Below are positions 1 through 51,639 of a stretch of 51,639 nt of DNA, one piece after another. Both the position numbers and the translations under genes were made by a program. Source of the stretch: a virus (lineage: Duplodnaviria; Caudoviricetes); IMG/VR virus record IMGVR_UViG_3300020120_000103, positions 1 to 51,639 of that record. One strand, 5' to 3'. The notes beneath the pieces are model-generated. The model did no database searches. It was not told the DNA's origin and was given only the letters and a program-made list of their open reading frames with translations. Position 1 is the first letter of the stretch, and each line of letters opens with the position of its first letter.

Positions 1-19
1 CTCCTGATCACCGTACTCC
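1..19. repeat. terminal direct repeat (assembly circularisation overlap), copy 1
   Basis: ctcctgatcaccgtactcc is identical to 51621-51639. Confidence 0.95.
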
Positions 20-474
20 ATCGGGTACTCCTCGCTCTGGAACGTCACGCCTCCGGACAGAGGGCCGTTGTGACGCATGATGATGTACCTGTCCTGCGCC
101 GCGAGAGGCTTCCACGGGTCCGCTGGTCCCGGCAGCTGCGTCCACGTCCCGTGCGTCCGCACCGAGGTCACCGCCTGGTTCTTCTCGAACCAGAGGGCCA
201 TCAGCACGTCGCACGCCGCGTGTGCCATGTGAGGCAGCCCGCTCTCGGGGTCCGTCAGCTCACCCGACAGCGACGCGTAGAGGTGCCGCAGCGCCGCGTC
301 GGCCATGCGCTCCCGGCCCCGGTCGATGGTCTGGAAGTTCCAGATGGTCTTGTACTTCTGATTGCCGAAGGCGAGCACCTTGGCGACGTCGCCGATCTCC
401 TTCCAGATGCAGGCGAGCAGTCCCATCGGCGGCTTCCCTTCGTCTCGCTTGTCTACGCGGCCTTCTTCACCCAT
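1..474 (-). CDS. DUF5664-like dATP/dGTP diphosphohydrolase, 5' part (continues at 51620-51537)
   Basis: absent from ORF track; manual translation MGEEGRVDKRDEGKPPMGLL..VAKVLAFGNQKY..AALRHL..GELTDPESGLPHMAHAAC matches DUF5664 motifs. Confidence 0.8.
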   Translation of the reverse strand, partial: MGEEGRVDKRDEGKPPMGLLACIWKEIGDVAKVLAFGNQKYKTIWNFQTIDRGRERMADAALRHLYASLSGELTDPESGLPHMAHAACDVLMALWFEKNQAVTSVRTHGTWTQLPGPADPWKPLAAQDRYIIMRHNGPLSGGVTFQSEEYPMEYGDQE

Positions 475-2423
475 GGCACCAGGTCTCCGTTGTCGTTGTG
501 GATGTACACCCCGGGTTGACCCTGCAGCTCCGGCAGCCAGGGGATGAGGTGGTTCTCAGCGTCGTAGATGTCCTTCGCGTTCTTCGACCAGTAGCGGCTG
601 AGCAGAGGCACGATGTCCGGCACGCAGTCCGGCATGACCTCGCGGGCACCGTCACGCATCAACTTGCGCACCTCCATCGCTGCATCATGCGCGCCAGGAC
701 CCTCCGGGGTCTCGATGAGGAACTGGTCGTGGATCACCGCGAAGGGGCGAGATCCGAACAGCGGGCTGCTCTGGTCCACGTAGCAGGCCTTCGCGATGAG
801 CCACCCAGCCTTCTTGGTGGCTGCTGCCCCGAGACCCTGGAAGTACGTGTTCGCTCTGGCGCAGAACGGTGCCCCGGCTCTTATCATGCCCGTCCCAGGG
901 ATCACCACCTCGTCGATGTTGCCGATGTGCTGGAAGTACGCCTCCATCTCGGGCCATCGCTGGAACCACATGTCCCTCAGCCAACACGCTCTCGCATAGC
1001 CCGGCAGGTACACCTCGTGGCCGAGCTTCCGATCGAAGTACGTGTCCTGCTGCGGGTCGGGATCAGCGGGCATGGCCACTCCGCCGCTCTTGGCGAAGTT
1101 GACGAACTTCACCGGGCCGAGGCCTCCGGGAAATCCGAAGTTGGCTCCCTTGGCTCCCTGGCTGCTACGCGCGGCCTGGAATTCCTTGTCGCTCTTGTCC
1201 TTGTTGCGGTGGACCGCCTCCTCGTAGCTGATGCCGAGCATCTCTGCGGCGAGGGCCGTGTGTGGGTCCCGGCCGCTGTTGAGGACGTTGGCAAGCTCGC
1301 TGTGGCTGAAGAGCAGGAGCAGCACCTGGGCGAGAGCCCACAGCTCCAGAGTGTTGTAGTCCGCGTCGATGATGACGTAGCCCGGCCGCGGGACGAAGGC
1401 CTCGCGCACGCCTGGCATGCGGCGGAGGTTCTGGATGTTGGGCTTGCTGCAGGTGGCCCGACCGGTCTCGGCGAGACCCAGACGCGGATGGATCGGGTAC
1501 TCCAGCCCACCCTCCAGGAGCTTCACGTCGGCCGACAGCACCTTGTTGAGCGTGGTGTACTCGGCGTACATGATGAGCAGCGCGTCGCCGCTATCCTCGC
1601 ACGTGGTCCCGTCGAGCTTCGGCTGCCCGTCCGGGTGCATCGACGAGGGCGGAGTGCGCGGGCAGTCCGGGAAGACCCCCAGCATCCGCGCCATGGCCTT
1701 CTTCGTGTCGCGCTTGCCGTTCGCGCGCACGAGCCCTGCCTCCTGCAAGGTGATCAGGATCCTGTCCAGGGCCTCCTGCGTACCGCGGCGCAGGGACTCG
1801 ACCCCGCGTGCGTCGGTGCGAAGACCCCAGCAACTCATGAGGTGCTGCCAGAACGCGGCGCGGGCCTCGTGGAACTGGCTCGGGATGTACTGGACGTGCT
1901 CCTCCTGCTTGAGGGCCACGGCGAGGGTGGCCTCCGCGTCGTGGATCGGGTAGGCGAGGGCCTCCGCCGACCAGAGGTGCAGGGGCACGTCCCGGAGCGC
2001 GCCGTAGCTCGTGCGCAGGTCGTCCTTCGTCAGCATCATGCCCGCCACCCGCGCGGCCACGCCTTCCAGGCTGTAGTCCTGGTGATGGCCGTGATGGTCG
2101 AACTTGAAGGTGCCCGTCGCGATCTGCAGGAGCTGTTGGCGGATCATCGTGTCCGTGATCCTGTCCGCGTCGTAGGCCGCGAAGATCAGAGGGACGAGGT
2201 CGGGCCACTCCGCACCGAGGACCGCGAGGTCGTAGGCGACGTTGTGGCCCACGAGCGTGATGCCCGGGTCCAGGAGCTGCTCCAGGATCCACTTGTGGGC
2301 GTCGTGACGGTCGATGATCTGGGCGTCGAGGCCTGCGAACTGGAACGAGAGGCAGACCAGCTCCGGTGCCATCCGGCCTGGTCTGAACCTCTCGGTCTCT
2401 GTATCGAAGGCGACGAAGCGCAT
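453..2423 (-). CDS. DNA polymerase, family A, with 3'-5' exonuclease
   Basis: FDTET, GHNVAYD, motif A DADYNTLE, motif B KGANFG, motif C IHDQ. Confidence 0.93.
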   Translation of the reverse strand: MRFVAFDTETERFRPGRMAPELVCLSFQFAGLDAQIIDRHDAHKWILEQLLDPGITLVGHNVAYDLAVLGAEWPDLVPLIFAAYDADRITDTMIRQQLLQIATGTFKFDHHGHHQDYSLEGVAARVAGMMLTKDDLRTSYGALRDVPLHLWSAEALAYPIHDAEATLAVALKQEEHVQYIPSQFHEARAAFWQHLMSCWGLRTDARGVESLRRGTQEALDRILITLQEAGLVRANGKRDTKKAMARMLGVFPDCPRTPPSSMHPDGQPKLDGTTCEDSGDALLIMYAEYTTLNKVLSADVKLLEGGLEYPIHPRLGLAETGRATCSKPNIQNLRRMPGVREAFVPRPGYVIIDADYNTLELWALAQVLLLLFSHSELANVLNSGRDPHTALAAEMLGISYEEAVHRNKDKSDKEFQAARSSQGAKGANFGFPGGLGPVKFVNFAKSGGVAMPADPDPQQDTYFDRKLGHEVYLPGYARACWLRDMWFQRWPEMEAYFQHIGNIDEVVIPGTGMIRAGAPFCARANTYFQGLGAAATKKAGWLIAKACYVDQSSPLFGSRPFAVIHDQFLIETPEGPGAHDAAMEVRKLMRDGAREVMPDCVPDIVPLLSRYWSKNAKDIYDAENHLIPWLPELQGQPGVYIHNDNGDLVPWVKKAA

Positions 2424-2585
2424 CTACTCGCTGAGAGGGTTCTCGCTGCTGATGGGGTCGTCGAGGAAGGCGTAACTGTCGTAGTAGTCGATCGAGTCCT
2501 CGCCTCCGCCGCCGAAGGGTTCCGGCGCGCGTTCGGTGTCCGGCACCTCGTCGTTCGGCGAGGTCGGGTAGTCGTTGGGTCCCAT
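2424..2585 (-). CDS. small acidic hypothetical protein
   Basis: MGPNDYPT..; fills the gap in a tightly packed operon. Confidence 0.5.
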   Translation of the reverse strand: MGPNDYPTSPNDEVPDTERAPEPFGGGGEDSIDYYDSYAFLDDPISSENPLSE

Positions 2586-2587
2586 GG

Positions 2588-2848
2588 TCACCCCTGCAGC
2601 GCCGTGACCATGGCCACGAACACCGCGTCGTGCACGTCGGCCGGCGCGAGAGTGCGGTCGGTCGGCTTGGGGATGTTGGTGGGCAGCACCGCGCTGCGCA
2701 CCTCGGTGCCGTCGAGGAGGAAGAGGGCCACGCCGTCGAAGTCGTACTCCTCGTCGTGGAATCCTCGCACGGACTCCACCTGTGTGAAGCGGTTGTTCTC
2801 CCGGGCGCGCGCCCCGCGGAGGATGCTGTTGGCGACCATGTCGATCAT
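2588..2848 (-). CDS. hypothetical protein
   Basis: MIDMVANS..; ATGA overlap with dUTPase stop. Confidence 0.6.
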   Translation of the reverse strand: MIDMVANSILRGARARENNRFTQVESVRGFHDEEYDFDGVALFLLDGTEVRSAVLPTNIPKPTDRTLAPADVHDAVFVAMVTALQG

Positions 2849-3264
2849 GTGCCTGTGCTCCCGAGGCCCTCGGCCCCGCGTTCGGTCTTGGGAAGGATGT
2901 GGACGTACTCGATCGGCGGCAGTTCCGCCTTGTGGAATACGAGCTGTGCGATGCGCATGCCCTCGGTGACGCACATGCGGCACCCAGCGACGTTGTGCAC
3001 GCGCACGGTGATCTCGCCGGTGTAGCCCGCATCGATCACATCGCTGATGACGATCATGCCGTAGCGATTGATGGTGCTGCTGCGCGCCTTGATCTCGGCC
3101 CAGTAGCCGTCCGGGATCTTGATCTGCACCCCGGTGCGCAGCGTGGCGGTCGTCAGCGGCGGGATGGCCTTGAACTCGTTGAGCACGAGATCGTAGCCGA
3201 CATCGCCGGCGCGCTTCGGTGCGTGGAGGTGATGGGGGTGACTGCCGCTGACGAGCAGACGCAT
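2845..3264 (-). CDS. dut: trimeric dUTPase
   Basis: GDVGYDL, RSS, VIDAGYTGEI, RIAQL, ERGAEGLGSTG motifs. Confidence 0.93.
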   Translation of the reverse strand: MRLLVSGSHPHHLHAPKRAGDVGYDLVLNEFKAIPPLTTATLRTGVQIKIPDGYWAEIKARSSTINRYGMIVISDVIDAGYTGEITVRVHNVAGCRMCVTEGMRIAQLVFHKAELPPIEYVHILPKTERGAEGLGSTGT

Positions 3265-3707
3265 CAGGCCTGGTCTCCCAGGGCGGTGCAGAGCTGGCCG
3301 TAGAGCGAGTAGAGCGCGAGGCCCTCCTCGGTGTCGACCGCCTCGCGGAGGACCAGGTCGGTCTTGAAGCCTGCGGGCGTGCCGGTGATGAAGACGTCGT
3401 TCGGCAGGACGCTGAGGGCCTTCTTCAGGGCGCGGGCCATCAGCGTGTCCATGTGGACGGTGAAGTCCTGCGGGACCGTCGGCTGCGGCTCCAGGCCGCA
3501 CAGAGCCTTCAGCAGGCCTAGCGCGTCGATGATGCCGTCCTCCACGTCCTGGGGCTCGTCGTACTGCTCGGGCAGGTCACGCACCTCGTACCAGTCCGCG
3601 TTCCCGGAGTCCGCGATGGCTGCCTGCGCCGCGAGGTAGTCGGCGAAGACGCCCGGGATCTCGTCGCTCCGTTGCCCATCGCACTTCATGATGACTTCAC
3701 ACGCCAT
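3264..3707 (-). CDS. hypothetical protein
   Basis: GAGGAGG RBS before MACEV..; coupled to dUTPase. Confidence 0.65.
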   Translation of the reverse strand: MACEVIMKCDGQRSDEIPGVFADYLAAQAAIADSGNADWYEVRDLPEQYDEPQDVEDGIIDALGLLKALCGLEPQPTVPQDFTVHMDTLMARALKKALSVLPNDVFITGTPAGFKTDLVLREAVDTEEGLALYSLYGQLCTALGDQA

Positions 3708-3717
3708 GGTGGCCTCC

Positions 3718-4164
3718 TCACATGTCTGTCGCGTTGACGAATCCGATGCCCAGCTCTGCACACACCGTGCCCACCCCCGGATCGTCGTCGATCATGAGGG
3801 TGCTTGAGTAGCTCGTCTTCCACTCCGACAGGAGCGCGCGCTTCTTCTCGTGCGTCGGTGCACACGTCGGCTCTCCCACCATGGTCATGACGTCGTAGGG
3901 CACGCCGTGCACCTGGAGCCACGCTTCGGTCAGACTCCGCGCCGCCTCGGGCCTGCCGGTGAGGATGAAGATGTCGGTGTCCCTCCCGGCGTAGAGCTTG
4001 ATGTGGCGCATCCAGCGGATGACACTCCACCGCGGCAGGTCCAGGGACACGCGGCGCGGGTCCATGACCTTCAGCGCGTCAGCCAGATTCACCGGCGTGT
4101 GCGGGCGAGGGAACTTCGTGCGGCTGATGGTGCCATCGAAGTCGAAGACGTAGAGATGGCGCAT
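3718..4164 (-). CDS. HAD-family phosphatase (PNKP phosphatase-like)
   Basis: VFDFDGT, ILTGR, K, IDDD motifs. Confidence 0.85.
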   Translation of the reverse strand: MRHLYVFDFDGTISRTKFPRPHTPVNLADALKVMDPRRVSLDLPRWSVIRWMRHIKLYAGRDTDIFILTGRPEAARSLTEAWLQVHGVPYDVMTMVGEPTCAPTHEKKRALLSEWKTSYSSTLMIDDDPGVGTVCAELGIGFVNATDM

Positions 4165-4379
4165 CAGTCCTCCGGCGGCTCCATGATGCCGCCGATATCG
4201 CTGTCGAGACGCTCGACCAGGGCTGCAGCCATCTCCGTCGGCACCCTGATGCGGATCTCGCTGTCGTCCACGACGAAGTCGAGTTCGATCTCCATCTTCT
4301 GCTGCTGGGAGTTCCACTTCGCGTCCGCCCTCACTTCGATTGCTCTCATGACCACCCAACGATGCGAGCCCCGTTCCAT
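4164..4379 (-). CDS. hypothetical protein
   Basis: ORF coupled to HAD gene; start could be 4349. Confidence 0.55.
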   Translation of the reverse strand: MERGSHRWVVMRAIEVRADAKWNSQQQKMEIELDFVVDDSEIRIRVPTEMAAALVERLDSDIGGIMEPPED

Positions 4380-4443
4380 CTCTGGCCCGGGGCTCTCAAG
4401 TCGACCGTCCTCCGACGACCTCGTAGGCTATGCCAGGTTCAGC

Positions 4444-4902
4444 TTAGGCTGCCTTCGCGGGGCTCCATGCGTGGACGGTGAAGTCCAGGCCCCTGCCCGC
4501 GGTCTTCTTCATGCTCGTCTGTACGTCGACGACGAAGCCGTTGAGCTTCCCGTTGTCGATGGCGTCGTCGAGCACCTTCTCGATGGTCTCGTCGACCAGC
4601 GCTTGCTGCTCCTTCGTCTCGGCCTTGAGCACGGCGTAGAGGAACTCCTTGATGGCGCCGTACGCCACGTCCTTGTCCTTGAGACTCTGGTACCAGGTGG
4701 CCTTGCTGCCGACCGGGTGCGCGGGGTTGCTGGTGCGCTTCACCTCGAACTCCACGATGAGAGCGTCGCCGCTCTTGCGAGTGGCCTTCTCGCCCGCCCG
4801 GAGGACGAACTTGCCGATCTGCAGTTGGTACGCACCCACCCCGAGGTACGCGCCGCGCTCGAACGTCTTCGCGTTCTTCAGTCCGCTGCCTTGGAAACCC
4901 AT
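4444..4902 (-). CDS. putative single-stranded DNA-binding protein
   Basis: beta-rich ~150 aa protein in the replication module with a purine-rich leader; function inferred from context. Confidence 0.5.
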   Translation of the reverse strand: MGFQGSGLKNAKTFERGAYLGVGAYQLQIGKFVLRAGEKATRKSGDALIVEFEVKRTSNPAHPVGSKATWYQSLKDKDVAYGAIKEFLYAVLKAETKEQQALVDETIEKVLDDAIDNGKLNGFVVDVQTSMKKTAGRGLDFTVHAWSPAKAA

Positions 4903-4959
4903 CTTCTGCCTTCTCTTTCTGTTCTCGTTCTGTTCCAGCCCGATGGCCGTCGTGTCAGT

Positions 4960-5550
4960 CTAGGCAGGCTTGCGCCAGATCCAGACGCCTCCCCACCCAT
5001 TGTCGCTCGGGTGCGGTGGGCGCACCTCGGCCCCGGGCAGGAGGAGATTCACCGCCTCCAGCACGCCCGGGTAGTGAGGGTTGCAGTCGTGGCCGCTGAT
5101 GATGCCGCCCGGCACGATCCGCGGCAGCCACGCTCGGATGGCCCCCGAGACGCTCTCCAGGGTGTGGTGCTCGTCGAGGAAGAGGACGTCCACGCTCTCG
5201 TCCGGGAAGCCGTCCGCTGCCGCCACGCCTGTCGAGCGGATCAGGGTGCCGCCCATGTCGAAGAACTCCGAGCACTCGCGCATCAGCTCACCGACCGCAG
5301 CGCGCATGGGATTGCCGTAGGACGTGCACCGCGCCCAGTCCTCGTCCGAGATCTGGCCCTTGCCCTGGTGCTCCTCGAAGATGTCCACTCCGTAGATGCG
5401 CGCGATCATGTCTCGGTGATTCACGAGGTGCGCGAGCGAGGCGCCGTACGCGACCCCGACCTCGACGAACACCCCGTTGCACGGGAGCCAGTTCGTCGCC
5501 ACCTCTTCGTACCACCGCCGCAGTTCCGTACAGGTCCATCCGGGGATCAT
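4960..5550 (-). CDS. class I SAM-dependent methyltransferase (Methyltransf_24-like)
   Basis: VEVGVAYGAS, YGVD, LFLDEHH, PGGIISGHD. Confidence 0.88.
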   Translation of the reverse strand: MIPGWTCTELRRWYEEVATNWLPCNGVFVEVGVAYGASLAHLVNHRDMIARIYGVDIFEEHQGKGQISDEDWARCTSYGNPMRAAVGELMRECSEFFDMGGTLIRSTGVAAADGFPDESVDVLFLDEHHTLESVSGAIRAWLPRIVPGGIISGHDCNPHYPGVLEAVNLLLPGAEVRPPHPSDNGWGGVWIWRKPA

Positions 5551-6146
5551 GCTGCCTCCACTCTGCGCCACCAGCAGGCGCCTCTCTGTTGGGTCTTGCC
5601 GTCCTGCCACCTCTCAGCCACCGCCCGGAGCACGCCTGGGAAACCGTCCGTGTGGTCGTGCCCGGCCAGGATCCCTCCTGGCTTGATGAGCGGCTCCCAG
5701 GCGGCGAGATCGGCGGCGACGTCTTCGTAGTGGTGGCTGCCGTCGATGAACGCGAACCACACCGTCTTCGGATCGAACATGCGCGCGGCCTGGACGCTGC
5801 GGCACCGGAGGATGTTCACGCTCTCCAGGGCGAGAGGCGTGTGCTTCCACATGGTGCGGACCAGGGAGGTGTACGGACCGCCCAGCTCACGAGCCCACTT
5901 GGCGTGGTTGGCTCCCCAGGTCGGCCGGTCGCTGTCCCAGTCGTCGATGCACGGGTCCACCCCGTAGATGCGTGGGCGCTTCGTCACGCGGTAGTTCGCG
6001 GCCTCAGCGAGGTATGCGATCGAGCGGCCGAAGCCCACACCGATCTCGACGAAGGTCTCGAAGTTGGCCGCCTCGTCGACTGCCTGGTCGTAGACGTCCT
6101 GGTAGTCGAACCATCCTGGGATCTGATCCCACTTGTCTCCGCTCAT
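5547..6146 (-). CDS. class I SAM-dependent methyltransferase (Methyltransf_24-like), paralog
   Basis: VEIGVGFGRS, YGVD, FIDGSHHYE, PGGILAGHD. Confidence 0.88.
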   Translation of the reverse strand: MSGDKWDQIPGWFDYQDVYDQAVDEAANFETFVEIGVGFGRSIAYLAEAANYRVTKRPRIYGVDPCIDDWDSDRPTWGANHAKWARELGGPYTSLVRTMWKHTPLALESVNILRCRSVQAARMFDPKTVWFAFIDGSHHYEDVAADLAAWEPLIKPGGILAGHDHTDGFPGVLRAVAERWQDGKTQQRGACWWRRVEAA

Positions 6147-6148
6147 GC

Positions 6149-7027
6149 TCACTCCGCTGTTGGGATGTCGGGTTGGAACTGGAGTCCGATGAAGTTGCCG
6201 ATGCACACGCCGCAGACCCCGAGGTTCGTCTTCATGCTGTGCATCACCTCGGAGTGCTCCAGGCACAGGCAACACATCCTCTGCGGCGGCATGGGCAGGC
6301 ACTCCGGCATGCCGCTGGGCGACCACCACGACGGGTCGCTCATGGACGCCTCGCCGTAGTCCCGCCAGGTGCACTGCGGCCTGCGCGTGCTGTGCTGGTC
6401 GTTCGCGTAGGTGCTCTTGATCGTGGTGTCGTGGTCGACGATCGTCGGGCAGGGGTGCCAGACGTCGTGACCGTAGCACGCGGCGTACTGACCCATCTTC
6501 GCGTCTTCGCACTTGAAGGGCTCGTCGGTCAGCGTGCTGAGGAAGTGCCGCAGGACCGGCCGGCGGATGGCCCACGCCCATCCGACCAGCATTGCAGGCG
6601 TGCGGTACCAGCGGTGCCCTCGGCGGGCCATCTCGGGCGCCATCGGGTGCGTCGACGCCAGACCGATGATCCCGGCCTCGTCGGGCAGCGCCGAGAGCAT
6701 TGCCCGCAGGTGGTCCCAGAACCGCGGGGCGATCATCACATCGTCCTGGAGCTGGACGCACCACTCGACGGGCTGATGCGCGAGCCACTCCCACATGTCG
6801 CGCGCCCAGAGGTTGATCTTCTTCCTCTCGGTGAACTCGCGGTAGTAGACCCTCAGGCCTTCCCCTCCTCCCTCCTGGAGGGCGTCCCGCAGGCGCAGCA
6901 TGGACGCGGCGCGTTCCGGCACCCAAGGGGTGTGCGGGACAGCGAGGGCGACGTTCGGCAGCAGAGGTCGTCGCTCGGTGGGAGGCCCGTCGCTCTCCGC
7001 CACTGGGCCGTAGTCGTACTCGTCCAT
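6149..7027 (-). CDS. putative GT-A fold glycosyltransferase with C-terminal Cys cluster
   Basis: VALAVPH..R, WCVQLQDDV, ED, PTIVDH motifs; CCLC..CGVC tail. Confidence 0.65.
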   Translation of the reverse strand: MDEYDYGPVAESDGPPTERRPLLPNVALAVPHTPWVPERAASMLRLRDALQEGGGEGLRVYYREFTERKKINLWARDMWEWLAHQPVEWCVQLQDDVMIAPRFWDHLRAMLSALPDEAGIIGLASTHPMAPEMARRGHRWYRTPAMLVGWAWAIRRPVLRHFLSTLTDEPFKCEDAKMGQYAACYGHDVWHPCPTIVDHDTTIKSTYANDQHSTRRPQCTWRDYGEASMSDPSWWSPSGMPECLPMPPQRMCCLCLEHSEVMHSMKTNLGVCGVCIGNFIGLQFQPDIPTAE

Positions 7028-8706
7028 CAGTTCACCGTCCTCTCCCACCGCGCCGTGCCCCTCTGCGGGGTCGGCCAGTCCAGGTCCGCCAGCAGCACCT
7101 TCTGCGGCTGGCCCATCACCTGCTCGTGCATCTGCGCATCGGCCCGGAGCTTCTGCCACGCATCTTCGTGCTCCGCGCACATGACCAGGATGTCCACCGT
7201 GACCTCGTCCGCCTCCTGGCCATCTCGGTGCGTGCGGCCGATGAGCTGCTCCGCGGTGTCTGCACCGGGCTGCAGGCTCGTGATGAGGTTCTGGGAGAAC
7301 ATCTGGAGATTGCGCCCGGTGCCGTTCGCCGCCACCGACGCGATCACCGGCCGGTCGCCCTTCTCGCGCTCGATGGCGTTGCCCTTGCGGTCCTCGCCCT
7401 TCGATCCGAAGTACGGCGCCCCGGTCATGCGCGACAGCTCGTCGGCGAAGAACTTGTGCTCGCACCACACGATGCCCTTGTGCTGTGCCATCCACTCAGC
7501 GCACACCTTCAGGGCGCTGTCGTCGTGCCAGACCGGCTTCGAGTTGATAGTGAAGGTGTCCTTGGTGGCCCGCCACCGCACCAGCGTCATGTCCTCGTCC
7601 TCCAGGTCACCGCGGTCGATGGCGTTCACGACCTGCAGCTCACTGTCGAGCGGACTGTCGCTGTACATGGAGTCCTTGATGACCTTGCGGCAGAACTGCG
7701 ACCAGGCCTTCCGCGCATCGAGCCACTCATCAGGCGGACGCGGATCCCAGACGTAGTGCAGGCCGAGGGCCAGCTCTCGGGCGTGGCGCCAGATGTCCGT
7801 CGCCATCGAGTAGGTCCATCCGTCTGGCGTGGCCCACTCTCCGCGCAGCTTGATGAAGTTCGCCTCTGTCACCTGATTAACCGGCGCCAGTGTTCCCGTG
7901 ACCAGGAGGGAGCATGCAACCTGATCTCCTGGCGTAGACACCACACCTGGAGTCTCCAGAAGACGCGCCCGGAACCAGTCGCGTGCTGCAGAGACGTCGC
8001 TGCCGAGGACACCAGGCGCAACCCTGCTGAGAGGATTGACTTTCTCATCGAGAGCATCTGCCCATCCCTCCAGTTCGTCCCACTCCCGCGGCACCGGCGC
8101 GCCGGCCTTCAGACCCCATGCCGCGCCCCGAGCGAAGTCCCGGAGGCTGTGCTTGATGAGCGTGCCGCTCATGATCACCACGCGCGTCTCGGGGTGCGCC
8201 TCCATGTAGCGCGTAACGCGGCGGGTGCACGCGGCCTTCGGGTTCTTCACGCGGTGGCCCTCGTCCATCACGATCAGGTCGGGGCGGTAGCGCTCCAGCT
8301 CCTCGGCGGCACCGGCCCTACCCAGGGCCTGGTAGCTCATCATCTTGATGTGGCGAGGGATGAGCCAGTGCTTCATCAGCTCCCGCATCTCGTCGTGCGT
8401 CTTCTTCAGCAGCGCGGCGGGCAGTAACAGGAGTGGCCGCTTGGATTGCAGAACGTGGGGAGCCAGCAGAGATATGAGGGTCTTCCCTCCTCCCACCCGG
8501 ATCGGACCCAGAAGACCGCCGGTGACTCCGATGTCGAGCAGGGCCAGGGCCTGGACGGGTCGGAGGAGCATCGTGCCGTTAGGGTGTCGCAACGCTGCCG
8601 TAAGCTTGGCGACCAGCTCTGGGTCGATGTCGGGCCGGCGGCGCGGCAGGGCAGCGATGCGCTGGTACTCGGCGGTCGCTCGGATGCTGTGGCCACTTAG
8701 GTTCAC
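7027..8706 (-). CDS. SNF2/DEAD-like helicase
   Basis: VGGGKT, DEGH, MSGT, QLIGRTHR; GTGA start overlap at 8706. Confidence 0.9.
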   Translation of the reverse strand: MNLSGHSIRATAEYQRIAALPRRRPDIDPELVAKLTAALRHPNGTMLLRPVQALALLDIGVTGGLLGPIRVGGGKTLISLLAPHVLQSKRPLLLLPAALLKKTHDEMRELMKHWLIPRHIKMMSYQALGRAGAAEELERYRPDLIVMDEGHRVKNPKAACTRRVTRYMEAHPETRVVIMSGTLIKHSLRDFARGAAWGLKAGAPVPREWDELEGWADALDEKVNPLSRVAPGVLGSDVSAARDWFRARLLETPGVVSTPGDQVACSLLVTGTLAPVNQVTEANFIKLRGEWATPDGWTYSMATDIWRHARELALGLHYVWDPRPPDEWLDARKAWSQFCRKVIKDSMYSDSPLDSELQVVNAIDRGDLEDEDMTLVRWRATKDTFTINSKPVWHDDSALKVCAEWMAQHKGIVWCEHKFFADELSRMTGAPYFGSKGEDRKGNAIEREKGDRPVIASVAANGTGRNLQMFSQNLITSLQPGADTAEQLIGRTHRDGQEADEVTVDILVMCAEHEDAWQKLRADAQMHEQVMGQPQKVLLADLDWPTPQRGTARWERTVN

Positions 8707-9986
8707 AGTCCAACGATGACCCGATCGGCCCACATCATCAGGTGCTGCGTGCAGATCTGCGCCTCGGGGCTGTCACGCACGACGAGGTGCTCGATGCGCT
8801 TCTCGCTGAGGGCCTGCTGCACCGCGCTCACGAGCACAGCCGGACCCTGGCCGTAGTGCACGAAGCGGTAGTCGCTCACGTAGTACTCCTCTCCGCTGTC
8901 GCGGAAGGGCGTGGCCTTGATGATGAACTCCGCGTCCTCCAGCACGCTGCCGAAGCCCACGTAGTCGCCCTCCAGGGGCTGGCACCGGATGTAGAGCGTT
9001 CCGATGGGGTTGGTCGGCTCCACGACGTCGGGCGACCGTCCGGTGTCGCGAGGCTCCGGCTTGGGCTTCCGCGGGCGCTTGGTCGCGGCGGGTGGGGCCG
9101 GGTCGGGGGTCGGTGCCGGAGCGGGAGGGGCCGCCTGAGCGCCTTCCGGCGGGTTGATCTGGCCCGGGGCGACAGGGACCCCAGGCAGGGGAAGCGTGCG
9201 CTCTGCGGCCGACGTGGCGGGCGCGCTGGGGGTGGACCGTGCTGCCGCGAGGCGGGCGAGGAGATCATCGGTAGCGGACTGGGTCATGACTGCTTGGAGC
9301 CTTTCCTTGGGGCTGAGGTTGCAGATGTGCTCGAACGGGCAACCCCCGTACGCGTCGCACATGTGTGGGTTGGGCAGGAGGTCGAGCGTGCGCTTGCCGC
9401 GCGCGGCTTCGATCTCGTCAGCGACGGTGTCGAGCACCTGCACGAGCGGTGCCACACCCTCCGCGGTCATGACAATCCGAGTGACGTCGCTGATGGCCTT
9501 CCCACGCGTGCGGCCGTAGGTCCACTGGAGGTTCACCTCCGGTACCTTCCAGCGCTCCAGCATGCGCGCGGCGTAGAGCACCGCCTGCACGTTGCCCTGC
9601 AGTTCCGCCCCGCGCTTGATGTACTTGAAGTTGCTAGTGGTCTTGAAGTCGTGGACGGTGTGCGTGGACTCGTCCGTCATGTCGATGAAGCCGATGTACT
9701 CGTGCCTGCCGACCTGCGCGACGAACTTTCCCTCGTTGACCAGATGTGGGGCCCGATTCGGCAGGTGCTCCAGCATCGCGAAGGCTACCTCGGCTGCGTG
9801 ACCCGTCTCCTCGTCCATCGACGAGAAGGGCAGCGGCATGCCCTGGTAATACTCCTCCAGGATCTTGTGCACGAGGGACCCGAAGGCTGCGGACGCGTTC
9901 TGCCCTCGGGCGATGTGCTCCTTGTACTGGAAGCTCCACTTGCGCGGGCAGTCGAGCCACGCCTGGACCTGGGATGCGCTCAGCAC
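8703..9986 (-). CDS. Cas4/RecB-like PD-(D/E)XK exonuclease
   Basis: LSASQ..CPRKW, GSLVH, GFID, DFKT, QAVLY, C..C..C; Pro-rich linker. Confidence 0.85.
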   Translation of the reverse strand: MLSASQVQAWLDCPRKWSFQYKEHIARGQNASAAFGSLVHKILEEYYQGMPLPFSSMDEETGHAAEVAFAMLEHLPNRAPHLVNEGKFVAQVGRHEYIGFIDMTDESTHTVHDFKTTSNFKYIKRGAELQGNVQAVLYAARMLERWKVPEVNLQWTYGRTRGKAISDVTRIVMTAEGVAPLVQVLDTVADEIEAARGKRTLDLLPNPHMCDAYGGCPFEHICNLSPKERLQAVMTQSATDDLLARLAAARSTPSAPATSAAERTLPLPGVPVAPGQINPPEGAQAAPPAPAPTPDPAPPAATKRPRKPKPEPRDTGRSPDVVEPTNPIGTLYIRCQPLEGDYVGFGSVLEDAEFIIKATPFRDSGEEYYVSDYRFVHYGQGPAVLVSAVQQALSEKRIEHLVVRDSPEAQICTQHLMMWADRVIVGL

Positions 9987-9994
9987 ATCTCAGG

Positions 9995-12064
9995 CTAGGC
10001 ACTTCCCTTCGCGATGAGGCGCTCACGCACCTTCGATGCCGCGACGTCGTTCTTCAACCACTGTGCGACCGAGGGCCTCATCTTCATCGAGGCGAGAGCT
10101 TCCGGCACCAACCACCCGTTCTTCGTACCGACGCGCTTGTGATGGCATCCAACGTGGCGCAGGGCGCTCAGGATCTGCGCCTGCTCGATGCCCGTGGGCA
10201 TGATCTTCCGCTCGCTCTGGGTGACCATGTCGTAGGCCTCGGTGAGGGTCACGAAGGGCACGCCCTCCAGGGCCTCGCGCATGCGCACCATCACGATGTC
10301 GTCTTCGTAGTCCTCGTTGCGGCTCTTGCAGAAGGCCTTCTCCTCCTCGGTCAGGTGATGGTCGAACGTGGCGTCGAGGGCGAGTTGGTTGGCCTCCCAC
10401 CAGAGCGCGTCACGCAGTTCCATCAGCCGCGCCTTGCCACACATCTTCCCCACGCGGATCACCGCGAAGCGTGTGTTGCCTGTGGGGTCGGGCAGCACCA
10501 GGTCGTTGCTCGTACCGAAGAGCACGAAGCTCCTCGCGACCTTCTCCACGCTCCGCCCGTAGGGCTTGCGGTACTCGTCCTCCACCGCGCTGATGAAGGC
10601 CTTGAGGGTGTCACGGTCGCTGCGGCGTGCCGTGGCCATCTCCTCCATCTCGATGAACACCTTGCCCTTGCAGAGCATCTTCGTGTCCTTGTCGTGCGGG
10701 TCTCCATGTATGCTGCCGTACCACGGACCTGCAAGCTGGCGCAGCAAGCTGCTCTTCCCAGTCTCCTGCTCACCGTCCAGGATCACGACGACGCGGTGGT
10801 CGATGGGCGTCGAGACGTCGTGGGGGCCGCTGAGTGCCCGGCTCCGGCGGATGGCCGCCACCATCTGCTTGGCGAAGATGCTGCTCGCGATCGGACCGTC
10901 CGGACTGTTGAGCACCTCTTCGTGCAGACTGCTGAGATGGCACACGCCGGGGTTGGGCAGGGCGTCGAGGTACTCCACGAAGGGGTTGTACGGGTGGTCC
11001 TCGCAGATGGCCTCGATGGCCCCCATCACGGTGTCGACCGTGACCTTGCCTCCCTCGCTCTCGAACCAGCACCGGACCCACGCGATGTCACCGTTCGAGA
11101 CGCTGCCCCGCTCCATGCAAAGCGCCACCGGCGGGTGGATAGCCACCATCTGCCTGCCCATCACGTCGTAGCGGAACACACCCTCCCACGCCGGGTGCGT
11201 CGTCAGGGTCTGCATCACCTCGTTCAGCTCCAGTGCGCGGAGCTTGCCCGGAGGGGCCACGAGCGGTTCGTCTGGCGCCCTGGGCTTCGGCGGGCGATCC
11301 AGGAAGGCCTCCGGCGCGGGGCCGGTGGGACGGTCGCTGCGGTCGCGAGCGTCTTCGCACTTGTGGACTATCTCGCTGTGGCGCCACGTTGGCGTGCACC
11401 GCCAGTTGTACTCCTGCTCGATGAGATCGACGGCCGTGTCCACGTCCAGCTCCAAGGTGCGCACGAGCTTCAGAGCGACATTGAAGAGTGCCCCGCTTCC
11501 GTTCTCGCCCTCAATGGCGGGAGGGGCGTCTCGCAGGAAGTCCTTGGCCTTCATGACGCGCCGGTGGCCCTCATCGGTGGTGGGGTCGATGGGCTGCACC
11601 GCAGTGGTATTCGTGGAGCGCGGGGCAGGACCCAGGGCCTCTAGGTCCGCCAGGAGCTGTGGCGGCATCGGTGCAGGATCGTGGGCGTCGAAGACCTCCC
11701 GGCCCTCGCCCTCGAAGACGACCAGCCCACCCTCGCCGCGCACATCGACGTGGAAGAGGAGCTTACTCACGCTGTTCTTGATGAGCTTGCCCTCGGGCTG
11801 CTGGAAGTAGAAGTGAAAGCCCCTCGGGGTCTTCATCATGAACGTGATCGGGGGCCGGTACTTACGCACGAAGGCTTCGGTGGCCTCGTGGTCGTCGCAG
11901 TCGATGACCACGACCCCGCTACGGGTGCCGGTGGCGATGGCTGTATTCGCTCCGGCAGGGACGAAGGCCTTCTCGCCTGGGCCGAGGAGACTGAATGGTA
12001 TGAGAGGGACCTTGCCCTTACAGGGGAACGTGCACAGCGCGTCGCGCCAGTTGAGATCTGCCAT
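9995..12064 (-). CDS. bifunctional primase-polymerase fused to VirE-like helicase
   Basis: GKVP, VIDCD, TPRGFHFYF, DVRG; GEQETGKS, GTSND, TGNTRF. Confidence 0.9.
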   Translation of the reverse strand: MADLNWRDALCTFPCKGKVPLIPFSLLGPGEKAFVPAGANTAIATGTRSGVVVIDCDDHEATEAFVRKYRPPITFMMKTPRGFHFYFQQPEGKLIKNSVSKLLFHVDVRGEGGLVVFEGEGREVFDAHDPAPMPPQLLADLEALGPAPRSTNTTAVQPIDPTTDEGHRRVMKAKDFLRDAPPAIEGENGSGALFNVALKLVRTLELDVDTAVDLIEQEYNWRCTPTWRHSEIVHKCEDARDRSDRPTGPAPEAFLDRPPKPRAPDEPLVAPPGKLRALELNEVMQTLTTHPAWEGVFRYDVMGRQMVAIHPPVALCMERGSVSNGDIAWVRCWFESEGGKVTVDTVMGAIEAICEDHPYNPFVEYLDALPNPGVCHLSSLHEEVLNSPDGPIASSIFAKQMVAAIRRSRALSGPHDVSTPIDHRVVVILDGEQETGKSSLLRQLAGPWYGSIHGDPHDKDTKMLCKGKVFIEMEEMATARRSDRDTLKAFISAVEDEYRKPYGRSVEKVARSFVLFGTSNDLVLPDPTGNTRFAVIRVGKMCGKARLMELRDALWWEANQLALDATFDHHLTEEEKAFCKSRNEDYEDDIVMVRMREALEGVPFVTLTEAYDMVTQSERKIMPTGIEQAQILSALRHVGCHHKRVGTKNGWLVPEALASMKMRPSVAQWLKNDVAASKVRERLIAKGSA

Positions 12065-12076
12065 GACCTCTAGGGT

Positions 12077-12092
12077 TGCCGGTCCCGTGCCA
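12077..12092 (-). promoter_or_regulatory. sigma54-type -24/-12 promoter for the primase operon
   Basis: TGGCACGGGACCGGCA (GG-N10-GC), 12 nt before ATG 12064. Confidence 0.7.
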
Positions 12093-12115
12093 GAGGTGGT
12101 GGGGTACGTCGGTCA

Positions 12116-12194
12116 TTTCATTAAAAGGGTAAAGGATTTGTGTAGTGACATACGTACACGCGCGCGCGTAGGGTCCCATTACCCTTTAATGAAA
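12116..12194. repeat. AT-rich inverted repeat; candidate origin or regulatory site
   Basis: TTTCATTAAAAGGGTAA (12116-12132) vs TTACCCTTTAATGAAA (12179-12194). Confidence 0.7.
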
Positions 12195-12228
12195 CCGCCC
12201 CCCTGACCTCCCGACCCTACCGCGGCGG

Positions 12229-12244
12229 TGGCACGGAACGCGCA
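12229..12244 (+). promoter_or_regulatory. sigma54-type -24/-12 promoter
   Basis: TGGCACGGAACGCGCA, 12 nt before ATG 12257. Confidence 0.7.
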
Positions 12245-12256
12245 ACTCCGCGAACC

Positions 12257-12481
12257 ATGGATGCCGAAGTCAAAACGTCGCCCCTCGTGGTGGCCCTCTA
12301 CGACTGCGATCACGCTCTGCTCACCAAGCTCGTCGAGGTCAGGAACCTCAGCAGGCCGCCCGGCGCGCGGAAGGTAAGCCGCAGCGCGGTGGTGCGAGCC
12401 CTCATCCGAGAGGCAGCCATGCCCGCGCACGGTGAGCAGGATGGCCAAGGTGAGGCGCCGCAGAAGCGCGAGGCGCCGTGA
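12257..12481 (+). CDS. ribbon-helix-helix-like DNA-binding protein
   Basis: short beta segment then helices, VSRSAVVRALIRE. Confidence 0.6.
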   Translation: MDAEVKTSPLVVALYDCDHALLTKLVEVRNLSRPPGARKVSRSAVVRALIREAAMPAHGEQDGQGEAPQKREAP

Positions 12482-12630
12482 GTAATCCGTGGCCCGTGAT
12501 GACCTGGACGCTGGTCATCATGCTCGTGGCCTCGCTGGCCTGGATGATCTCCGTGCTCCTGTCGCCATCGAGCCTCATGCCTCCTCGTGGCATGACCTGG
12601 GAGTGCTTCCCCGTGCCGGTGCACACGTGA
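12478..12630 (+). CDS. small membrane protein
   Basis: MSNPWPVMTWTLVIMLVASLAWMISVLL..; GTGA overlaps at both ends. Confidence 0.5.
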   Translation: MSNPWPVMTWTLVIMLVASLAWMISVLLSPSSLMPPRGMTWECFPVPVHT

Positions 12631-12764
12631 GGCGTTCTTACCGCGCGCAGAAGGAGTGCTACGCGGTGATCCAGGCGGTGATCTACGTCGAGACGATGGC
12701 CCAGTCGTGGCGCACGTGGTGTCGCCTGGTCGAGCAGGCGTTGGAGGGAGCGGACCTATCCTGA
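12627..12764 (+). CDS. hypothetical protein
   Basis: coupled GTG start, MRRSYRAQKEC.. Confidence 0.45.
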   Translation: MRRSYRAQKECYAVIQAVIYVETMAQSWRTWCRLVEQALEGADLS

Positions 12765-12768
12765 AAGC

Positions 12769-13770
12769 GTGAGTGAGTACCGCACCGACACCGTCCAGAT
12801 CTCCACGCACAAGCGCACGCCGCAGGGTGGCCTCGATGTCCCCGCGGCGCTGACCCGTTCCGGGATCTTCATCTACCACATGCCTGATGGCACGGTGCAG
12901 CGGGAGCTGCGTCCTGCCGACGAGGTCTTCAACGAGGACAGCCTCTCGACCCTCGCTGGCGCGAGTCTCACGGTCGGGCACCCCGGGCTGGTCACGACGA
13001 AGAACTGGAAGGACCACACGGTCGGCCACGTAGGCGACACCGTGAAGCGCTCCGGTGACCTCGTCGACAGCCGCGTGCGCGTGCAGCACGAAGATGCGGT
13101 CAAGCAGGTCGAAGCGAAGCGCCTCGTGGAGCTGTCGTGCGGCTACACCTGCGACGTCGAGCACACGTCCGGTGAGATCAATGGAGAGCACTACGACGCG
13201 ATCCAGCGCAACATCCGCTACAACCACGTGGCCCTCCTCCCTCCCGGCGGTGGTCGAGCAGGCAGCGACGTGAAGCTGCGCATGGACGGAGCTGGGTCGA
13301 GCTTTCCCGAAACCGTGGCCGCCTACAATGAAGCCATGGATCTCGCAGAGGCTCTCAAGGAAATCGACCGTCTCAACGGTCTCCTCACAGGCGAGAAGAC
13401 GCGCGCGGACTCCCTGGACACGAAGCTGAAGGAGATCGACATCGACATTCTCGTCGCCGATCGTCTCGCGCTCGTTCAGGACGCGCAGGTCGTTCTCGGC
13501 ACCGAGGTGAAGCTCGACGGCAAGGACGCGGACACGGTCATGCGGGAGGCGTGCCAGAAGGCGTTCCCCGAGATCAAGCTCGACGAGAAGTCCAGCGCCG
13601 ACTACGTGCGCGGCCTCTTCGAGGCGGGCGTGCGGCAGGCCAAGCAGGGCCAGGCTCACGTGCGCAAGGGCAACGTGCACGCGGACGCGGCCTCGGTCGA
13701 GGACAAGGTCGCTGCGGCTCGCGCGCGCAACGAGAAGCGAAGTTCGGATCTCTGGAAGGGTGGTAAGTGA
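12769..13770 (+). CDS. DUF2213 capsid maturation protease/scaffold
   Basis: TRSGIFIY, ELRPADEVF, TVGHP, ELSCGY, NHVAL, GRAG; coiled-coil C-terminus. Confidence 0.9.
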   Translation: MSEYRTDTVQISTHKRTPQGGLDVPAALTRSGIFIYHMPDGTVQRELRPADEVFNEDSLSTLAGASLTVGHPGLVTTKNWKDHTVGHVGDTVKRSGDLVDSRVRVQHEDAVKQVEAKRLVELSCGYTCDVEHTSGEINGEHYDAIQRNIRYNHVALLPPGGGRAGSDVKLRMDGAGSSFPETVAAYNEAMDLAEALKEIDRLNGLLTGEKTRADSLDTKLKEIDIDILVADRLALVQDAQVVLGTEVKLDGKDADTVMREACQKAFPEIKLDEKSSADYVRGLFEAGVRQAKQGQAHVRKGNVHADAASVEDKVAAARARNEKRSSDLWKGGK

Positions 13771-14390
13771 TGGGCCTGCCCAACGGCGGACAGACTGCGT
13801 ACAACCTGGAGCCCGACATCGCGGTTCCGGGTCAGCTCGCGGAGCAGAACCTCGACGACAAGGTCGAGAGCTTCCCGGCGGGCGAGGCGATCGAGTTCGG
13901 ACGGCTCCTGGAGGTCGATCAGACCACGGGTGCGGTCTGGAAGACCGCAGGCACGGGGGCGGCTCTCGTCAGCTCGGGGCGCAAGCTCGCGGGCGTGAGC
14001 GTCAACGACGTCGCGCGTGAGCAGCAGCTCGCGGCCACGGGCGGCAGCTCGGGCAAGGGTCACTACCAGGTCGGTGAGATGGTGCCGGTCCTGCGCAAGG
14101 GCCACATCTATGCCTGCTGGGACGGTGGCACGGGCAGCTTCGGGCAGGGCGTATACGTCGTCCCGAACGTCAACCACTCCAGCACGACCGACGCGAACAA
14201 CCTGAAGGGCACGTTCACCGGGAACGCGACGTCCAGCTCGGCCGGCAGCGAAGTGGCTGCGGCGCCCGCGGGCATCCTCCTGGTGCGTGACGTGAGCACG
14301 AAGACCCCGGCACGCGGGGCAGCGTCGACCGGCTCGGACGGCCCGACGTTCGTGTGTGACCTCGAAGTGAACATCCAGGGAGCCCCGTGA
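13770..14390 (+). CDS. head decoration (cement) protein
   Basis: lies between protease and MCP; PGQ, IEFG, VLRKGHIY. Confidence 0.75.
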   Translation: MGLPNGGQTAYNLEPDIAVPGQLAEQNLDDKVESFPAGEAIEFGRLLEVDQTTGAVWKTAGTGAALVSSGRKLAGVSVNDVAREQQLAATGGSSGKGHYQVGEMVPVLRKGHIYACWDGGTGSFGQGVYVVPNVNHSSTTDANNLKGTFTGNATSSSAGSEVAAAPAGILLVRDVSTKTPARGAASTGSDGPTFVCDLEVNIQGAP

Positions 14391-15469
14391 TGTATTTCGG
14401 CCTCGACAACCCCATGGCGGGGTTCATGAAGTTCGACAGCAAGGACCTTCCCGGTGCGATCGGGCGGATCCTGGAGACGATCCAGGGCCGCCAAGACGCC
14501 CAGGAGACCGCGATCTTCGCCCGTCAGCTGGAGTACATCTACACGCAGACGTACGACATCCTCTACCCCGACCTGAAGGCCCGGACGCTGATCCCGGTCG
14601 ACACGCGGGTGCCCACGGGCGCGGACAGCTTCACGTACACGCAGTTCGACAAGCTCGGCGAGGCGAAGATCGTCCACAACTACTCGCAGGACTTCCCGGA
14701 TGCGAGCATCGTCGGCAAGCAGTTCAAGCAGGGCATCGTCTCGCTCGGCGACAGCTACCAGTACACGATCCAGGACATGCGCGCTGCGGCGATGGCCGGC
14801 CTGCCCCTGGAGGCTCGCAAGGCTGCCACGGCCCGCTGGGTCATGGAGAAGAAGCTGGAGCTGCTCGCGGCGCAGGGCGACAGCGCGACGAACCTCTATG
14901 GTCTCGCGAACGCCCCCAACATCCAGCAGACGACCAAGGTCTCGCAGAACAACGCCGGCAGCACGTCCGCGACGTGGGCGAGCCTCATCAGCGATGCGCT
15001 CGGCAAGGGCAACATCACGGCAGTGGCCCAGGAGATCGCGAAGGACGTCCTGCAGATGGGCAAGGACATCTTCACGAACACGAAGGGCGTCCACTACGGT
15101 GACACGCTCGTCCTCAGCACCCCGATGTACGGCGTGCTGGCGAGCACCCCGATGGCCCCGCAGTTCGGGCAGAGCGTCACGCTCCTCGACTACCTCCTGG
15201 AGCTGGACCCCTGGCTCAAGACGGTCGAGTTCTGGCCCTACCTGGACACGGTCGCGAACCTCGCGCCGACCCCGGGCACGAGCGGTCACGGCCTCGCCAT
15301 GCGCTACCAGAAGGACCCCACGGTCCTGGCGCTGATCATCAGCCAGGAGTTCGAGCAGTTCGCTCCTCAGCCGCGCAACATGAGCTTCATCGTCCCCTGC
15401 CACATGCGCACGGGCGCCGTCGAGGTTCGCTACCCGAAGGCCGTCACCTGCATGACCGGCCTGGACTGA
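14390..15469 (+). CDS. major capsid protein (DUF2184-like)
   Basis: FARQLEYI, GEAKI, LYGLAN, GAVEVRYP. Confidence 0.9.
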   Translation: MYFGLDNPMAGFMKFDSKDLPGAIGRILETIQGRQDAQETAIFARQLEYIYTQTYDILYPDLKARTLIPVDTRVPTGADSFTYTQFDKLGEAKIVHNYSQDFPDASIVGKQFKQGIVSLGDSYQYTIQDMRAAAMAGLPLEARKAATARWVMEKKLELLAAQGDSATNLYGLANAPNIQQTTKVSQNNAGSTSATWASLISDALGKGNITAVAQEIAKDVLQMGKDIFTNTKGVHYGDTLVLSTPMYGVLASTPMAPQFGQSVTLLDYLLELDPWLKTVEFWPYLDTVANLAPTPGTSGHGLAMRYQKDPTVLALIISQEFEQFAPQPRNMSFIVPCHMRTGAVEVRYPKAVTCMTGLD

Positions 15470-15472
15470 CCG

Positions 15473-15766
15473 ATGGGCATCGTCGAGCGCAAGAAGTCTG
15501 AGAAGGCCCGTCGATGGGATGCGGTCGTCGCCATGGACAACGTGGTCCGCGGCGACGACAAGGCCGGTGACGAGCATCGCCGCATGGCCGCGCACGCCCA
15601 CGTCATGACGCACCATGCCCTGGAGCTGGACACGCCCGAGGCACACGAAGCAGCCGCGCAGGCGCACGACAAGGTCGCAGAGATGCACCGCGACGTGGTC
15701 GAGGAGTACCCCGACGACGAAGAGGCTCCCGAGTCCAGCGAGCGAGCACCCGCGAAGCGCAAGTGA
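15473..15766 (+). CDS. His/Ala-rich hypothetical protein
   Basis: directly after MCP; AHEAAAQAH pattern. Confidence 0.65.
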   Translation: MGIVERKKSEKARRWDAVVAMDNVVRGDDKAGDEHRRMAAHAHVMTHHALELDTPEAHEAAAQAHDKVAEMHRDVVEEYPDDEEAPESSERAPAKRK

Positions 15767-15791
15767 ATCAAGCGCGGGCCTACCTTAAGGC

Positions 15792-18700
15792 ATGGCCCTC
15801 GGATCTGCACGCAAGACGCTGATGTTCACTGGGCCGCAAGGCCCGCAGGGTGTGCAAGGAGCACGCGGTGACGTTGGTCCAGCTGGATCAGCAGGTCCCG
15901 CAGGTCCGCCTGGTCCCGAAGGTCCGGGAGGGCAAAGCTCCACGGCCGTAAGCAACGGTCTGAACAGCAACATCGCCACGGGCGGTGTGGGGTCGCTGCG
16001 GCTCACCGGGCCTAGCGCTGCGTTCAGCATCGGTGGCTTCACCGCGCCTGCTGCAGCGGGTACGAAGCTTACGGTGATCAACACCACGGCGCAGCCCATG
16101 ACCGTGGTGCACGAGGACACATCTAGCACGGCTGCGAACCGCATCGACACGCAGTCCGGCGCCCCGATCACGCTCCCGCCGCGTCGCGGGCGCCTGCAGT
16201 TCACCTACGACGGGACCGCGTCCCGATGGGTGCTCAGCGAGGCAGGGCAGAACTACAACCGCTGGATCGACGTGCGCGACTTCGGTGCGTACGCGGATGG
16301 CGTGCACGACGACACGGCCGCGTGCCAGGCCGCGCTCACGTACGCGCGTTCGCTCTCGCCGCGGTTCGCATCTGTCCTCCCGCTCTCGGGCAAGTTCCCG
16401 AGCAGCAACGGTTTCAACGCACCGACGGTCCACTTCGGTGACGGCCTCTACAAGCTTACGGCCCCGGACGGCCAGGCATGCCTGGAGGTGTCCGAGGGCG
16501 TGCACGTCATCGGCGATGGCCAGGGCACGATGCTCATGCCCACCACGCCTGGCGCGCACATCTTCCGGCACGCGAACCTGTACCAGCGCTTCGAGGGCCT
16601 GAACTTCCTGAGCGGCAACTGCCACATCGTGTGCGGCGGCCCCTCGCGCTACTACGGCGGGCAGCTCGGGAGCATGCTCTACAACGGCACGATCCAGGTG
16701 CACAACTGCTGGTCGCAGGGCGCCTCGGGAGCGTTCTACTGGACTGACGTGGCTGCGGCCGGGCGCGATCCGTCGAGCCAGCTCATCGTCTCGAACTGCT
16801 TCCTGATGAACGCGGTGCAGTACATCGGCAACCACGACGACGCCACGTTCACGCACACGTGGGTCTGGTGGATCAACATCCCGATCGGGGTCGGCAACGA
16901 CTTCTGTCCGCCGGTCAACGACGACAGCGGCCATGCCATGAGCTGCTTCAACACGTGGAACGTGCTGACGCTCGACCACTGCGTGGGCGTGCCCATCGTC
17001 GACGACACGCGCTCGCCCAAGAGTACCTGGATCCAGGGCTCGGGCATCGTGCGCTGCTTCCACACGCGCTTCGGTGGCGAGTCTCAGGCTCCGCTCGCGC
17101 GGCAGAAGCTCCACGTGACCTACAGCGGCCTGGACTGGTCGGTCATGGCCGCGGGCATCCGCGGCGACTGGCTCTTCGACAGCTGCGCCATCGCATCGTG
17201 CACGGGTCACAACTGGTTCGAGGTCTACGACAGCTTCCCGACCAGCATCGACTTCCGCCCCGCGACCACGGCCAGTCTCACGGGCTTCTCGCCGCCGCAG
17301 GCACCCGCGCTGCTCATGCAGAGCAAGGGCATCTGGATCGACGCGACCTCGTGCCCGCAGAGCACCTACGAGAAGGTCGCGCGCGAGAGCATCACGCTGA
17401 ACCTGGAATCGTTCTCGGCCGGGCCGGACTTCCGCTTCCGCACGAGCACGGACCCGTCGCTGGCGCTCGGCGCCTCGGGCGTGACCGACGTCACCGCGAT
17501 CATGCGCAAGTACATGACCGGGACGATGGGCGACCGCGGCAAGGACACGGCCCTGGGCGTCTCGGTCAATCACTGGCCCGCGGGTAAGTTCCAGCTCTCG
17601 CTCGCGGACACGGTCTCGGGGTCGATCGCGTCGGGAGGCACGGACACCGCGACGGGTTACTCGGTGCAGGGCTTCCACGCGACGACCGGCCCGGTGAACC
17701 TGCTCACGGGATTCAACAACGCCCTGTCAGGCTCCCTGCCCGCGGGCGAGTACACGCTCAGCTTCATGGTCAAGGCTGCCTACTCAGGGCAGGTTGAGGT
17801 GCTGCTGACGGACGCCACGGGTGGCACGAACGCCATCCCACTGGACTCGATGGACTTCTCCAAGGGCGGGTGGCAGCGCCTGCAGACGACCTTCTACTGG
17901 GATGGCACGACGTACAGCGGTGGCTCGGGTGCAGGCATCACGCTGAACTTCACCGCCATGCCCACGAGCAGCGACCTGTACGTGGCCTTCTTCGCGGTGC
18001 ACGCCGGGCGCAAGGCCGCCCCGTGGAACTACCCGGGCAACAGCAACACGGACACCTTCGTGCCCGATCGCTACTACAGCAGCGGCGCCCCGACCTCAGG
18101 CACGTTCAAGGTCGGAGACGTGATCTGGAACACCTCGACCCTCGCGGGCCAGCCCATCGGATGGGTATGCGTGCGCGCAGGGTCATTCGGTGGCTCGCTG
18201 GGCACGGCCCCGCTGTTCGCAGGCTTCGGCACGATCAACTTCGACCCCTCGCTCATCAGCTCGTACAACTTCGACTACGACGCGAACGTGCTCACGCCTG
18301 GCGCCATCACGACGTGGCCCAGCAAGTACGGTGGGACGGACACCGCTGCGCGCTTCGCGCTCTCGGGCACCGCGACGGCGCATGCTGCAGGAGGTTCCGG
18401 GCCGAACGGCGTGGCCTACGCCTCGGGCAACGGCTCCAGCGACACGATGCACGAGGCCAACCAGTCCTCGCAGCACGTGGCGAAGGAGCTGTACATCATC
18501 GCGAAGTTCAATACGACCGGGGGCGGGTCCGGGACACTGTTCGATGGCGGGTCGGGCAACGACGGGCGCATCTACCGACCCGGAGTCAACCAGGTGGAAC
18601 TGCTGCTGCAGGCCCCCGCGGGTCCGGGCACTACGGTCTCCGGTGCGACCGAGCAGTGGGGGGTCTGGCACGTCATCGCGGATGGCACGAACCAGAGCTT

Positions 18701-19796
18701 CTTCCTGAATGGGGTGCAGGTCATCGCTCCCACGGCCATCGCCACGCAGTTCGACAACGGTGTGACGCTGTTCAGCTTCGGCGCAGGAGGCGACTTCGCC
18801 AACGCATCGGTGGCCAGGTGCATCGGGTTCAGCAGCGCGCTCAGCGCGACCGACCGCTCGAACATGAGCGCGTATATCAATCTGATCTACGGCCTGAGTG
18901 ACGTCGTGGCCACCTCGACGACCACGAACTACCGTGGCGAGTTCGGTGATGGATCGGACGGCACGGTCACCTTCGACGGGTCGACTTCGGTCGTGGGCTT
19001 CACCGGCCCGACGTCGAACGTGTACACGCAGACGCGCGAGGTCTACTTCGAGAACGCCACCGTCAACAACGGTGTCACGATCGTGCAGCCCATCGCGATG
19101 GGCGCCATTCACGTGCGCGGGACCCTCACGTGGAACGGCACGATCCAGGCTAACGGGGCCAACGCTTCGGGCGCTCTACCAGGCGCCACCCCTGGTTTCC
19201 CTGGAGGGGCAGGAGGTGGCGGTTCGAGTGGTGCAGGCAACGGCACCGCAGGAGCAGCCAATGCGTCTGCCTTCGCCACGGGCGGGGCAGGCGGAGCAGG
19301 AGGCAACACCGGCATCGGCAGCAGCGGGGGCGGAGCGGGCACCGATGGTGGAGCAGTGCTGGGGGGCCAGCATGACCCCGCCACCTGGATCAGGGGCTTC
19401 GTCATCAACAGCTTCCCCAACCTGCGCGTGCTCTTCGGAGGCCTCGGTGGTGGCGGTGGCGGTGTCGCGGTGCTCTCCGGCGGGACCTGGACCGGAGGCG
19501 GAGGTGGCCAGGGTGGCGGGCTGTCGATCGTGGCCGCGCGCATCCTCACGGGCAACGGAGCACAGACTGCAAACGGAGGCAACGGCGCCAACGGCACGGA
19601 CGTGGGTGGAGGATCAGGGTCCGCGGGCGGCGGCGGCGGTGGTGGTGGCGGGTCGTGCGTCATCGTCTACGCCGACAAGAGCGGGTGGACTGGCACGCAG
19701 ACATCGGCAGCAGGCACGGCGGGCACCGGGGTCGGCGGCGCTGCTGCAGCAGGCAACGGATCTACGGGCAAGACCTTCCTCATCGGACCGGCATAA
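15792..19796 (+). CDS. large modular fibre/spike (collagen, pectate-lyase-like beta-helix, carbohydrate-binding/LamG-like, Gly-rich C-terminus)
   Basis: GPQGPQG repeats, DVRDFGAYADGVHDDTAA, APTSGTFKVGDVIWN, FGDGSDG, poly-Gly. Confidence 0.85.
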   Translation: MALGSARKTLMFTGPQGPQGVQGARGDVGPAGSAGPAGPPGPEGPGGQSSTAVSNGLNSNIATGGVGSLRLTGPSAAFSIGGFTAPAAAGTKLTVINTTAQPMTVVHEDTSSTAANRIDTQSGAPITLPPRRGRLQFTYDGTASRWVLSEAGQNYNRWIDVRDFGAYADGVHDDTAACQAALTYARSLSPRFASVLPLSGKFPSSNGFNAPTVHFGDGLYKLTAPDGQACLEVSEGVHVIGDGQGTMLMPTTPGAHIFRHANLYQRFEGLNFLSGNCHIVCGGPSRYYGGQLGSMLYNGTIQVHNCWSQGASGAFYWTDVAAAGRDPSSQLIVSNCFLMNAVQYIGNHDDATFTHTWVWWINIPIGVGNDFCPPVNDDSGHAMSCFNTWNVLTLDHCVGVPIVDDTRSPKSTWIQGSGIVRCFHTRFGGESQAPLARQKLHVTYSGLDWSVMAAGIRGDWLFDSCAIASCTGHNWFEVYDSFPTSIDFRPATTASLTGFSPPQAPALLMQSKGIWIDATSCPQSTYEKVARESITLNLESFSAGPDFRFRTSTDPSLALGASGVTDVTAIMRKYMTGTMGDRGKDTALGVSVNHWPAGKFQLSLADTVSGSIASGGTDTATGYSVQGFHATTGPVNLLTGFNNALSGSLPAGEYTLSFMVKAAYSGQVEVLLTDATGGTNAIPLDSMDFSKGGWQRLQTTFYWDGTTYSGGSGAGITLNFTAMPTSSDLYVAFFAVHAGRKAAPWNYPGNSNTDTFVPDRYYSSGAPTSGTFKVGDVIWNTSTLAGQPIGWVCVRAGSFGGSLGTAPLFAGFGTINFDPSLISSYNFDYDANVLTPGAITTWPSKYGGTDTAARFALSGTATAHAAGGSGPNGVAYASGNGSSDTMHEANQSSQHVAKELYIIAKFNTTGGGSGTLFDGGSGNDGRIYRPGVNQVELLLQAPAGPGTTVSGATEQWGVWHVIADGTNQSFFLNGVQVIAPTAIATQFDNGVTLFSFGAGGDFANASVARCIGFSSALSATDRSNMSAYINLIYGLSDVVATSTTTNYRGEFGDGSDGTVTFDGSTSVVGFTGPTSNVYTQTREVYFENATVNNGVTIVQPIAMGAIHVRGTLTWNGTIQANGANASGALPGATPGFPGGAGGGGSSGAGNGTAGAANASAFATGGAGGAGGNTGIGSSGGGAGTDGGAVLGGQHDPATWIRGFVINSFPNLRVLFGGLGGGGGGVAVLSGGTWTGGGGGQGGGLSIVAARILTGNGAQTANGGNGANGTDVGGGSGSAGGGGGGGGGSCVIVYADKSGWTGTQTSAAGTAGTGVGGAAAAGNGSTGKTFLIGPA

Positions 19797-19812
19797 CCGG
19801 CTAGGCTGAAGC

Positions 19813-20244
19813 ATGGAACTCCGACAGACCATCACCAAGACCATCGACGGCTTCACGTACGAGATCACGCAGCTCGGCGCCCTCAAGGGCAGCCAGGTGT
19901 TCGTGCGCGTCCTGAAGATGATCGGCCCGGCCTTCGCCACGAAGAAGGACGTCGACTTCGGCAAGCTGCTCAGCGGCGTCAACGAGGAAGACCTGCTCTA
20001 CCTCATCAACAGCTTCACCCCGATGACCAACGTGCCGGGCGTGGGACCGCTGGAGCGCAACTTCGACATCCACTTCGTCGGCCGCTACATGGCCATGATG
20101 AAGTGGCTGTTCGCCTGCCTGGAAGCGAACTACGGTGACTTCCTAAAAGATGGGAGCCTCGCCGCCGCAGCTCAGTCGGTGGGGCAGAGCGCGTCCGCAT
20201 CGAACTCCCAGACGGGTGCGACTGGACCGTCTACCGCATCCTGA
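19813..20244 (+). CDS. tail assembly chaperone
   Basis: immediately upstream of TMP; TIDG..Y.ITQL, NYGDFL. Confidence 0.75.
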   Translation: MELRQTITKTIDGFTYEITQLGALKGSQVFVRVLKMIGPAFATKKDVDFGKLLSGVNEEDLLYLINSFTPMTNVPGVGPLERNFDIHFVGRYMAMMKWLFACLEANYGDFLKDGSLAAAAQSVGQSASASNSQTGATGPSTAS

Positions 20245-20369
20245 CCAGCGAGCGCATCAAGGTCACGGCCGCGGAGATGGCCGACCGATGGAACTTCAAC
20301 GACCTCATGATGATGAACGACGTCCTGGACGCGCTGGACGAGGCGGAGGCCCGAGCGGCGAAGAGGTGA
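20148..20369 (+). CDS. tail assembly chaperone -1 frame extension (gpT-like)
   Basis: -1 frame open from ~20139 to TGA 20367: DWTVYRIL..EMADRWNFNDLMMMNDVLDALD. Confidence 0.65.
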   Translation, partial: RWEPRRRSSVGGAERVRIELPDGCDWTVYRILTSERIKVTAAEMADRWNFNDLMMMNDVLDALDEAEARAAKR

Positions 20370-20372
20370 CCT

Positions 20373-21989
20373 GTGGCTGAAGGCGGTGGCGCGCTCCGAG
20401 AACTGCTTGCGCACTTCGAGGTCGAGGTCGAGGATGAGAAGCTCGACAAGTTCGAAGAGCATATGGAGCACTTCAAGCACACCCTGGAGAAGGTGGGCGA
20501 GGTGCTCGTGGAGGTGTTCGCGATTCGCGAACTGAAGGAGTTCGTGGCCGGGTCCATCGAGATGGGCGCCACGCTCGTGGACACCAGCAATCGCCTAGGC
20601 ATCACGACCGACGAGCTGCAGAAGTTCCAGTTCGCCGCGTCGCTCAGCGGGGTCAGCTCAGAGGCGGCGGCGCACTCCCTGGGGCTCTTCCAGCGCAAGC
20701 TCGGTGAGGCTTCTGAGGGGGGCGGCGACATGGCGGCCACCATGAAGAAGATCGGGGTGTCGCTCAAGGAGACGAACGGCACCGCGCGCCCGACCCTCGA
20801 CATCCTGGAGGACGTGGCCGATCACATGAAGGCGGAGGAGGACCCCGCCAAGCGCAGTGCCCTGGCCATGAAGCTCTTCGGCCGCGCAGGTCTGAGCATG
20901 ATCCCGATGCTGCGCGAGGGAGGCGAGGGCGTGCGGGAGCTGTACGAGGAGTTCGACCAGCTCGGCGGAGGCATGGGTGAGGACTTCGTCAAGCAAGCGA
21001 AGAAGGTCGACGACGAGCTGAAGAAACTCAAGGTCGGATGGCTCAGCCTCAAGACGAAGATCGTCGCCGAGGTGCTGCCTGTGCTGCAGGACATCGTCGA
21101 CGCCCTGAAGACGGGCATGAAGTGGATCATGAAGGTGACGTCGAACACGCACCTCTTCCGCCACGCGCTGGAGCTGCTGACCGCGGGCGGGATCATCGGC
21201 GGCATCTGGCGCATCGTCGCAGGCATGGCCGCGATGGGCGTCGAGGGCATGCTGATGGCGCTGCCGTGGATCCTGCTGGCGGGCGCCATCGTAGCGGCGG
21301 TGCTCCTCTTCGACGACTTCATGACCATGATGGAGGGCGGTGACTCCGTCATCGGCGATGCCCTCGGCCCGGACAAGACTGCGTTCATTCTGCAGATGCG
21401 CGACGCGATGGTCACGCTCAAGCAGGCGTGGGACGAGTTCTGGAACGTGGCAGTCATGGTGGCCGGCGCACTATGGTCCGTCGACAAGGCCCTGGAGCCG
21501 CTCGGCACCGTCACGAGCGTGAAGGACCTGGCCCGCGACTTCGAAGAGCTGGTGCGCATGATCGCGTCGGCCGCGGAGAACATCGCCAGCCTCGTGAAGG
21601 CGGCGGTAGCCCTGAAGAACGGGAAGTTCTCTGACGCGCTCGCAGCAGTGGCCAACACATCGGTGGGTCGTCTGGTCACGCAGGGGCCGAGCGCTCCGAC
21701 GCAGTACGCGGTGCAGGCAGGCTTCAACCAGGCCGCAGGTCTGCCCGCGCCCGCGCTGCCGGAGCGACCGAAGCCCGCGACCACCGCCGACGTCATGAGC
21801 ACGATCGGACCCAACGGTCTGCCCCTCTACGCCAACATGGACGTGAAGCAGAGCAACACCATCAACGTGACGGTGAACCACACGGGCGACGAGTCCTCTG
21901 ACGAGCTGGGCAAGCGCGTGGGTGGCGCGGCGCAGAAGGAGCTGGACGCGAAGATGCTCAACGCCCTGAACGCGGTGAAGACGAAATGA
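20373..21989 (+). CDS. tape measure protein
   Basis: LRELLAHF N-terminus, helical, AMKLFGRAG, hydrophobic central segment. Confidence 0.85.
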   Translation: MAEGGGALRELLAHFEVEVEDEKLDKFEEHMEHFKHTLEKVGEVLVEVFAIRELKEFVAGSIEMGATLVDTSNRLGITTDELQKFQFAASLSGVSSEAAAHSLGLFQRKLGEASEGGGDMAATMKKIGVSLKETNGTARPTLDILEDVADHMKAEEDPAKRSALAMKLFGRAGLSMIPMLREGGEGVRELYEEFDQLGGGMGEDFVKQAKKVDDELKKLKVGWLSLKTKIVAEVLPVLQDIVDALKTGMKWIMKVTSNTHLFRHALELLTAGGIIGGIWRIVAGMAAMGVEGMLMALPWILLAGAIVAAVLLFDDFMTMMEGGDSVIGDALGPDKTAFILQMRDAMVTLKQAWDEFWNVAVMVAGALWSVDKALEPLGTVTSVKDLARDFEELVRMIASAAENIASLVKAAVALKNGKFSDALAAVANTSVGRLVTQGPSAPTQYAVQAGFNQAAGLPAPALPERPKPATTADVMSTIGPNGLPLYANMDVKQSNTINVTVNHTGDESSDELGKRVGGAAQKELDAKMLNALNAVKTK

Positions 21990-22573
21990 GCCTCGCAGGT
22001 AAGTTCCCCGGCCTCATCTGGCAGTACTGGTACCAGTACCAGCCGCGCTGGCCGTGGGGTCAGGACGGGATGCTCAAGGTCATCAGCGCGGTGGCCACGG
22101 AGGACATCCCGCCCGGGGTCATGGTGCAGGCCACCGGCGGGACGGAGGATGCTGTTCTCGTGCGCATCGCGCGGGATGCGACCCGCCTCGTGGGCATCGG
22201 CGCCTACGACCCGGATCGATACGACCACCAGGTGGTCTACCAGCAGGGCGACGTCTTCCCGGTGGTTCGTCGTGGAGGCATCTTCGTGGCGTTTGCTGCC
22301 CTCGTGCCGCCCTTTGCCGACCCCGCCCCGATGGCAGGGGCCAGGTTCTACCCGGGCGCTCCTGGAGCCCCACAGGCGGGCTGGTTCACGACCGACCTTG
22401 CAGGCACGGTTGCTCACAAGTGCCTCTTCATCCCGGGCAGCAAGGACTACTACCAGACCACCTCGGGCAGCCCGCAGGCGGACGTGCCCCTGGACGTGCC
22501 CCCGATCCCGCTCGGCGAGATGAGCACCACCTTCGGCGACGGCGTGGCCCTGGTCGAAGTGGCGCTACCCTGA
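21986..22573 (+). CDS. second head-decoration-like protein (paralog of 13770-14390)
   Basis: YQQGDVFPVVRRGGIFV vs YQVGEMVPVLRKGHIYA and other aligned blocks. Confidence 0.6.
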   Translation: MSLAGKFPGLIWQYWYQYQPRWPWGQDGMLKVISAVATEDIPPGVMVQATGGTEDAVLVRIARDATRLVGIGAYDPDRYDHQVVYQQGDVFPVVRRGGIFVAFAALVPPFADPAPMAGARFYPGAPGAPQAGWFTTDLAGTVAHKCLFIPGSKDYYQTTSGSPQADVPLDVPPIPLGEMSTTFGDGVALVEVALP

Positions 22574-22576
22574 ATC

Positions 22577-23425
22577 ATGGGTGCGTTCCTCCTCTGGACT
22601 GAGACGGGCGCTGCCACGTCGTCGATCCTGTCCTTCGACATCGTCGAGACGGAGAACCCGCAGTTCCCCACGACCATCACCGAGCACGTGGTCGAGGAGG
22701 GTGCGGACGTCTCGGACAACGTGCGAGTGGGTCTGCGGCAGATCACACTGGAGGTCTTCGTCAGCAACGAGCCGATCTTCCAGGGCAACCAGTTCGGCAC
22801 CGGGCAGCTCAGCTCGATGCCCCTCGTCACACCTGATGCGGACGGCCAGCCCATCCCTCCGCCCGGCGGGACCGCGCTCACGTACCAGCAGTGGTTCCAG
22901 TTCCCTATCGGGCTGCCCGTCGTCGGGGCGCTGCTCAGTGGCATCGTGAACGCGGGCAACGGCATCACGCAGGTCGAGGTGGCGAACATCGGGCTGGACC
23001 CGACGCTCGGCAAGGACGTCAGCGCGAAGGTCATCCAGTTCCCCACGGCCTTCGACGCGGTGCAGAAGACGCACGACCAGCTCCTCAAGCTCCGCGACAA
23101 CAAGCAGGTGCTCAGCGTCTACGGGACCAAGGCCACGTACGACAGCATGGTCATCGAGCACTTCGACATGTCGCGCACGAGCGACGAGGGCACTGGCGCC
23201 AAGTTCACCATCGCGCTGAAGGAGATCCGCTTCGTCTCCACGAGCATCGTGGCCGCGCCCAAGCCTACTGCGGTTCGCGGCAACACGACCAAGAGCAAGG
23301 GCAGCCAGTCGACCACGCCCGCTGGTCAGGGGCCGGTCCAGAGCGCGCTCTACAAGGCCATGCAGCTGGCCTTCCCAGGAACCACCGTCCCGCCCGAGGT
23401 GCAGCCTTCTGCAACGACGCCATGA
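22577..23425 (+). CDS. baseplate/tube initiator (Dit-like)
   Basis: ITEHVVEEGADVSDNV, YDSMVI, LKEIRFV. Confidence 0.75.
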   Translation: MGAFLLWTETGAATSSILSFDIVETENPQFPTTITEHVVEEGADVSDNVRVGLRQITLEVFVSNEPIFQGNQFGTGQLSSMPLVTPDADGQPIPPPGGTALTYQQWFQFPIGLPVVGALLSGIVNAGNGITQVEVANIGLDPTLGKDVSAKVIQFPTAFDAVQKTHDQLLKLRDNKQVLSVYGTKATYDSMVIEHFDMSRTSDEGTGAKFTIALKEIRFVSTSIVAAPKPTAVRGNTTKSKGSQSTTPAGQGPVQSALYKAMQLAFPGTTVPPEVQPSATTP

Positions 23426-23754
23426 TCGTGACAGTGCCCACCGACGCAGATCCGTTCTACGACGAGGTCGTGAACCTCGAAGGGACGGACTACCTGATGA
23501 CCTTCACCTACTCCCAGCGAGAGGACTGCTACTACCTCTCGGTCGCGACCCCGGACGGCATCGCGCTGGCCACTGGCGTGAAGATCGTCGCCAACTGGCC
23601 ACTGCTCCACCGCTTCGCAGATGACCGCCTCCCGCCCGGTGAGCTGATGTGCATCGCGAACACACCCGTCACGGATCCGGCGCCCGGCCTCGGACAGATC
23701 GGCCCGGACTTGCCCTTCACGCTCATGTACCTGGAGAGCAACCAGCTCCCATGA
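23422..23754 (+). CDS. baseplate protein
   Basis: VNLEGTDY..Y..REDCYYL..G.KIV.NWPLL..PPGEL. Confidence 0.7.
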   Translation: MIVTVPTDADPFYDEVVNLEGTDYLMTFTYSQREDCYYLSVATPDGIALATGVKIVANWPLLHRFADDRLPPGELMCIANTPVTDPAPGLGQIGPDLPFTLMYLESNQLP

Positions 23755-23894
23755 CCAGGCCGCCCCCGAAGCCCAAGGACGAGAAGCCGGTGCTGATCTT
23801 CCGCATCTGCAAGGCGCAGTGCTTCGCCTGCGACCAGTGCGGCTACTTCTGGTCGGATGGCCAGCCCGCGGTGTTCGGCCATGCCGGGCATTGA
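23751..23894 (+). CDS. small Cys-rich hypothetical protein
   Basis: MTRPPPKPK..CKAQCFACDQCG; ATGA overlap. Confidence 0.45.
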   Translation: MTRPPPKPKDEKPVLIFRICKAQCFACDQCGYFWSDGQPAVFGHAGH

Positions 23895-24720
23895 CCTCTT
23901 CCCGCGAGCGTGGCGCGTCACGGTCGACACGCTGGAGCTGACGAAGATCGACGTCGAGTTCCAGGTCAAGAAGACCCTGAAGCAGGAGCCCAACACCTGC
24001 GACCTGAAGATCTACAACCTCACGCCGGACCACCGCAAGCAGATCGAGCAGAACCCCGCGATCATCAAGCTGCAGAAGGTCCCGGTCAAGATCGAGGCGG
24101 GCTACGGCACCAACCTCGCGCAGATCTTCCTGGGCGAGCTGCGCGCCGGGTGGACGACGACCGATGGCGCGGACGTGGTCACAGAGCTGAGCACCGGCGA
24201 CGGTGAGAAGGCCATGGCGGGCGCACGCCTGAACGTGTCCTTCGGCCCCGGGGCGCCGGTCGACGTGGTGCTGCGCGAGATCATCAAGACGCTCGGCGTG
24301 GGTCAGGGCAACGTGCAGAAGGCCGTGAGCCTCCTGCAGGCGAAGGGCCTCGTGCAGTTCAGCACGAAGAGCGTGGTGCTCAAGGGCAACGCGGCGGAGC
24401 ACCTCACGCAGTTCTGCAAGGGCGCGGGCCTGGAGTGGTCGCTGCAGGATGGCGCCGTGCAGATCCTGACGCTGGGCCAACCTCTCGCGGGGCGGAGCCT
24501 CCTGCTGAACGCCTCGACGGGCCTGATCGGCAGCCCGAGCGTGGACAGCAAGGGCGTGCTTACAGCGCAGACCCTCATGATCCCGGGCGTGAGGCCGGGG
24601 CAGCTCGTGACCATGGACGCGAAGCACGTGAAGGGCGGCTACCGCATCGACACCTGCGAGTACACGGGCGATACCCTCGGGAACGACTGGTACATCAAGA
24701 TGACGGCCAGCAAGTTCTAG
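23881..24720 (+). CDS. baseplate hub protein
   Basis: PNTCDLKIYNL, IEAGY, IFLG, WSLQDG, TGLIGSP, GDT.GNDW. Confidence 0.8.
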   Translation: MPGIDLFPRAWRVTVDTLELTKIDVEFQVKKTLKQEPNTCDLKIYNLTPDHRKQIEQNPAIIKLQKVPVKIEAGYGTNLAQIFLGELRAGWTTTDGADVVTELSTGDGEKAMAGARLNVSFGPGAPVDVVLREIIKTLGVGQGNVQKAVSLLQAKGLVQFSTKSVVLKGNAAEHLTQFCKGAGLEWSLQDGAVQILTLGQPLAGRSLLLNASTGLIGSPSVDSKGVLTAQTLMIPGVRPGQLVTMDAKHVKGGYRIDTCEYTGDTLGNDWYIKMTASKF

Positions 24721-24738
24721 GACCGCCTAGGCTAAAAC

Positions 24739-25515
24739 ATGCGCCGCATCACCGCCCTGTTTGCGCTCCTGGTCCTCGCCGCGTGCAGTGTGTGCTGCCG
24801 GCCATCTGCCGTGCCCACCGCCAACGCTGCCGAACGCGCGGAGGCCATGTCGGTGGCCCTCGCGTCGATTGATGAGGATGGTGAGGCGCGCGCGGACTGC
24901 GGAGGCGTGTGGATCGACCAGTACACGATCCTGACCGCGTTCCATTGCGTGGCCGACCTCGGGCGCCCGCCCGTGACCGACCTACTGGAGCAGCTCCTCC
25001 AGGGCCTCGGCGACAGCGTCCCGCCCGAGCTGCGGACCTGGACAGCGGTGTGGGATCCCACGGGACAGCCCGAGCCCTACTTCCTGAAGGGCGACAAGGT
25101 CACGAAGCGCGCGGTGGTCGCGTACTTCGATCGCAAGCTCGACCTCGCCCTGCTGGAGGACGTGAACCCGCCACCGCATGCGGTGGCCCATCTAGGCCGC
25201 ACGTGCCTGCGAGATGGCGAGGAGGTGGACGTCGTGGGCAGTCCCTCAGGCTTCGCGTTCAGCTACTCGCACGGGTACATCTCGTCGACCATCGACGGCG
25301 CCCCGGGCAAGCAGTTCAAGACCCTGGAGATCGCAGCGCCCATCTGGTTCGGCAACAGCGGGGGCGGGGCCTTCGATGCCAACGGAGACCTGGCGGGCAT
25401 CGCGGACTACATGGCCTCGTCGGGCCACGGGGTGGCGCCCATGGGCTTCTTCATCCACCGCGACGTCGTACGGGACTTCCTCCATGCCTACCACGAAGCT
25501 AACCACCTTCCCTGA
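24739..25515 (+). CDS. trypsin-like serine protease, predicted lipoprotein
   Basis: lipobox VLAAC; catalytic motifs LTAFHC, DLALL, GNSGGG. Confidence 0.85.
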   Translation: MRRITALFALLVLAACSVCCRPSAVPTANAAERAEAMSVALASIDEDGEARADCGGVWIDQYTILTAFHCVADLGRPPVTDLLEQLLQGLGDSVPPELRTWTAVWDPTGQPEPYFLKGDKVTKRAVVAYFDRKLDLALLEDVNPPPHAVAHLGRTCLRDGEEVDVVGSPSGFAFSYSHGYISSTIDGAPGKQFKTLEIAAPIWFGNSGGGAFDANGDLAGIADYMASSGHGVAPMGFFIHRDVVRDFLHAYHEANHLP

Positions 25516-26059
25516 GCTGCTCCGTGCAGCGATCGACAGCCACGCCGCGGACACGTACCACATCCTGCCCGGCATCGTGGTGGCGTACAACGCGTCGCAG
25601 AACACGGCCGACGTCCAGATCGCGATCGACGATCCACGCTTCGACCCGGACACCGACGAGCGGCAGGACGAGCCCTGGCCGGTCTACCCGAGCGTGCGTG
25701 TGGTGTGGCCGCGCTTCGGTGGGACGACCCTTGTCGGGACGCTGGGGCAGGGCGACAAGGTGCAGTGCTTCTTCCAGGATCTAGACGACAGCAAGTTCCG
25801 CAGCACGGGCCAGCAGGGCTCGCCGCAGAACAGCAGGCGCTTCGGGTCGGACGCGGTATTCGCCGTACCGTGGGACGTGACGGATGGCGGGGTAGCCGGG
25901 ACGCAGTTCGACACGCTGGCCCTGGCGAGCAAGGTCGAGAAGTTCTGCCAGGACATCATCACCTGGGTCAAGACGGGCACGGCGGGCGGCAACCCATTCA
26001 CCTTCCCAGGACCGGACCCCTCGGACACCACGGGCAGCACCATAGGCGTAGCGCACTAA
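25484..26059 (+). CDS. baseplate spike (Gp138-like N-terminus)
   Basis: LPGIVVAYN..TADVQ, VVWPR.GG, GDKV.CFF, SDAV. Confidence 0.75.
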   Translation: MPTTKLTTFPELLRAAIDSHAADTYHILPGIVVAYNASQNTADVQIAIDDPRFDPDTDERQDEPWPVYPSVRVVWPRFGGTTLVGTLGQGDKVQCFFQDLDDSKFRSTGQQGSPQNSRRFGSDAVFAVPWDVTDGGVAGTQFDTLALASKVEKFCQDIITWVKTGTAGGNPFTFPGPDPSDTTGSTIGVAH

Positions 26060-26079
26060 CACCTGGCCTACGCTTAAGC

Positions 26080-26469
26080 ATGTCGTGCTTCGCCCAGGAC
26101 GGGACCGGGGACCTGCTGCTGACGCGCGCGAACGCGGGTAAGACCCTCACGCTCGTCCGGGATCCCAATGCCTGCGCCGCGCAGAAGCTTACGAACCGCT
26201 TCCTGCTCATCCAGGGTGAGTGGTTCCTGGACACGCGCGTTGGTCTGCCGTTCTTCCAGTTCCTCACGGTCAAGAACCCGGACGTGCGCGCGCTCCAGCA
26301 GCTCTTCTCGAAGGTGGTGCTGAGCGTCCCGCCGATCGTGTCGATCGACTTCCTGACGGTCAACATCGACCCACAGCGCCACTGCGGCGTCGCCCTCAGC
26401 GCGAAGACCAACACCGGGGCCACCATCACGGGTGGCCAGGGCAACTCGTTCATCGTGACGCTGCCGTGA
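26080..26469 (+). CDS. baseplate wedge protein (gp46/W-like)
   Basis: GDL, QKL..R.LL.QGEWFLDTRVGLP. Confidence 0.75.
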   Translation: MSCFAQDGTGDLLLTRANAGKTLTLVRDPNACAAQKLTNRFLLIQGEWFLDTRVGLPFFQFLTVKNPDVRALQQLFSKVVLSVPPIVSIDFLTVNIDPQRHCGVALSAKTNTGATITGGQGNSFIVTLP

Positions 26470-26476
26470 GGACCAC

Positions 26477-27778
26477 ATGCTGACCGGAGTTACCCCCACA
26501 GGCTTCGTAGCCAAGACCGTCCAAGACCTGATCAAGGATACGGAGACCGACGAGCTGGCGCAGATCGATCCGCAGCTCGACACCAGTCCCGAAGAGCCGA
26601 TCGGCCAGCTCAACGCCATCTTCATGGCGAAGGTGGCGGAGCTGTGGGAACTGGGAGGGGTCGCCTACAACGGCATGAGCCGCGATGGCGCCGAGGGGCC
26701 CCAGCTCGACAACGTGAACGGCCTCACCGGCACGAAGCGCAAGAGCGCCTTCCCGAGCCACACCCTGCAGACGAACGTCTTCAGCCAGGTTGGCACCTAC
26801 CCGGCCGGGAGCCTCGTCGCGAACGTGAACGGGCAGGGCAACGTGCTCTTCGCCAATGGAGACACGCTCACCATCGTCCTGGTCGGCGGTCTGTACACCG
26901 CGACGGCCGCGAACGTAGTGCTGGCCACCAGCGCGTCGCTGCCCCTCACGGTCCCGGGCATGAAGTTCTTCTGCCTGCAGAACGGACCCACGATCGCGAA
27001 CGCCTCCACGCTCAACGTGATCAACGGCCCGGTCACGGGCTGGGTCAGCACCAACAACCCTCTCGACGCGGAGCTGGGCGGACTCATCGAGCAGGACACG
27101 CCCTACCGTCTGCGCGGCGATGCGGAGATCAGCGCGGCCGGAAGTGGTAACCCCGACGCGATCCAGGCGGACCTGCAGAACGTGCCCGGCGTGATCCAGG
27201 CCTTCGTCATCGAGAACACCTCGAACGTCTACGACGCGAACGGCAACCCGCCGCACAGCTACACGGCCGTGATCTGGGACGGTCTCATCCCGGCGGCCAA
27301 CGATAGCGAGATCGCGCAGACGCTCTGGGACGACAAGCCCACGGGCATCTTCCCCAACGGGAGCATCGTCGATGGCATCGCGGTGGACAGCAACAACCAG
27401 CAGCACATCATGCCCTTCCAGCGGGCGACGCAGCTCACGCTCTACCTTGACTACACGATCACGATGCTGCAGGGCCAGCCCTTCAACGCCACGGTGGCCC
27501 TCGCCATCAAGCAGGCGGTCGTGCAGACCTCGCAGCAGCCGCAGATCCAGATCGCGGCCGGCACCGCAGCGCCCAACCCTGCATACCTCGGGCTGCAGCA
27601 GAGCGTGATCGCGGAGGCCTTCAAGAGCGCGGTCCTGCAGGCAGGCCTCGGCGTGAAGGACGTCACGCTCCTGCACCTGGGCTTCAGCGCCAGCCCTGGA
27701 GGTACGACGAACCTCTCGGTCGGCAACCTCGCCATCGCCATCGCTGACACCTCGCGCATCACCGTGAACGGCATCTGA
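26477..27778 (+). CDS. baseplate J-like protein
   Basis: GVTPTGF, AEGPQLD, EQDTPYRLR, VPGV.QA.VIEN, PPHS. Confidence 0.88.
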   Translation: MLTGVTPTGFVAKTVQDLIKDTETDELAQIDPQLDTSPEEPIGQLNAIFMAKVAELWELGGVAYNGMSRDGAEGPQLDNVNGLTGTKRKSAFPSHTLQTNVFSQVGTYPAGSLVANVNGQGNVLFANGDTLTIVLVGGLYTATAANVVLATSASLPLTVPGMKFFCLQNGPTIANASTLNVINGPVTGWVSTNNPLDAELGGLIEQDTPYRLRGDAEISAAGSGNPDAIQADLQNVPGVIQAFVIENTSNVYDANGNPPHSYTAVIWDGLIPAANDSEIAQTLWDDKPTGIFPNGSIVDGIAVDSNNQQHIMPFQRATQLTLYLDYTITMLQGQPFNATVALAIKQAVVQTSQQPQIQIAAGTAAPNPAYLGLQQSVIAEAFKSAVLQAGLGVKDVTLLHLGFSASPGGTTNLSVGNLAIAIADTSRITVNGI

Positions 27779-28464
27779 TGGCCTACCCCACTCTCGACAC
27801 GAACCACGTGGCTGAGGCCACTGCGCTGCTGACGGACCACTACCGCACGAAGGTCGTGATCCCGAAGCTGCTGCAGTGCTACATGAACCGGCTGCAGGAG
27901 CTGGAGGGGGTCTTCTGGGACATCATCAACAAGATGCTCCTGGCCAACAGCCCGGTGGGTGACCAGCTCAACAAGCTCGGCAACATCGTCGGGGCCGTGC
28001 GCGAGCCGGGCATGTCCGATGCAGACTACCTGCAGGCGGTCAAGATCCAGATCCGGGTGAACCGGAGCCAGGGCCTGTCCGAAGACGTGATCCAGGTGGC
28101 CACGCTGGCGCTGAACGGTGCGAGCATCCCGCTCTACGTGGACGTGAGCGCGTCTGGTCCGATCACGATCTCGTGGGTCGACCCGGCCAGCTTCATCTTC
28201 GTGAGACCTCCCAAGTACACGATCAACCAGGGCGCGGCCTTCAGCCTGGACTGCTCGAACCTGCAGGCCCCGAACAACATCGCGCGCCTGCTGGGGGACA
28301 CGCGGAGCGTCGGCACCTACGGTGAGCTGCACTACACCACGTGGGCCGACGGCAACGACTTCGAGTTCGGCAGCGTGTACTCGTCCGCGGCCGGGCAGGG
28401 CACGTTCGGAAGCGTGTATACTACGTCGGTAGGCGGCCTGCTGGCCGCAGGAGCGGTGTGCTGA
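27778..28464 (+). CDS. baseplate wedge protein (DUF2612-like)
   Basis: GDQLNKLGNIVG..R..SDADY. Confidence 0.75.
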   Translation: MAYPTLDTNHVAEATALLTDHYRTKVVIPKLLQCYMNRLQELEGVFWDIINKMLLANSPVGDQLNKLGNIVGAVREPGMSDADYLQAVKIQIRVNRSQGLSEDVIQVATLALNGASIPLYVDVSASGPITISWVDPASFIFVRPPKYTINQGAAFSLDCSNLQAPNNIARLLGDTRSVGTYGELHYTTWADGNDFEFGSVYSSAAGQGTFGSVYTTSVGGLLAAGAVC

Positions 28465-29756
28465 TGGGTCAGCCGGTCGTCAAGTTCGCGTGGTCGCTGT
28501 CGGGCAACTACCCGGTCGGTGTCAATCCCTGGAACAGCCAGCCCCTCGCGGTGCCCCCGGCCGGCACGTACTTCACACCGAACGTGAAGCCGAGCGCGGA
28601 GAACTTCAACTGGATGTTCGGCACCATCGCGGCGGACCTGAACAGCCTCCTAACCTGGGCGGCAGTGGCCCCGGGCATCAACTGGCGGCCGGAGTTCTCG
28701 ACCAGCGGTTTCACGACGCCCCTCGTCGAGAACTGCAACTGGGACGAGAAGGATGGCGTGTGGATCGAGGCCACGATCACCGTGGCGGGCACCCCGCTCT
28801 TCGAGGTGTGGGTCACCAAGGGCCTCGACGACGGCGCCGCTGCAGCGTGGACGCAGATCGGCGGGAACAAGCTCACCACGAACGGCTACCTCTTCACGGC
28901 CGTCGCGGGTGACGGGGCCACCGCCGGGCGCTACTGGCTCGCGGGCACGGACAACGTCGGGGCCACGAACAACGACCTCGTGATCTGGTTCTGGAACGGG
29001 TCGACGTGGGCCGTGACCGGCACGGGTACCTTCGCCGCGGGCGCGAGCAACACCTGGTACGGGGTGGAGCTGTGCCCCTTCGGCGGGTACATGGTGCTCG
29101 CGGTGGCGGGGCACGGTCTGGCCAGCATGCTGATCAGCAGCAACGACCACGGCGCCACGTGGACCGGCGGACCTGGGACGCTGCCGACGATGGCCGCGGG
29201 CAGCACGTGGCTCCTGAAGAGCAACGGCACGCAGGTGCTCGCCATCCCGAGCAGCGTGAGCCTCTACACGGTCTACCAGTCGACCGACGGCCACACTTTC
29301 ACGAGCAGCGCGGGCCTCGGCAGCATCCTCGCCGCGGGCAACACCGTCGTGGGGCTCGCCTGGACGGCGGACGCTGCAGGACCGTGCTGGGTGGCAGCGG
29401 TGAACAACGGCGCGGGCAGTACCTTCTGGGTCCGCAGCGCGGACGGGGTGACCTGGACGACGCAGCTCGGCGGGATCAGCGCCAACCTCGTGGCCACCGA
29501 CATGGCAGGCTGCGGGTCGCTGCTCGTGTGCACGCTCGCGGATCAGTCCTCGGCCGGGCCGAGCGGGCAGATCTGGAGCCCCGACGGCGGGGTCACCTGG
29601 TACAACAGCCAGGCCACCTTCACGTCGAACGACACGACGGCCACTGCCGGGTACTCACGCAGCCGGGTGCGCGAGAGCAACCAGGGCTTCCTGGCCTTCA
29701 ACAGCCTCTGGCTGCGCTTCAGCGAGCTGGGTGGGAACCCGGTCGCCAAGCTGTAA
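28464..29756 (+). CDS. tail fibre/receptor-binding protein with Asp-box (BNR) repeats
   Basis: PSAENFNW N-terminus; SNDHGATW, STDGHTF, SADGVTW, SPDGGVTW. Confidence 0.75.
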   Translation: MGQPVVKFAWSLSGNYPVGVNPWNSQPLAVPPAGTYFTPNVKPSAENFNWMFGTIAADLNSLLTWAAVAPGINWRPEFSTSGFTTPLVENCNWDEKDGVWIEATITVAGTPLFEVWVTKGLDDGAAAAWTQIGGNKLTTNGYLFTAVAGDGATAGRYWLAGTDNVGATNNDLVIWFWNGSTWAVTGTGTFAAGASNTWYGVELCPFGGYMVLAVAGHGLASMLISSNDHGATWTGGPGTLPTMAAGSTWLLKSNGTQVLAIPSSVSLYTVYQSTDGHTFTSSAGLGSILAAGNTVVGLAWTADAAGPCWVAAVNNGAGSTFWVRSADGVTWTTQLGGISANLVATDMAGCGSLLVCTLADQSSAGPSGQIWSPDGGVTWYNSQATFTSNDTTATAGYSRSRVRESNQGFLAFNSLWLRFSELGGNPVAKL

Positions 29757-30029
29757 GGCCGGCAGCAGCAGGCTCGTGTGCAGGGCCGCGCGGTCCTGCT
29801 CCTCGATCGTGGGCTCGCGGTCACCCTTGGCCTCGTTGCACGCGTGGCACGAGGTCACCAGGTTCGTGGGCCGGTTGGTGCCCCGCGCGTGGCCTCGGGG
29901 CCAGACGTGATCGAGGTGCGCCGTGCCCTTCTTCACCTGCCGACCGCACCAGACGCAGCACCAGAAGTCCCGCAGGTAGATGCGCAGGCGCGTCGTGTCG
30001 CGGATCCAGTGGTGGCCGGAGACGTTCAC
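29655..30029 (-). CDS. HNH endonuclease
   Basis: RD.WCCVWCG, LDHVWP, NLVTSCHACN.AKG. Confidence 0.85.
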   Translation of the reverse strand: MNVSGHHWIRDTTRLRIYLRDFWCCVWCGRQVKKGTAHLDHVWPRGHARGTNRPTNLVTSCHACNEAKGDREPTIEEQDRAALHTSLLLPALQLGDRVPTQLAEAQPEAVEGQEALVALAHPAA

Positions 30030-30496
30030 GTGCACCCAACCCTGCACCGTCCGAGCCAGAACAGTCCCAGGCCCACCGCGTCCATCATGTCGCCCTTGGC
30101 CTTCTCGCTGAAGAGGTACTGGAGCTGGTGGTTCACGATCTTCAGCTCGCCCGGCGTGAGCTTCGACAGTATGCGCGGGTGGTGCACCTTCTTCGGCACC
30201 TGGCCCTTCCAGTCGCGGGGCAGGACGAGATGGACGTTCCGACCCAGGGCCTCGAAGAACTCCTTGTACTGGCCCACCTGGATAGCGAGCGTGATGAGGT
30301 CGTTCGGGTCGACGCCCCGGCTCTGCGCCGTGCGGTAGACCTGCGGGCGTTCGATGATGATGGTCTGGGGGTACGCCTGCACTTCGCGCCTGCGCGGGTC
30401 ACCGGCGCCGCACGCGAAGAGGGTGCCCTTGCCTCCGTCCGCGTAGGTGAACTCCGCCCATCCCGTAGACACGCCGGGGTCGATGGTTAGGATCAT
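30026..30496 (-). CDS. RuvC-like Holliday junction resolvase
   Basis: LTIDPGVSTGWA, IIE.P, P.DWKG, DMMDAVGLG. Confidence 0.8.
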   Translation of the reverse strand: MILTIDPGVSTGWAEFTYADGGKGTLFACGAGDPRRREVQAYPQTIIIERPQVYRTAQSRGVDPNDLITLAIQVGQYKEFFEALGRNVHLVLPRDWKGQVPKKVHHPRILSKLTPGELKIVNHQLQYLFSEKAKGDMMDAVGLGLFWLGRCRVGCT

Positions 30497-30756
30497 GACA
30501 CCACCACGCAGCGGTCGGGGAAGCCGAGGTAGACGGGCTTGGACAGGTCTTCGTCCCACCTAAGGCGCTCATAACCGGGCGTGTGTTGGGACCGGATACG
30601 GCGCACCTTGAGCTTCTTGGGTTCACGGTACTGGTCCTTGACCTCGGTGATCACCTCCAGCACCTCGGCGTACGCGAGGGCCGCGCACCGGCCGAGGGCC
30701 GCCCCGTAGATGATCTTGCACCCGACCGTGATCTCGTTGCCGAGGAAGTCCTTCAT
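30493..30756 (-). CDS. hypothetical protein
   Basis: MKDFLGNEITVG; coupled start/stop. Confidence 0.65.
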   Translation of the reverse strand: MKDFLGNEITVGCKIIYGAALGRCAALAYAEVLEVITEVKDQYREPKKLKVRRIRSQHTPGYERLRWDEDLSKPVYLGFPDRCVVVS

Positions 30757-31019
30757 CTCGTCTTCTCCTGTCGCAGGAAGCGCATCCCGTGCGTCGGGCA
30801 CGCGTTGAGGTAGTGGCACCCGCACTTCGCGAAGACCGTGTTGCCCTCGCAGAAGACCAGGACGTCACCCTGGTCGATCTTCCGGTCAGGCAGCGGTCGA
30901 TCGGCCCCGCACTTGGTGCAGTAGTCCGGGGGCGGGATCTCGATCGACTTCAGGCTCCTCATGATGTGGCCCGTCATCTCGACGTTGCCGCAGTGCTCGC
31001 AGGTCCACCGCTCGTACAT
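30753..31019 (-). CDS. Cys-rich zinc-binding hypothetical protein
   Basis: CEHC, CTKC, CGC..CPTHG. Confidence 0.55.
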   Translation of the reverse strand: MYERWTCEHCGNVEMTGHIMRSLKSIEIPPPDYCTKCGADRPLPDRKIDQGDVLVFCEGNTVFAKCGCHYLNACPTHGMRFLRQEKTR

Positions 31020-31321
31020 CACCGGCCCCGGCGCGGCACCATGGAGCGGCCGTGGAAGACCTTCCGCAGGACCCTGCACGGTCGCATCACGATGTCGAGC
31101 CTCCGGCATCGCGCGTGCTCCTTGCCGCCGACCTGGCACCAGACGCGGCGCGCGTACTTGTGGCTGTGGCGCAGGGCCAGGACGTACCGGCGCGCGAACG
31201 CCCGGCGCGTGTGGCGGTTCATCCTGTTCCACGCACCGAGACGCGCCTGGGCCTCGACGTCGTTCTGCTGGGCAGCCTGCTCGGAGAGGTACGCGAGCTG
31301 CTGCTTGGAGAGGTATCGCAT
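31019..31321 (-). CDS. basic hypothetical protein
   Basis: coupled ORF. Confidence 0.55.
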   Translation of the reverse strand: MRYLSKQQLAYLSEQAAQQNDVEAQARLGAWNRMNRHTRRAFARRYVLALRHSHKYARRVWCQVGGKEHARCRRLDIVMRPCRVLRKVFHGRSMVPRRGR

Positions 31322-31503
31322 CAGACTACCACCTGATAGTCGTAGGCCGTCTGACGCAGGTTCTCATACAGGTCGGTGTAATGCGGACGCATGCCGCCGA
31401 CCGCCTTGATCAAGTCGATCAGCTCCTGTTTGTTGAGCTTCAGCGTGATCTCGAAGGTGCGCTCGACCGGAGGGGTGATCTCTTTGAGGGAGGAGGTTGC
31501 CAT
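31321..31503 (-). CDS. hypothetical protein
   Basis: GAGGG RBS; coupled to next gene. Confidence 0.55.
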   Translation of the reverse strand: MATSSLKEITPPVERTFEITLKLNKQELIDLIKAVGGMRPHYTDLYENLRQTAYDYQVVV

Positions 31504-31508
31504 GCCCT

Positions 31509-32042
31509 CTAGCCCTGCGAGGACCGTGCCTTGTCTCGCAGAGCCTTGAGCTGCCGCAGCTCCTCGACCGACAGCGCGCTGTAGTCCGGCCCGGTGTCCA
31601 CCTTCTCGGTGGCCTCGCCGCGCACGAGACGAGAGACCTTCACGGCCCTCTCCGCTGTGGCCATCGTCGCCGCGACCCTGCGGGGGTCCAGTTCCATGGG
31701 CCCCTCGATGCTAGTGCTGTGGATCTTGTCCACTTCGTTCAGGGCCAGGTCGAGCGCGGTGTCCGCTAGGAGCGCTTCCTTCTCGGCCGCCGCACGTGCC
31801 CCGATGCGCAGGGTCTCCTGGCGCTCCTCCTGCCGGAGGGCATCGCAGTGCTCGTCCCACGCCACGGCGCGGTCCCGCCAGTGGCCGTCGTTGTACCACT
31901 GGAGCTTCGTCTGGAGCATGGGCGTGACGGTGCCCGGCACCTTGATCCTGGAGAGACTTCTCGGGGGCTTCGCATCACGGTACGCGACGAACCACTTGAA
32001 TGTCTCGTCGGTGTCGAAAGGCTGGCGGTCCCAGGGCTGCAT
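31509..32042 (-). CDS. probable terminase small subunit
   Basis: PWDRQP.DT..F..F..YRD..RSL, W.DRA.AWD, C-terminal DYSALSVEEL. Confidence 0.65.
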   Translation of the reverse strand: MQPWDRQPFDTDETFKWFVAYRDAKPPRSLSRIKVPGTVTPMLQTKLQWYNDGHWRDRAVAWDEHCDALRQEERQETLRIGARAAAEKEALLADTALDLALNEVDKIHSTSIEGPMELDPRRVAATMATAERAVKVSRLVRGEATEKVDTGPDYSALSVEELRQLKALRDKARSSQG

Positions 32043-32344
32043 CAGGCCACCGGCTCGGCCGCCTGAGAGTGATGCGCGGCCATCTGATTGTGCATCGAGG
32101 CCTGCGGATAGTTCCCAGCTTCGACGTGCGCCGCCGCCGCCTTCATGTGCGCCGCCGCCGCCTTGCGATGCGCGTCCTGCTTACCTGAGCCCTTGGCATC
32201 AGCCTCGTGTGCCATGGCGCTGGCCGTTCGCGCGGACGCGGTGGCGCGTGAAGCCTTTTGTGCTCGGGTAGGTTCAGCTGCCTCTTCGACGGCATCCTCC
32301 CGCGCCTCCTTGGCTGCCCACTTACGATCGCTGATCCTGCTCAT
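32042..32344 (-). CDS. His/Ala-rich hypothetical protein
   Basis: TATCTT box 6 nt upstream; AHRKAAAAHMKAAAAH. Confidence 0.65.
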   Translation of the reverse strand: MSRISDRKWAAKEAREDAVEEAAEPTRAQKASRATASARTASAMAHEADAKGSGKQDAHRKAAAAHMKAAAAHVEAGNYPQASMHNQMAAHHSQAAEPVA

Positions 32345-32422
32345 GGTCTTAAGATAGGCCCATGGCCTACCCCTCGATGTCGCCACATTTATTGGATCCA
32401 ACCCCGCGATTCGCCGCGGGTT

Positions 32423-32914
32423 CTAGACAGCGATTCCGGCGTCCCGGCCCCTGATCGTGAGGGGCCACCGTGCGAACCACGTGTGCGCCCGGACGTGCGC
32501 CGCCTGCTCCGGCGTAAGATGGAGCCTGGGGTTCTCGTAGTAAGCCCCCATGAGGGCATCCTCGTGCGCCTCGCTCGGCTGCCCACCGCACCCGCACCCG
32601 CACAGGCGCGCCACCTCGAAGCCCCGGGGGCCGATCGTGAGCCAGCCCTCCTGGTAGAGGCCGTTGGCGGCCCGAGGGTTGAGGCCCCGACGCATGATCT
32701 CGGCGGTGGTCATGGGACCGGCCCTCAGCGCCTCCAGGATGGCCTGTCGCGCGGGCGTGTGCTCGTGGTGCTGCCGCCGGACGTGGAAGGTCGTGGGCCG
32801 CTCCTTTGGCCGCGTAGGCGCCCGGGGCTTGCGGGCGGCCGGCACCCGGATGACCCCGCGCTTCTTGCAGGTCGCGCTGTTGTGCCCGACTCCGCCGCAC
32901 TTCTTACAGGCCAT
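32423..32914 (-). CDS. hypothetical protein with zinc knuckle and CGCGCG
   Basis: CKKCGGVGHNSATC; GAGGAGG RBS. Confidence 0.6.
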   Translation of the reverse strand: MACKKCGGVGHNSATCKKRGVIRVPAARKPRAPTRPKERPTTFHVRRQHHEHTPARQAILEALRAGPMTTAEIMRRGLNPRAANGLYQEGWLTIGPRGFEVARLCGCGCGGQPSEAHEDALMGAYYENPRLHLTPEQAAHVRAHTWFARWPLTIRGRDAGIAV

Positions 32915-33095
32915 GGTCGAATTCCTCCTCGTCGCGGTACGTGGGCATGCGCTCCCACTTGAAGACCAGCGTGCCGCCGGTGCTGTCGTAGGCGCGCTCG
33001 CGCCACTTGAAGAGCAGGCCCTTCTGGAAGGCCATCCCGATGGTGAGGTCGTGCTTCGGGACGCGCACGGTGGGGCGCTCCTGGGCCGCGCTCAT
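32904..33095 (-). CDS. hypothetical protein
   Basis: coupled ORF. Confidence 0.55.
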   Translation of the reverse strand: MSAAQERPTVRVPKHDLTIGMAFQKGLLFKWRERAYDSTGGTLVFKWERMPTYRDEEEFDHGL

Positions 33096-33607
33096 CGGGT
33101 CCTCGCGGCGAGGAGGTCGATGCCCTGGAGGATGAGGTCGCAGATGGAGACGTCCGCGCGCTTGGCCATTGCCTTGATCTCGTCGTAGCGCCCGTGCGGG
33201 ATGCGTGCCGCGAACACGCGCGTGGGGAGGTCCGCGACGGCGCGGCGAGGGGCCCGGCGGTGGGTTCCGGAGTCCTTGCGCGTGTAGGTCGTGGCCTCGG
33301 CTGCGTTGAGCTTCTCGACCGACGTGATCGGGGCGGCCATCGCGGGGTCGAGCACCGGGGGCAGCGGCTCGTCGTGGTCCTCCGTCATGGCGCGGGCCGC
33401 GTCGCTCTCCTCGCGCGTGGGCAGGCCGACGTGCTCGACGCCCCGAGCCTCGTCCAGCATCTCCTGCGTGATCATGGTGCCGTCCGTGCTGCGGCCGGGC
33501 ACGATCAGGGGGTTGCGCAGCTCGGCCATAAGCTTCTTCTTGGCGCGGTACACCTTCTGGGCCTCGTTCTTCTTCGCGCGCTGCTCGGGGGTCATGGTCT
33601 TGGACAT
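33092..33607 (-). CDS. hypothetical protein with possible C-terminal RHH-like segment
   Basis: TAAGGAG RBS; RVFAARIP..YDEIKAMAKRADVSICDLI. Confidence 0.65.
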   Translation of the reverse strand: MSKTMTPEQRAKKNEAQKVYRAKKKLMAELRNPLIVPGRSTDGTMITQEMLDEARGVEHVGLPTREESDAARAMTEDHDEPLPPVLDPAMAAPITSVEKLNAAEATTYTRKDSGTHRRAPRRAVADLPTRVFAARIPHGRYDEIKAMAKRADVSICDLILQGIDLLAARTR

Positions 33608-33667
33608 GGTGGGCTCCTTACGACCGCAGGCCGCTCGCGGCGGCCCGGGGTCAGCGGTGGGTGCGGG

Positions 33668-33997
33668 TCAGCTTCGCTTGATCGCGGCGCCCAGGTCCAG
33701 CGCGACCTGGATCGGCATGTTCGTCATCACCACCTCGTAGTCGAGGCAGCCGCGCTCCAGGGCCGTGCAGCGGCCGAGCTGCGGGCGCTCGAACACGTAG
33801 ATCGTCATGGCCTCGTCACCGTAGTTCTCGACCAGCCGGAGGCGGTCGCCATCTTCGTGCCACACCTCGCGGCTGCCGTAGGTGTTCTCGAGCTCGGTGG
33901 CGCTGTACTTCTTGGCGCCCTTCTTGAAGCTCTCGATCAGCTGGCTGCGCGCCGTCCAGGTCGTCCGCGTGTCCTTGGTCGTCTTTCGCGTGGTCAT
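33668..33997 (-). CDS. hypothetical protein, first gene of leftward early unit
   Basis: ATG lies 12 nt after a sigma54 motif. Confidence 0.7.
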   Translation of the reverse strand: MTTRKTTKDTRTTWTARSQLIESFKKGAKKYSATELENTYGSREVWHEDGDRLRLVENYGDEAMTIYVFERPQLGRCTALERGCLDYEVVMTNMPIQVALDLGAAIKRS

Positions 33998-34009
33998 GCC
34001 CGACCATGA

Positions 34010-34025
34010 TGCGAGCGCCGTGCCA
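34010..34025 (-). promoter_or_regulatory. sigma54-type -24/-12 promoter
   Basis: TGGCACGGCGCTCGCA, 12 nt before ATG 33997. Confidence 0.7.
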
Positions 34026-34234
34026 GGCTTACAGCTCCCGTAAGTAGGCGTAAGTGCCCGTGCCTGCCCGCGGCGAAGCCTGCATAAAGGTCATCACCCC
34101 GCAAAGCGAGGAACGCCGTGATGTCGCGGGGTTGCACGATAAGCCCGCAGTAAGGTCAATGGGGCATCGTGCCATGGCGAAATACCACGGCATAAAGGCC
34201 TGTTGATCCCTGCTAGGGGCTGCTTGACGCACTG

Positions 34235-34250
34235 TGGCATGAGACCTGCT
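34235..34250 (+). promoter_or_regulatory. sigma54-type -24/-12 promoter
   Basis: TGGCATGAGACCTGCT; downstream gene at 34299 has a GGAG RBS. Confidence 0.65.
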
Positions 34251-34298
34251 CCACCGTCGCCTATACGCACCCAAGGGTGCTCAACCACGGAGAATTCC

Positions 34299-34532
34299 AT
34301 GATCGCACGAGACCGCCTCGCCCACGCCATGGCCGCTGCCTTCACCGACGCGGAGCTGGAGGCCATGCGCATCGCGGTGGACCACGTCCAGGCAGAGCGC
34401 TCCCTGGACCGCCGCAGGGCCGCCGAGCGTAAGAGCCTAGCGACCAACCCGCCGATCGCCCGGGAAGAGCCGCAGGAGACACCGGCCGCGCCCGCGCGCC
34501 ACCGCTCCAGCACGCGCGTCAAGTCGGTGTAG
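34299..34532 (+). CDS. hypothetical protein
   Basis: GGAG RBS, MIARDRLAHAM.. Confidence 0.65.
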   Translation: MIARDRLAHAMAAAFTDAELEAMRIAVDHVQAERSLDRRRAAERKSLATNPPIAREEPQETPAAPARHRSSTRVKSV

Positions 34533-34549
34533 CAGCAGATCAAGTAGAA

Positions 34550-34592
34550 CGACCCGGGTCCCGCCGCAAGGCGGTGGCCTGGGTTTCGCTTT
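34550..34592 (+). terminator. putative intrinsic terminator/attenuator
   Basis: GACCCGGGTCCCGCC-GCAA-GGCGGTGGCCTGGGTT hairpin followed by TCGCTTT. Confidence 0.55.
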
Positions 34593-34603
34593 GGGCTCTC
34601 GGC

Positions 34604-34921
34604 ATGGTTCACACCGACATCAACGAGCCGCGGATCCGCGACGAGCGCTCCGCGCTCATCTGCATGAACTGCGGCGGCATCAACCAGCCGACCGCCCGGT
34701 GCAACGGCACCACGGATAAGAAGCAGGCCTGGTGCGACAAGTGCCGCGCGTCCGCGAAGGCGGCGAAGGAGCGGCGCCAGGACGAGGAGAAGATGGCGGC
34801 CATCGAGCTGCGCGAGCAGCAGGAGGTGCTCCGCCTCATGCACGAGCGCGGGCGCCATGCCGGGGGCGCGATCGGGCCGGTGGCCTCGTGCCCCTGCTGC
34901 CAGGACGAGGCGGCGCAGTGA
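34604..34921 (+). CDS. Cys-rich hypothetical protein
   Basis: CMNC, CDKC, CPCC. Confidence 0.6.
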   Translation: MVHTDINEPRIRDERSALICMNCGGINQPTARCNGTTDKKQAWCDKCRASAKAAKERRQDEEKMAAIELREQQEVLRLMHERGRHAGGAIGPVASCPCCQDEAAQ

Positions 34922-35187
34922 GTCGTTACGACCGCGAGCAGGTCTTCGTCCGCCGCGACGGGACCACGTTCGTGCAGAAGGTCCCGCCGTGCGAGTCCGT
35001 CGTGTGCGCCGCGGACTACGACCCGGAGATCGTCGCCCTGCGCGCGTTCGCGTCGGCGGTGTCCATGTGGTTCATGGACGCGAAGCCGTCCGGGGCCATG
35101 TCCGACGCGGCCGAGCACCTCTTCCGCGTCTCGTGCGGGCGCTACGGGTGGCCCAAGGGCTTCAAGCCTGCGCGGAGGCCTCGATGA
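34918..35187 (+). CDS. hypothetical protein
   Basis: GTGA coupling. Confidence 0.55.
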   Translation: MSRYDREQVFVRRDGTTFVQKVPPCESVVCAADYDPEIVALRAFASAVSMWFMDAKPSGAMSDAAEHLFRVSCGRYGWPKGFKPARRPR

Positions 35188-35357
35188 TCTGGGACCGCAG
35201 CGCGCTGGACAAGGTCTGGCGTGAGATGATGGGCGGGCACGACGTCTGCAAGACGGAGAACTACGTGACCCACTCGTACCACACCCGGGACCGACGCGAG
35301 ATCGACGACTCCCGGGATATCGAGCTGATGGCTCTCGAAATGAAGGAGGCCTCGTGA
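35184..35357 (+). CDS. hypothetical protein
   Basis: GGAGG RBS, ATGA coupling. Confidence 0.55.
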   Translation: MIWDRSALDKVWREMMGGHDVCKTENYVTHSYHTRDRREIDDSRDIELMALEMKEAS

Positions 35358-35476
35358 AAGAAGAGACCCGTGAAGACGTGACGGCGGTGGTGCTGGTCAC
35401 CCTCCTGTTCATCAACCTGGTGATGCTGTGGCTGGCCATCGTCCTTCTGGTGTTCGGTCTCGCAGGAGTCCTGTGA
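35354..35476 (+). CDS. small membrane protein
   Basis: AAGGAGG RBS; long hydrophobic stretch. Confidence 0.55.
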   Translation: MKEETREDVTAVVLVTLLFINLVMLWLAIVLLVFGLAGVL

Positions 35477-36261
35477 GGTACACCATCATCGAGGGCGACG
35501 CGTCCCTGGGCCTCGGTCGCTATCTGAGCGTCGGGGCACCGTTCGATGCGTGCCTGTGCGACCCGCCCTACGGGTACGCCGCGTTCAAGTCCAAGACCAA
35601 GAAGACCGCGGACTGGGAGAAGGAGGCCATGCCGCCGACGTCGCTCTGGGAGGACGTGTTCGATCACCTCCGACCGGGCAGCCTGATGATGGCCGCGACG
35701 GGACCACGTCTCTACCACCGCATGGCGTGCCACATCGAGGCGGCGGGCTTCTACATCCTCGACCCCTTCGCGTGGCTCTACACCGGGGCCAACGCCACCG
35801 GGGTGCGGGAGGGCATCCGCCTGCGGCCGGCGCGGGAGGATTACGTCGTGGCCTGGAAGCCACGTCCCCGGGTCGGCAAGCGCTTCAACCCCTCGGCGGG
35901 TGTACGGGGTCTGCCGTGCAACACGGGAATGGACGCCGCGCTGATGGCCGCGTGCATGATGGAGCAGCCCTTCCTGGACACGTTCTTCTTCTGCGGCAAG
36001 GCGCCTCCGTCCGAGCGGGTCCCGGGCGACGATCACCCGACACACAAGCCCCTGAAGCTCTGCGAGCACCTCGCGGGCCTCATGCGCCCGAGTCAGAAGA
36101 TGAAGCGCCTGCTGGTGCCGTTCTCCGGGGTAGGCTCGGAGATGATCGGGGCCATCAGGGCGGGGTGGCCCGAGGTCGTGGGCCTGGAGCGCGAGAAGAA
36201 GTACGTCGCGGTGGCGCACCGTCGCATCGCGAAGTTCACGGAAGGGGCGGTGTGCCAGTGA
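35473..36261 (+). CDS. DNA N6-adenine/N4-cytosine methyltransferase (beta class)
   Basis: CDPPYG, HPTHKP, VPFSGVGS, GLE. Confidence 0.88.
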   Translation: MRYTIIEGDASLGLGRYLSVGAPFDACLCDPPYGYAAFKSKTKKTADWEKEAMPPTSLWEDVFDHLRPGSLMMAATGPRLYHRMACHIEAAGFYILDPFAWLYTGANATGVREGIRLRPAREDYVVAWKPRPRVGKRFNPSAGVRGLPCNTGMDAALMAACMMEQPFLDTFFFCGKAPPSERVPGDDHPTHKPLKLCEHLAGLMRPSQKMKRLLVPFSGVGSEMIGAIRAGWPEVVGLEREKKYVAVAHRRIAKFTEGAVCQ

Positions 36262-36443
36262 AGCTCAAGAATAAGAGGAGGGTCCTGCCGAAGGCGAAGT
36301 GCACCGGCGGATCGTGCAAGGGTCGCAACGACGCGACCGACGAGCTGCACTCCTGCCCTTACAACGATGAAATCAACAACGACTCCACCCCTTGCTGCAC
36401 CTGCTGCGTTGACTGCCTGCACGAGTGCGCGATGGAAATCTGA
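36258..36443 (+). CDS. Cys-rich hypothetical protein
   Basis: HSCPY.DEIN.D...CCTCCVDCLHECAMEI. Confidence 0.65.
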   Translation: MKLKNKRRVLPKAKCTGGSCKGRNDATDELHSCPYNDEINNDSTPCCTCCVDCLHECAMEI

Positions 36444-36643
36444 TGGCCCGAGAGTTCATTCGTCTCCATCTGGTCCCCACCCGCGATCGCACCGACGTGC
36501 TCTGCGTGGCGTGCAACAACTTCCGAGCGGACCAGCAGATCACGTTGGCCGATGGCCAGCCCACCGAATTCGGCGTGCACACCAAGTGCATCGCTGTCCT
36601 GCACGCGCGCCGGGCGCATCCCGGCTCCTCCACCGAGGATTGA
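36443..36643 (+). CDS. hypothetical protein
   Basis: TGATG coupling; CVAC..HTKC. Confidence 0.55.
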   Translation: MAREFIRLHLVPTRDRTDVLCVACNNFRADQQITLADGQPTEFGVHTKCIAVLHARRAHPGSSTED

Positions 36644-36645
36644 TC

Positions 36646-36990
36646 ATGCCCACGAAGAAGAGCACGGAGAAGGTCTTCACCAACGCCCTGAAGGGGAAGA
36701 CGTCCGCCCCGAAGGGACACGCCAAGCACGGACGCGTCGGCGGGGCCTTCCACATCCGCGGCCGGAACAAGGCGCGCGGGTCGTTCACGAACATCACGAC
36801 TGGGGCGCTCAGCACCAAGGAGCGCGGCTACATGACCAGCGGCCGGAGCCTGAACCTCTCGATGCAGGGCGACGTCGGCTACGGCATCAGCACCGGGGCC
36901 ACCCACCACTGGGTGCACCAGAACGGTGTCATGATCCTGCGCTCCAACAACTGGCAGATCACCTGCGCCGCAGGTCGAGGTGTCGAGTGA
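36646..36990 (+). CDS. basic hypothetical protein
   Basis: GAGG RBS. Confidence 0.55.
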   Translation: MPTKKSTEKVFTNALKGKTSAPKGHAKHGRVGGAFHIRGRNKARGSFTNITTGALSTKERGYMTSGRSLNLSMQGDVGYGISTGATHHWVHQNGVMILRSNNWQITCAAGRGVE

Positions 36991-37265
36991 AGCCCAATCT
37001 CGTGGACCCCACGCGCGACAATCTCATCCGATGTGGCGTGATCGTCCCGCACCCCGAGATCCACGACCAGTACGCCGACGGTGTGCAGGTGCCGTGGCTT
37101 CCTGACCGCGCGGTCCTCTGCCTCGACGCCCGGGGGAAGTTCTGGGCTGCGGAGGACGTCCTGGAGACGGTGCGGGTGGACTACAAGGGCGTCCCGCCGT
37201 CGATGGCCGCGACCCGGCTCGTCTACGAGGAGGCGTACGTGGAGCTGTGGGAGGTGTTCCGATGA
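36987..37265 (+). CDS. hypothetical protein
   Basis: GTGA coupling. Confidence 0.55.
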   Translation: MKPNLVDPTRDNLIRCGVIVPHPEIHDQYADGVQVPWLPDRAVLCLDARGKFWAAEDVLETVRVDYKGVPPSMAATRLVYEEAYVELWEVFR

Positions 37266-38050
37266 AGACCCACTACCTCAGGGACGTCTTCGATCCCGCC
37301 TCGCTCCCGGGCATCGTGCAGAAGATGATCGGCCTGTGCAGCGCCATCGCGGGCGAGCACCCCTTCGAGTGCCTCGCGTTCAGTGGCCACAGCGGGGCTG
37401 CAGTCGCGTGGCCCATGAGCCTCCTGACGGGCTGGCCACTCGTCTGCGTGCGCAAGGAGGGCGACGGATCCCACTACGCGGAGGGAGGGGGTGGCCTCGT
37501 CGAGGGGTACGACCATCCTGGCATGCGCTACCTCATCGTCGACGACCAGGTGAGCAGCGGCAGCACGGTGCGGCGCATGGTCCGGGAGATCAAGACGGTG
37601 CACCCGGACTCGGTGTGCGTCGGAGTCGTGCGCTACCACCAAGGTGACTTCCGCGTCGACATGCAGGACGTGCGGATCACGGAGTGGTCAGCGCAGGATC
37701 CGGTGTCGGCCCCGACGTGGCACATCGCCAGCGATGATCTGAAGCGTCAACCGACGCAGGACCGGCCCCCGAAGCGCACGCCGGTGAACCCATGGGAGCC
37801 ACCCGAGAACATGAAGCTCGGGCTGAGCGCGGGCATCGTGCCCAAGGGCGACAAGATCGAACCGCTCCCGCCCCTCGCGCCGCCGCAGCAAGTCATGGAC
37901 GCGTACATCGAGATGGAGAATGCCATCTTCGCCGCCTACAACAAGCCCTACCCCGTGCTCACTCCTCGTCCTCCTCGTCCTGATCTTCTGGAGAGCCTGG
38001 CAGCACAGGGAGAGCGATGCACCGACACTGAAAGTCCTCCCCCGGATTAA
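37262..38050 (+). CDS. type I phosphoribosyltransferase-domain protein
   Basis: GHSG, VRK, YLIVDDQVSSGSTV PRPP-binding loop; Pro-rich tail. Confidence 0.8.
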   Translation: MKTHYLRDVFDPASLPGIVQKMIGLCSAIAGEHPFECLAFSGHSGAAVAWPMSLLTGWPLVCVRKEGDGSHYAEGGGGLVEGYDHPGMRYLIVDDQVSSGSTVRRMVREIKTVHPDSVCVGVVRYHQGDFRVDMQDVRITEWSAQDPVSAPTWHIASDDLKRQPTQDRPPKRTPVNPWEPPENMKLGLSAGIVPKGDKIEPLPPLAPPQQVMDAYIEMENAIFAAYNKPYPVLTPRPPRPDLLESLAAQGERCTDTESPPPD

Positions 38051-38753
38051 GCCTCTCTCCGTCTCCGTTGACGTCCGGCGGATCATCCCAGCGGCACACG
38101 CGACCGTCCATCTCCTGATGCGACGGTCGCACCTTTTCGTCCTTGGAGGTGCTCCAGATGTACTTCTCGACACCCGCCGCGGTCTGCCGGCCCTCGTTCA
38201 GCGCCGCGTTGAGCTTCAGGGTCTGGTCCCGGGCGATCAGCTCTGCATGGCTCTCGGCCACGCCGGTACGCTCCTCGATCGCGTCGGCCAGGTCTTCGAC
38301 GCGCGTCCCGAACGCGTCCGGGTCGTCCAGGATGGCCTCGATGTCGGCCGCGTAGCTCATGGCCGCCTTCACCATGAGGTCGATGTTCGCCTGCCGCGCA
38401 GCTGCGATGGCCTCGGCGGTGCCCACGTCCGAAGGCTTCACGCCCATGAGGGTCGCGGCTGCCTCGCGGTTCTTCTTCAGGACCGTGCCGGCCATGAGAT
38501 CGAAGCTGTGGCCCACAGGTCGGTGCAGGTTCTCGATCGCGCGGTGGACCCGCGCCATGCCGGCGTGCCACCCGTCCGTGGGCACTCGCTTCGCCTTCGC
38601 ATCCTGGCGCCACGCCTCGGGCACCGGGTCCCCCAGCATGATCGCGTGCAGGACGCGGATGAGAGTCTTCAGCTGCCGGGTGTACTTCCTCTCGGCGACG
38701 TGCGTCGCCAGGACGAGGGGCATCGCCCGCGCGCGGGCTGCGTTGCGGTTCAT
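37959..38753 (-). CDS. head morphogenesis protein (SPP1 gp7/Mu gpF-like)
   Basis: LIARDQT.KLN, YIWSTSKDEKVRPSH, PGEDFQCRC. Confidence 0.9.
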   Translation of the reverse strand: MNRNAARARAMPLVLATHVAERKYTRQLKTLIRVLHAIMLGDPVPEAWRQDAKAKRVPTDGWHAGMARVHRAIENLHRPVGHSFDLMAGTVLKKNREAAATLMGVKPSDVGTAEAIAAARQANIDLMVKAAMSYAADIEAILDDPDAFGTRVEDLADAIEERTGVAESHAELIARDQTLKLNAALNEGRQTAAGVEKYIWSTSKDEKVRPSHQEMDGRVCRWDDPPDVNGDGERLNPGEDFQCRCIALPVLPGSPEDQDEEDEE

Positions 38754-40372
38754 CGCCCCGGCGGTGCCTCGGGCGGGTCATGGAGCTTCGCCATCACCTG
38801 CACCGGGTTCTTGCTCTGGCCGAACCTGCTGGCGCCAGCCCCGATTGGCGCCTGGCCCATGGCTCCCTGGTCCTGCCCCGGACCCGGCATCGGCGTGATC
38901 CCGGTCTGCTGCTCGCCCTGCTTGCCAGGGGCCTGCGCCTGCAGCTCCGGGGGCGGGTTGAGCATCGACTTGAACATCTTCGCGTCCTGCCCCTGCGCCG
39001 CCGCCTCGTCGCTGTCGATGACCGTCTCGGTGCTGTACTGGCCCTTGCCCCAGCGGCTCTGCTTCACCTCTTCCGGCGTGAGAGCGCCCATCGTGACGTA
39101 CGCGGTGTCCGCCTGCGAGGTCTTCAGCCGCACGTCGGCTTCCTCCGCCGCGGTGCTGGTCCAGAGCGGATGGAACTTGATCTTGAACTCCAGGCTCCGC
39201 CCGATGCTGTCCTGCGCGCACGCGAAGATGTGGTAGAGCTTCGCCAGCTTCGGTCCCAGTTCGTCGGTCTGCTCGGTCTCCAGGTCGTCGTAGAAGTTGC
39301 GGAAGTCATTGTCGCCCGTGGCGTTCATGCCCGCTGCGCTGCGGCCCAGGAGGATGCTCACCGGGATGTTCACCGCGGCCGACAGGCGCATCATGAAGCG
39401 GTCGAGGATGTCCGGGAGGCCTGTGAACGTAGTGGCCTGCCGCTCGAACTCCTCGTTCTCCGCGTCGAGCAGAACGGCGCGCGCCACCGACCGCGACATG
39501 TCCACGAGGGCCATGCGCGTCTGGAGCGTGTCCTTCTCACCCGATGCGATCATCGAGATGAGGTTCTGCATCTTGAAGACGGCCTGGCTGGCGTCCGTCA
39601 TCAGGTTCTGCACCGCCTGGAAGCCACTCTCGAAGGCGCGGAGCTGGTCGTAGGCGCGCTGCATCAGCGACCAGGACCACCCGGAGAGCTGCTGGCGTGT
39701 GAGCACGTCGGTGCGAGCGCCATCGAAGCGGATGCACCGGGACTCGTGCACGATGACCTGCGCGTTGCTCTGGTCCATGCCGCTCACCATGCCGGTGATG
39801 CGGTATGTCTCGGGCAGGCCGTAGTTGGGCTTGAGCTGGTCGCTGTAGTAGCTGGCCACCGTGGCGAAGCGCCGGTCGATCACGTTCAGATAGTTGACCG
39901 TGCGGATGTTCTCGTGCACCAGCGGCTTGTCCATGGGCTGGCCGTCCTGGGCGCCGATGATGAGGATGGCGCCACCGAAGAGGCCACCCCACACGCCCGC
40001 GTCGGTCACCAGCTCGTTGCAGCGGAGCTTCTGCGCGTACTTGCCGAGGTCGGCTAGCTCCTCCGCGTCGGGAACGTCTTCGCCATCCTTGGCGCTGCCG
40101 TCGACCTCGATCTCGTATCCCTTGCGCATCATGTAGCGCGGGCGCGTCTCGACGACCTTCGCAGCGATGTCGGAGCCGTTGTAGAGGGCCAGCAGCTCAC
40201 TGTCCTGCAGACGGTACGGCGCCCAGTACGACCCCTGCGTGACCTTGTCGCGCGAGGTGCCGAGCCCCGTGTAAGCGTTCTGCCACGCGTCCTGCCGGAT
40301 GACGTAGGGAACGCTGTGGCGCTTCAGGTTGCCCATGCCCTCGGCAATGCGGGCAGAGATGTCCTTCTTCAC
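38750..40372 (-). CDS. portal protein (DUF1073)
   Basis: DAWQN..TGLG..RDK, VHESR, IP.SILLGRS.AGMNATGDND.RNFYD. Confidence 0.9.
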   Translation of the reverse strand: MKKDISARIAEGMGNLKRHSVPYVIRQDAWQNAYTGLGTSRDKVTQGSYWAPYRLQDSELLALYNGSDIAAKVVETRPRYMMRKGYEIEVDGSAKDGEDVPDAEELADLGKYAQKLRCNELVTDAGVWGGLFGGAILIIGAQDGQPMDKPLVHENIRTVNYLNVIDRRFATVASYYSDQLKPNYGLPETYRITGMVSGMDQSNAQVIVHESRCIRFDGARTDVLTRQQLSGWSWSLMQRAYDQLRAFESGFQAVQNLMTDASQAVFKMQNLISMIASGEKDTLQTRMALVDMSRSVARAVLLDAENEEFERQATTFTGLPDILDRFMMRLSAAVNIPVSILLGRSAAGMNATGDNDFRNFYDDLETEQTDELGPKLAKLYHIFACAQDSIGRSLEFKIKFHPLWTSTAAEEADVRLKTSQADTAYVTMGALTPEEVKQSRWGKGQYSTETVIDSDEAAAQGQDAKMFKSMLNPPPELQAQAPGKQGEQQTGITPMPGPGQDQGAMGQAPIGAGASRFGQSKNPVQVMAKLHDPPEAPPGR

Positions 40373-40388
40373 GCCTTAGGATAGGGCT

Positions 40389-40607
40389 TCAACGCACCTT
40401 CGGCGTGTGGCCGGAGTAGCCGCCGAGCTGCGGAGGGTTCGCAGGGCCACCGCCGTAGTAGGGTGCACCCTCGTCCGGTCCCGCGTCGACCGACCAAACG
40501 ACGAATCCCGTGGCCACGGGACTTCCCATGCCCACGGGATCTTCGGTGCCGACCGTCCCGCCGCAGGCGCTGATGCACAGCACGAGCAACAGGGCGATTC
40601 GAGGCAT
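40389..40607 (-). CDS. small lipoprotein
   Basis: MPRIALLLVLCISAC lipobox; TGATG coupling. Confidence 0.6.
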   Translation of the reverse strand: MPRIALLLVLCISACGGTVGTEDPVGMGSPVATGFVVWSVDAGPDEGAPYYGGGPANPPQLGGYSGHTPKVR

Positions 40608-41038
40608 CAGTTCCCGCCGTCGACGCGCACCAGGTCCGCGCAGTGAAGGGTCCAGACGCGGTCCGTGGCCTCGCGATCGAAGCTGACATCCGGTGGCTTA
40701 CGGATCCAGCAGTGGGCCGCGGTGTAGAGCGAGGTGCCTTGGCGGTCGCGCACCAGCATCGGGCCGACCCCCGCGCCGTTGGGCGCCGAGACGTCCGCGA
40801 GGTTGATCACGCTGAGCTGCGCGTTGCCGTCCGAGGACTGCATGAGGTGGACCTTGACGTCGGCGTTCCGGTTGTTGGTCTTGGACCGGGTCGTTTCACC
40901 GTCCGTGCCAACCTTGTGCGCGAAGTCGTCCTCCTCCTGCTCGATCTCCAGGAAGACGCCATCGGCGAAGCCCGAGGAGATCGGGATGCCCATGAAGACC
41001 ATCGAGACCTGGTCAGCGTCGTAAATCTTCGTGCTCAT
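40607..41038 (-). CDS. tail tube protein (DUF3277-like)
   Basis: YDADQV, ISSGFADG, VGTDG, LMQSS.GN, WI.KPP. Confidence 0.85.
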   Translation of the reverse strand: MSTKIYDADQVSMVFMGIPISSGFADGVFLEIEQEEDDFAHKVGTDGETTRSKTNNRNADVKVHLMQSSDGNAQLSVINLADVSAPNGAGVGPMLVRDRQGTSLYTAAHCWIRKPPDVSFDREATDRVWTLHCADLVRVDGGN

Positions 41039-41049
41039 TCGTCATTTCC

Positions 41050-42405
41050 TCAGGCTTGGATCGAACCGTTGACGGTCAGGCTGTGGATGGCCCCTGCGAG
41101 CTTCCCGCTGAAACTGATGACCGGCCAGATGCGCGCGGCGCGGGTGGCCTGCGGCACGCTGGCGACGGTCGGGGCGCTGACCGTGGGCGCGGGGGTCTTC
41201 GCCAGGAAGTTGTGCTGGTTGTCGGCGAAGAGGTTCAGGTCACCCTGCACGACGTTCTTCAGGACGTCGACGCCCAGGTCCGTGTAGGGGATCTTCGGGG
41301 CGCCCGCGAGGGTGGCGAAGAGGTCGATCTGGATCTGCGCCGTCAGCGCGTCCGTGCCCCAGGTGATGTCGAAGAACTCGCCCGAGGCGCTCCAGCCGTT
41401 GATCGTGGTGTTGATGCTCGCGAGCGTCTGGTAGTAGTTGGCCTTCTTGCCGTTCAGGTTGATCTGCGCTGTCTCGCTCAGCACGTCGGCGGGCACGCTG
41501 GCCAGCGTCTTGTACATGAACGTGAGGCTGCCCGGAGTCATCGGCAGGGTCTTCGCGAGCCACGCGAGGCCGCTGTAGCAGAGGAGCTGCGAGTTGGCGT
41601 AGAGGCCGCCCGAGCGCGCGTGCGCGAGGGTCTTCTGCGTGCTGAAGATGTCCGAGGTGGACGTGGTGATGCACGCGGTGTCGCTGTTGTTGTAGATGAA
41701 GAGGTACGCGCCAGCGCTCTCTGCCCATCCGGCTGCGGCCGTGACTTCGGCGGCGCTGTTCGAATCGAGCGCGAGACCGTACCAGGAGCCGGGCAGCGCG
41801 CCCGCCTGGATGGCCGCGAGGTCCGTCGCGATGCCGGGGTCTGACGTCGTGTCCGCGACCGAGATGATCGGGGTCGTCGTGCCCGAGGGGTTCCAGCCCT
41901 GGATGTCGACGAGGTGGCCGCTGGCCGCGCTCTGGGCGATCTGCACGACCGCGCTCGGGGCGCCGGGGTTGGTCACCGTGCCGATGTTCGAGAAGCCCTG
42001 GAGCGTCGTCGTGAGCGTCGCCGCGTCAGTGTTGACCACGCCCGTGCTGGCGAACGACACCGAGTGGCTCACGCCGTCAAAGCCGACGATCGTGAACTTG
42101 TAAGTGTCCGTGTTCGACGTGGACGAGAGCGTGAGCTGCAGCGTCTGCGTGTTCGGGAGCGCGCGCCGGCCGACCGCCACGTTCTGGGGCGCGGGATTCT
42201 GCGCGAACGCAGCCGCGACCGCCATGTGGATCGGGTCCTTGGCCACGAAGCCATCGCCCTCCAGGGCTGCGAGGCTCGGGTAGAACCGGACGCGATCCGT
42301 GTACCGGGTGTGGTAGCCCGCGACCAGCGGCGTGCCGAAGCCGGGTCGCGTGGGCGACACCGTCGCAGAGCTGATCTGGACGTTGATGAGATCCTGGAGC
42401 GACAT
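41050..42405 (-). CDS. tail sheath protein (DUF3383-like)
   Basis: GFGTPL, FAQNPAP, KTLASV, KIPYTDLG, LAGAIH. Confidence 0.88.
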   Translation of the reverse strand: MSLQDLINVQISSATVSPTRPGFGTPLVAGYHTRYTDRVRFYPSLAALEGDGFVAKDPIHMAVAAAFAQNPAPQNVAVGRRALPNTQTLQLTLSSTSNTDTYKFTIVGFDGVSHSVSFASTGVVNTDAATLTTTLQGFSNIGTVTNPGAPSAVVQIAQSAASGHLVDIQGWNPSGTTTPIISVADTTSDPGIATDLAAIQAGALPGSWYGLALDSNSAAEVTAAAGWAESAGAYLFIYNNSDTACITTSTSDIFSTQKTLAHARSGGLYANSQLLCYSGLAWLAKTLPMTPGSLTFMYKTLASVPADVLSETAQINLNGKKANYYQTLASINTTINGWSASGEFFDITWGTDALTAQIQIDLFATLAGAPKIPYTDLGVDVLKNVVQGDLNLFADNQHNFLAKTPAPTVSAPTVASVPQATRAARIWPVISFSGKLAGAIHSLTVNGSIQA

Positions 42406-42413
42406 GCTTCAGT

Positions 42414-43079
42414 CTAGGCGCCCGCGGCGGGGTCCGTGTTGACTTGGGCCACCGGCGCGTCGGTCGTGCTTACGTTCGTCTCTCCGGTCCCGATCGCGGC
42501 GCTGATCGTGCGCCAGCAGGCGTCCATGGCCCCAGCGTACGCGTCCACGTTCTTCTGCTCGTTGGCGCTCAGCGGGAGGGTGCGGACGTTCTGGAACTGC
42601 CGATCGTCCATCACGAAGCCCTCGTAGTAGTGCTTGCGATACATCTCCGTAGCGCAGTCGGTGCTGTCGCAGGTCGCGTCCACGTGGAGCACGCCGCTGC
42701 TCAGGCGATCGAGGGTCTGGAGGAAGTACGCGATGCCCGCCACGCGGTCGTCACCGAAGTAGACGAACCACACCGGGTACGGCAGCGAGCCGCCCTTGAC
42801 CGGGTGCGTGTCGATGTGCAGCACCCCGCCGGGGTTGCCCGGGAAGGTGTCGCCTGCCTTGAGCGTGCCGGCCTTGATGCGCGCCAGTTCGTCGGCGTTG
42901 CAGGACCGGAGCTGCACCGCACCGAAGTTGCTGGTGTGTGGCCACGCTCGGCCGTTGTTGGTCTCGTGCTCCGCGCACGACATGGCGACCAGGAGGGCCG
43001 CCTTGCTCCAGGTCTTCCCGGTGCGCGCGGCGGCCGTGACGTAGTCGGCGTAGAGGCTGGCCCAGTACTGCGGGTCCAT
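42414..43079 (-). CDS. putative endolysin (GH73/lysozyme-like)
   Basis: AEHETNNG..SNFGAVQ..FVYF resembles the glucosaminidase E/NLFG/F motifs; next to membrane genes. Confidence 0.6.
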   Translation of the reverse strand: MDPQYWASLYADYVTAAARTGKTWSKAALLVAMSCAEHETNNGRAWPHTSNFGAVQLRSCNADELARIKAGTLKAGDTFPGNPGGVLHIDTHPVKGGSLPYPVWFVYFGDDRVAGIAYFLQTLDRLSSGVLHVDATCDSTDCATEMYRKHYYEGFVMDDRQFQNVRTLPLSANEQKNVDAYAGAMDACWRTISAAIGTGETNVSTTDAPVAQVNTDPAAGA

Positions 43080-43081
43080 GA

Positions 43082-43573
43082 TCAACCTCCGTCGCCCGCG
43101 TCCACGCTGTCCGCGCAGGGCGGGATGAAGCCGCTCGCGAACATCAGCGCGCTGTCGACGACGGGCGGGACCTGCACCCCCGCATCCTTGAAGACGTTCT
43201 CGAGATTCTTCAGCGAGCCGTAGACGCCGCTCAGCACGCACGCCCACGACCCGCCTGTCCCTCCTTGCCAGGCGCGGATCATGTCGTCAGCGGCCTTCAG
43301 TCCATCGCGGGCCGGGTTGAGGATGTTCTGGCACTTGGCCAGCAGGGCACCGTTGCCCTGCGCGTCGGCCACCGTGACGCACGCGTCGGCGGCAGCGTTC
43401 CAGGCGCTGTCCAGGATGTTGACCGCGACCTTGGCGTAGGCCTGATCGACGGCCTGTTGCTGAGCCACGGAGGGACTCTGCGCGGGCGCGAACAGGGAGC
43501 AGGCGACCACCGTCCCAGCGATGGCGAGGGCCGCCACGAGGCGCGCCCAGAGGCCCAGGAGCACGCGCTTCAC
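43082..43573 (-). CDS. lipoprotein (lysis-associated, spanin-like?)
   Basis: signal peptide with VVAC lipobox; helical body. Confidence 0.55.
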   Translation of the reverse strand: MKRVLLGLWARLVAALAIAGTVVACSLFAPAQSPSVAQQQAVDQAYAKVAVNILDSAWNAAADACVTVADAQGNGALLAKCQNILNPARDGLKAADDMIRAWQGGTGGSWACVLSGVYGSLKNLENVFKDAGVQVPPVVDSALMFASGFIPPCADSVDAGDGG

Positions 43574-43854
43574 GGCTTCACCGCCGGGGCGGGCGCAGGT
43601 GCGAGAGGAGCGTTCAGGCGCGCGGCAGCGTCGGCGGTCTGCTCGGCCGCGGACGGCAGCGAGGCAGTGGCACCGGCGGACCCGGAGGCCTGGCCGTGGG
43701 CGTTCGAGGCGAGGGCCGTGTTCACCGCGCCCAGCACACCGACACCCGCCAGGGCAATCGAAGCGTACTGCGGGGCGAACTGCGCGACGGCCTGCGTGGC
43801 CATGGTCAGCACGCCGGTGATGACGAGGAGGATGTTGATGGTCTGAGGGCTCAT
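43570..43854 (-). CDS. putative holin
   Basis: MSPQTINILLVITG..; two hydrophobic segments; TATTCT box upstream. Confidence 0.55.
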   Translation of the reverse strand: MSPQTINILLVITGVLTMATQAVAQFAPQYASIALAGVGVLGAVNTALASNAHGQASGSAGATASLPSAAEQTADAAARLNAPLAPAPAPAVKP

Positions 43855-43868
43855 GCCCTTAGAATAGG

Positions 43869-44168
43869 TCAGTTCGAGACCAGCTCCAGATTCACCACGA
43901 TGGCCGTGCTGCCGTGCGAGGTGCTGCCGATGGCCGTGAACTTCCCGATGAGCACCGTGCCCGCCACGACCGTGTAGGTCACGAACGCCGTGTCTCCGGT
44001 GCGCTTGACCGCCACCGTGCCCGCGGCGTTGCAGTAGATCCTGTTGCAGATCCCGCAGGAGAAGATCGTCGAGATGTCGATGTCCGTCCCGCCGATGGTC
44101 TGCTGGTTCGTGACCGTGGGCCACTGCCCGATCGGATCGTCCTTGGCATTCTGCGTCGTCGCGCTCAT
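43869..44168 (-). CDS. head spike base protein-like (RcGTA Rcc01079-like)
   Basis: RIYCNAAGTVAV..VTYTVVAGTVL..T.IV pattern. Confidence 0.55.
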   Translation of the reverse strand: MSATTQNAKDDPIGQWPTVTNQQTIGGTDIDISTIFSCGICNRIYCNAAGTVAVKRTGDTAFVTYTVVAGTVLIGKFTAIGSTSHGSTAIVVNLELVSN

Positions 44169-44341
44169 CGCTTACCTCGCTCCATCCATCGCTTCGCAAG
44201 TCCGTGCACCAGGCCGGTGATCAGGGCCACCGCCACGCCCGTGACGACCTTGGTGACGAGGTCGACGACGGTGTCCGGGATGGCCGCAGTGAGCACGCCC
44301 ATCGAGGACCCCAGAAGCACAGACGTCTCATGCTGGTGCAT
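44165..44341 (-). CDS. small membrane protein
   Basis: two hydrophobic segments and a basic tail; TATCCT box upstream. Confidence 0.55.
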   Translation of the reverse strand: MHQHETSVLLGSSMGVLTAAIPDTVVDLVTKVVTGVAVALITGLVHGLAKRWMERGKR

Positions 44342-44358
44342 GCTCATAGGATAGTTCC

Positions 44359-44667
44359 TCACTGGATGAGGGCCTCGGGGTACACGACCCCGGCCGCGAT
44401 GGTCTGCGGGGCGCCGGAGAGGTTGAGCATGGTGCACCGGACGGTGCCGGCCGCCTTCACCTGTGCCGTGAGCGTGACTCCGTCGGGCAGCAGCGCGCTC
44501 CACGCGGCCCAGGCCGGGTAGCCGGTCAGCGCGCCGGGCACGCTCACGTCGAGCGACACGAAGGCGCCGCTGGCGATGGCCCCGGGCGTCCACGACGTCG
44601 GGACTCCGTGCACAGCGCCGGGCGGACCGGGCGGGCCTTGGACTTGGGTCGTGCGTCGCAGGGTCAT
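44359..44667 (-). CDS. short collagen-motif virion protein
   Basis: GPPGPPG followed by a beta-rich domain. Confidence 0.6.
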   Translation of the reverse strand: MTLRRTTQVQGPPGPPGAVHGVPTSWTPGAIASGAFVSLDVSVPGALTGYPAWAAWSALLPDGVTLTAQVKAAGTVRCTMLNLSGAPQTIAAGVVYPEALIQ

Positions 44668-44990
44668 TGCGCCAGTACCTTTCCGTAGCCGAGCTGCTGG
44701 ATCGATCCGTCGCTGGCAGTCCAGCGCACGACGTAGTCCGCGAGCGCGGCCGACACGTTCAGGCCGAGGGTCGCGAGCTGCGCGGGCGAGAGGTGCACGT
44801 CGAACGACGAGGTATTACTGAACCCGTCGTCCAGCACCGTGATGGTCATCGCGAACGGAGTGCCACCGACGATGAACGACGCGGTCGTGCCGGTGGCGTC
44901 CCACGGCTCCAGGGAGAAGCCCCAGACCAGGTCGCAGCCCACCGCCACGGTGAGATCTTCGTAGATATTTGGATCGTCGGCCAAGTCCAC
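44664..44990 (-). CDS. hypothetical structural protein
   Basis: beta-rich ORF ending GYGKVL, reminiscent of fibre adaptor domains. Confidence 0.5.
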   Translation of the reverse strand: MDLADDPNIYEDLTVAVGCDLVWGFSLEPWDATGTTASFIVGGTPFAMTITVLDDGFSNTSSFDVHLSPAQLATLGLNVSAALADYVVRWTASDGSIQQLGYGKVLAQ

Positions 44991-44991
44991 G

Positions 44992-45357
44992 TTATTGCTC
45001 CAGATAGTCCGCTGCCGCCCTGAGCAGCAGGGGGTCCTCTCGAAGTTGGCCCTTGCCCACGTTGCAGGCCCGGCACAGCAGTCCGGTGATGCGACCCGTG
45101 GCGTGATCGTGATCGACGCAGGTGTCGTTGCCCGGCACCATCGGCTGCGTGCAGATCCCGCAGAGGCCTGCCTGGCGCTCGATCATGGCGTCGACCTGTT
45201 CGATGGTGAGACCATACTTCCGGCGCAGCTCCGCTGCCTTCGATCGCGTGAGGCACAGGTGCCTGTTCACGTCGTAGTACCGGCGTGCGCACGCTCGTCC
45301 CGCTTCGGAACGGCTGTACTTCAGACCAGCCCGCCTAGCGCCAGTTGACTTGGCCAC
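44992..45357 (-). CDS. endonuclease VII-domain protein
   Basis: LRRKYGLT, CGIC, VDHDHATG.ITGLLCRACN.GKG. Confidence 0.88.
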   Translation of the reverse strand: MAKSTGARRAGLKYSRSEAGRACARRYYDVNRHLCLTRSKAAELRRKYGLTIEQVDAMIERQAGLCGICTQPMVPGNDTCVDHDHATGRITGLLCRACNVGKGQLREDPLLLRAAADYLEQ

Positions 45358-45365
45358 ACCCTAGT

Positions 45366-45911
45366 CTAGGGCGTCACACCCTCGTCATCGAGCTTGGCCA
45401 CCGTCTCGATCCAGTTGCCGTCGTTGTCGCCCGGATCCGTCGCCACCTGCCACGCGATGCGCACGTCCATGGTGCTCACCGTGGTGGTGCGATTGTCGGC
45501 GGGCGCGGGCAGATCGCGCGTGCTCTCGAAGTCGACGAACGCGATGCCCAACTCGGTGTACTGGTCCTTCGCGGTGATGCTGCGCAGCCCGCGGCGGATC
45601 TGGTCGATCACGTCGAAGGCCGGGACCTGCAGGCTGAGGCTCGTGACCTTGATCTGCACCGTGTAGATGCGGTAGCTGATCTGTGTGGCGCCGTTCACCT
45701 GGTTGACTGGGTCGTATGTAAGACGGTCCTCGTCCCAGCCCTTGGTTGTGGTGGCGATCGTCGACAGTTCGATCCAGTAGCCCGCCTTGGCGTTGCGCAC
45801 GCCCAGCAGGGGCAGCGGCTCCGTGTCCCAGACCACCGGCGCATCGGTCAGCTCGATGATGAGGTTCTTCACGTCGACGCGCGGGAACTGGACGAGGGGT
45901 GCAGCGGGCAC
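45366..45911 (-). CDS. neck/tail terminator protein
   Basis: position after neck genes; GWDE, ELGIAF. Confidence 0.6.
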   Translation of the reverse strand: MPAAPLVQFPRVDVKNLIIELTDAPVVWDTEPLPLLGVRNAKAGYWIELSTIATTTKGWDEDRLTYDPVNQVNGATQISYRIYTVQIKVTSLSLQVPAFDVIDQIRRGLRSITAKDQYTELGIAFVDFESTRDLPAPADNRTTTVSTMDVRIAWQVATDPGDNDGNWIETVAKLDDEGVTP

Positions 45912-45920
45912 CCTTCAAGG

Positions 45921-46391
45921 TTAGCCCTCGGTCTTGAAGGTGATGGACGACCGGAGCTGACCCGTGTTGATGAGAGGCTTCGAGGAGCCCTTCCGCGCGA
46001 TGGTGCCCGGCCGGTTGCTCGGCGGGATGCCGTCCGCGATGCGCGCCTGGATGCCTCCGACGCACCAAAGACCGAAGCGCTCCATGGCCACCTCGCGGGT
46101 GATCTTGCCCTGGGCCACCTGCCGGAGGAGCATCTCCCAGCGCTCCTTGGCCTCGCCGCGGGTCTCGTCGAACCACGCGCGCAAGAACGATCGCGCCGGG
46201 ATGTGCTCGGTGCCGAACTCGTTCCAGATCGCGACCTCCAGGACCGTCGCACCATCCTCGTAGGCCGCCGCACCCTCCGCCTCGTGAATGCCCACCGTCA
46301 CCTCGGGGCGCTCCTCGGCCATCGTGTGGATGGCCTTCACGCGCTTCTTGTAGCCGTGGTCGCGGTCCTCGACCTTAGTCCCGTGGCCCAT
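45921..46391 (-). CDS. neck/tail completion protein
   Basis: VAIWNEFGT.HIPARSFLR, TIARKGSSKPLINTGQLRSSIT. Confidence 0.8.
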   Translation of the reverse strand: MGHGTKVEDRDHGYKKRVKAIHTMAEERPEVTVGIHEAEGAAAYEDGATVLEVAIWNEFGTEHIPARSFLRAWFDETRGEAKERWEMLLRQVAQGKITREVAMERFGLWCVGGIQARIADGIPPSNRPGTIARKGSSKPLINTGQLRSSITFKTEG

Positions 46392-46473
46392 AGAACCTGT
46401 CCCAGAGAGCCCACAGGGTCATGAAGATCATCCAGAGCATCGCGAGCTGCACATCGAGGGTCATCGGCGGCAT
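46375..46473 (-). CDS. tiny membrane peptide
   Basis: MPPMTLDVQLAMLWMIFMTLWALWDRFYGPRD. Confidence 0.4.
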   Translation of the reverse strand: MPPMTLDVQLAMLWMIFMTLWALWDRFYGPRD

Positions 46474-46556
46474 GCTGTCACCGCGAGGTAGAAGCCCCAC
46501 ACGAAGCCCAGCGCGGCCCCGGTCATGATCTGGCCCATCACGAGTACCCAGTCCAT
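46461..46556 (-). CDS. tiny membrane peptide
   Basis: MDWVLVMGQIMTGAALGFVWGFYLAVTACRR; TGATG coupling. Confidence 0.45.
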   Translation of the reverse strand: MDWVLVMGQIMTGAALGFVWGFYLAVTACRR

Positions 46557-46831
46557 CACGCCACCCTGAACCCGCTGGCCACCTGGCCCTGCAGCTTCAC
46601 GTATGTCGTCCAGTACGTCGTCGTACCGTCCTTGGCCACGAGCCGGGCGTTCTGCCCGAAGGGCGAGGTCGCGAGCTTGTGAGCCGCGAGGTACGCCTGA
46701 CCCTGGTCGGCCTTCGCGCGCCAGACCGAGACGTCAATCTCCAGCGTCGCCGCGTCGAGCATGGACTGCACGAGCGCTACGTCTGTGCTCGCGAATTCGG
46801 GGAACTGGATCTGAAACTGGACGACGTTCAT
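46556..46831 (-). CDS. head-tail adaptor (DUF4054-like)
   Basis: F...FPEF, YLAAHKL, TTY. Confidence 0.8.
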   Translation of the reverse strand: MNVVQFQIQFPEFASTDVALVQSMLDAATLEIDVSVWRAKADQGQAYLAAHKLATSPFGQNARLVAKDGTTTYWTTYVKLQGQVASGFRVA

Positions 46832-47007
46832 GATGGGAAGATCTCCGGCATCTCCTTCTTCAGGGTAGCCACGAGGTCGTCGATCTCCTCGTCGGTGCCG
46901 TGCAGGTACAGCGCCGCGAGCAGGGCGCCGTTCTCCGCCGCGCCGGGTGTGTCCGCGTCCAGGGACGCCTTGTAGACGAGGTGCAAGATGAGGTCACGGT
47001 TCGTCAT
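46828..47007 (-). CDS. hypothetical protein
   Basis: manual ORF MTNRDLILHLVY..EIFPS; GGGGAG RBS; ATGA coupling. Confidence 0.5.
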   Translation of the reverse strand: MTNRDLILHLVYKASLDADTPGAAENGALLAALYLHGTDEEIDDLVATLKKEMPEIFPS

Positions 47008-47209
47008 CGACCGGCTCCCCTGTGTAGAGGTTGGTCATGCGCGCGGGCGCGTCCTGGCGCTCCTGCTCGGGGCCAGGCCGACCGTCGTTGTCGCCGCGGT
47101 AGCCATCGGCGTAGGCCGCGCGGCCCTGAGCCTCCGCCTCGCCGCGGGTCTTGAACACGTGACCGTGCGAGCCCCACTTGAAACCGCCCTTCACTCGATG
47201 GACTGGCAT
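46994..47209 (-). CDS. small basic phage protein
   Basis: MPVHRVKGGFKWGSHG..AEAQGRAAYADGY; GGAGGAAGG RBS. Confidence 0.65.
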   Translation of the reverse strand: MPVHRVKGGFKWGSHGHVFKTRGEAEAQGRAAYADGYRGDNDGRPGPEQERQDAPARMTNLYTGEPVDDEP

Positions 47210-47264
47210 GTGACCTTCCTCCAGAGCCACCGCGCGCACGCGCCCAGGAACCCGATCACGAACA

Positions 47265-47579
47265 TCATCGCCGGCTCCTTGTGGTAGGCGGGAGACCCTC
47301 TTCCTTCTCGGCCTCGACGGCCCTCTTGGCGTTCAGAAGCGAACACCCCGAACGATCTCGGATCATGCGGATGGCCTGGATGGGATGCTTCCACACCATC
47401 TCCCGCTCCTGCCCCGTGAGTATGGGCACGATGCTGTCCGGCGGCAGCGACGAGGGCGGGGCCTGCGGGGCGGGAGTCTCCAGCGCGATGATGTTGCGCT
47501 CGACCGCGCGACCGTGGCGGTAAGCGACCACCGCTACCAGGATCATGATCCAGGGATAGAGTGCTTCGATGAGGGCCAT
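47265..47579 (-). CDS. membrane-anchored protein with ribosomal L7/L12 C-terminal-like motif
   Basis: N-terminal TM; PIQAIRMIRDRSGCSLLNAKRAVE. Confidence 0.6.
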   Translation of the reverse strand: MALIEALYPWIMILVAVVAYRHGRAVERNIIALETPAPQAPPSSLPPDSIVPILTGQEREMVWKHPIQAIRMIRDRSGCSLLNAKRAVEAEKEEGLPPTTRSRR

Positions 47580-47854
47580 CACGATCCCTCCTGCACTTCT
47601 GGTTCCACGTCGATGGTGACGAAACCCATTGAGCATCCGCACTTGCACGGCCGGGCGCACCGGAAGTAGATGCCCTCGATGGTCGCCATGGCCTGCAGCG
47701 CCTCCTGGCCCTCCGCGCGAATGTCCTCGCGGCAGTGCGCGCACACGCTCGCGCCGTATACCAGCTCTTCGAGCACACCCTTGCGCCCCTTCAGGCGCGA
47801 GCACTGCCGGAGGAGCATGTCGATCTTCGTGTCCGACTTGGGTACCTTGGCCAC
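47579..47854 (-). CDS. Cys-rich hypothetical protein
   Basis: CAHC, C..PCKCGC; TATCCT box upstream. Confidence 0.6.
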   Translation of the reverse strand: MAKVPKSDTKIDMLLRQCSRLKGRKGVLEELVYGASVCAHCREDIRAEGQEALQAMATIEGIYFRCARPCKCGCSMGFVTIDVEPEVQEGS

Positions 47855-47857
47855 GCT

Positions 47858-49300
47858 TCAGGATAGGCCCGGGAACATGGTCTTCGCCTTGGCCATCGCC
47901 GCCTTGTAGTTCGCGGTCTTGGTCTGGATGTAGTTCAGCACCTGCGAGACCATGTCGACGCGGTCGTCGTGCGCGGCCATCGGGAAGGTCACCATCTCTT
48001 GCTCCAGGTCGTCGATCCACGGCGCGATGGACGGGTCCGGGAAGAACACGTTGCCCGCCTCGAACAGCGGCGCTACCGCGTTGGCGCGGGCCAGCTTGCC
48101 GCCCTCGGGGGTGATCGCGATGATGCCCGGGATCTTCTTCTGGAGGGTCTGGATGACCGCGGTGCCGTTGGCCTTGTCCTCGATGAGCTTCGAGATGGTC
48201 TTGGGCCACCGCCGCGTCATGGCTTCGACGGCAGCGCAGGTCGCGGGGAAGTCGAGGTGCTCCCAGACGAGGTCGAGGAGGTAGTACTCCGCCCCGCTGA
48301 TGCCCCAGACCCCGCCGCAGACATAGTCCGACCCGTCCGTGTCCTTGAACGCGCAGTCCCAGCTCTGCAGCATCTGGTCGAAGCGCGCCGGGGCCGCCTT
48401 GTAGTGCCGGAACCATCCGCGCTGGAAGATCGCGCCCTGCTCGGGCGAGGGCCGCTGCTGGAGCTGCGCCGCGGTGCCGCGCGGGCCGAGGTCGCGCTCC
48501 ATGCGCTTCACCTCCTCGTCCGGGAAGCGCACTGGGTCGAGCAGCTCACCCTCCTCGGTGCGGATGTCGCCGCCTAGCTTCGTGTAGCAGCACGCGCTCT
48601 TCTCGAAGCGCATGGGCAGCCGCAGCCACTCCCAACCCGGCTCCTGCTGCGCGATGCCCGCCAGGTCCGCCTCGTGGAGGCGCTGCATGATCAGGACGCG
48701 CCGGCCGGTCTTCTGGTCCTTGAAGCGGGTCGGGATGGTCTCCTTCCACCAGAGCCGCACCGTCTCCAGGGTCTTCTTGCTGATGTCCTTAGGCTTCTGC
48801 GGGTCGTCGATGATCATGATGTCGCAGTGGCGACCCGTCATCTTCCCGCCGACCGACGTGCTGTAACGCCACCCGCCCTGGAGGTTGGTGAAGTCCCCCG
48901 CGGCCACGTCCTCCGGGATCCGCACGAGGTGGCCCCAGCGATCGAGGAACCACCCGCTCTGCATCAGGTTGATCTGCCGACGAGCATCGCGGAGCGTCAG
49001 ATCTCCGTCGAAGGACACGTCGATGAACTGGTGCTCGGGGTGCTGGATCCAATCCCACGACGGCCAGAAGGCCGCCACCAGGAGGCTCTTGCTCATGCCC
49101 GGCGGGATGTTGATCCCGAGCCACCGTATCTCGCCGCGGGAGACAGCTTCGAGGTGCTCGCAGACCGCGTCGATGTGCCAGTTGGGTCGGTACTCGGTGG
49201 CTGGCTCGACGATGGGCCACGCCATCTTCACGAACTCGGCCAGGCCACCGCGGAGCCCCAGCTCGCGGTCGAGGGAGATGTCTTCAGGGTCAGAGATCAC
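47858..49300 (-). CDS. terL: terminase large subunit
   Basis: INIPPGMSKS, IIDDP, IMQRLH..DL, SWD.AFK, IEDKANG, HDDRVD. Confidence 0.95.
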   Translation of the reverse strand: MISDPEDISLDRELGLRGGLAEFVKMAWPIVEPATEYRPNWHIDAVCEHLEAVSRGEIRWLGINIPPGMSKSLLVAAFWPSWDWIQHPEHQFIDVSFDGDLTLRDARRQINLMQSGWFLDRWGHLVRIPEDVAAGDFTNLQGGWRYSTSVGGKMTGRHCDIMIIDDPQKPKDISKKTLETVRLWWKETIPTRFKDQKTGRRVLIMQRLHEADLAGIAQQEPGWEWLRLPMRFEKSACCYTKLGGDIRTEEGELLDPVRFPDEEVKRMERDLGPRGTAAQLQQRPSPEQGAIFQRGWFRHYKAAPARFDQMLQSWDCAFKDTDGSDYVCGGVWGISGAEYYLLDLVWEHLDFPATCAAVEAMTRRWPKTISKLIEDKANGTAVIQTLQKKIPGIIAITPEGGKLARANAVAPLFEAGNVFFPDPSIAPWIDDLEQEMVTFPMAAHDDRVDMVSQVLNYIQTKTANYKAAMAKAKTMFPGLS

Positions 49301-49309
49301 ACCTGAAGG

Positions 49310-50029
49310 TTAGCCCAACTCGCCGCGCAATTTCTCCATGGCCGCATCTCGCGTGCTCTCGACCCAGCTCACCGGCATCTTCAGCAGCGTGCTCGTCGCC
49401 GCCACGCTCTTGCCCTGGTAGTACAGGCACTCCATCACGCGGCGCTGCCCTTCCGGCAGGGCGAGGACAGCCTCACGCACGCTCGTGTGCTCCTCGTCGT
49501 CGACAGCCTCCGCGTCGGGCAGTGGCTTGCTGTCGGGCACCGCCTCGTGCAGCGTGCTGCCCTCCGCGATCTGCTGGTCCAGGGAGATGGTCGTCGGCAG
49601 TAGGGCCCACGCGTCCATCTTCTCCTGACTCACGCCCAGCTCCTCGGCGGTGGGCGCCCGGCCATGGACGGTCATGAACTGCTCGATCTGCTTCAGGACC
49701 TTGTAGGGCATCCCGGTGCCGCGGGGTCGGTAGATGAGGCCAGCCTTCTCGCAGCACTTGCTGATCTCGTACCAGACGCGGTAGGCGAAGTACGTGCTGA
49801 AGGTCTTCGTCACGTCGATGTTGTCGATCGTGTAGAGGAACGCGATCAGTGCCGCCTGCGTCAGGTCTTCGACCTCGACGCCCTCCGGCGCCCATCGCGT
49901 GAACTTGCCGACGAGGCGATGGACCAGGTTCATGTTCTCGCGCACGAGGCGGTCAGCCAGCGCGCGCTTCTTCTTGGCGTTGCGTTCCTTGCGGTAGGCG
50001 AGGAGCAGCGGGTCGTTCTTGGAGATCAT
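49310..50029 (-). CDS. sigma70-family RNA polymerase sigma factor
   Basis: LVRENMNLV, EDLTQ, FSTY, GRAPTAEEL, SLD, LPEGQRRV. Confidence 0.88.
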   Translation of the reverse strand: MISKNDPLLLAYRKERNAKKKRALADRLVRENMNLVHRLVGKFTRWAPEGVEVEDLTQAALIAFLYTIDNIDVTKTFSTYFAYRVWYEISKCCEKAGLIYRPRGTGMPYKVLKQIEQFMTVHGRAPTAEELGVSQEKMDAWALLPTTISLDQQIAEGSTLHEAVPDSKPLPDAEAVDDEEHTSVREAVLALPEGQRRVMECLYYQGKSVAATSTLLKMPVSWVESTRDAAMEKLRGELG

Positions 50030-50172
50030 CCCTTCACCAGGGCGAACACGTTCCCGAAGACCATGATGGCCCCGGCCGCACCGAGCAGCATCGGCGTGTT
50101 CGCGAATCCGCCGATGGCAGACAGCGTTGCACTTGCCAGGCCACAGAGGCCCAGGACCCTCAAGGGGTTCAC
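50026..50172 (-). CDS. small membrane protein
   Basis: two hydrophobic segments; coupled start/stop. Confidence 0.5.
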   Translation of the reverse strand: MNPLRVLGLCGLASATLSAIGGFANTPMLLGAAGAIMVFGNVFALVKG

Positions 50173-50227
50173 TGCTGCTCCAGCATCTGAAGCACGATCC
50201 GGCCTGCCTTGACGACTTCCTCTTCGG

Positions 50228-51151
50228 TCATGGTCGCGCCTTCCTCTGATCGGCGGCGAGGGCATGGACGTACCCTCCCTTGTCCACGTCGTAGCTCACC
50301 AGGGCCCCGCCGATGTCCCAGTCGCCGCTGATGCGGTTCGCGAACTCGCTCTTCTTGCGCTGGTAGGTGCCGGGGGCCACCAGGAGCGCGCCGTCCCAGG
50401 TCGCGGCGACGAACTTGTGGAGGTGGCCCATGGCCAGCACGTCCACGTGCTCTCCCAGGTCGTCGACGCGGTCGGACATCACCTTGATGACGCCCATCTT
50501 GCTGGCGCTGCCGCCCGCCGGGTGCCAGAGGTGCCAGTCCGCACCGTGGATCTGCGCACGGCCGACGCACACACCCGCGAAGCGCCAGTCGATGCCATTC
50601 TCGCGCATGCGGCTGGCCACGATCGCGCCGCTGGGCGTCCCGATGGACGCGGAGTAGTAGCCATCGTGGTTGCCATCGATGGCGACGTACGTGAACGGAG
50701 GGGCCTTGCGAATCGTGCGCAGGCACCGGATGAACTGGCTCTCGAAGCCGACCCAGTCCTGGTCACCGAGGAGCACCGGCTTGTTGCCGTCGAGCAGGTC
50801 TCCGGTGTGCACCGCGACGCGGGCGCCTGCTTCCCAGCTGCGGGTCAGGTGCTCCAGGATATCCTCCTCGGCGGTGTGCCGGCAGCCGAAGTGCGTGTCG
50901 GAGAAGTGGCAGACCGAGTACCGGCCGGGCTTCACCGCTCCGATCACGATGCGCTCGGCACCCTCCGCGGCCACCTGGCTGAACACGTACCCGTCGCGGA
51001 CGCGGATCTGGAAGCCTCGCTTGGCTCCCTCCTCCACCGCGCCTTGGAGCTGCTTCGTGTTGATCTTCGCCTTGAGTAGAACGGCCTCCAGGGGCTGCGC
51101 ACGCTTGTTGGTGATCCTGACGATGTCCTCGATGGTCGAAATGGTGCTCAT
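50228..51151 (-). CDS. calcineurin-like metallophosphoesterase
   Basis: SDTH, GDLLDG, GNHD, GHLH. Confidence 0.88.
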   Translation of the reverse strand: MSTISTIEDIVRITNKRAQPLEAVLLKAKINTKQLQGAVEEGAKRGFQIRVRDGYVFSQVAAEGAERIVIGAVKPGRYSVCHFSDTHFGCRHTAEEDILEHLTRSWEAGARVAVHTGDLLDGNKPVLLGDQDWVGFESQFIRCLRTIRKAPPFTYVAIDGNHDGYYSASIGTPSGAIVASRMRENGIDWRFAGVCVGRAQIHGADWHLWHPAGGSASKMGVIKVMSDRVDDLGEHVDVLAMGHLHKFVAATWDGALLVAPGTYQRKKSEFANRISGDWDIGGALVSYDVDKGGYVHALAADQRKARP

Positions 51152-51168
51152 GCGTCCTTGTAGGATAG

Positions 51169-51537
51169 TCACTCGAACCGCGGCGGTTTCGGGAACCACA
51201 GCCACCCGTTGCGGGTCAGGAGATCGTAGAGCGGCGGCTCCTGGAAGGAGATGATCATCTCCTCGCGCCGGCCCCTCTCGTCGGCTGTCTTACCGCCCGT
51301 GACCTTCTCGCGCATGTCACCGGACGCGTCGCTCCAGGCTACGTGCATCAGCTCGTGGAAGAGCTTCATCTTCATGGTCTCGAAGGGTCCGACCGCGATC
51401 GTGATCGTGTTCGTCTCCGGGTCGAAGATGGCGTGGCACTCGTTGCCCTCATCGTCGGTCGGGCTGGTGCGTGTCACGTAGACCTTGATCTCGCCCCGCG
51501 GCGCCGCGACCTTGAGCCAGAGCTTCTGCCCGCGCAT
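51169..51537 (-). CDS. HExxH metallopeptidase-like protein
   Basis: KLFHELMH..REE; ATG coupled to the DUF5664 stop. Confidence 0.65.
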   Translation of the reverse strand: MRGQKLWLKVAAPRGEIKVYVTRTSPTDDEGNECHAIFDPETNTITIAVGPFETMKMKLFHELMHVAWSDASGDMREKVTGGKTADERGRREEMIISFQEPPLYDLLTRNGWLWFPKPPRFE

Positions 51538-51620
51538 CAGACGGCTCCGCAGACGGGCACGGCCTTGCGCGAGTAGCACCCCGGCCGGAGCTTGCTCTCG
51601 ATGTCCAGGATCTGCAGGGA
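51537..51620 (-). CDS. DUF5664-like protein, 3' part across the circular junction
   Basis: in-frame continuation SLQILDIESKLRPGCYSRKAVPVCGAV*; its TGA overlaps the next ATG. Confidence 0.8.
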   Translation of the reverse strand, partial: SLQILDIESKLRPGCYSRKAVPVCGAV

Positions 51621-51639
51621 CTCCTGATCACCGTACTCC
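51621..51639. repeat. terminal direct repeat, copy 2
   Basis: identical to 1-19. Confidence 0.95.

Follow-up and report, generated by a model that had tools for sequence, protein, structure and literature searches.

Sigma-54-type promoter motifs at the heads of all four transcription blocks of a soil phage, with predicted leaderless mRNAs at three of them

Are the back-to-back GG-N10-GC motifs in the two divergent regions of this phage genome promoters of the -24/-12 (sigma-54, RpoN) type, and, if so, which polymerase and which activator would use them? The window (the whole stretch of 51,639 nt that was analysed), 51.6 kb long, is the complete genome of an uncultured soil phage and closes into a circle. 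Bacterial sigma-54 promoters have the consensus TGGCACG-N4-TTGCW, as exemplified by glnAp2, nifH, and pspA, and sites for an activator or a DNA-bending protein usually lie 55–150 nt upstream. Sigma-54 polymerase needs an AAA+ enhancer-binding ATPase for DNA opening, and its promoters are silent until this ATPase fires. We give a probability of about 0.68 to the reading that the four motifs are promoters of this type, that P1–P3 yield leaderless mRNAs, and that host sigma-54 and probably a host activator are used, the host probably being a myxobacterium.

Position and spacing of the four motifs

The four motifs were confirmed at the coordinates and on the strands originally predicted (Table 1), with GG and GC doublets 10 nt apart in four of four sites. 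The 12-nt gap to the ATG that had been noted for three of them was likewise recovered at P1, P2, and P3 (ATGs 12064, 12257, and 33997). The -24 half reads TGGCACG in three sites and TGGCATG in one, and in the -12 halves the consensus TT is absent or partial (CGGCA, GCGCA, and TCGCA at P1–P3, all without TT, and CTGCT at P4). The motifs sit at the heads of all four transcription blocks, virion genes included; besides the capsid, tail, and baseplate genes of the P2 block, the downstream part of the P1 block holds the terminase, sheath, and portal genes on the minus strand. The original prediction, which had assigned the motifs to early and replication transcription, was therefore too narrow.

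Table 1. Coordinates of the promoter motifs, transcription blocks, and associated features in the window.
Feature	Position	Strand	Remarks
P1, -24/-12 motif TGGCACGGGACCGGCA	12092-12077	minus	12 nt to ATG 12064 (primase/VapE-helicase)
P2, -24/-12 motif TGGCACGGAACGCGCA	12229-12244	plus	12 nt to ATG 12257 (74-aa ORF)
P3, -24/-12 motif TGGCACGGCGCTCGCA	34025-34010	minus	12 nt to ATG 33997 (109-aa ORF)
P4, weaker motif TGGCATGAGACCTGCT	34235-34250	plus	48 nt to ATG 34299 (77-aa ORF)
P1 block	12064->1->51620->37959	minus	about 25.7 kb; starts at primase/VapE-helicase gene
P2 block	12257-29756	plus	virion block: capsid, tail, baseplate genes
P3 block	33997-29655	minus	first gene is the 109-aa ORF
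P4 block	34299-38050	plus	first gene is the 77-aa ORF
P1 block, first gene	9995..12064	minus	Prim-Pol + VapE-like primase/helicase, 689 aa
P2 block, first gene	12257..12481	plus	74-aa ORF, possibly ribbon-helix-helix (Pfam match under cut-off)
P3 block, first gene	33668..33997	minus	109-aa ORF, without family match
P4 block, first gene	34299..34532	plus	77-aa ORF, without family match
Divergent region 1	12065..12256		192 nt, 60% GC
Inverted repeat TTTCATTAAAAGG / CCCTTTAATGAAA	12116-12128 / 12182-12194		in divergent region 1
Divergent region 2	33998..34298		301 nt, 61% GC
18-nt direct repeats	34076-34093 and 34141-34158		in divergent region 2
GCATAAAGG	34082-34090 and 34190-34198		in divergent region 2
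Equal-scoring motif CTGGCACGCCTCCCGCA	13556-13541	minus	antisense within DUF2213 gene, without following start codon
Equal-scoring motif TGGTACGAGATCAGCA	49774-49759	minus	within sigma-factor gene, same strand, upstream of terminase gene
Sigma-70-family factor (regions 2 and 4)	49310..50029	minus	inside P1 block; not sigma-54

The three ATGs that follow P1–P3 are the earliest possible start codons of their ORFs, and homologues of the primase/helicase align from residue 1 of the ATG 12064 start. No Shine-Dalgarno (SD) core was found 4–12 nt upstream of the ATG of the P1–P3 genes; the P2 and P3 sites are without one, and at P1 a GAGG stands just 2 nt ahead of the ATG. At P4 a GGAG is suitably placed (34289–34292, 6 nt ahead of ATG 34299), and the predicted leader is about 36–38 nt long. 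The GC of the -12 element at P1, P2, and P3 lies 13 nt ahead of the A of the ATG, and transcription would therefore start 0–2 nt ahead of the start codon. Judged from the 12-nt gap, the P1–P3 mRNAs would thus be almost without a leader, their 5' ends lying near the start codon; the near-leaderless output that had been proposed is compatible with the missing ribosome-binding site at P2 and P3. Many internal genes of the phage carry a start-adjacent box, CCTANNCT, in place of an SD site.

Motif statistics and recurrence in other genomes

The strict pattern TGGCACGG-N5-GCA has three matches in the window against 0.09 expected, a count reached in none of 100 shuffles, and each copy lies exactly 12 nt ahead of the first ATG of a block. 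The loose pattern TGGC-N9-GCW has 41 matches in the window, three of which, P1, P2, and P3, are followed by an ATG at +12. A search for the consensus with up to two mismatches returned eight matches against 4.5 expected (nine of 100 shuffles reach eight), six of them in coding DNA. Both strands were scanned at all positions with a weight matrix made from six sites of related phages, which is not a published sigma-54 matrix. P1 ranked first (16.0 bits), P4 fourth (14.1 bits), and P3 fifth (13.8 bits), and P2 fell outside the 18 positions above 8 bits because of its GCGCA at -12. The expectation that a whole-genome scan would single out the two divergent regions thus held for the ranks of P1, P4, and P3, but not for P2, nor in view of two coding motifs that score equally (Table 1), the first of which, CTGGCACGCCTCCCGCA, is either a chance match or an intragenic binding site.

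The closest relative, G001 (MCP 60%, helicase 53%, 33 of the 66 window proteins matching, 56% GC), has full-consensus TGGCACG-N4-TTGCW sites at the heads of the matching blocks, with ATG gaps of 12, 12, and 13 nt. TGGCACGAGTATTGCT and TGGCACGCGGTTTGCA stand back to back, 12 nt from two ATGs, one opening the primase gene and the other a 74-aa ORF whose place is equivalent to that of the 74-aa ORF next to P2 (BLASTP E between the two ORFs 0.24, not significant); TGGCACGTGTCTTGCT stands 13 nt from an ATG, directly past a terminator hairpin; and one further, leadered site is analogous to P4. The motif has four matches in G001 versus none for the reversed control pattern. Compared with the window sites the spacer letters differ, and both half-sites are at full consensus in G001. 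As had been proposed, the motifs therefore behave as sigma-54-type promoters in that they head blocks and recur in G001 at the same heads with a spacing of 12–13 nt. A second relative, G005, has one site, 13 nt ahead of a 78-aa ORF and upstream of the capsid module. Fifty MCP-relative records gave eight motif-plus-ATG matches, with gaps of 12, 12, 12, 13, 13, 13, 11, and 5 nt, and no such match was found in 44 of the 50. Among six helicase relatives (46–53% identity), searched up to 7 kb away from the helicase gene, the motif was found only at the locus that is G001. The anticipated conservation is accordingly not family-wide: it is borne out in G001 and G005, but not in four other helicase relatives, in whose fetched stretches the motif was not found.

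On Myxococcota chromosomes a gap of 12 nt was enriched, being present in 29 of 150 among the matches listed (binomial p 4e-6), and on Gemmatimonadota chromosomes in 7 of 87 among the matches listed (p 0.5). Six of the eight Myxococcota gap-12 sites examined open ORFs of 132–702 aa; the genes include one that encodes a P-type ATPase and stands divergent to a small lipoprotein gene, as well as a pirin-like gene, and off-consensus -12 halves (CGGCA and GCGCA, for example) occur among the Myxococcota matches listed. In unrelated viral contigs, where the layout is also enriched, the ATG 12 nt past the motif apparently opens an ORF at 19 of 122 sites, as compared to one of 119 at a control spacing of 8 nt, and contigs with the 12-nt layout span 44–71% GC. 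The peak at 12–13 nt in a first viral scan came partly from palindromes, in which the ATG belonged to a mirrored TGGCAT. MCP relatives were present in 9 of 401 Myxococcota genomes versus 1 of 401 Gemmatimonadota genomes, and the DNA-binding domain of sigma-54 (Sigma54_DBD) was found in four of the five MAGs that carry MCP relatives. The phage host, approached only indirectly, is probably a member of the Myxococcota, a myxobacterium.

Activator, proposed mechanism, and alternative explanations

No Sigma54_DBD was found in the phage proteins, and a search of the window for the AAA+ activator domain PF00158 gave no hit at E<=1, in line with the earlier observation that the phage has no recognisable activator of this kind. 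Five relatives encode no sigma-54 and had no PF00158 match above the cut-off. The activator is most likely a host protein, because sigma-54 polymerase needs an AAA+ ATPase and the phage encodes none. AT-rich repeated boxes lie ~55–150 nt upstream of the starts, in the space that separates the back-to-back promoters. Genome-wide, the box sequence CAT(T)AAA(A)GG has four copies, all within the two divergent regions, a count that is not independent since the box was defined post hoc. The inverted repeat TTTCATTAAAAGG/CCCTTTAATGAAA is a candidate site for an activator or a bending protein. Among the 10-mers common to both divergent regions (<=1 mismatch), the only ones touching a promoter box belong to the -24 box, and no sigma-70-like promoter was found within either region. 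Several small DNA-binding-like ORFs are present in the phage genome.

From these sequence features we infer dependence on sigma-54, the start point, leaderless translation, the activator, the role of the boxes, and the host. Host sigma-54 RNA polymerase would read P1–P4, the heads of the phage's only four blocks. Transcripts from P1–P3 would begin at or just before the ATG and need no SD site, and the P4 transcript would carry its GGAG in an ordinary leader some 37 nt long. The host activator would bind the CAT(T)AAA(A)GG boxes between the back-to-back promoters. That the whole lytic programme issues from leaderless-mRNA sigma-54 promoters, gated by one host ATPase and its signal or by a new non-AAA+ phage opener, is a more tentative proposal, to which we give somewhat less than even odds.

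The motif could instead be the site of a phage factor, either the sigma-70-family protein or a repressor/operator protein (the product of the 74-aa ORF, for example), and merely resemble a sigma-54 promoter. The phage does encode such a sigma factor and small DNA-binding-like ORFs, the three strict sites have TGGCACGG in common beyond the need of a generic consensus, and their -12 halves are off-consensus. We nevertheless consider this unlikely: a gap of 12 nt is too short for a -35/-10 promoter with a 16–18 nt spacer before the same ATG, and the G001 half-sites are full sigma-54 consensus with different spacers; the G001 sigma factor has only 31% identity across 121 aa to that of the phage. 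Moreover, one factor cannot be shared by all the Myxococcota genes and unrelated viral contigs (44–71% GC) in which the layout also occurs. Chance similarity in GC-rich DNA would explain why the loose motif is common and why the two-mismatch search is near expectation. It was rejected, as having hardly any probability left, on the count of the strict motif (3 vs 0.09 expected), the recurrence of the layout in G001, and the placement at block heads, where the only three loose matches with an ATG at +12 are found.

Sigma-54 polymerase might also bind these sites without firing, as a roadblock or silencer over the first start codons or by titration of sigma-54, with transcription coming from unrecognised promoters. 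The lack of an activator gene in the phage and five relatives would suit such a role, and so would the strong depletion of the motif in sigma-54-bearing genomes (in G052, 32 matches vs 312 for the reversed control), as expected of sites that are costly if misplaced; in addition, sigma-54 holoenzyme is described in PMC4591121 as able to occupy promoters while inactive and as having many intragenic binding sites in E. coli. The absence of any other promoter-like element found in either divergent region, the fixed ATG distance of 12–13 nt, which suits a start point and is unneeded by a roadblock, and the same layout at ordinary chromosomal genes that must be expressed make this role distinctly unlikely. 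Very unlikely, in our view, is that the conserved letters work in RNA, as a 5'-UTR element, a substitute for the ribosome-binding site, or a regulator target, with the start further upstream. The motif does sit where an SD site would be, and CCTANNCT replaces the SD site at many internal genes; yet the conserved letters are the two DNA half-sites of sigma-54, one helical turn apart and without conserved pairing, no upstream promoter candidate was found in the divergent regions, and P4 and the fourth G001 site lie far from their start codons with an ordinary SD site between.

Comparison with known promoters and leaderless mRNAs

Taken as sigma-54 promoters, the phage sites resemble their bacterial counterparts in having GG and GC one helical turn apart, three of them with a -24 half that matches TGGCACG perfectly, and in being intergenic and gene-facing with AT-rich boxes 55–150 nt upstream. 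Unlike bacterial sigma-54 promoters, P1–P3 lie 12 nt from the ATG without a leader or SD site, their -12 element is without TT, and the genome has no activator gene. For Pseudomonas phage YuA, the main text of Putzeys et al. 2024 (PMC10914365, citing Ceyssens et al. 2008), in which the word 'leaderless' is absent, describes one promoter as sigma-54-like, another as sigma-70-like, and nine more as phage-specific. Like this virulent phage, the present one would have promoters of the host sigma-54 type, but with such a motif at every block rather than the one described for YuA in that text. If true, the phage would have an all-or-none switch dependent on a host signalling protein, a logic different from the usual cascade, in which phage factors follow sigma-70 early promoters.

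Leaderless mRNAs from sigma-70-type promoters in which the -10 element adjoins the ORF are described in PMC12340547 for Deinococcus-Thermus and in PMC12754779 for pexR of myxobacteria, which can probably use leaderless messages. The mRNAs predicted here would share with these a start codon at the 5' end or no more than 5 nt from it and the lack of a ribosome-binding site; the promoters described in those papers are of the sigma-70/sigma-A type, which needs no ATPase, whereas those of the phage are of the -24/-12 type. A promoter class and leaderless translation, two mechanisms normally treated apart, would thereby be joined. No paper on leaderless sigma-54 promoters in phages or myxobacteria was found in the full-text literature searched, a body that leaves most subscription journals outside. 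If true, and together with the chromosomal sites, leaderless sigma-54 transcripts would form an undescribed class common in Myxococcota and their phages, and the 12-nt layout would hint at the hosts of uncultured soil phages. The phage has the same motif and 12-nt spacing as the Myxococcota chromosomal sites, which serve cellular genes, whereas in the phage this layout serves entire blocks, the largest about 26 kb long.

Genome organization and the four sigma-54-type motifs

The window, 51,639 bases long, comprises one complete virus record (CheckV completeness 100%) and has a GC content of 66%. A 19-nt direct repeat is present at both ends (window 1–19 and 51621–51639) and the junction of the ends is spanned by a 185-aa minus-strand ORF, and therefore the genome closes on itself. 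The record is classed as linear, yet the genome is closed (circular or circularly permuted). Pfam and PHROGs searches identified a tailed phage with a contractile-tail gene set that encodes virion proteins (portal, Mu-F-like, sheath-like DUF3383, tail terminator, tape measure, Dit-like, baseplate, DUF2213, cement protein, and major capsid protein), replication proteins (Prim-Pol/VapE primase-helicase, PD-(D/E)XK nuclease, SNF2-like helicase, methyltransferases, and family-A DNA polymerase), and also a sigma-70-family factor. Genes were called by a crude GC3-based procedure, and nearly all of them fall into four blocks; the few short antisense ORFs that passed the filter were taken as artefacts. 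Genes are tightly packed, with sizeable non-coding sequence confined to divergent regions 1 (12065–12256) and 2 (33998–34298). Twenty-four soil-metagenome DNA sequencing runs contain part of the stretch, with no RNA run among the listed holders, and no differences were found at 11600–12800 in four of these runs, from which the contigs obtained were short.

Putative promoter motifs, gene blocks and start-adjacent boxes of the phage genome
Feature	Position	Strand	Content
P1	12092–12077	-	motif before ATG at 12064
P2	12229–12244	+	motif before ATG at 12257
P3	34025–34010	-	motif before ATG at 33997
P4	34235–34250	+	motif before ATG at 34299
Block 1	12064→1, across junction 51620→37959	-	replication genes, then phosphoesterase, sigma factor, terminase, neck, sheath, portal
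Block 2	12257→29756	+	74-aa ORF, capsid, fibre, tail, baseplate
Block 3	33997→29655	-	small ORFs, small-terminase-like, resolvase-like, HNH proteins
Block 4	34299→38050	+	small ORFs, DNA methylase, phosphoribosyltransferase-like protein
G.CCTANNCT box, examples	12756–12762, 19801–19807, 22565–22571, 24727–24733, 26068–26074	+	
G.CCTANNCT box, starts	9998, 40384, 42417, 43867, 44354, 45369, 45924, 47866, 49313	-	

The original prediction had placed back-to-back pairs of GG-N10-GC motifs (P1–P4) in the two divergent regions, and all four positions were confirmed in the sequence. The strict pattern TGGCACGG-N5-GCA has three matches in the window against 0.09 expected (three were reached in 0 of 100 shuffles), and in all three the distance from the motif end to the following ATG is exactly 12 nt, this ATG being both the earliest start codon in frame and the start of the first gene of a block. 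Loose TGGC-N9-GCW matches number 41 in the window, with an ATG at +12 in only three, which are the strict sites. The fourth motif, TGGCATGAGACCTGCT, lies 48 nt from its ATG, with GGAG 6 nt before the start codon. The three first genes behind P1–P3 are without a Shine-Dalgarno core at working distance; such a core precedes 15 of the 51 called genes, plus the P4 gene. A consensus scan detected no sigma-70-like promoter in either divergent region, and the 10-mers common to both regions are the -24 box, besides a few short GC-rich words.

The window was also scanned with a weight matrix built from six sites of related phages. The expectation that top matches would occur only at the four sites was no more than partly borne out: P1, P4, and P3 rank first (16.0 bits), fourth (14.1 bits), and fifth (13.8 bits), two coding-region motifs score equally (13556–13541 (-), 15.6 bits; 49774–49759 (-), 14.8 bits), and P2 is absent from the 18 positions above 8 bits, its low score being due to GCGCA at -12. 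Allowing up to two mismatches to the consensus gave eight matches (4.5 expected), of which six lie in coding DNA. The four sites are not singled out by the motif alone; they are singled out by the motif together with position and a fixed distance to the first ATG of the block. Two overlapping loose GG-N10-GC matches, TGGCCTGGCAAGTGCA and TGGCAAGTGCAACGCT, sit at 50123–50143 (-) in the short gap between the phosphoesterase and sigma-factor genes; they score <8 bits with the relatives' matrix and may act as a weak promoter within the block that serves the sigma gene.

Fourteen genes, most of them virion genes, carry a second type of start-adjacent box, G.CCTANNCT, separated from the ATG or GTG by 5–7 nt (often GAAGC). 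Shuffles predict 53 copies of CTANNCT in the genome; it has only 22, of which 14 adjoin a start codon. There is no conserved -35-like block upstream of the boxes, and in the related phage genomes G001 (4/44) and G005 (3/34) the box is not start-adjacent. This box could serve as a -10-only promoter read by the phage sigma factor and likewise yield leaderless mRNAs, or, alternatively, could represent an unusual translation signal.

Conservation among related phages

No cultured phage is close to the window phage: among cultured phages, the portal protein has relatives of <32% identity only, and neither divergent region has a DNA match. Closer relatives exist as protein sequences (primase, P0002–P0004, 42–47% identity; MCP, P0019–P0029, 65–76% identity). 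The primase gave no match in viral contigs as a single-protein query, and a primase alignment run against viral and metagenome contigs recovered mostly distant VapE-domain relatives; the motif is absent from the two full-length primase relatives L001 and L028. Viral-contig relatives were found through the major capsid protein (MCP), the closest being locus L161 of the 45-kb genome G001 (56% GC; MCP identity 60%, helicase 53%), which has counterparts to 33 of the 66 window proteins. The motif occurs four times in G001 and the reversed control not at all. Two of the sites lie back to back, 12 nt from the ATGs of the primase gene and of a 74-aa ORF heading the capsid module, respectively; the third lies 13 nt before an ATG, directly past a terminator hairpin behind the capsid gene, and the fourth has a long leader and a Shine-Dalgarno-like stretch. 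G001 thus repeats the window pattern of three putatively leaderless sites and one leadered site. Three of its four sites have the full consensus TGGCACG-N4-TTGCW, and the spacers are unlike those of the window. The 74-aa ORFs behind P2 and in G001 have no significant similarity (E 0.24). In G005 (MCP identity 40%), a single site precedes by 13 nt a 78-aa ORF that lies upstream of the capsid module, and this ORF looks unrelated to the 74-aa ORFs.

A motif followed by an ATG within 4–28 nt was counted in 50 MCP-relative records, with the other 30 capsid-search loci outside the count, and yielded eight matches in six records (reversed control, five) with gaps of 12, 12, 12, 13, 13, 13, 11, and 5 nt. 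Among helicase relatives at 46–53% identity, one of six carries the motif, at the G001 locus. Nothing comparable to P1–P4 was found in the divergent regions of the loci L641, L642, and L643. The anticipated conservation in related phages was borne out by G001 and G005 and not by 44 of the 50 MCP-relative records, which are without the motif-plus-ATG combination, or by the helicase relatives other than G001. The layout thus belongs to a sub-lineage and not to the family as a whole. The four-motif feature is real and conserved.

The 12-nt layout in bacterial chromosomes and unrelated viruses

Capsid relatives were present on MAG contigs labelled Gemmatimonadetes, Myxococcota (three), Bdellovibrionales, and Opitutales. 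A sigma-54 DNA-binding domain is encoded in four of five MAGs with capsid relatives, the fifth being a partial genome of 1.8 Mb. A capsid relative was found in nine of 401 sampled Myxococcota genomes versus one of 401 sampled Gemmatimonadota genomes, in some cases within a megabase-length contig. For the chromosomal scan we used a relaxed -12 form because the canonical TTGCW form with an ATG at 6–26 nt gave 0 matches in five MAGs. TGGCACG-N6-GCW is 3–10 times rarer than the reversed pattern in the whole genomes G052, G281, G051, G054, and G055 (G052, 32 bare motifs versus 312 for the reversed control), and this depletion fits selection against stray sigma-54 binding sites. Motif density in the window (four in 51.6 kb) and G001 (four in 45 kb) is 10–20 times above that of these genomes per base.

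In the Myxococcota MAG G052, an ATG follows 13 of the 32 motifs, with all gaps at 12–15 nt. Across 41 sampled Myxococcota genomes, the gap is 12 nt in 29 of 150 among the matches listed (172 further), with a binomial p of 4e-6 versus a flat 1 in 13 for these listed matches, and 41 Gemmatimonadota genomes gave 7 of 87 (p 0.5). Among the Myxococcota matches listed are -12 halves resembling those of the window, for example CGGCA and GCGCA. Eight chromosomal 12-nt sites were cut out; six open ORFs of 132–702 aa at the ATG and the other two merely 14 and 48 codons. Locus L385 (G087:C5, ~94.4–97.7 kb; Myxococcota) has a divergent pair of motifs, each 12 nt from an ATG and arranged back to back like those of the phage, in front of two genes, one P-type ATPase-like (644 aa open in the stretch) and the other lipoprotein-like (132 aa). 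We conclude that at least some Myxococcota habitually use the 12-nt layout. We infer, rather than assign, a member of the Myxococcota as the most likely host of the phage.

The canonical motif with an ATG at 8–20 nt occurs at 141 sites among the viral-contig matches listed, and in these matches the gaps peak at 12 nt (24) and 13 nt (19) versus ~8 per other offset. Part of this peak is a palindrome artefact in which the ATG belongs to the mirrored TGGCAT. The palindrome, TGGCACG-N4-TTGC-N3-GCAA-N4-CATGCCA, places two sigma-54-like motifs face to face, creates a spurious ATG at 12–13 nt, and recurs in mostly low-GC viral contigs (loci L282 with three sites, L351, L358, L370, L343, L334, and L267–L270). 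For a cleaner viral test, the gap between TGGCACGG-N5-GCA and the ATG was fixed, an apparent ORF start being defined by at least 60 codons and at most 20 open codons upstream. Among the matches listed, such a start was present at 19 of 122 sites with the 12-nt gap and at one of 119 with the 8-nt control gap. These contigs have 44–71% GC, and the layout is therefore not confined to one host group. A striking case in an unrelated, lower-GC virus is a 29.9-kb viral contig (44–46% GC) with three tandem paralogous genes (L432, L433, and L434; N-termini MNANNNIK..., MDANNNIK..., and MNAHNDRK...), each with TGGCACGG-N5-GCA, a near-identical 12-nt gap, and then ATG.

Proposed activation and comparison with known promoters

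Sigma-54 promoters have GC at -12 relative to the start and are accompanied by upstream activator sites. P1–P4 would be bound by host sigma-54 polymerase and, because of the established geometry, transcripts are predicted to start 0–2 nt before the ATG at P1–P3 and ~37 nt before it at P4. The original prediction that no activator is recognisable agreed with a six-frame search of the window, which detected no Sigma54_activat domain at E ≤ 1 and no Sigma54_DBD. No activator domain was over the cut-off in five related records, whose sole match was an 11.9-bit P-loop match in G004, and the small ORFs of 30–38 kb match no family suggesting an activator (Pfam, PHROGs, NCBIfam). Every block of the phage genome is headed by one of these putative promoters, and the genome has no activator of its own. 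As opening requires an ATPase that is absent from the phage, the simplest assumption is that a host enhancer-binding protein would open the complex.

Region 1 contains an AT-rich inverted repeat (TTTCATTAAAAGG / CCCTTTAATGAAA), and region 2 contains AT-rich 18-nt direct repeats and two copies of GCATAAAGG. A box CAT(T)AAA(A)GG has four copies in the genome, all within the two divergent regions and ~55–85 and 120–150 nt from the predicted starts; it was defined after being seen and is therefore a lead and no test. The sigma-70-family factor, located inside the P1 block, may take over later transcription.

A literature search found no paper on start-codon-abutting sigma-54 promoters in phages or myxobacteria. 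What appears new is the placement of putative sigma-54-type promoters, positioned for leaderless messages, at the head of every block, with a function suggested by sequence. Published reports describe related elements separately: Pseudomonas phage YuA has a mapped sigma-54-like promoter beside sigma-70-like and phage-specific ones (PMC10914365), Deinococcus-Thermus produce leaderless mRNAs from -10 elements abutting ORFs (PMC12340547), and a leaderless mRNA from an ORF-abutting -10 element has been proposed for myxobacterial pexR (PMC12754779).
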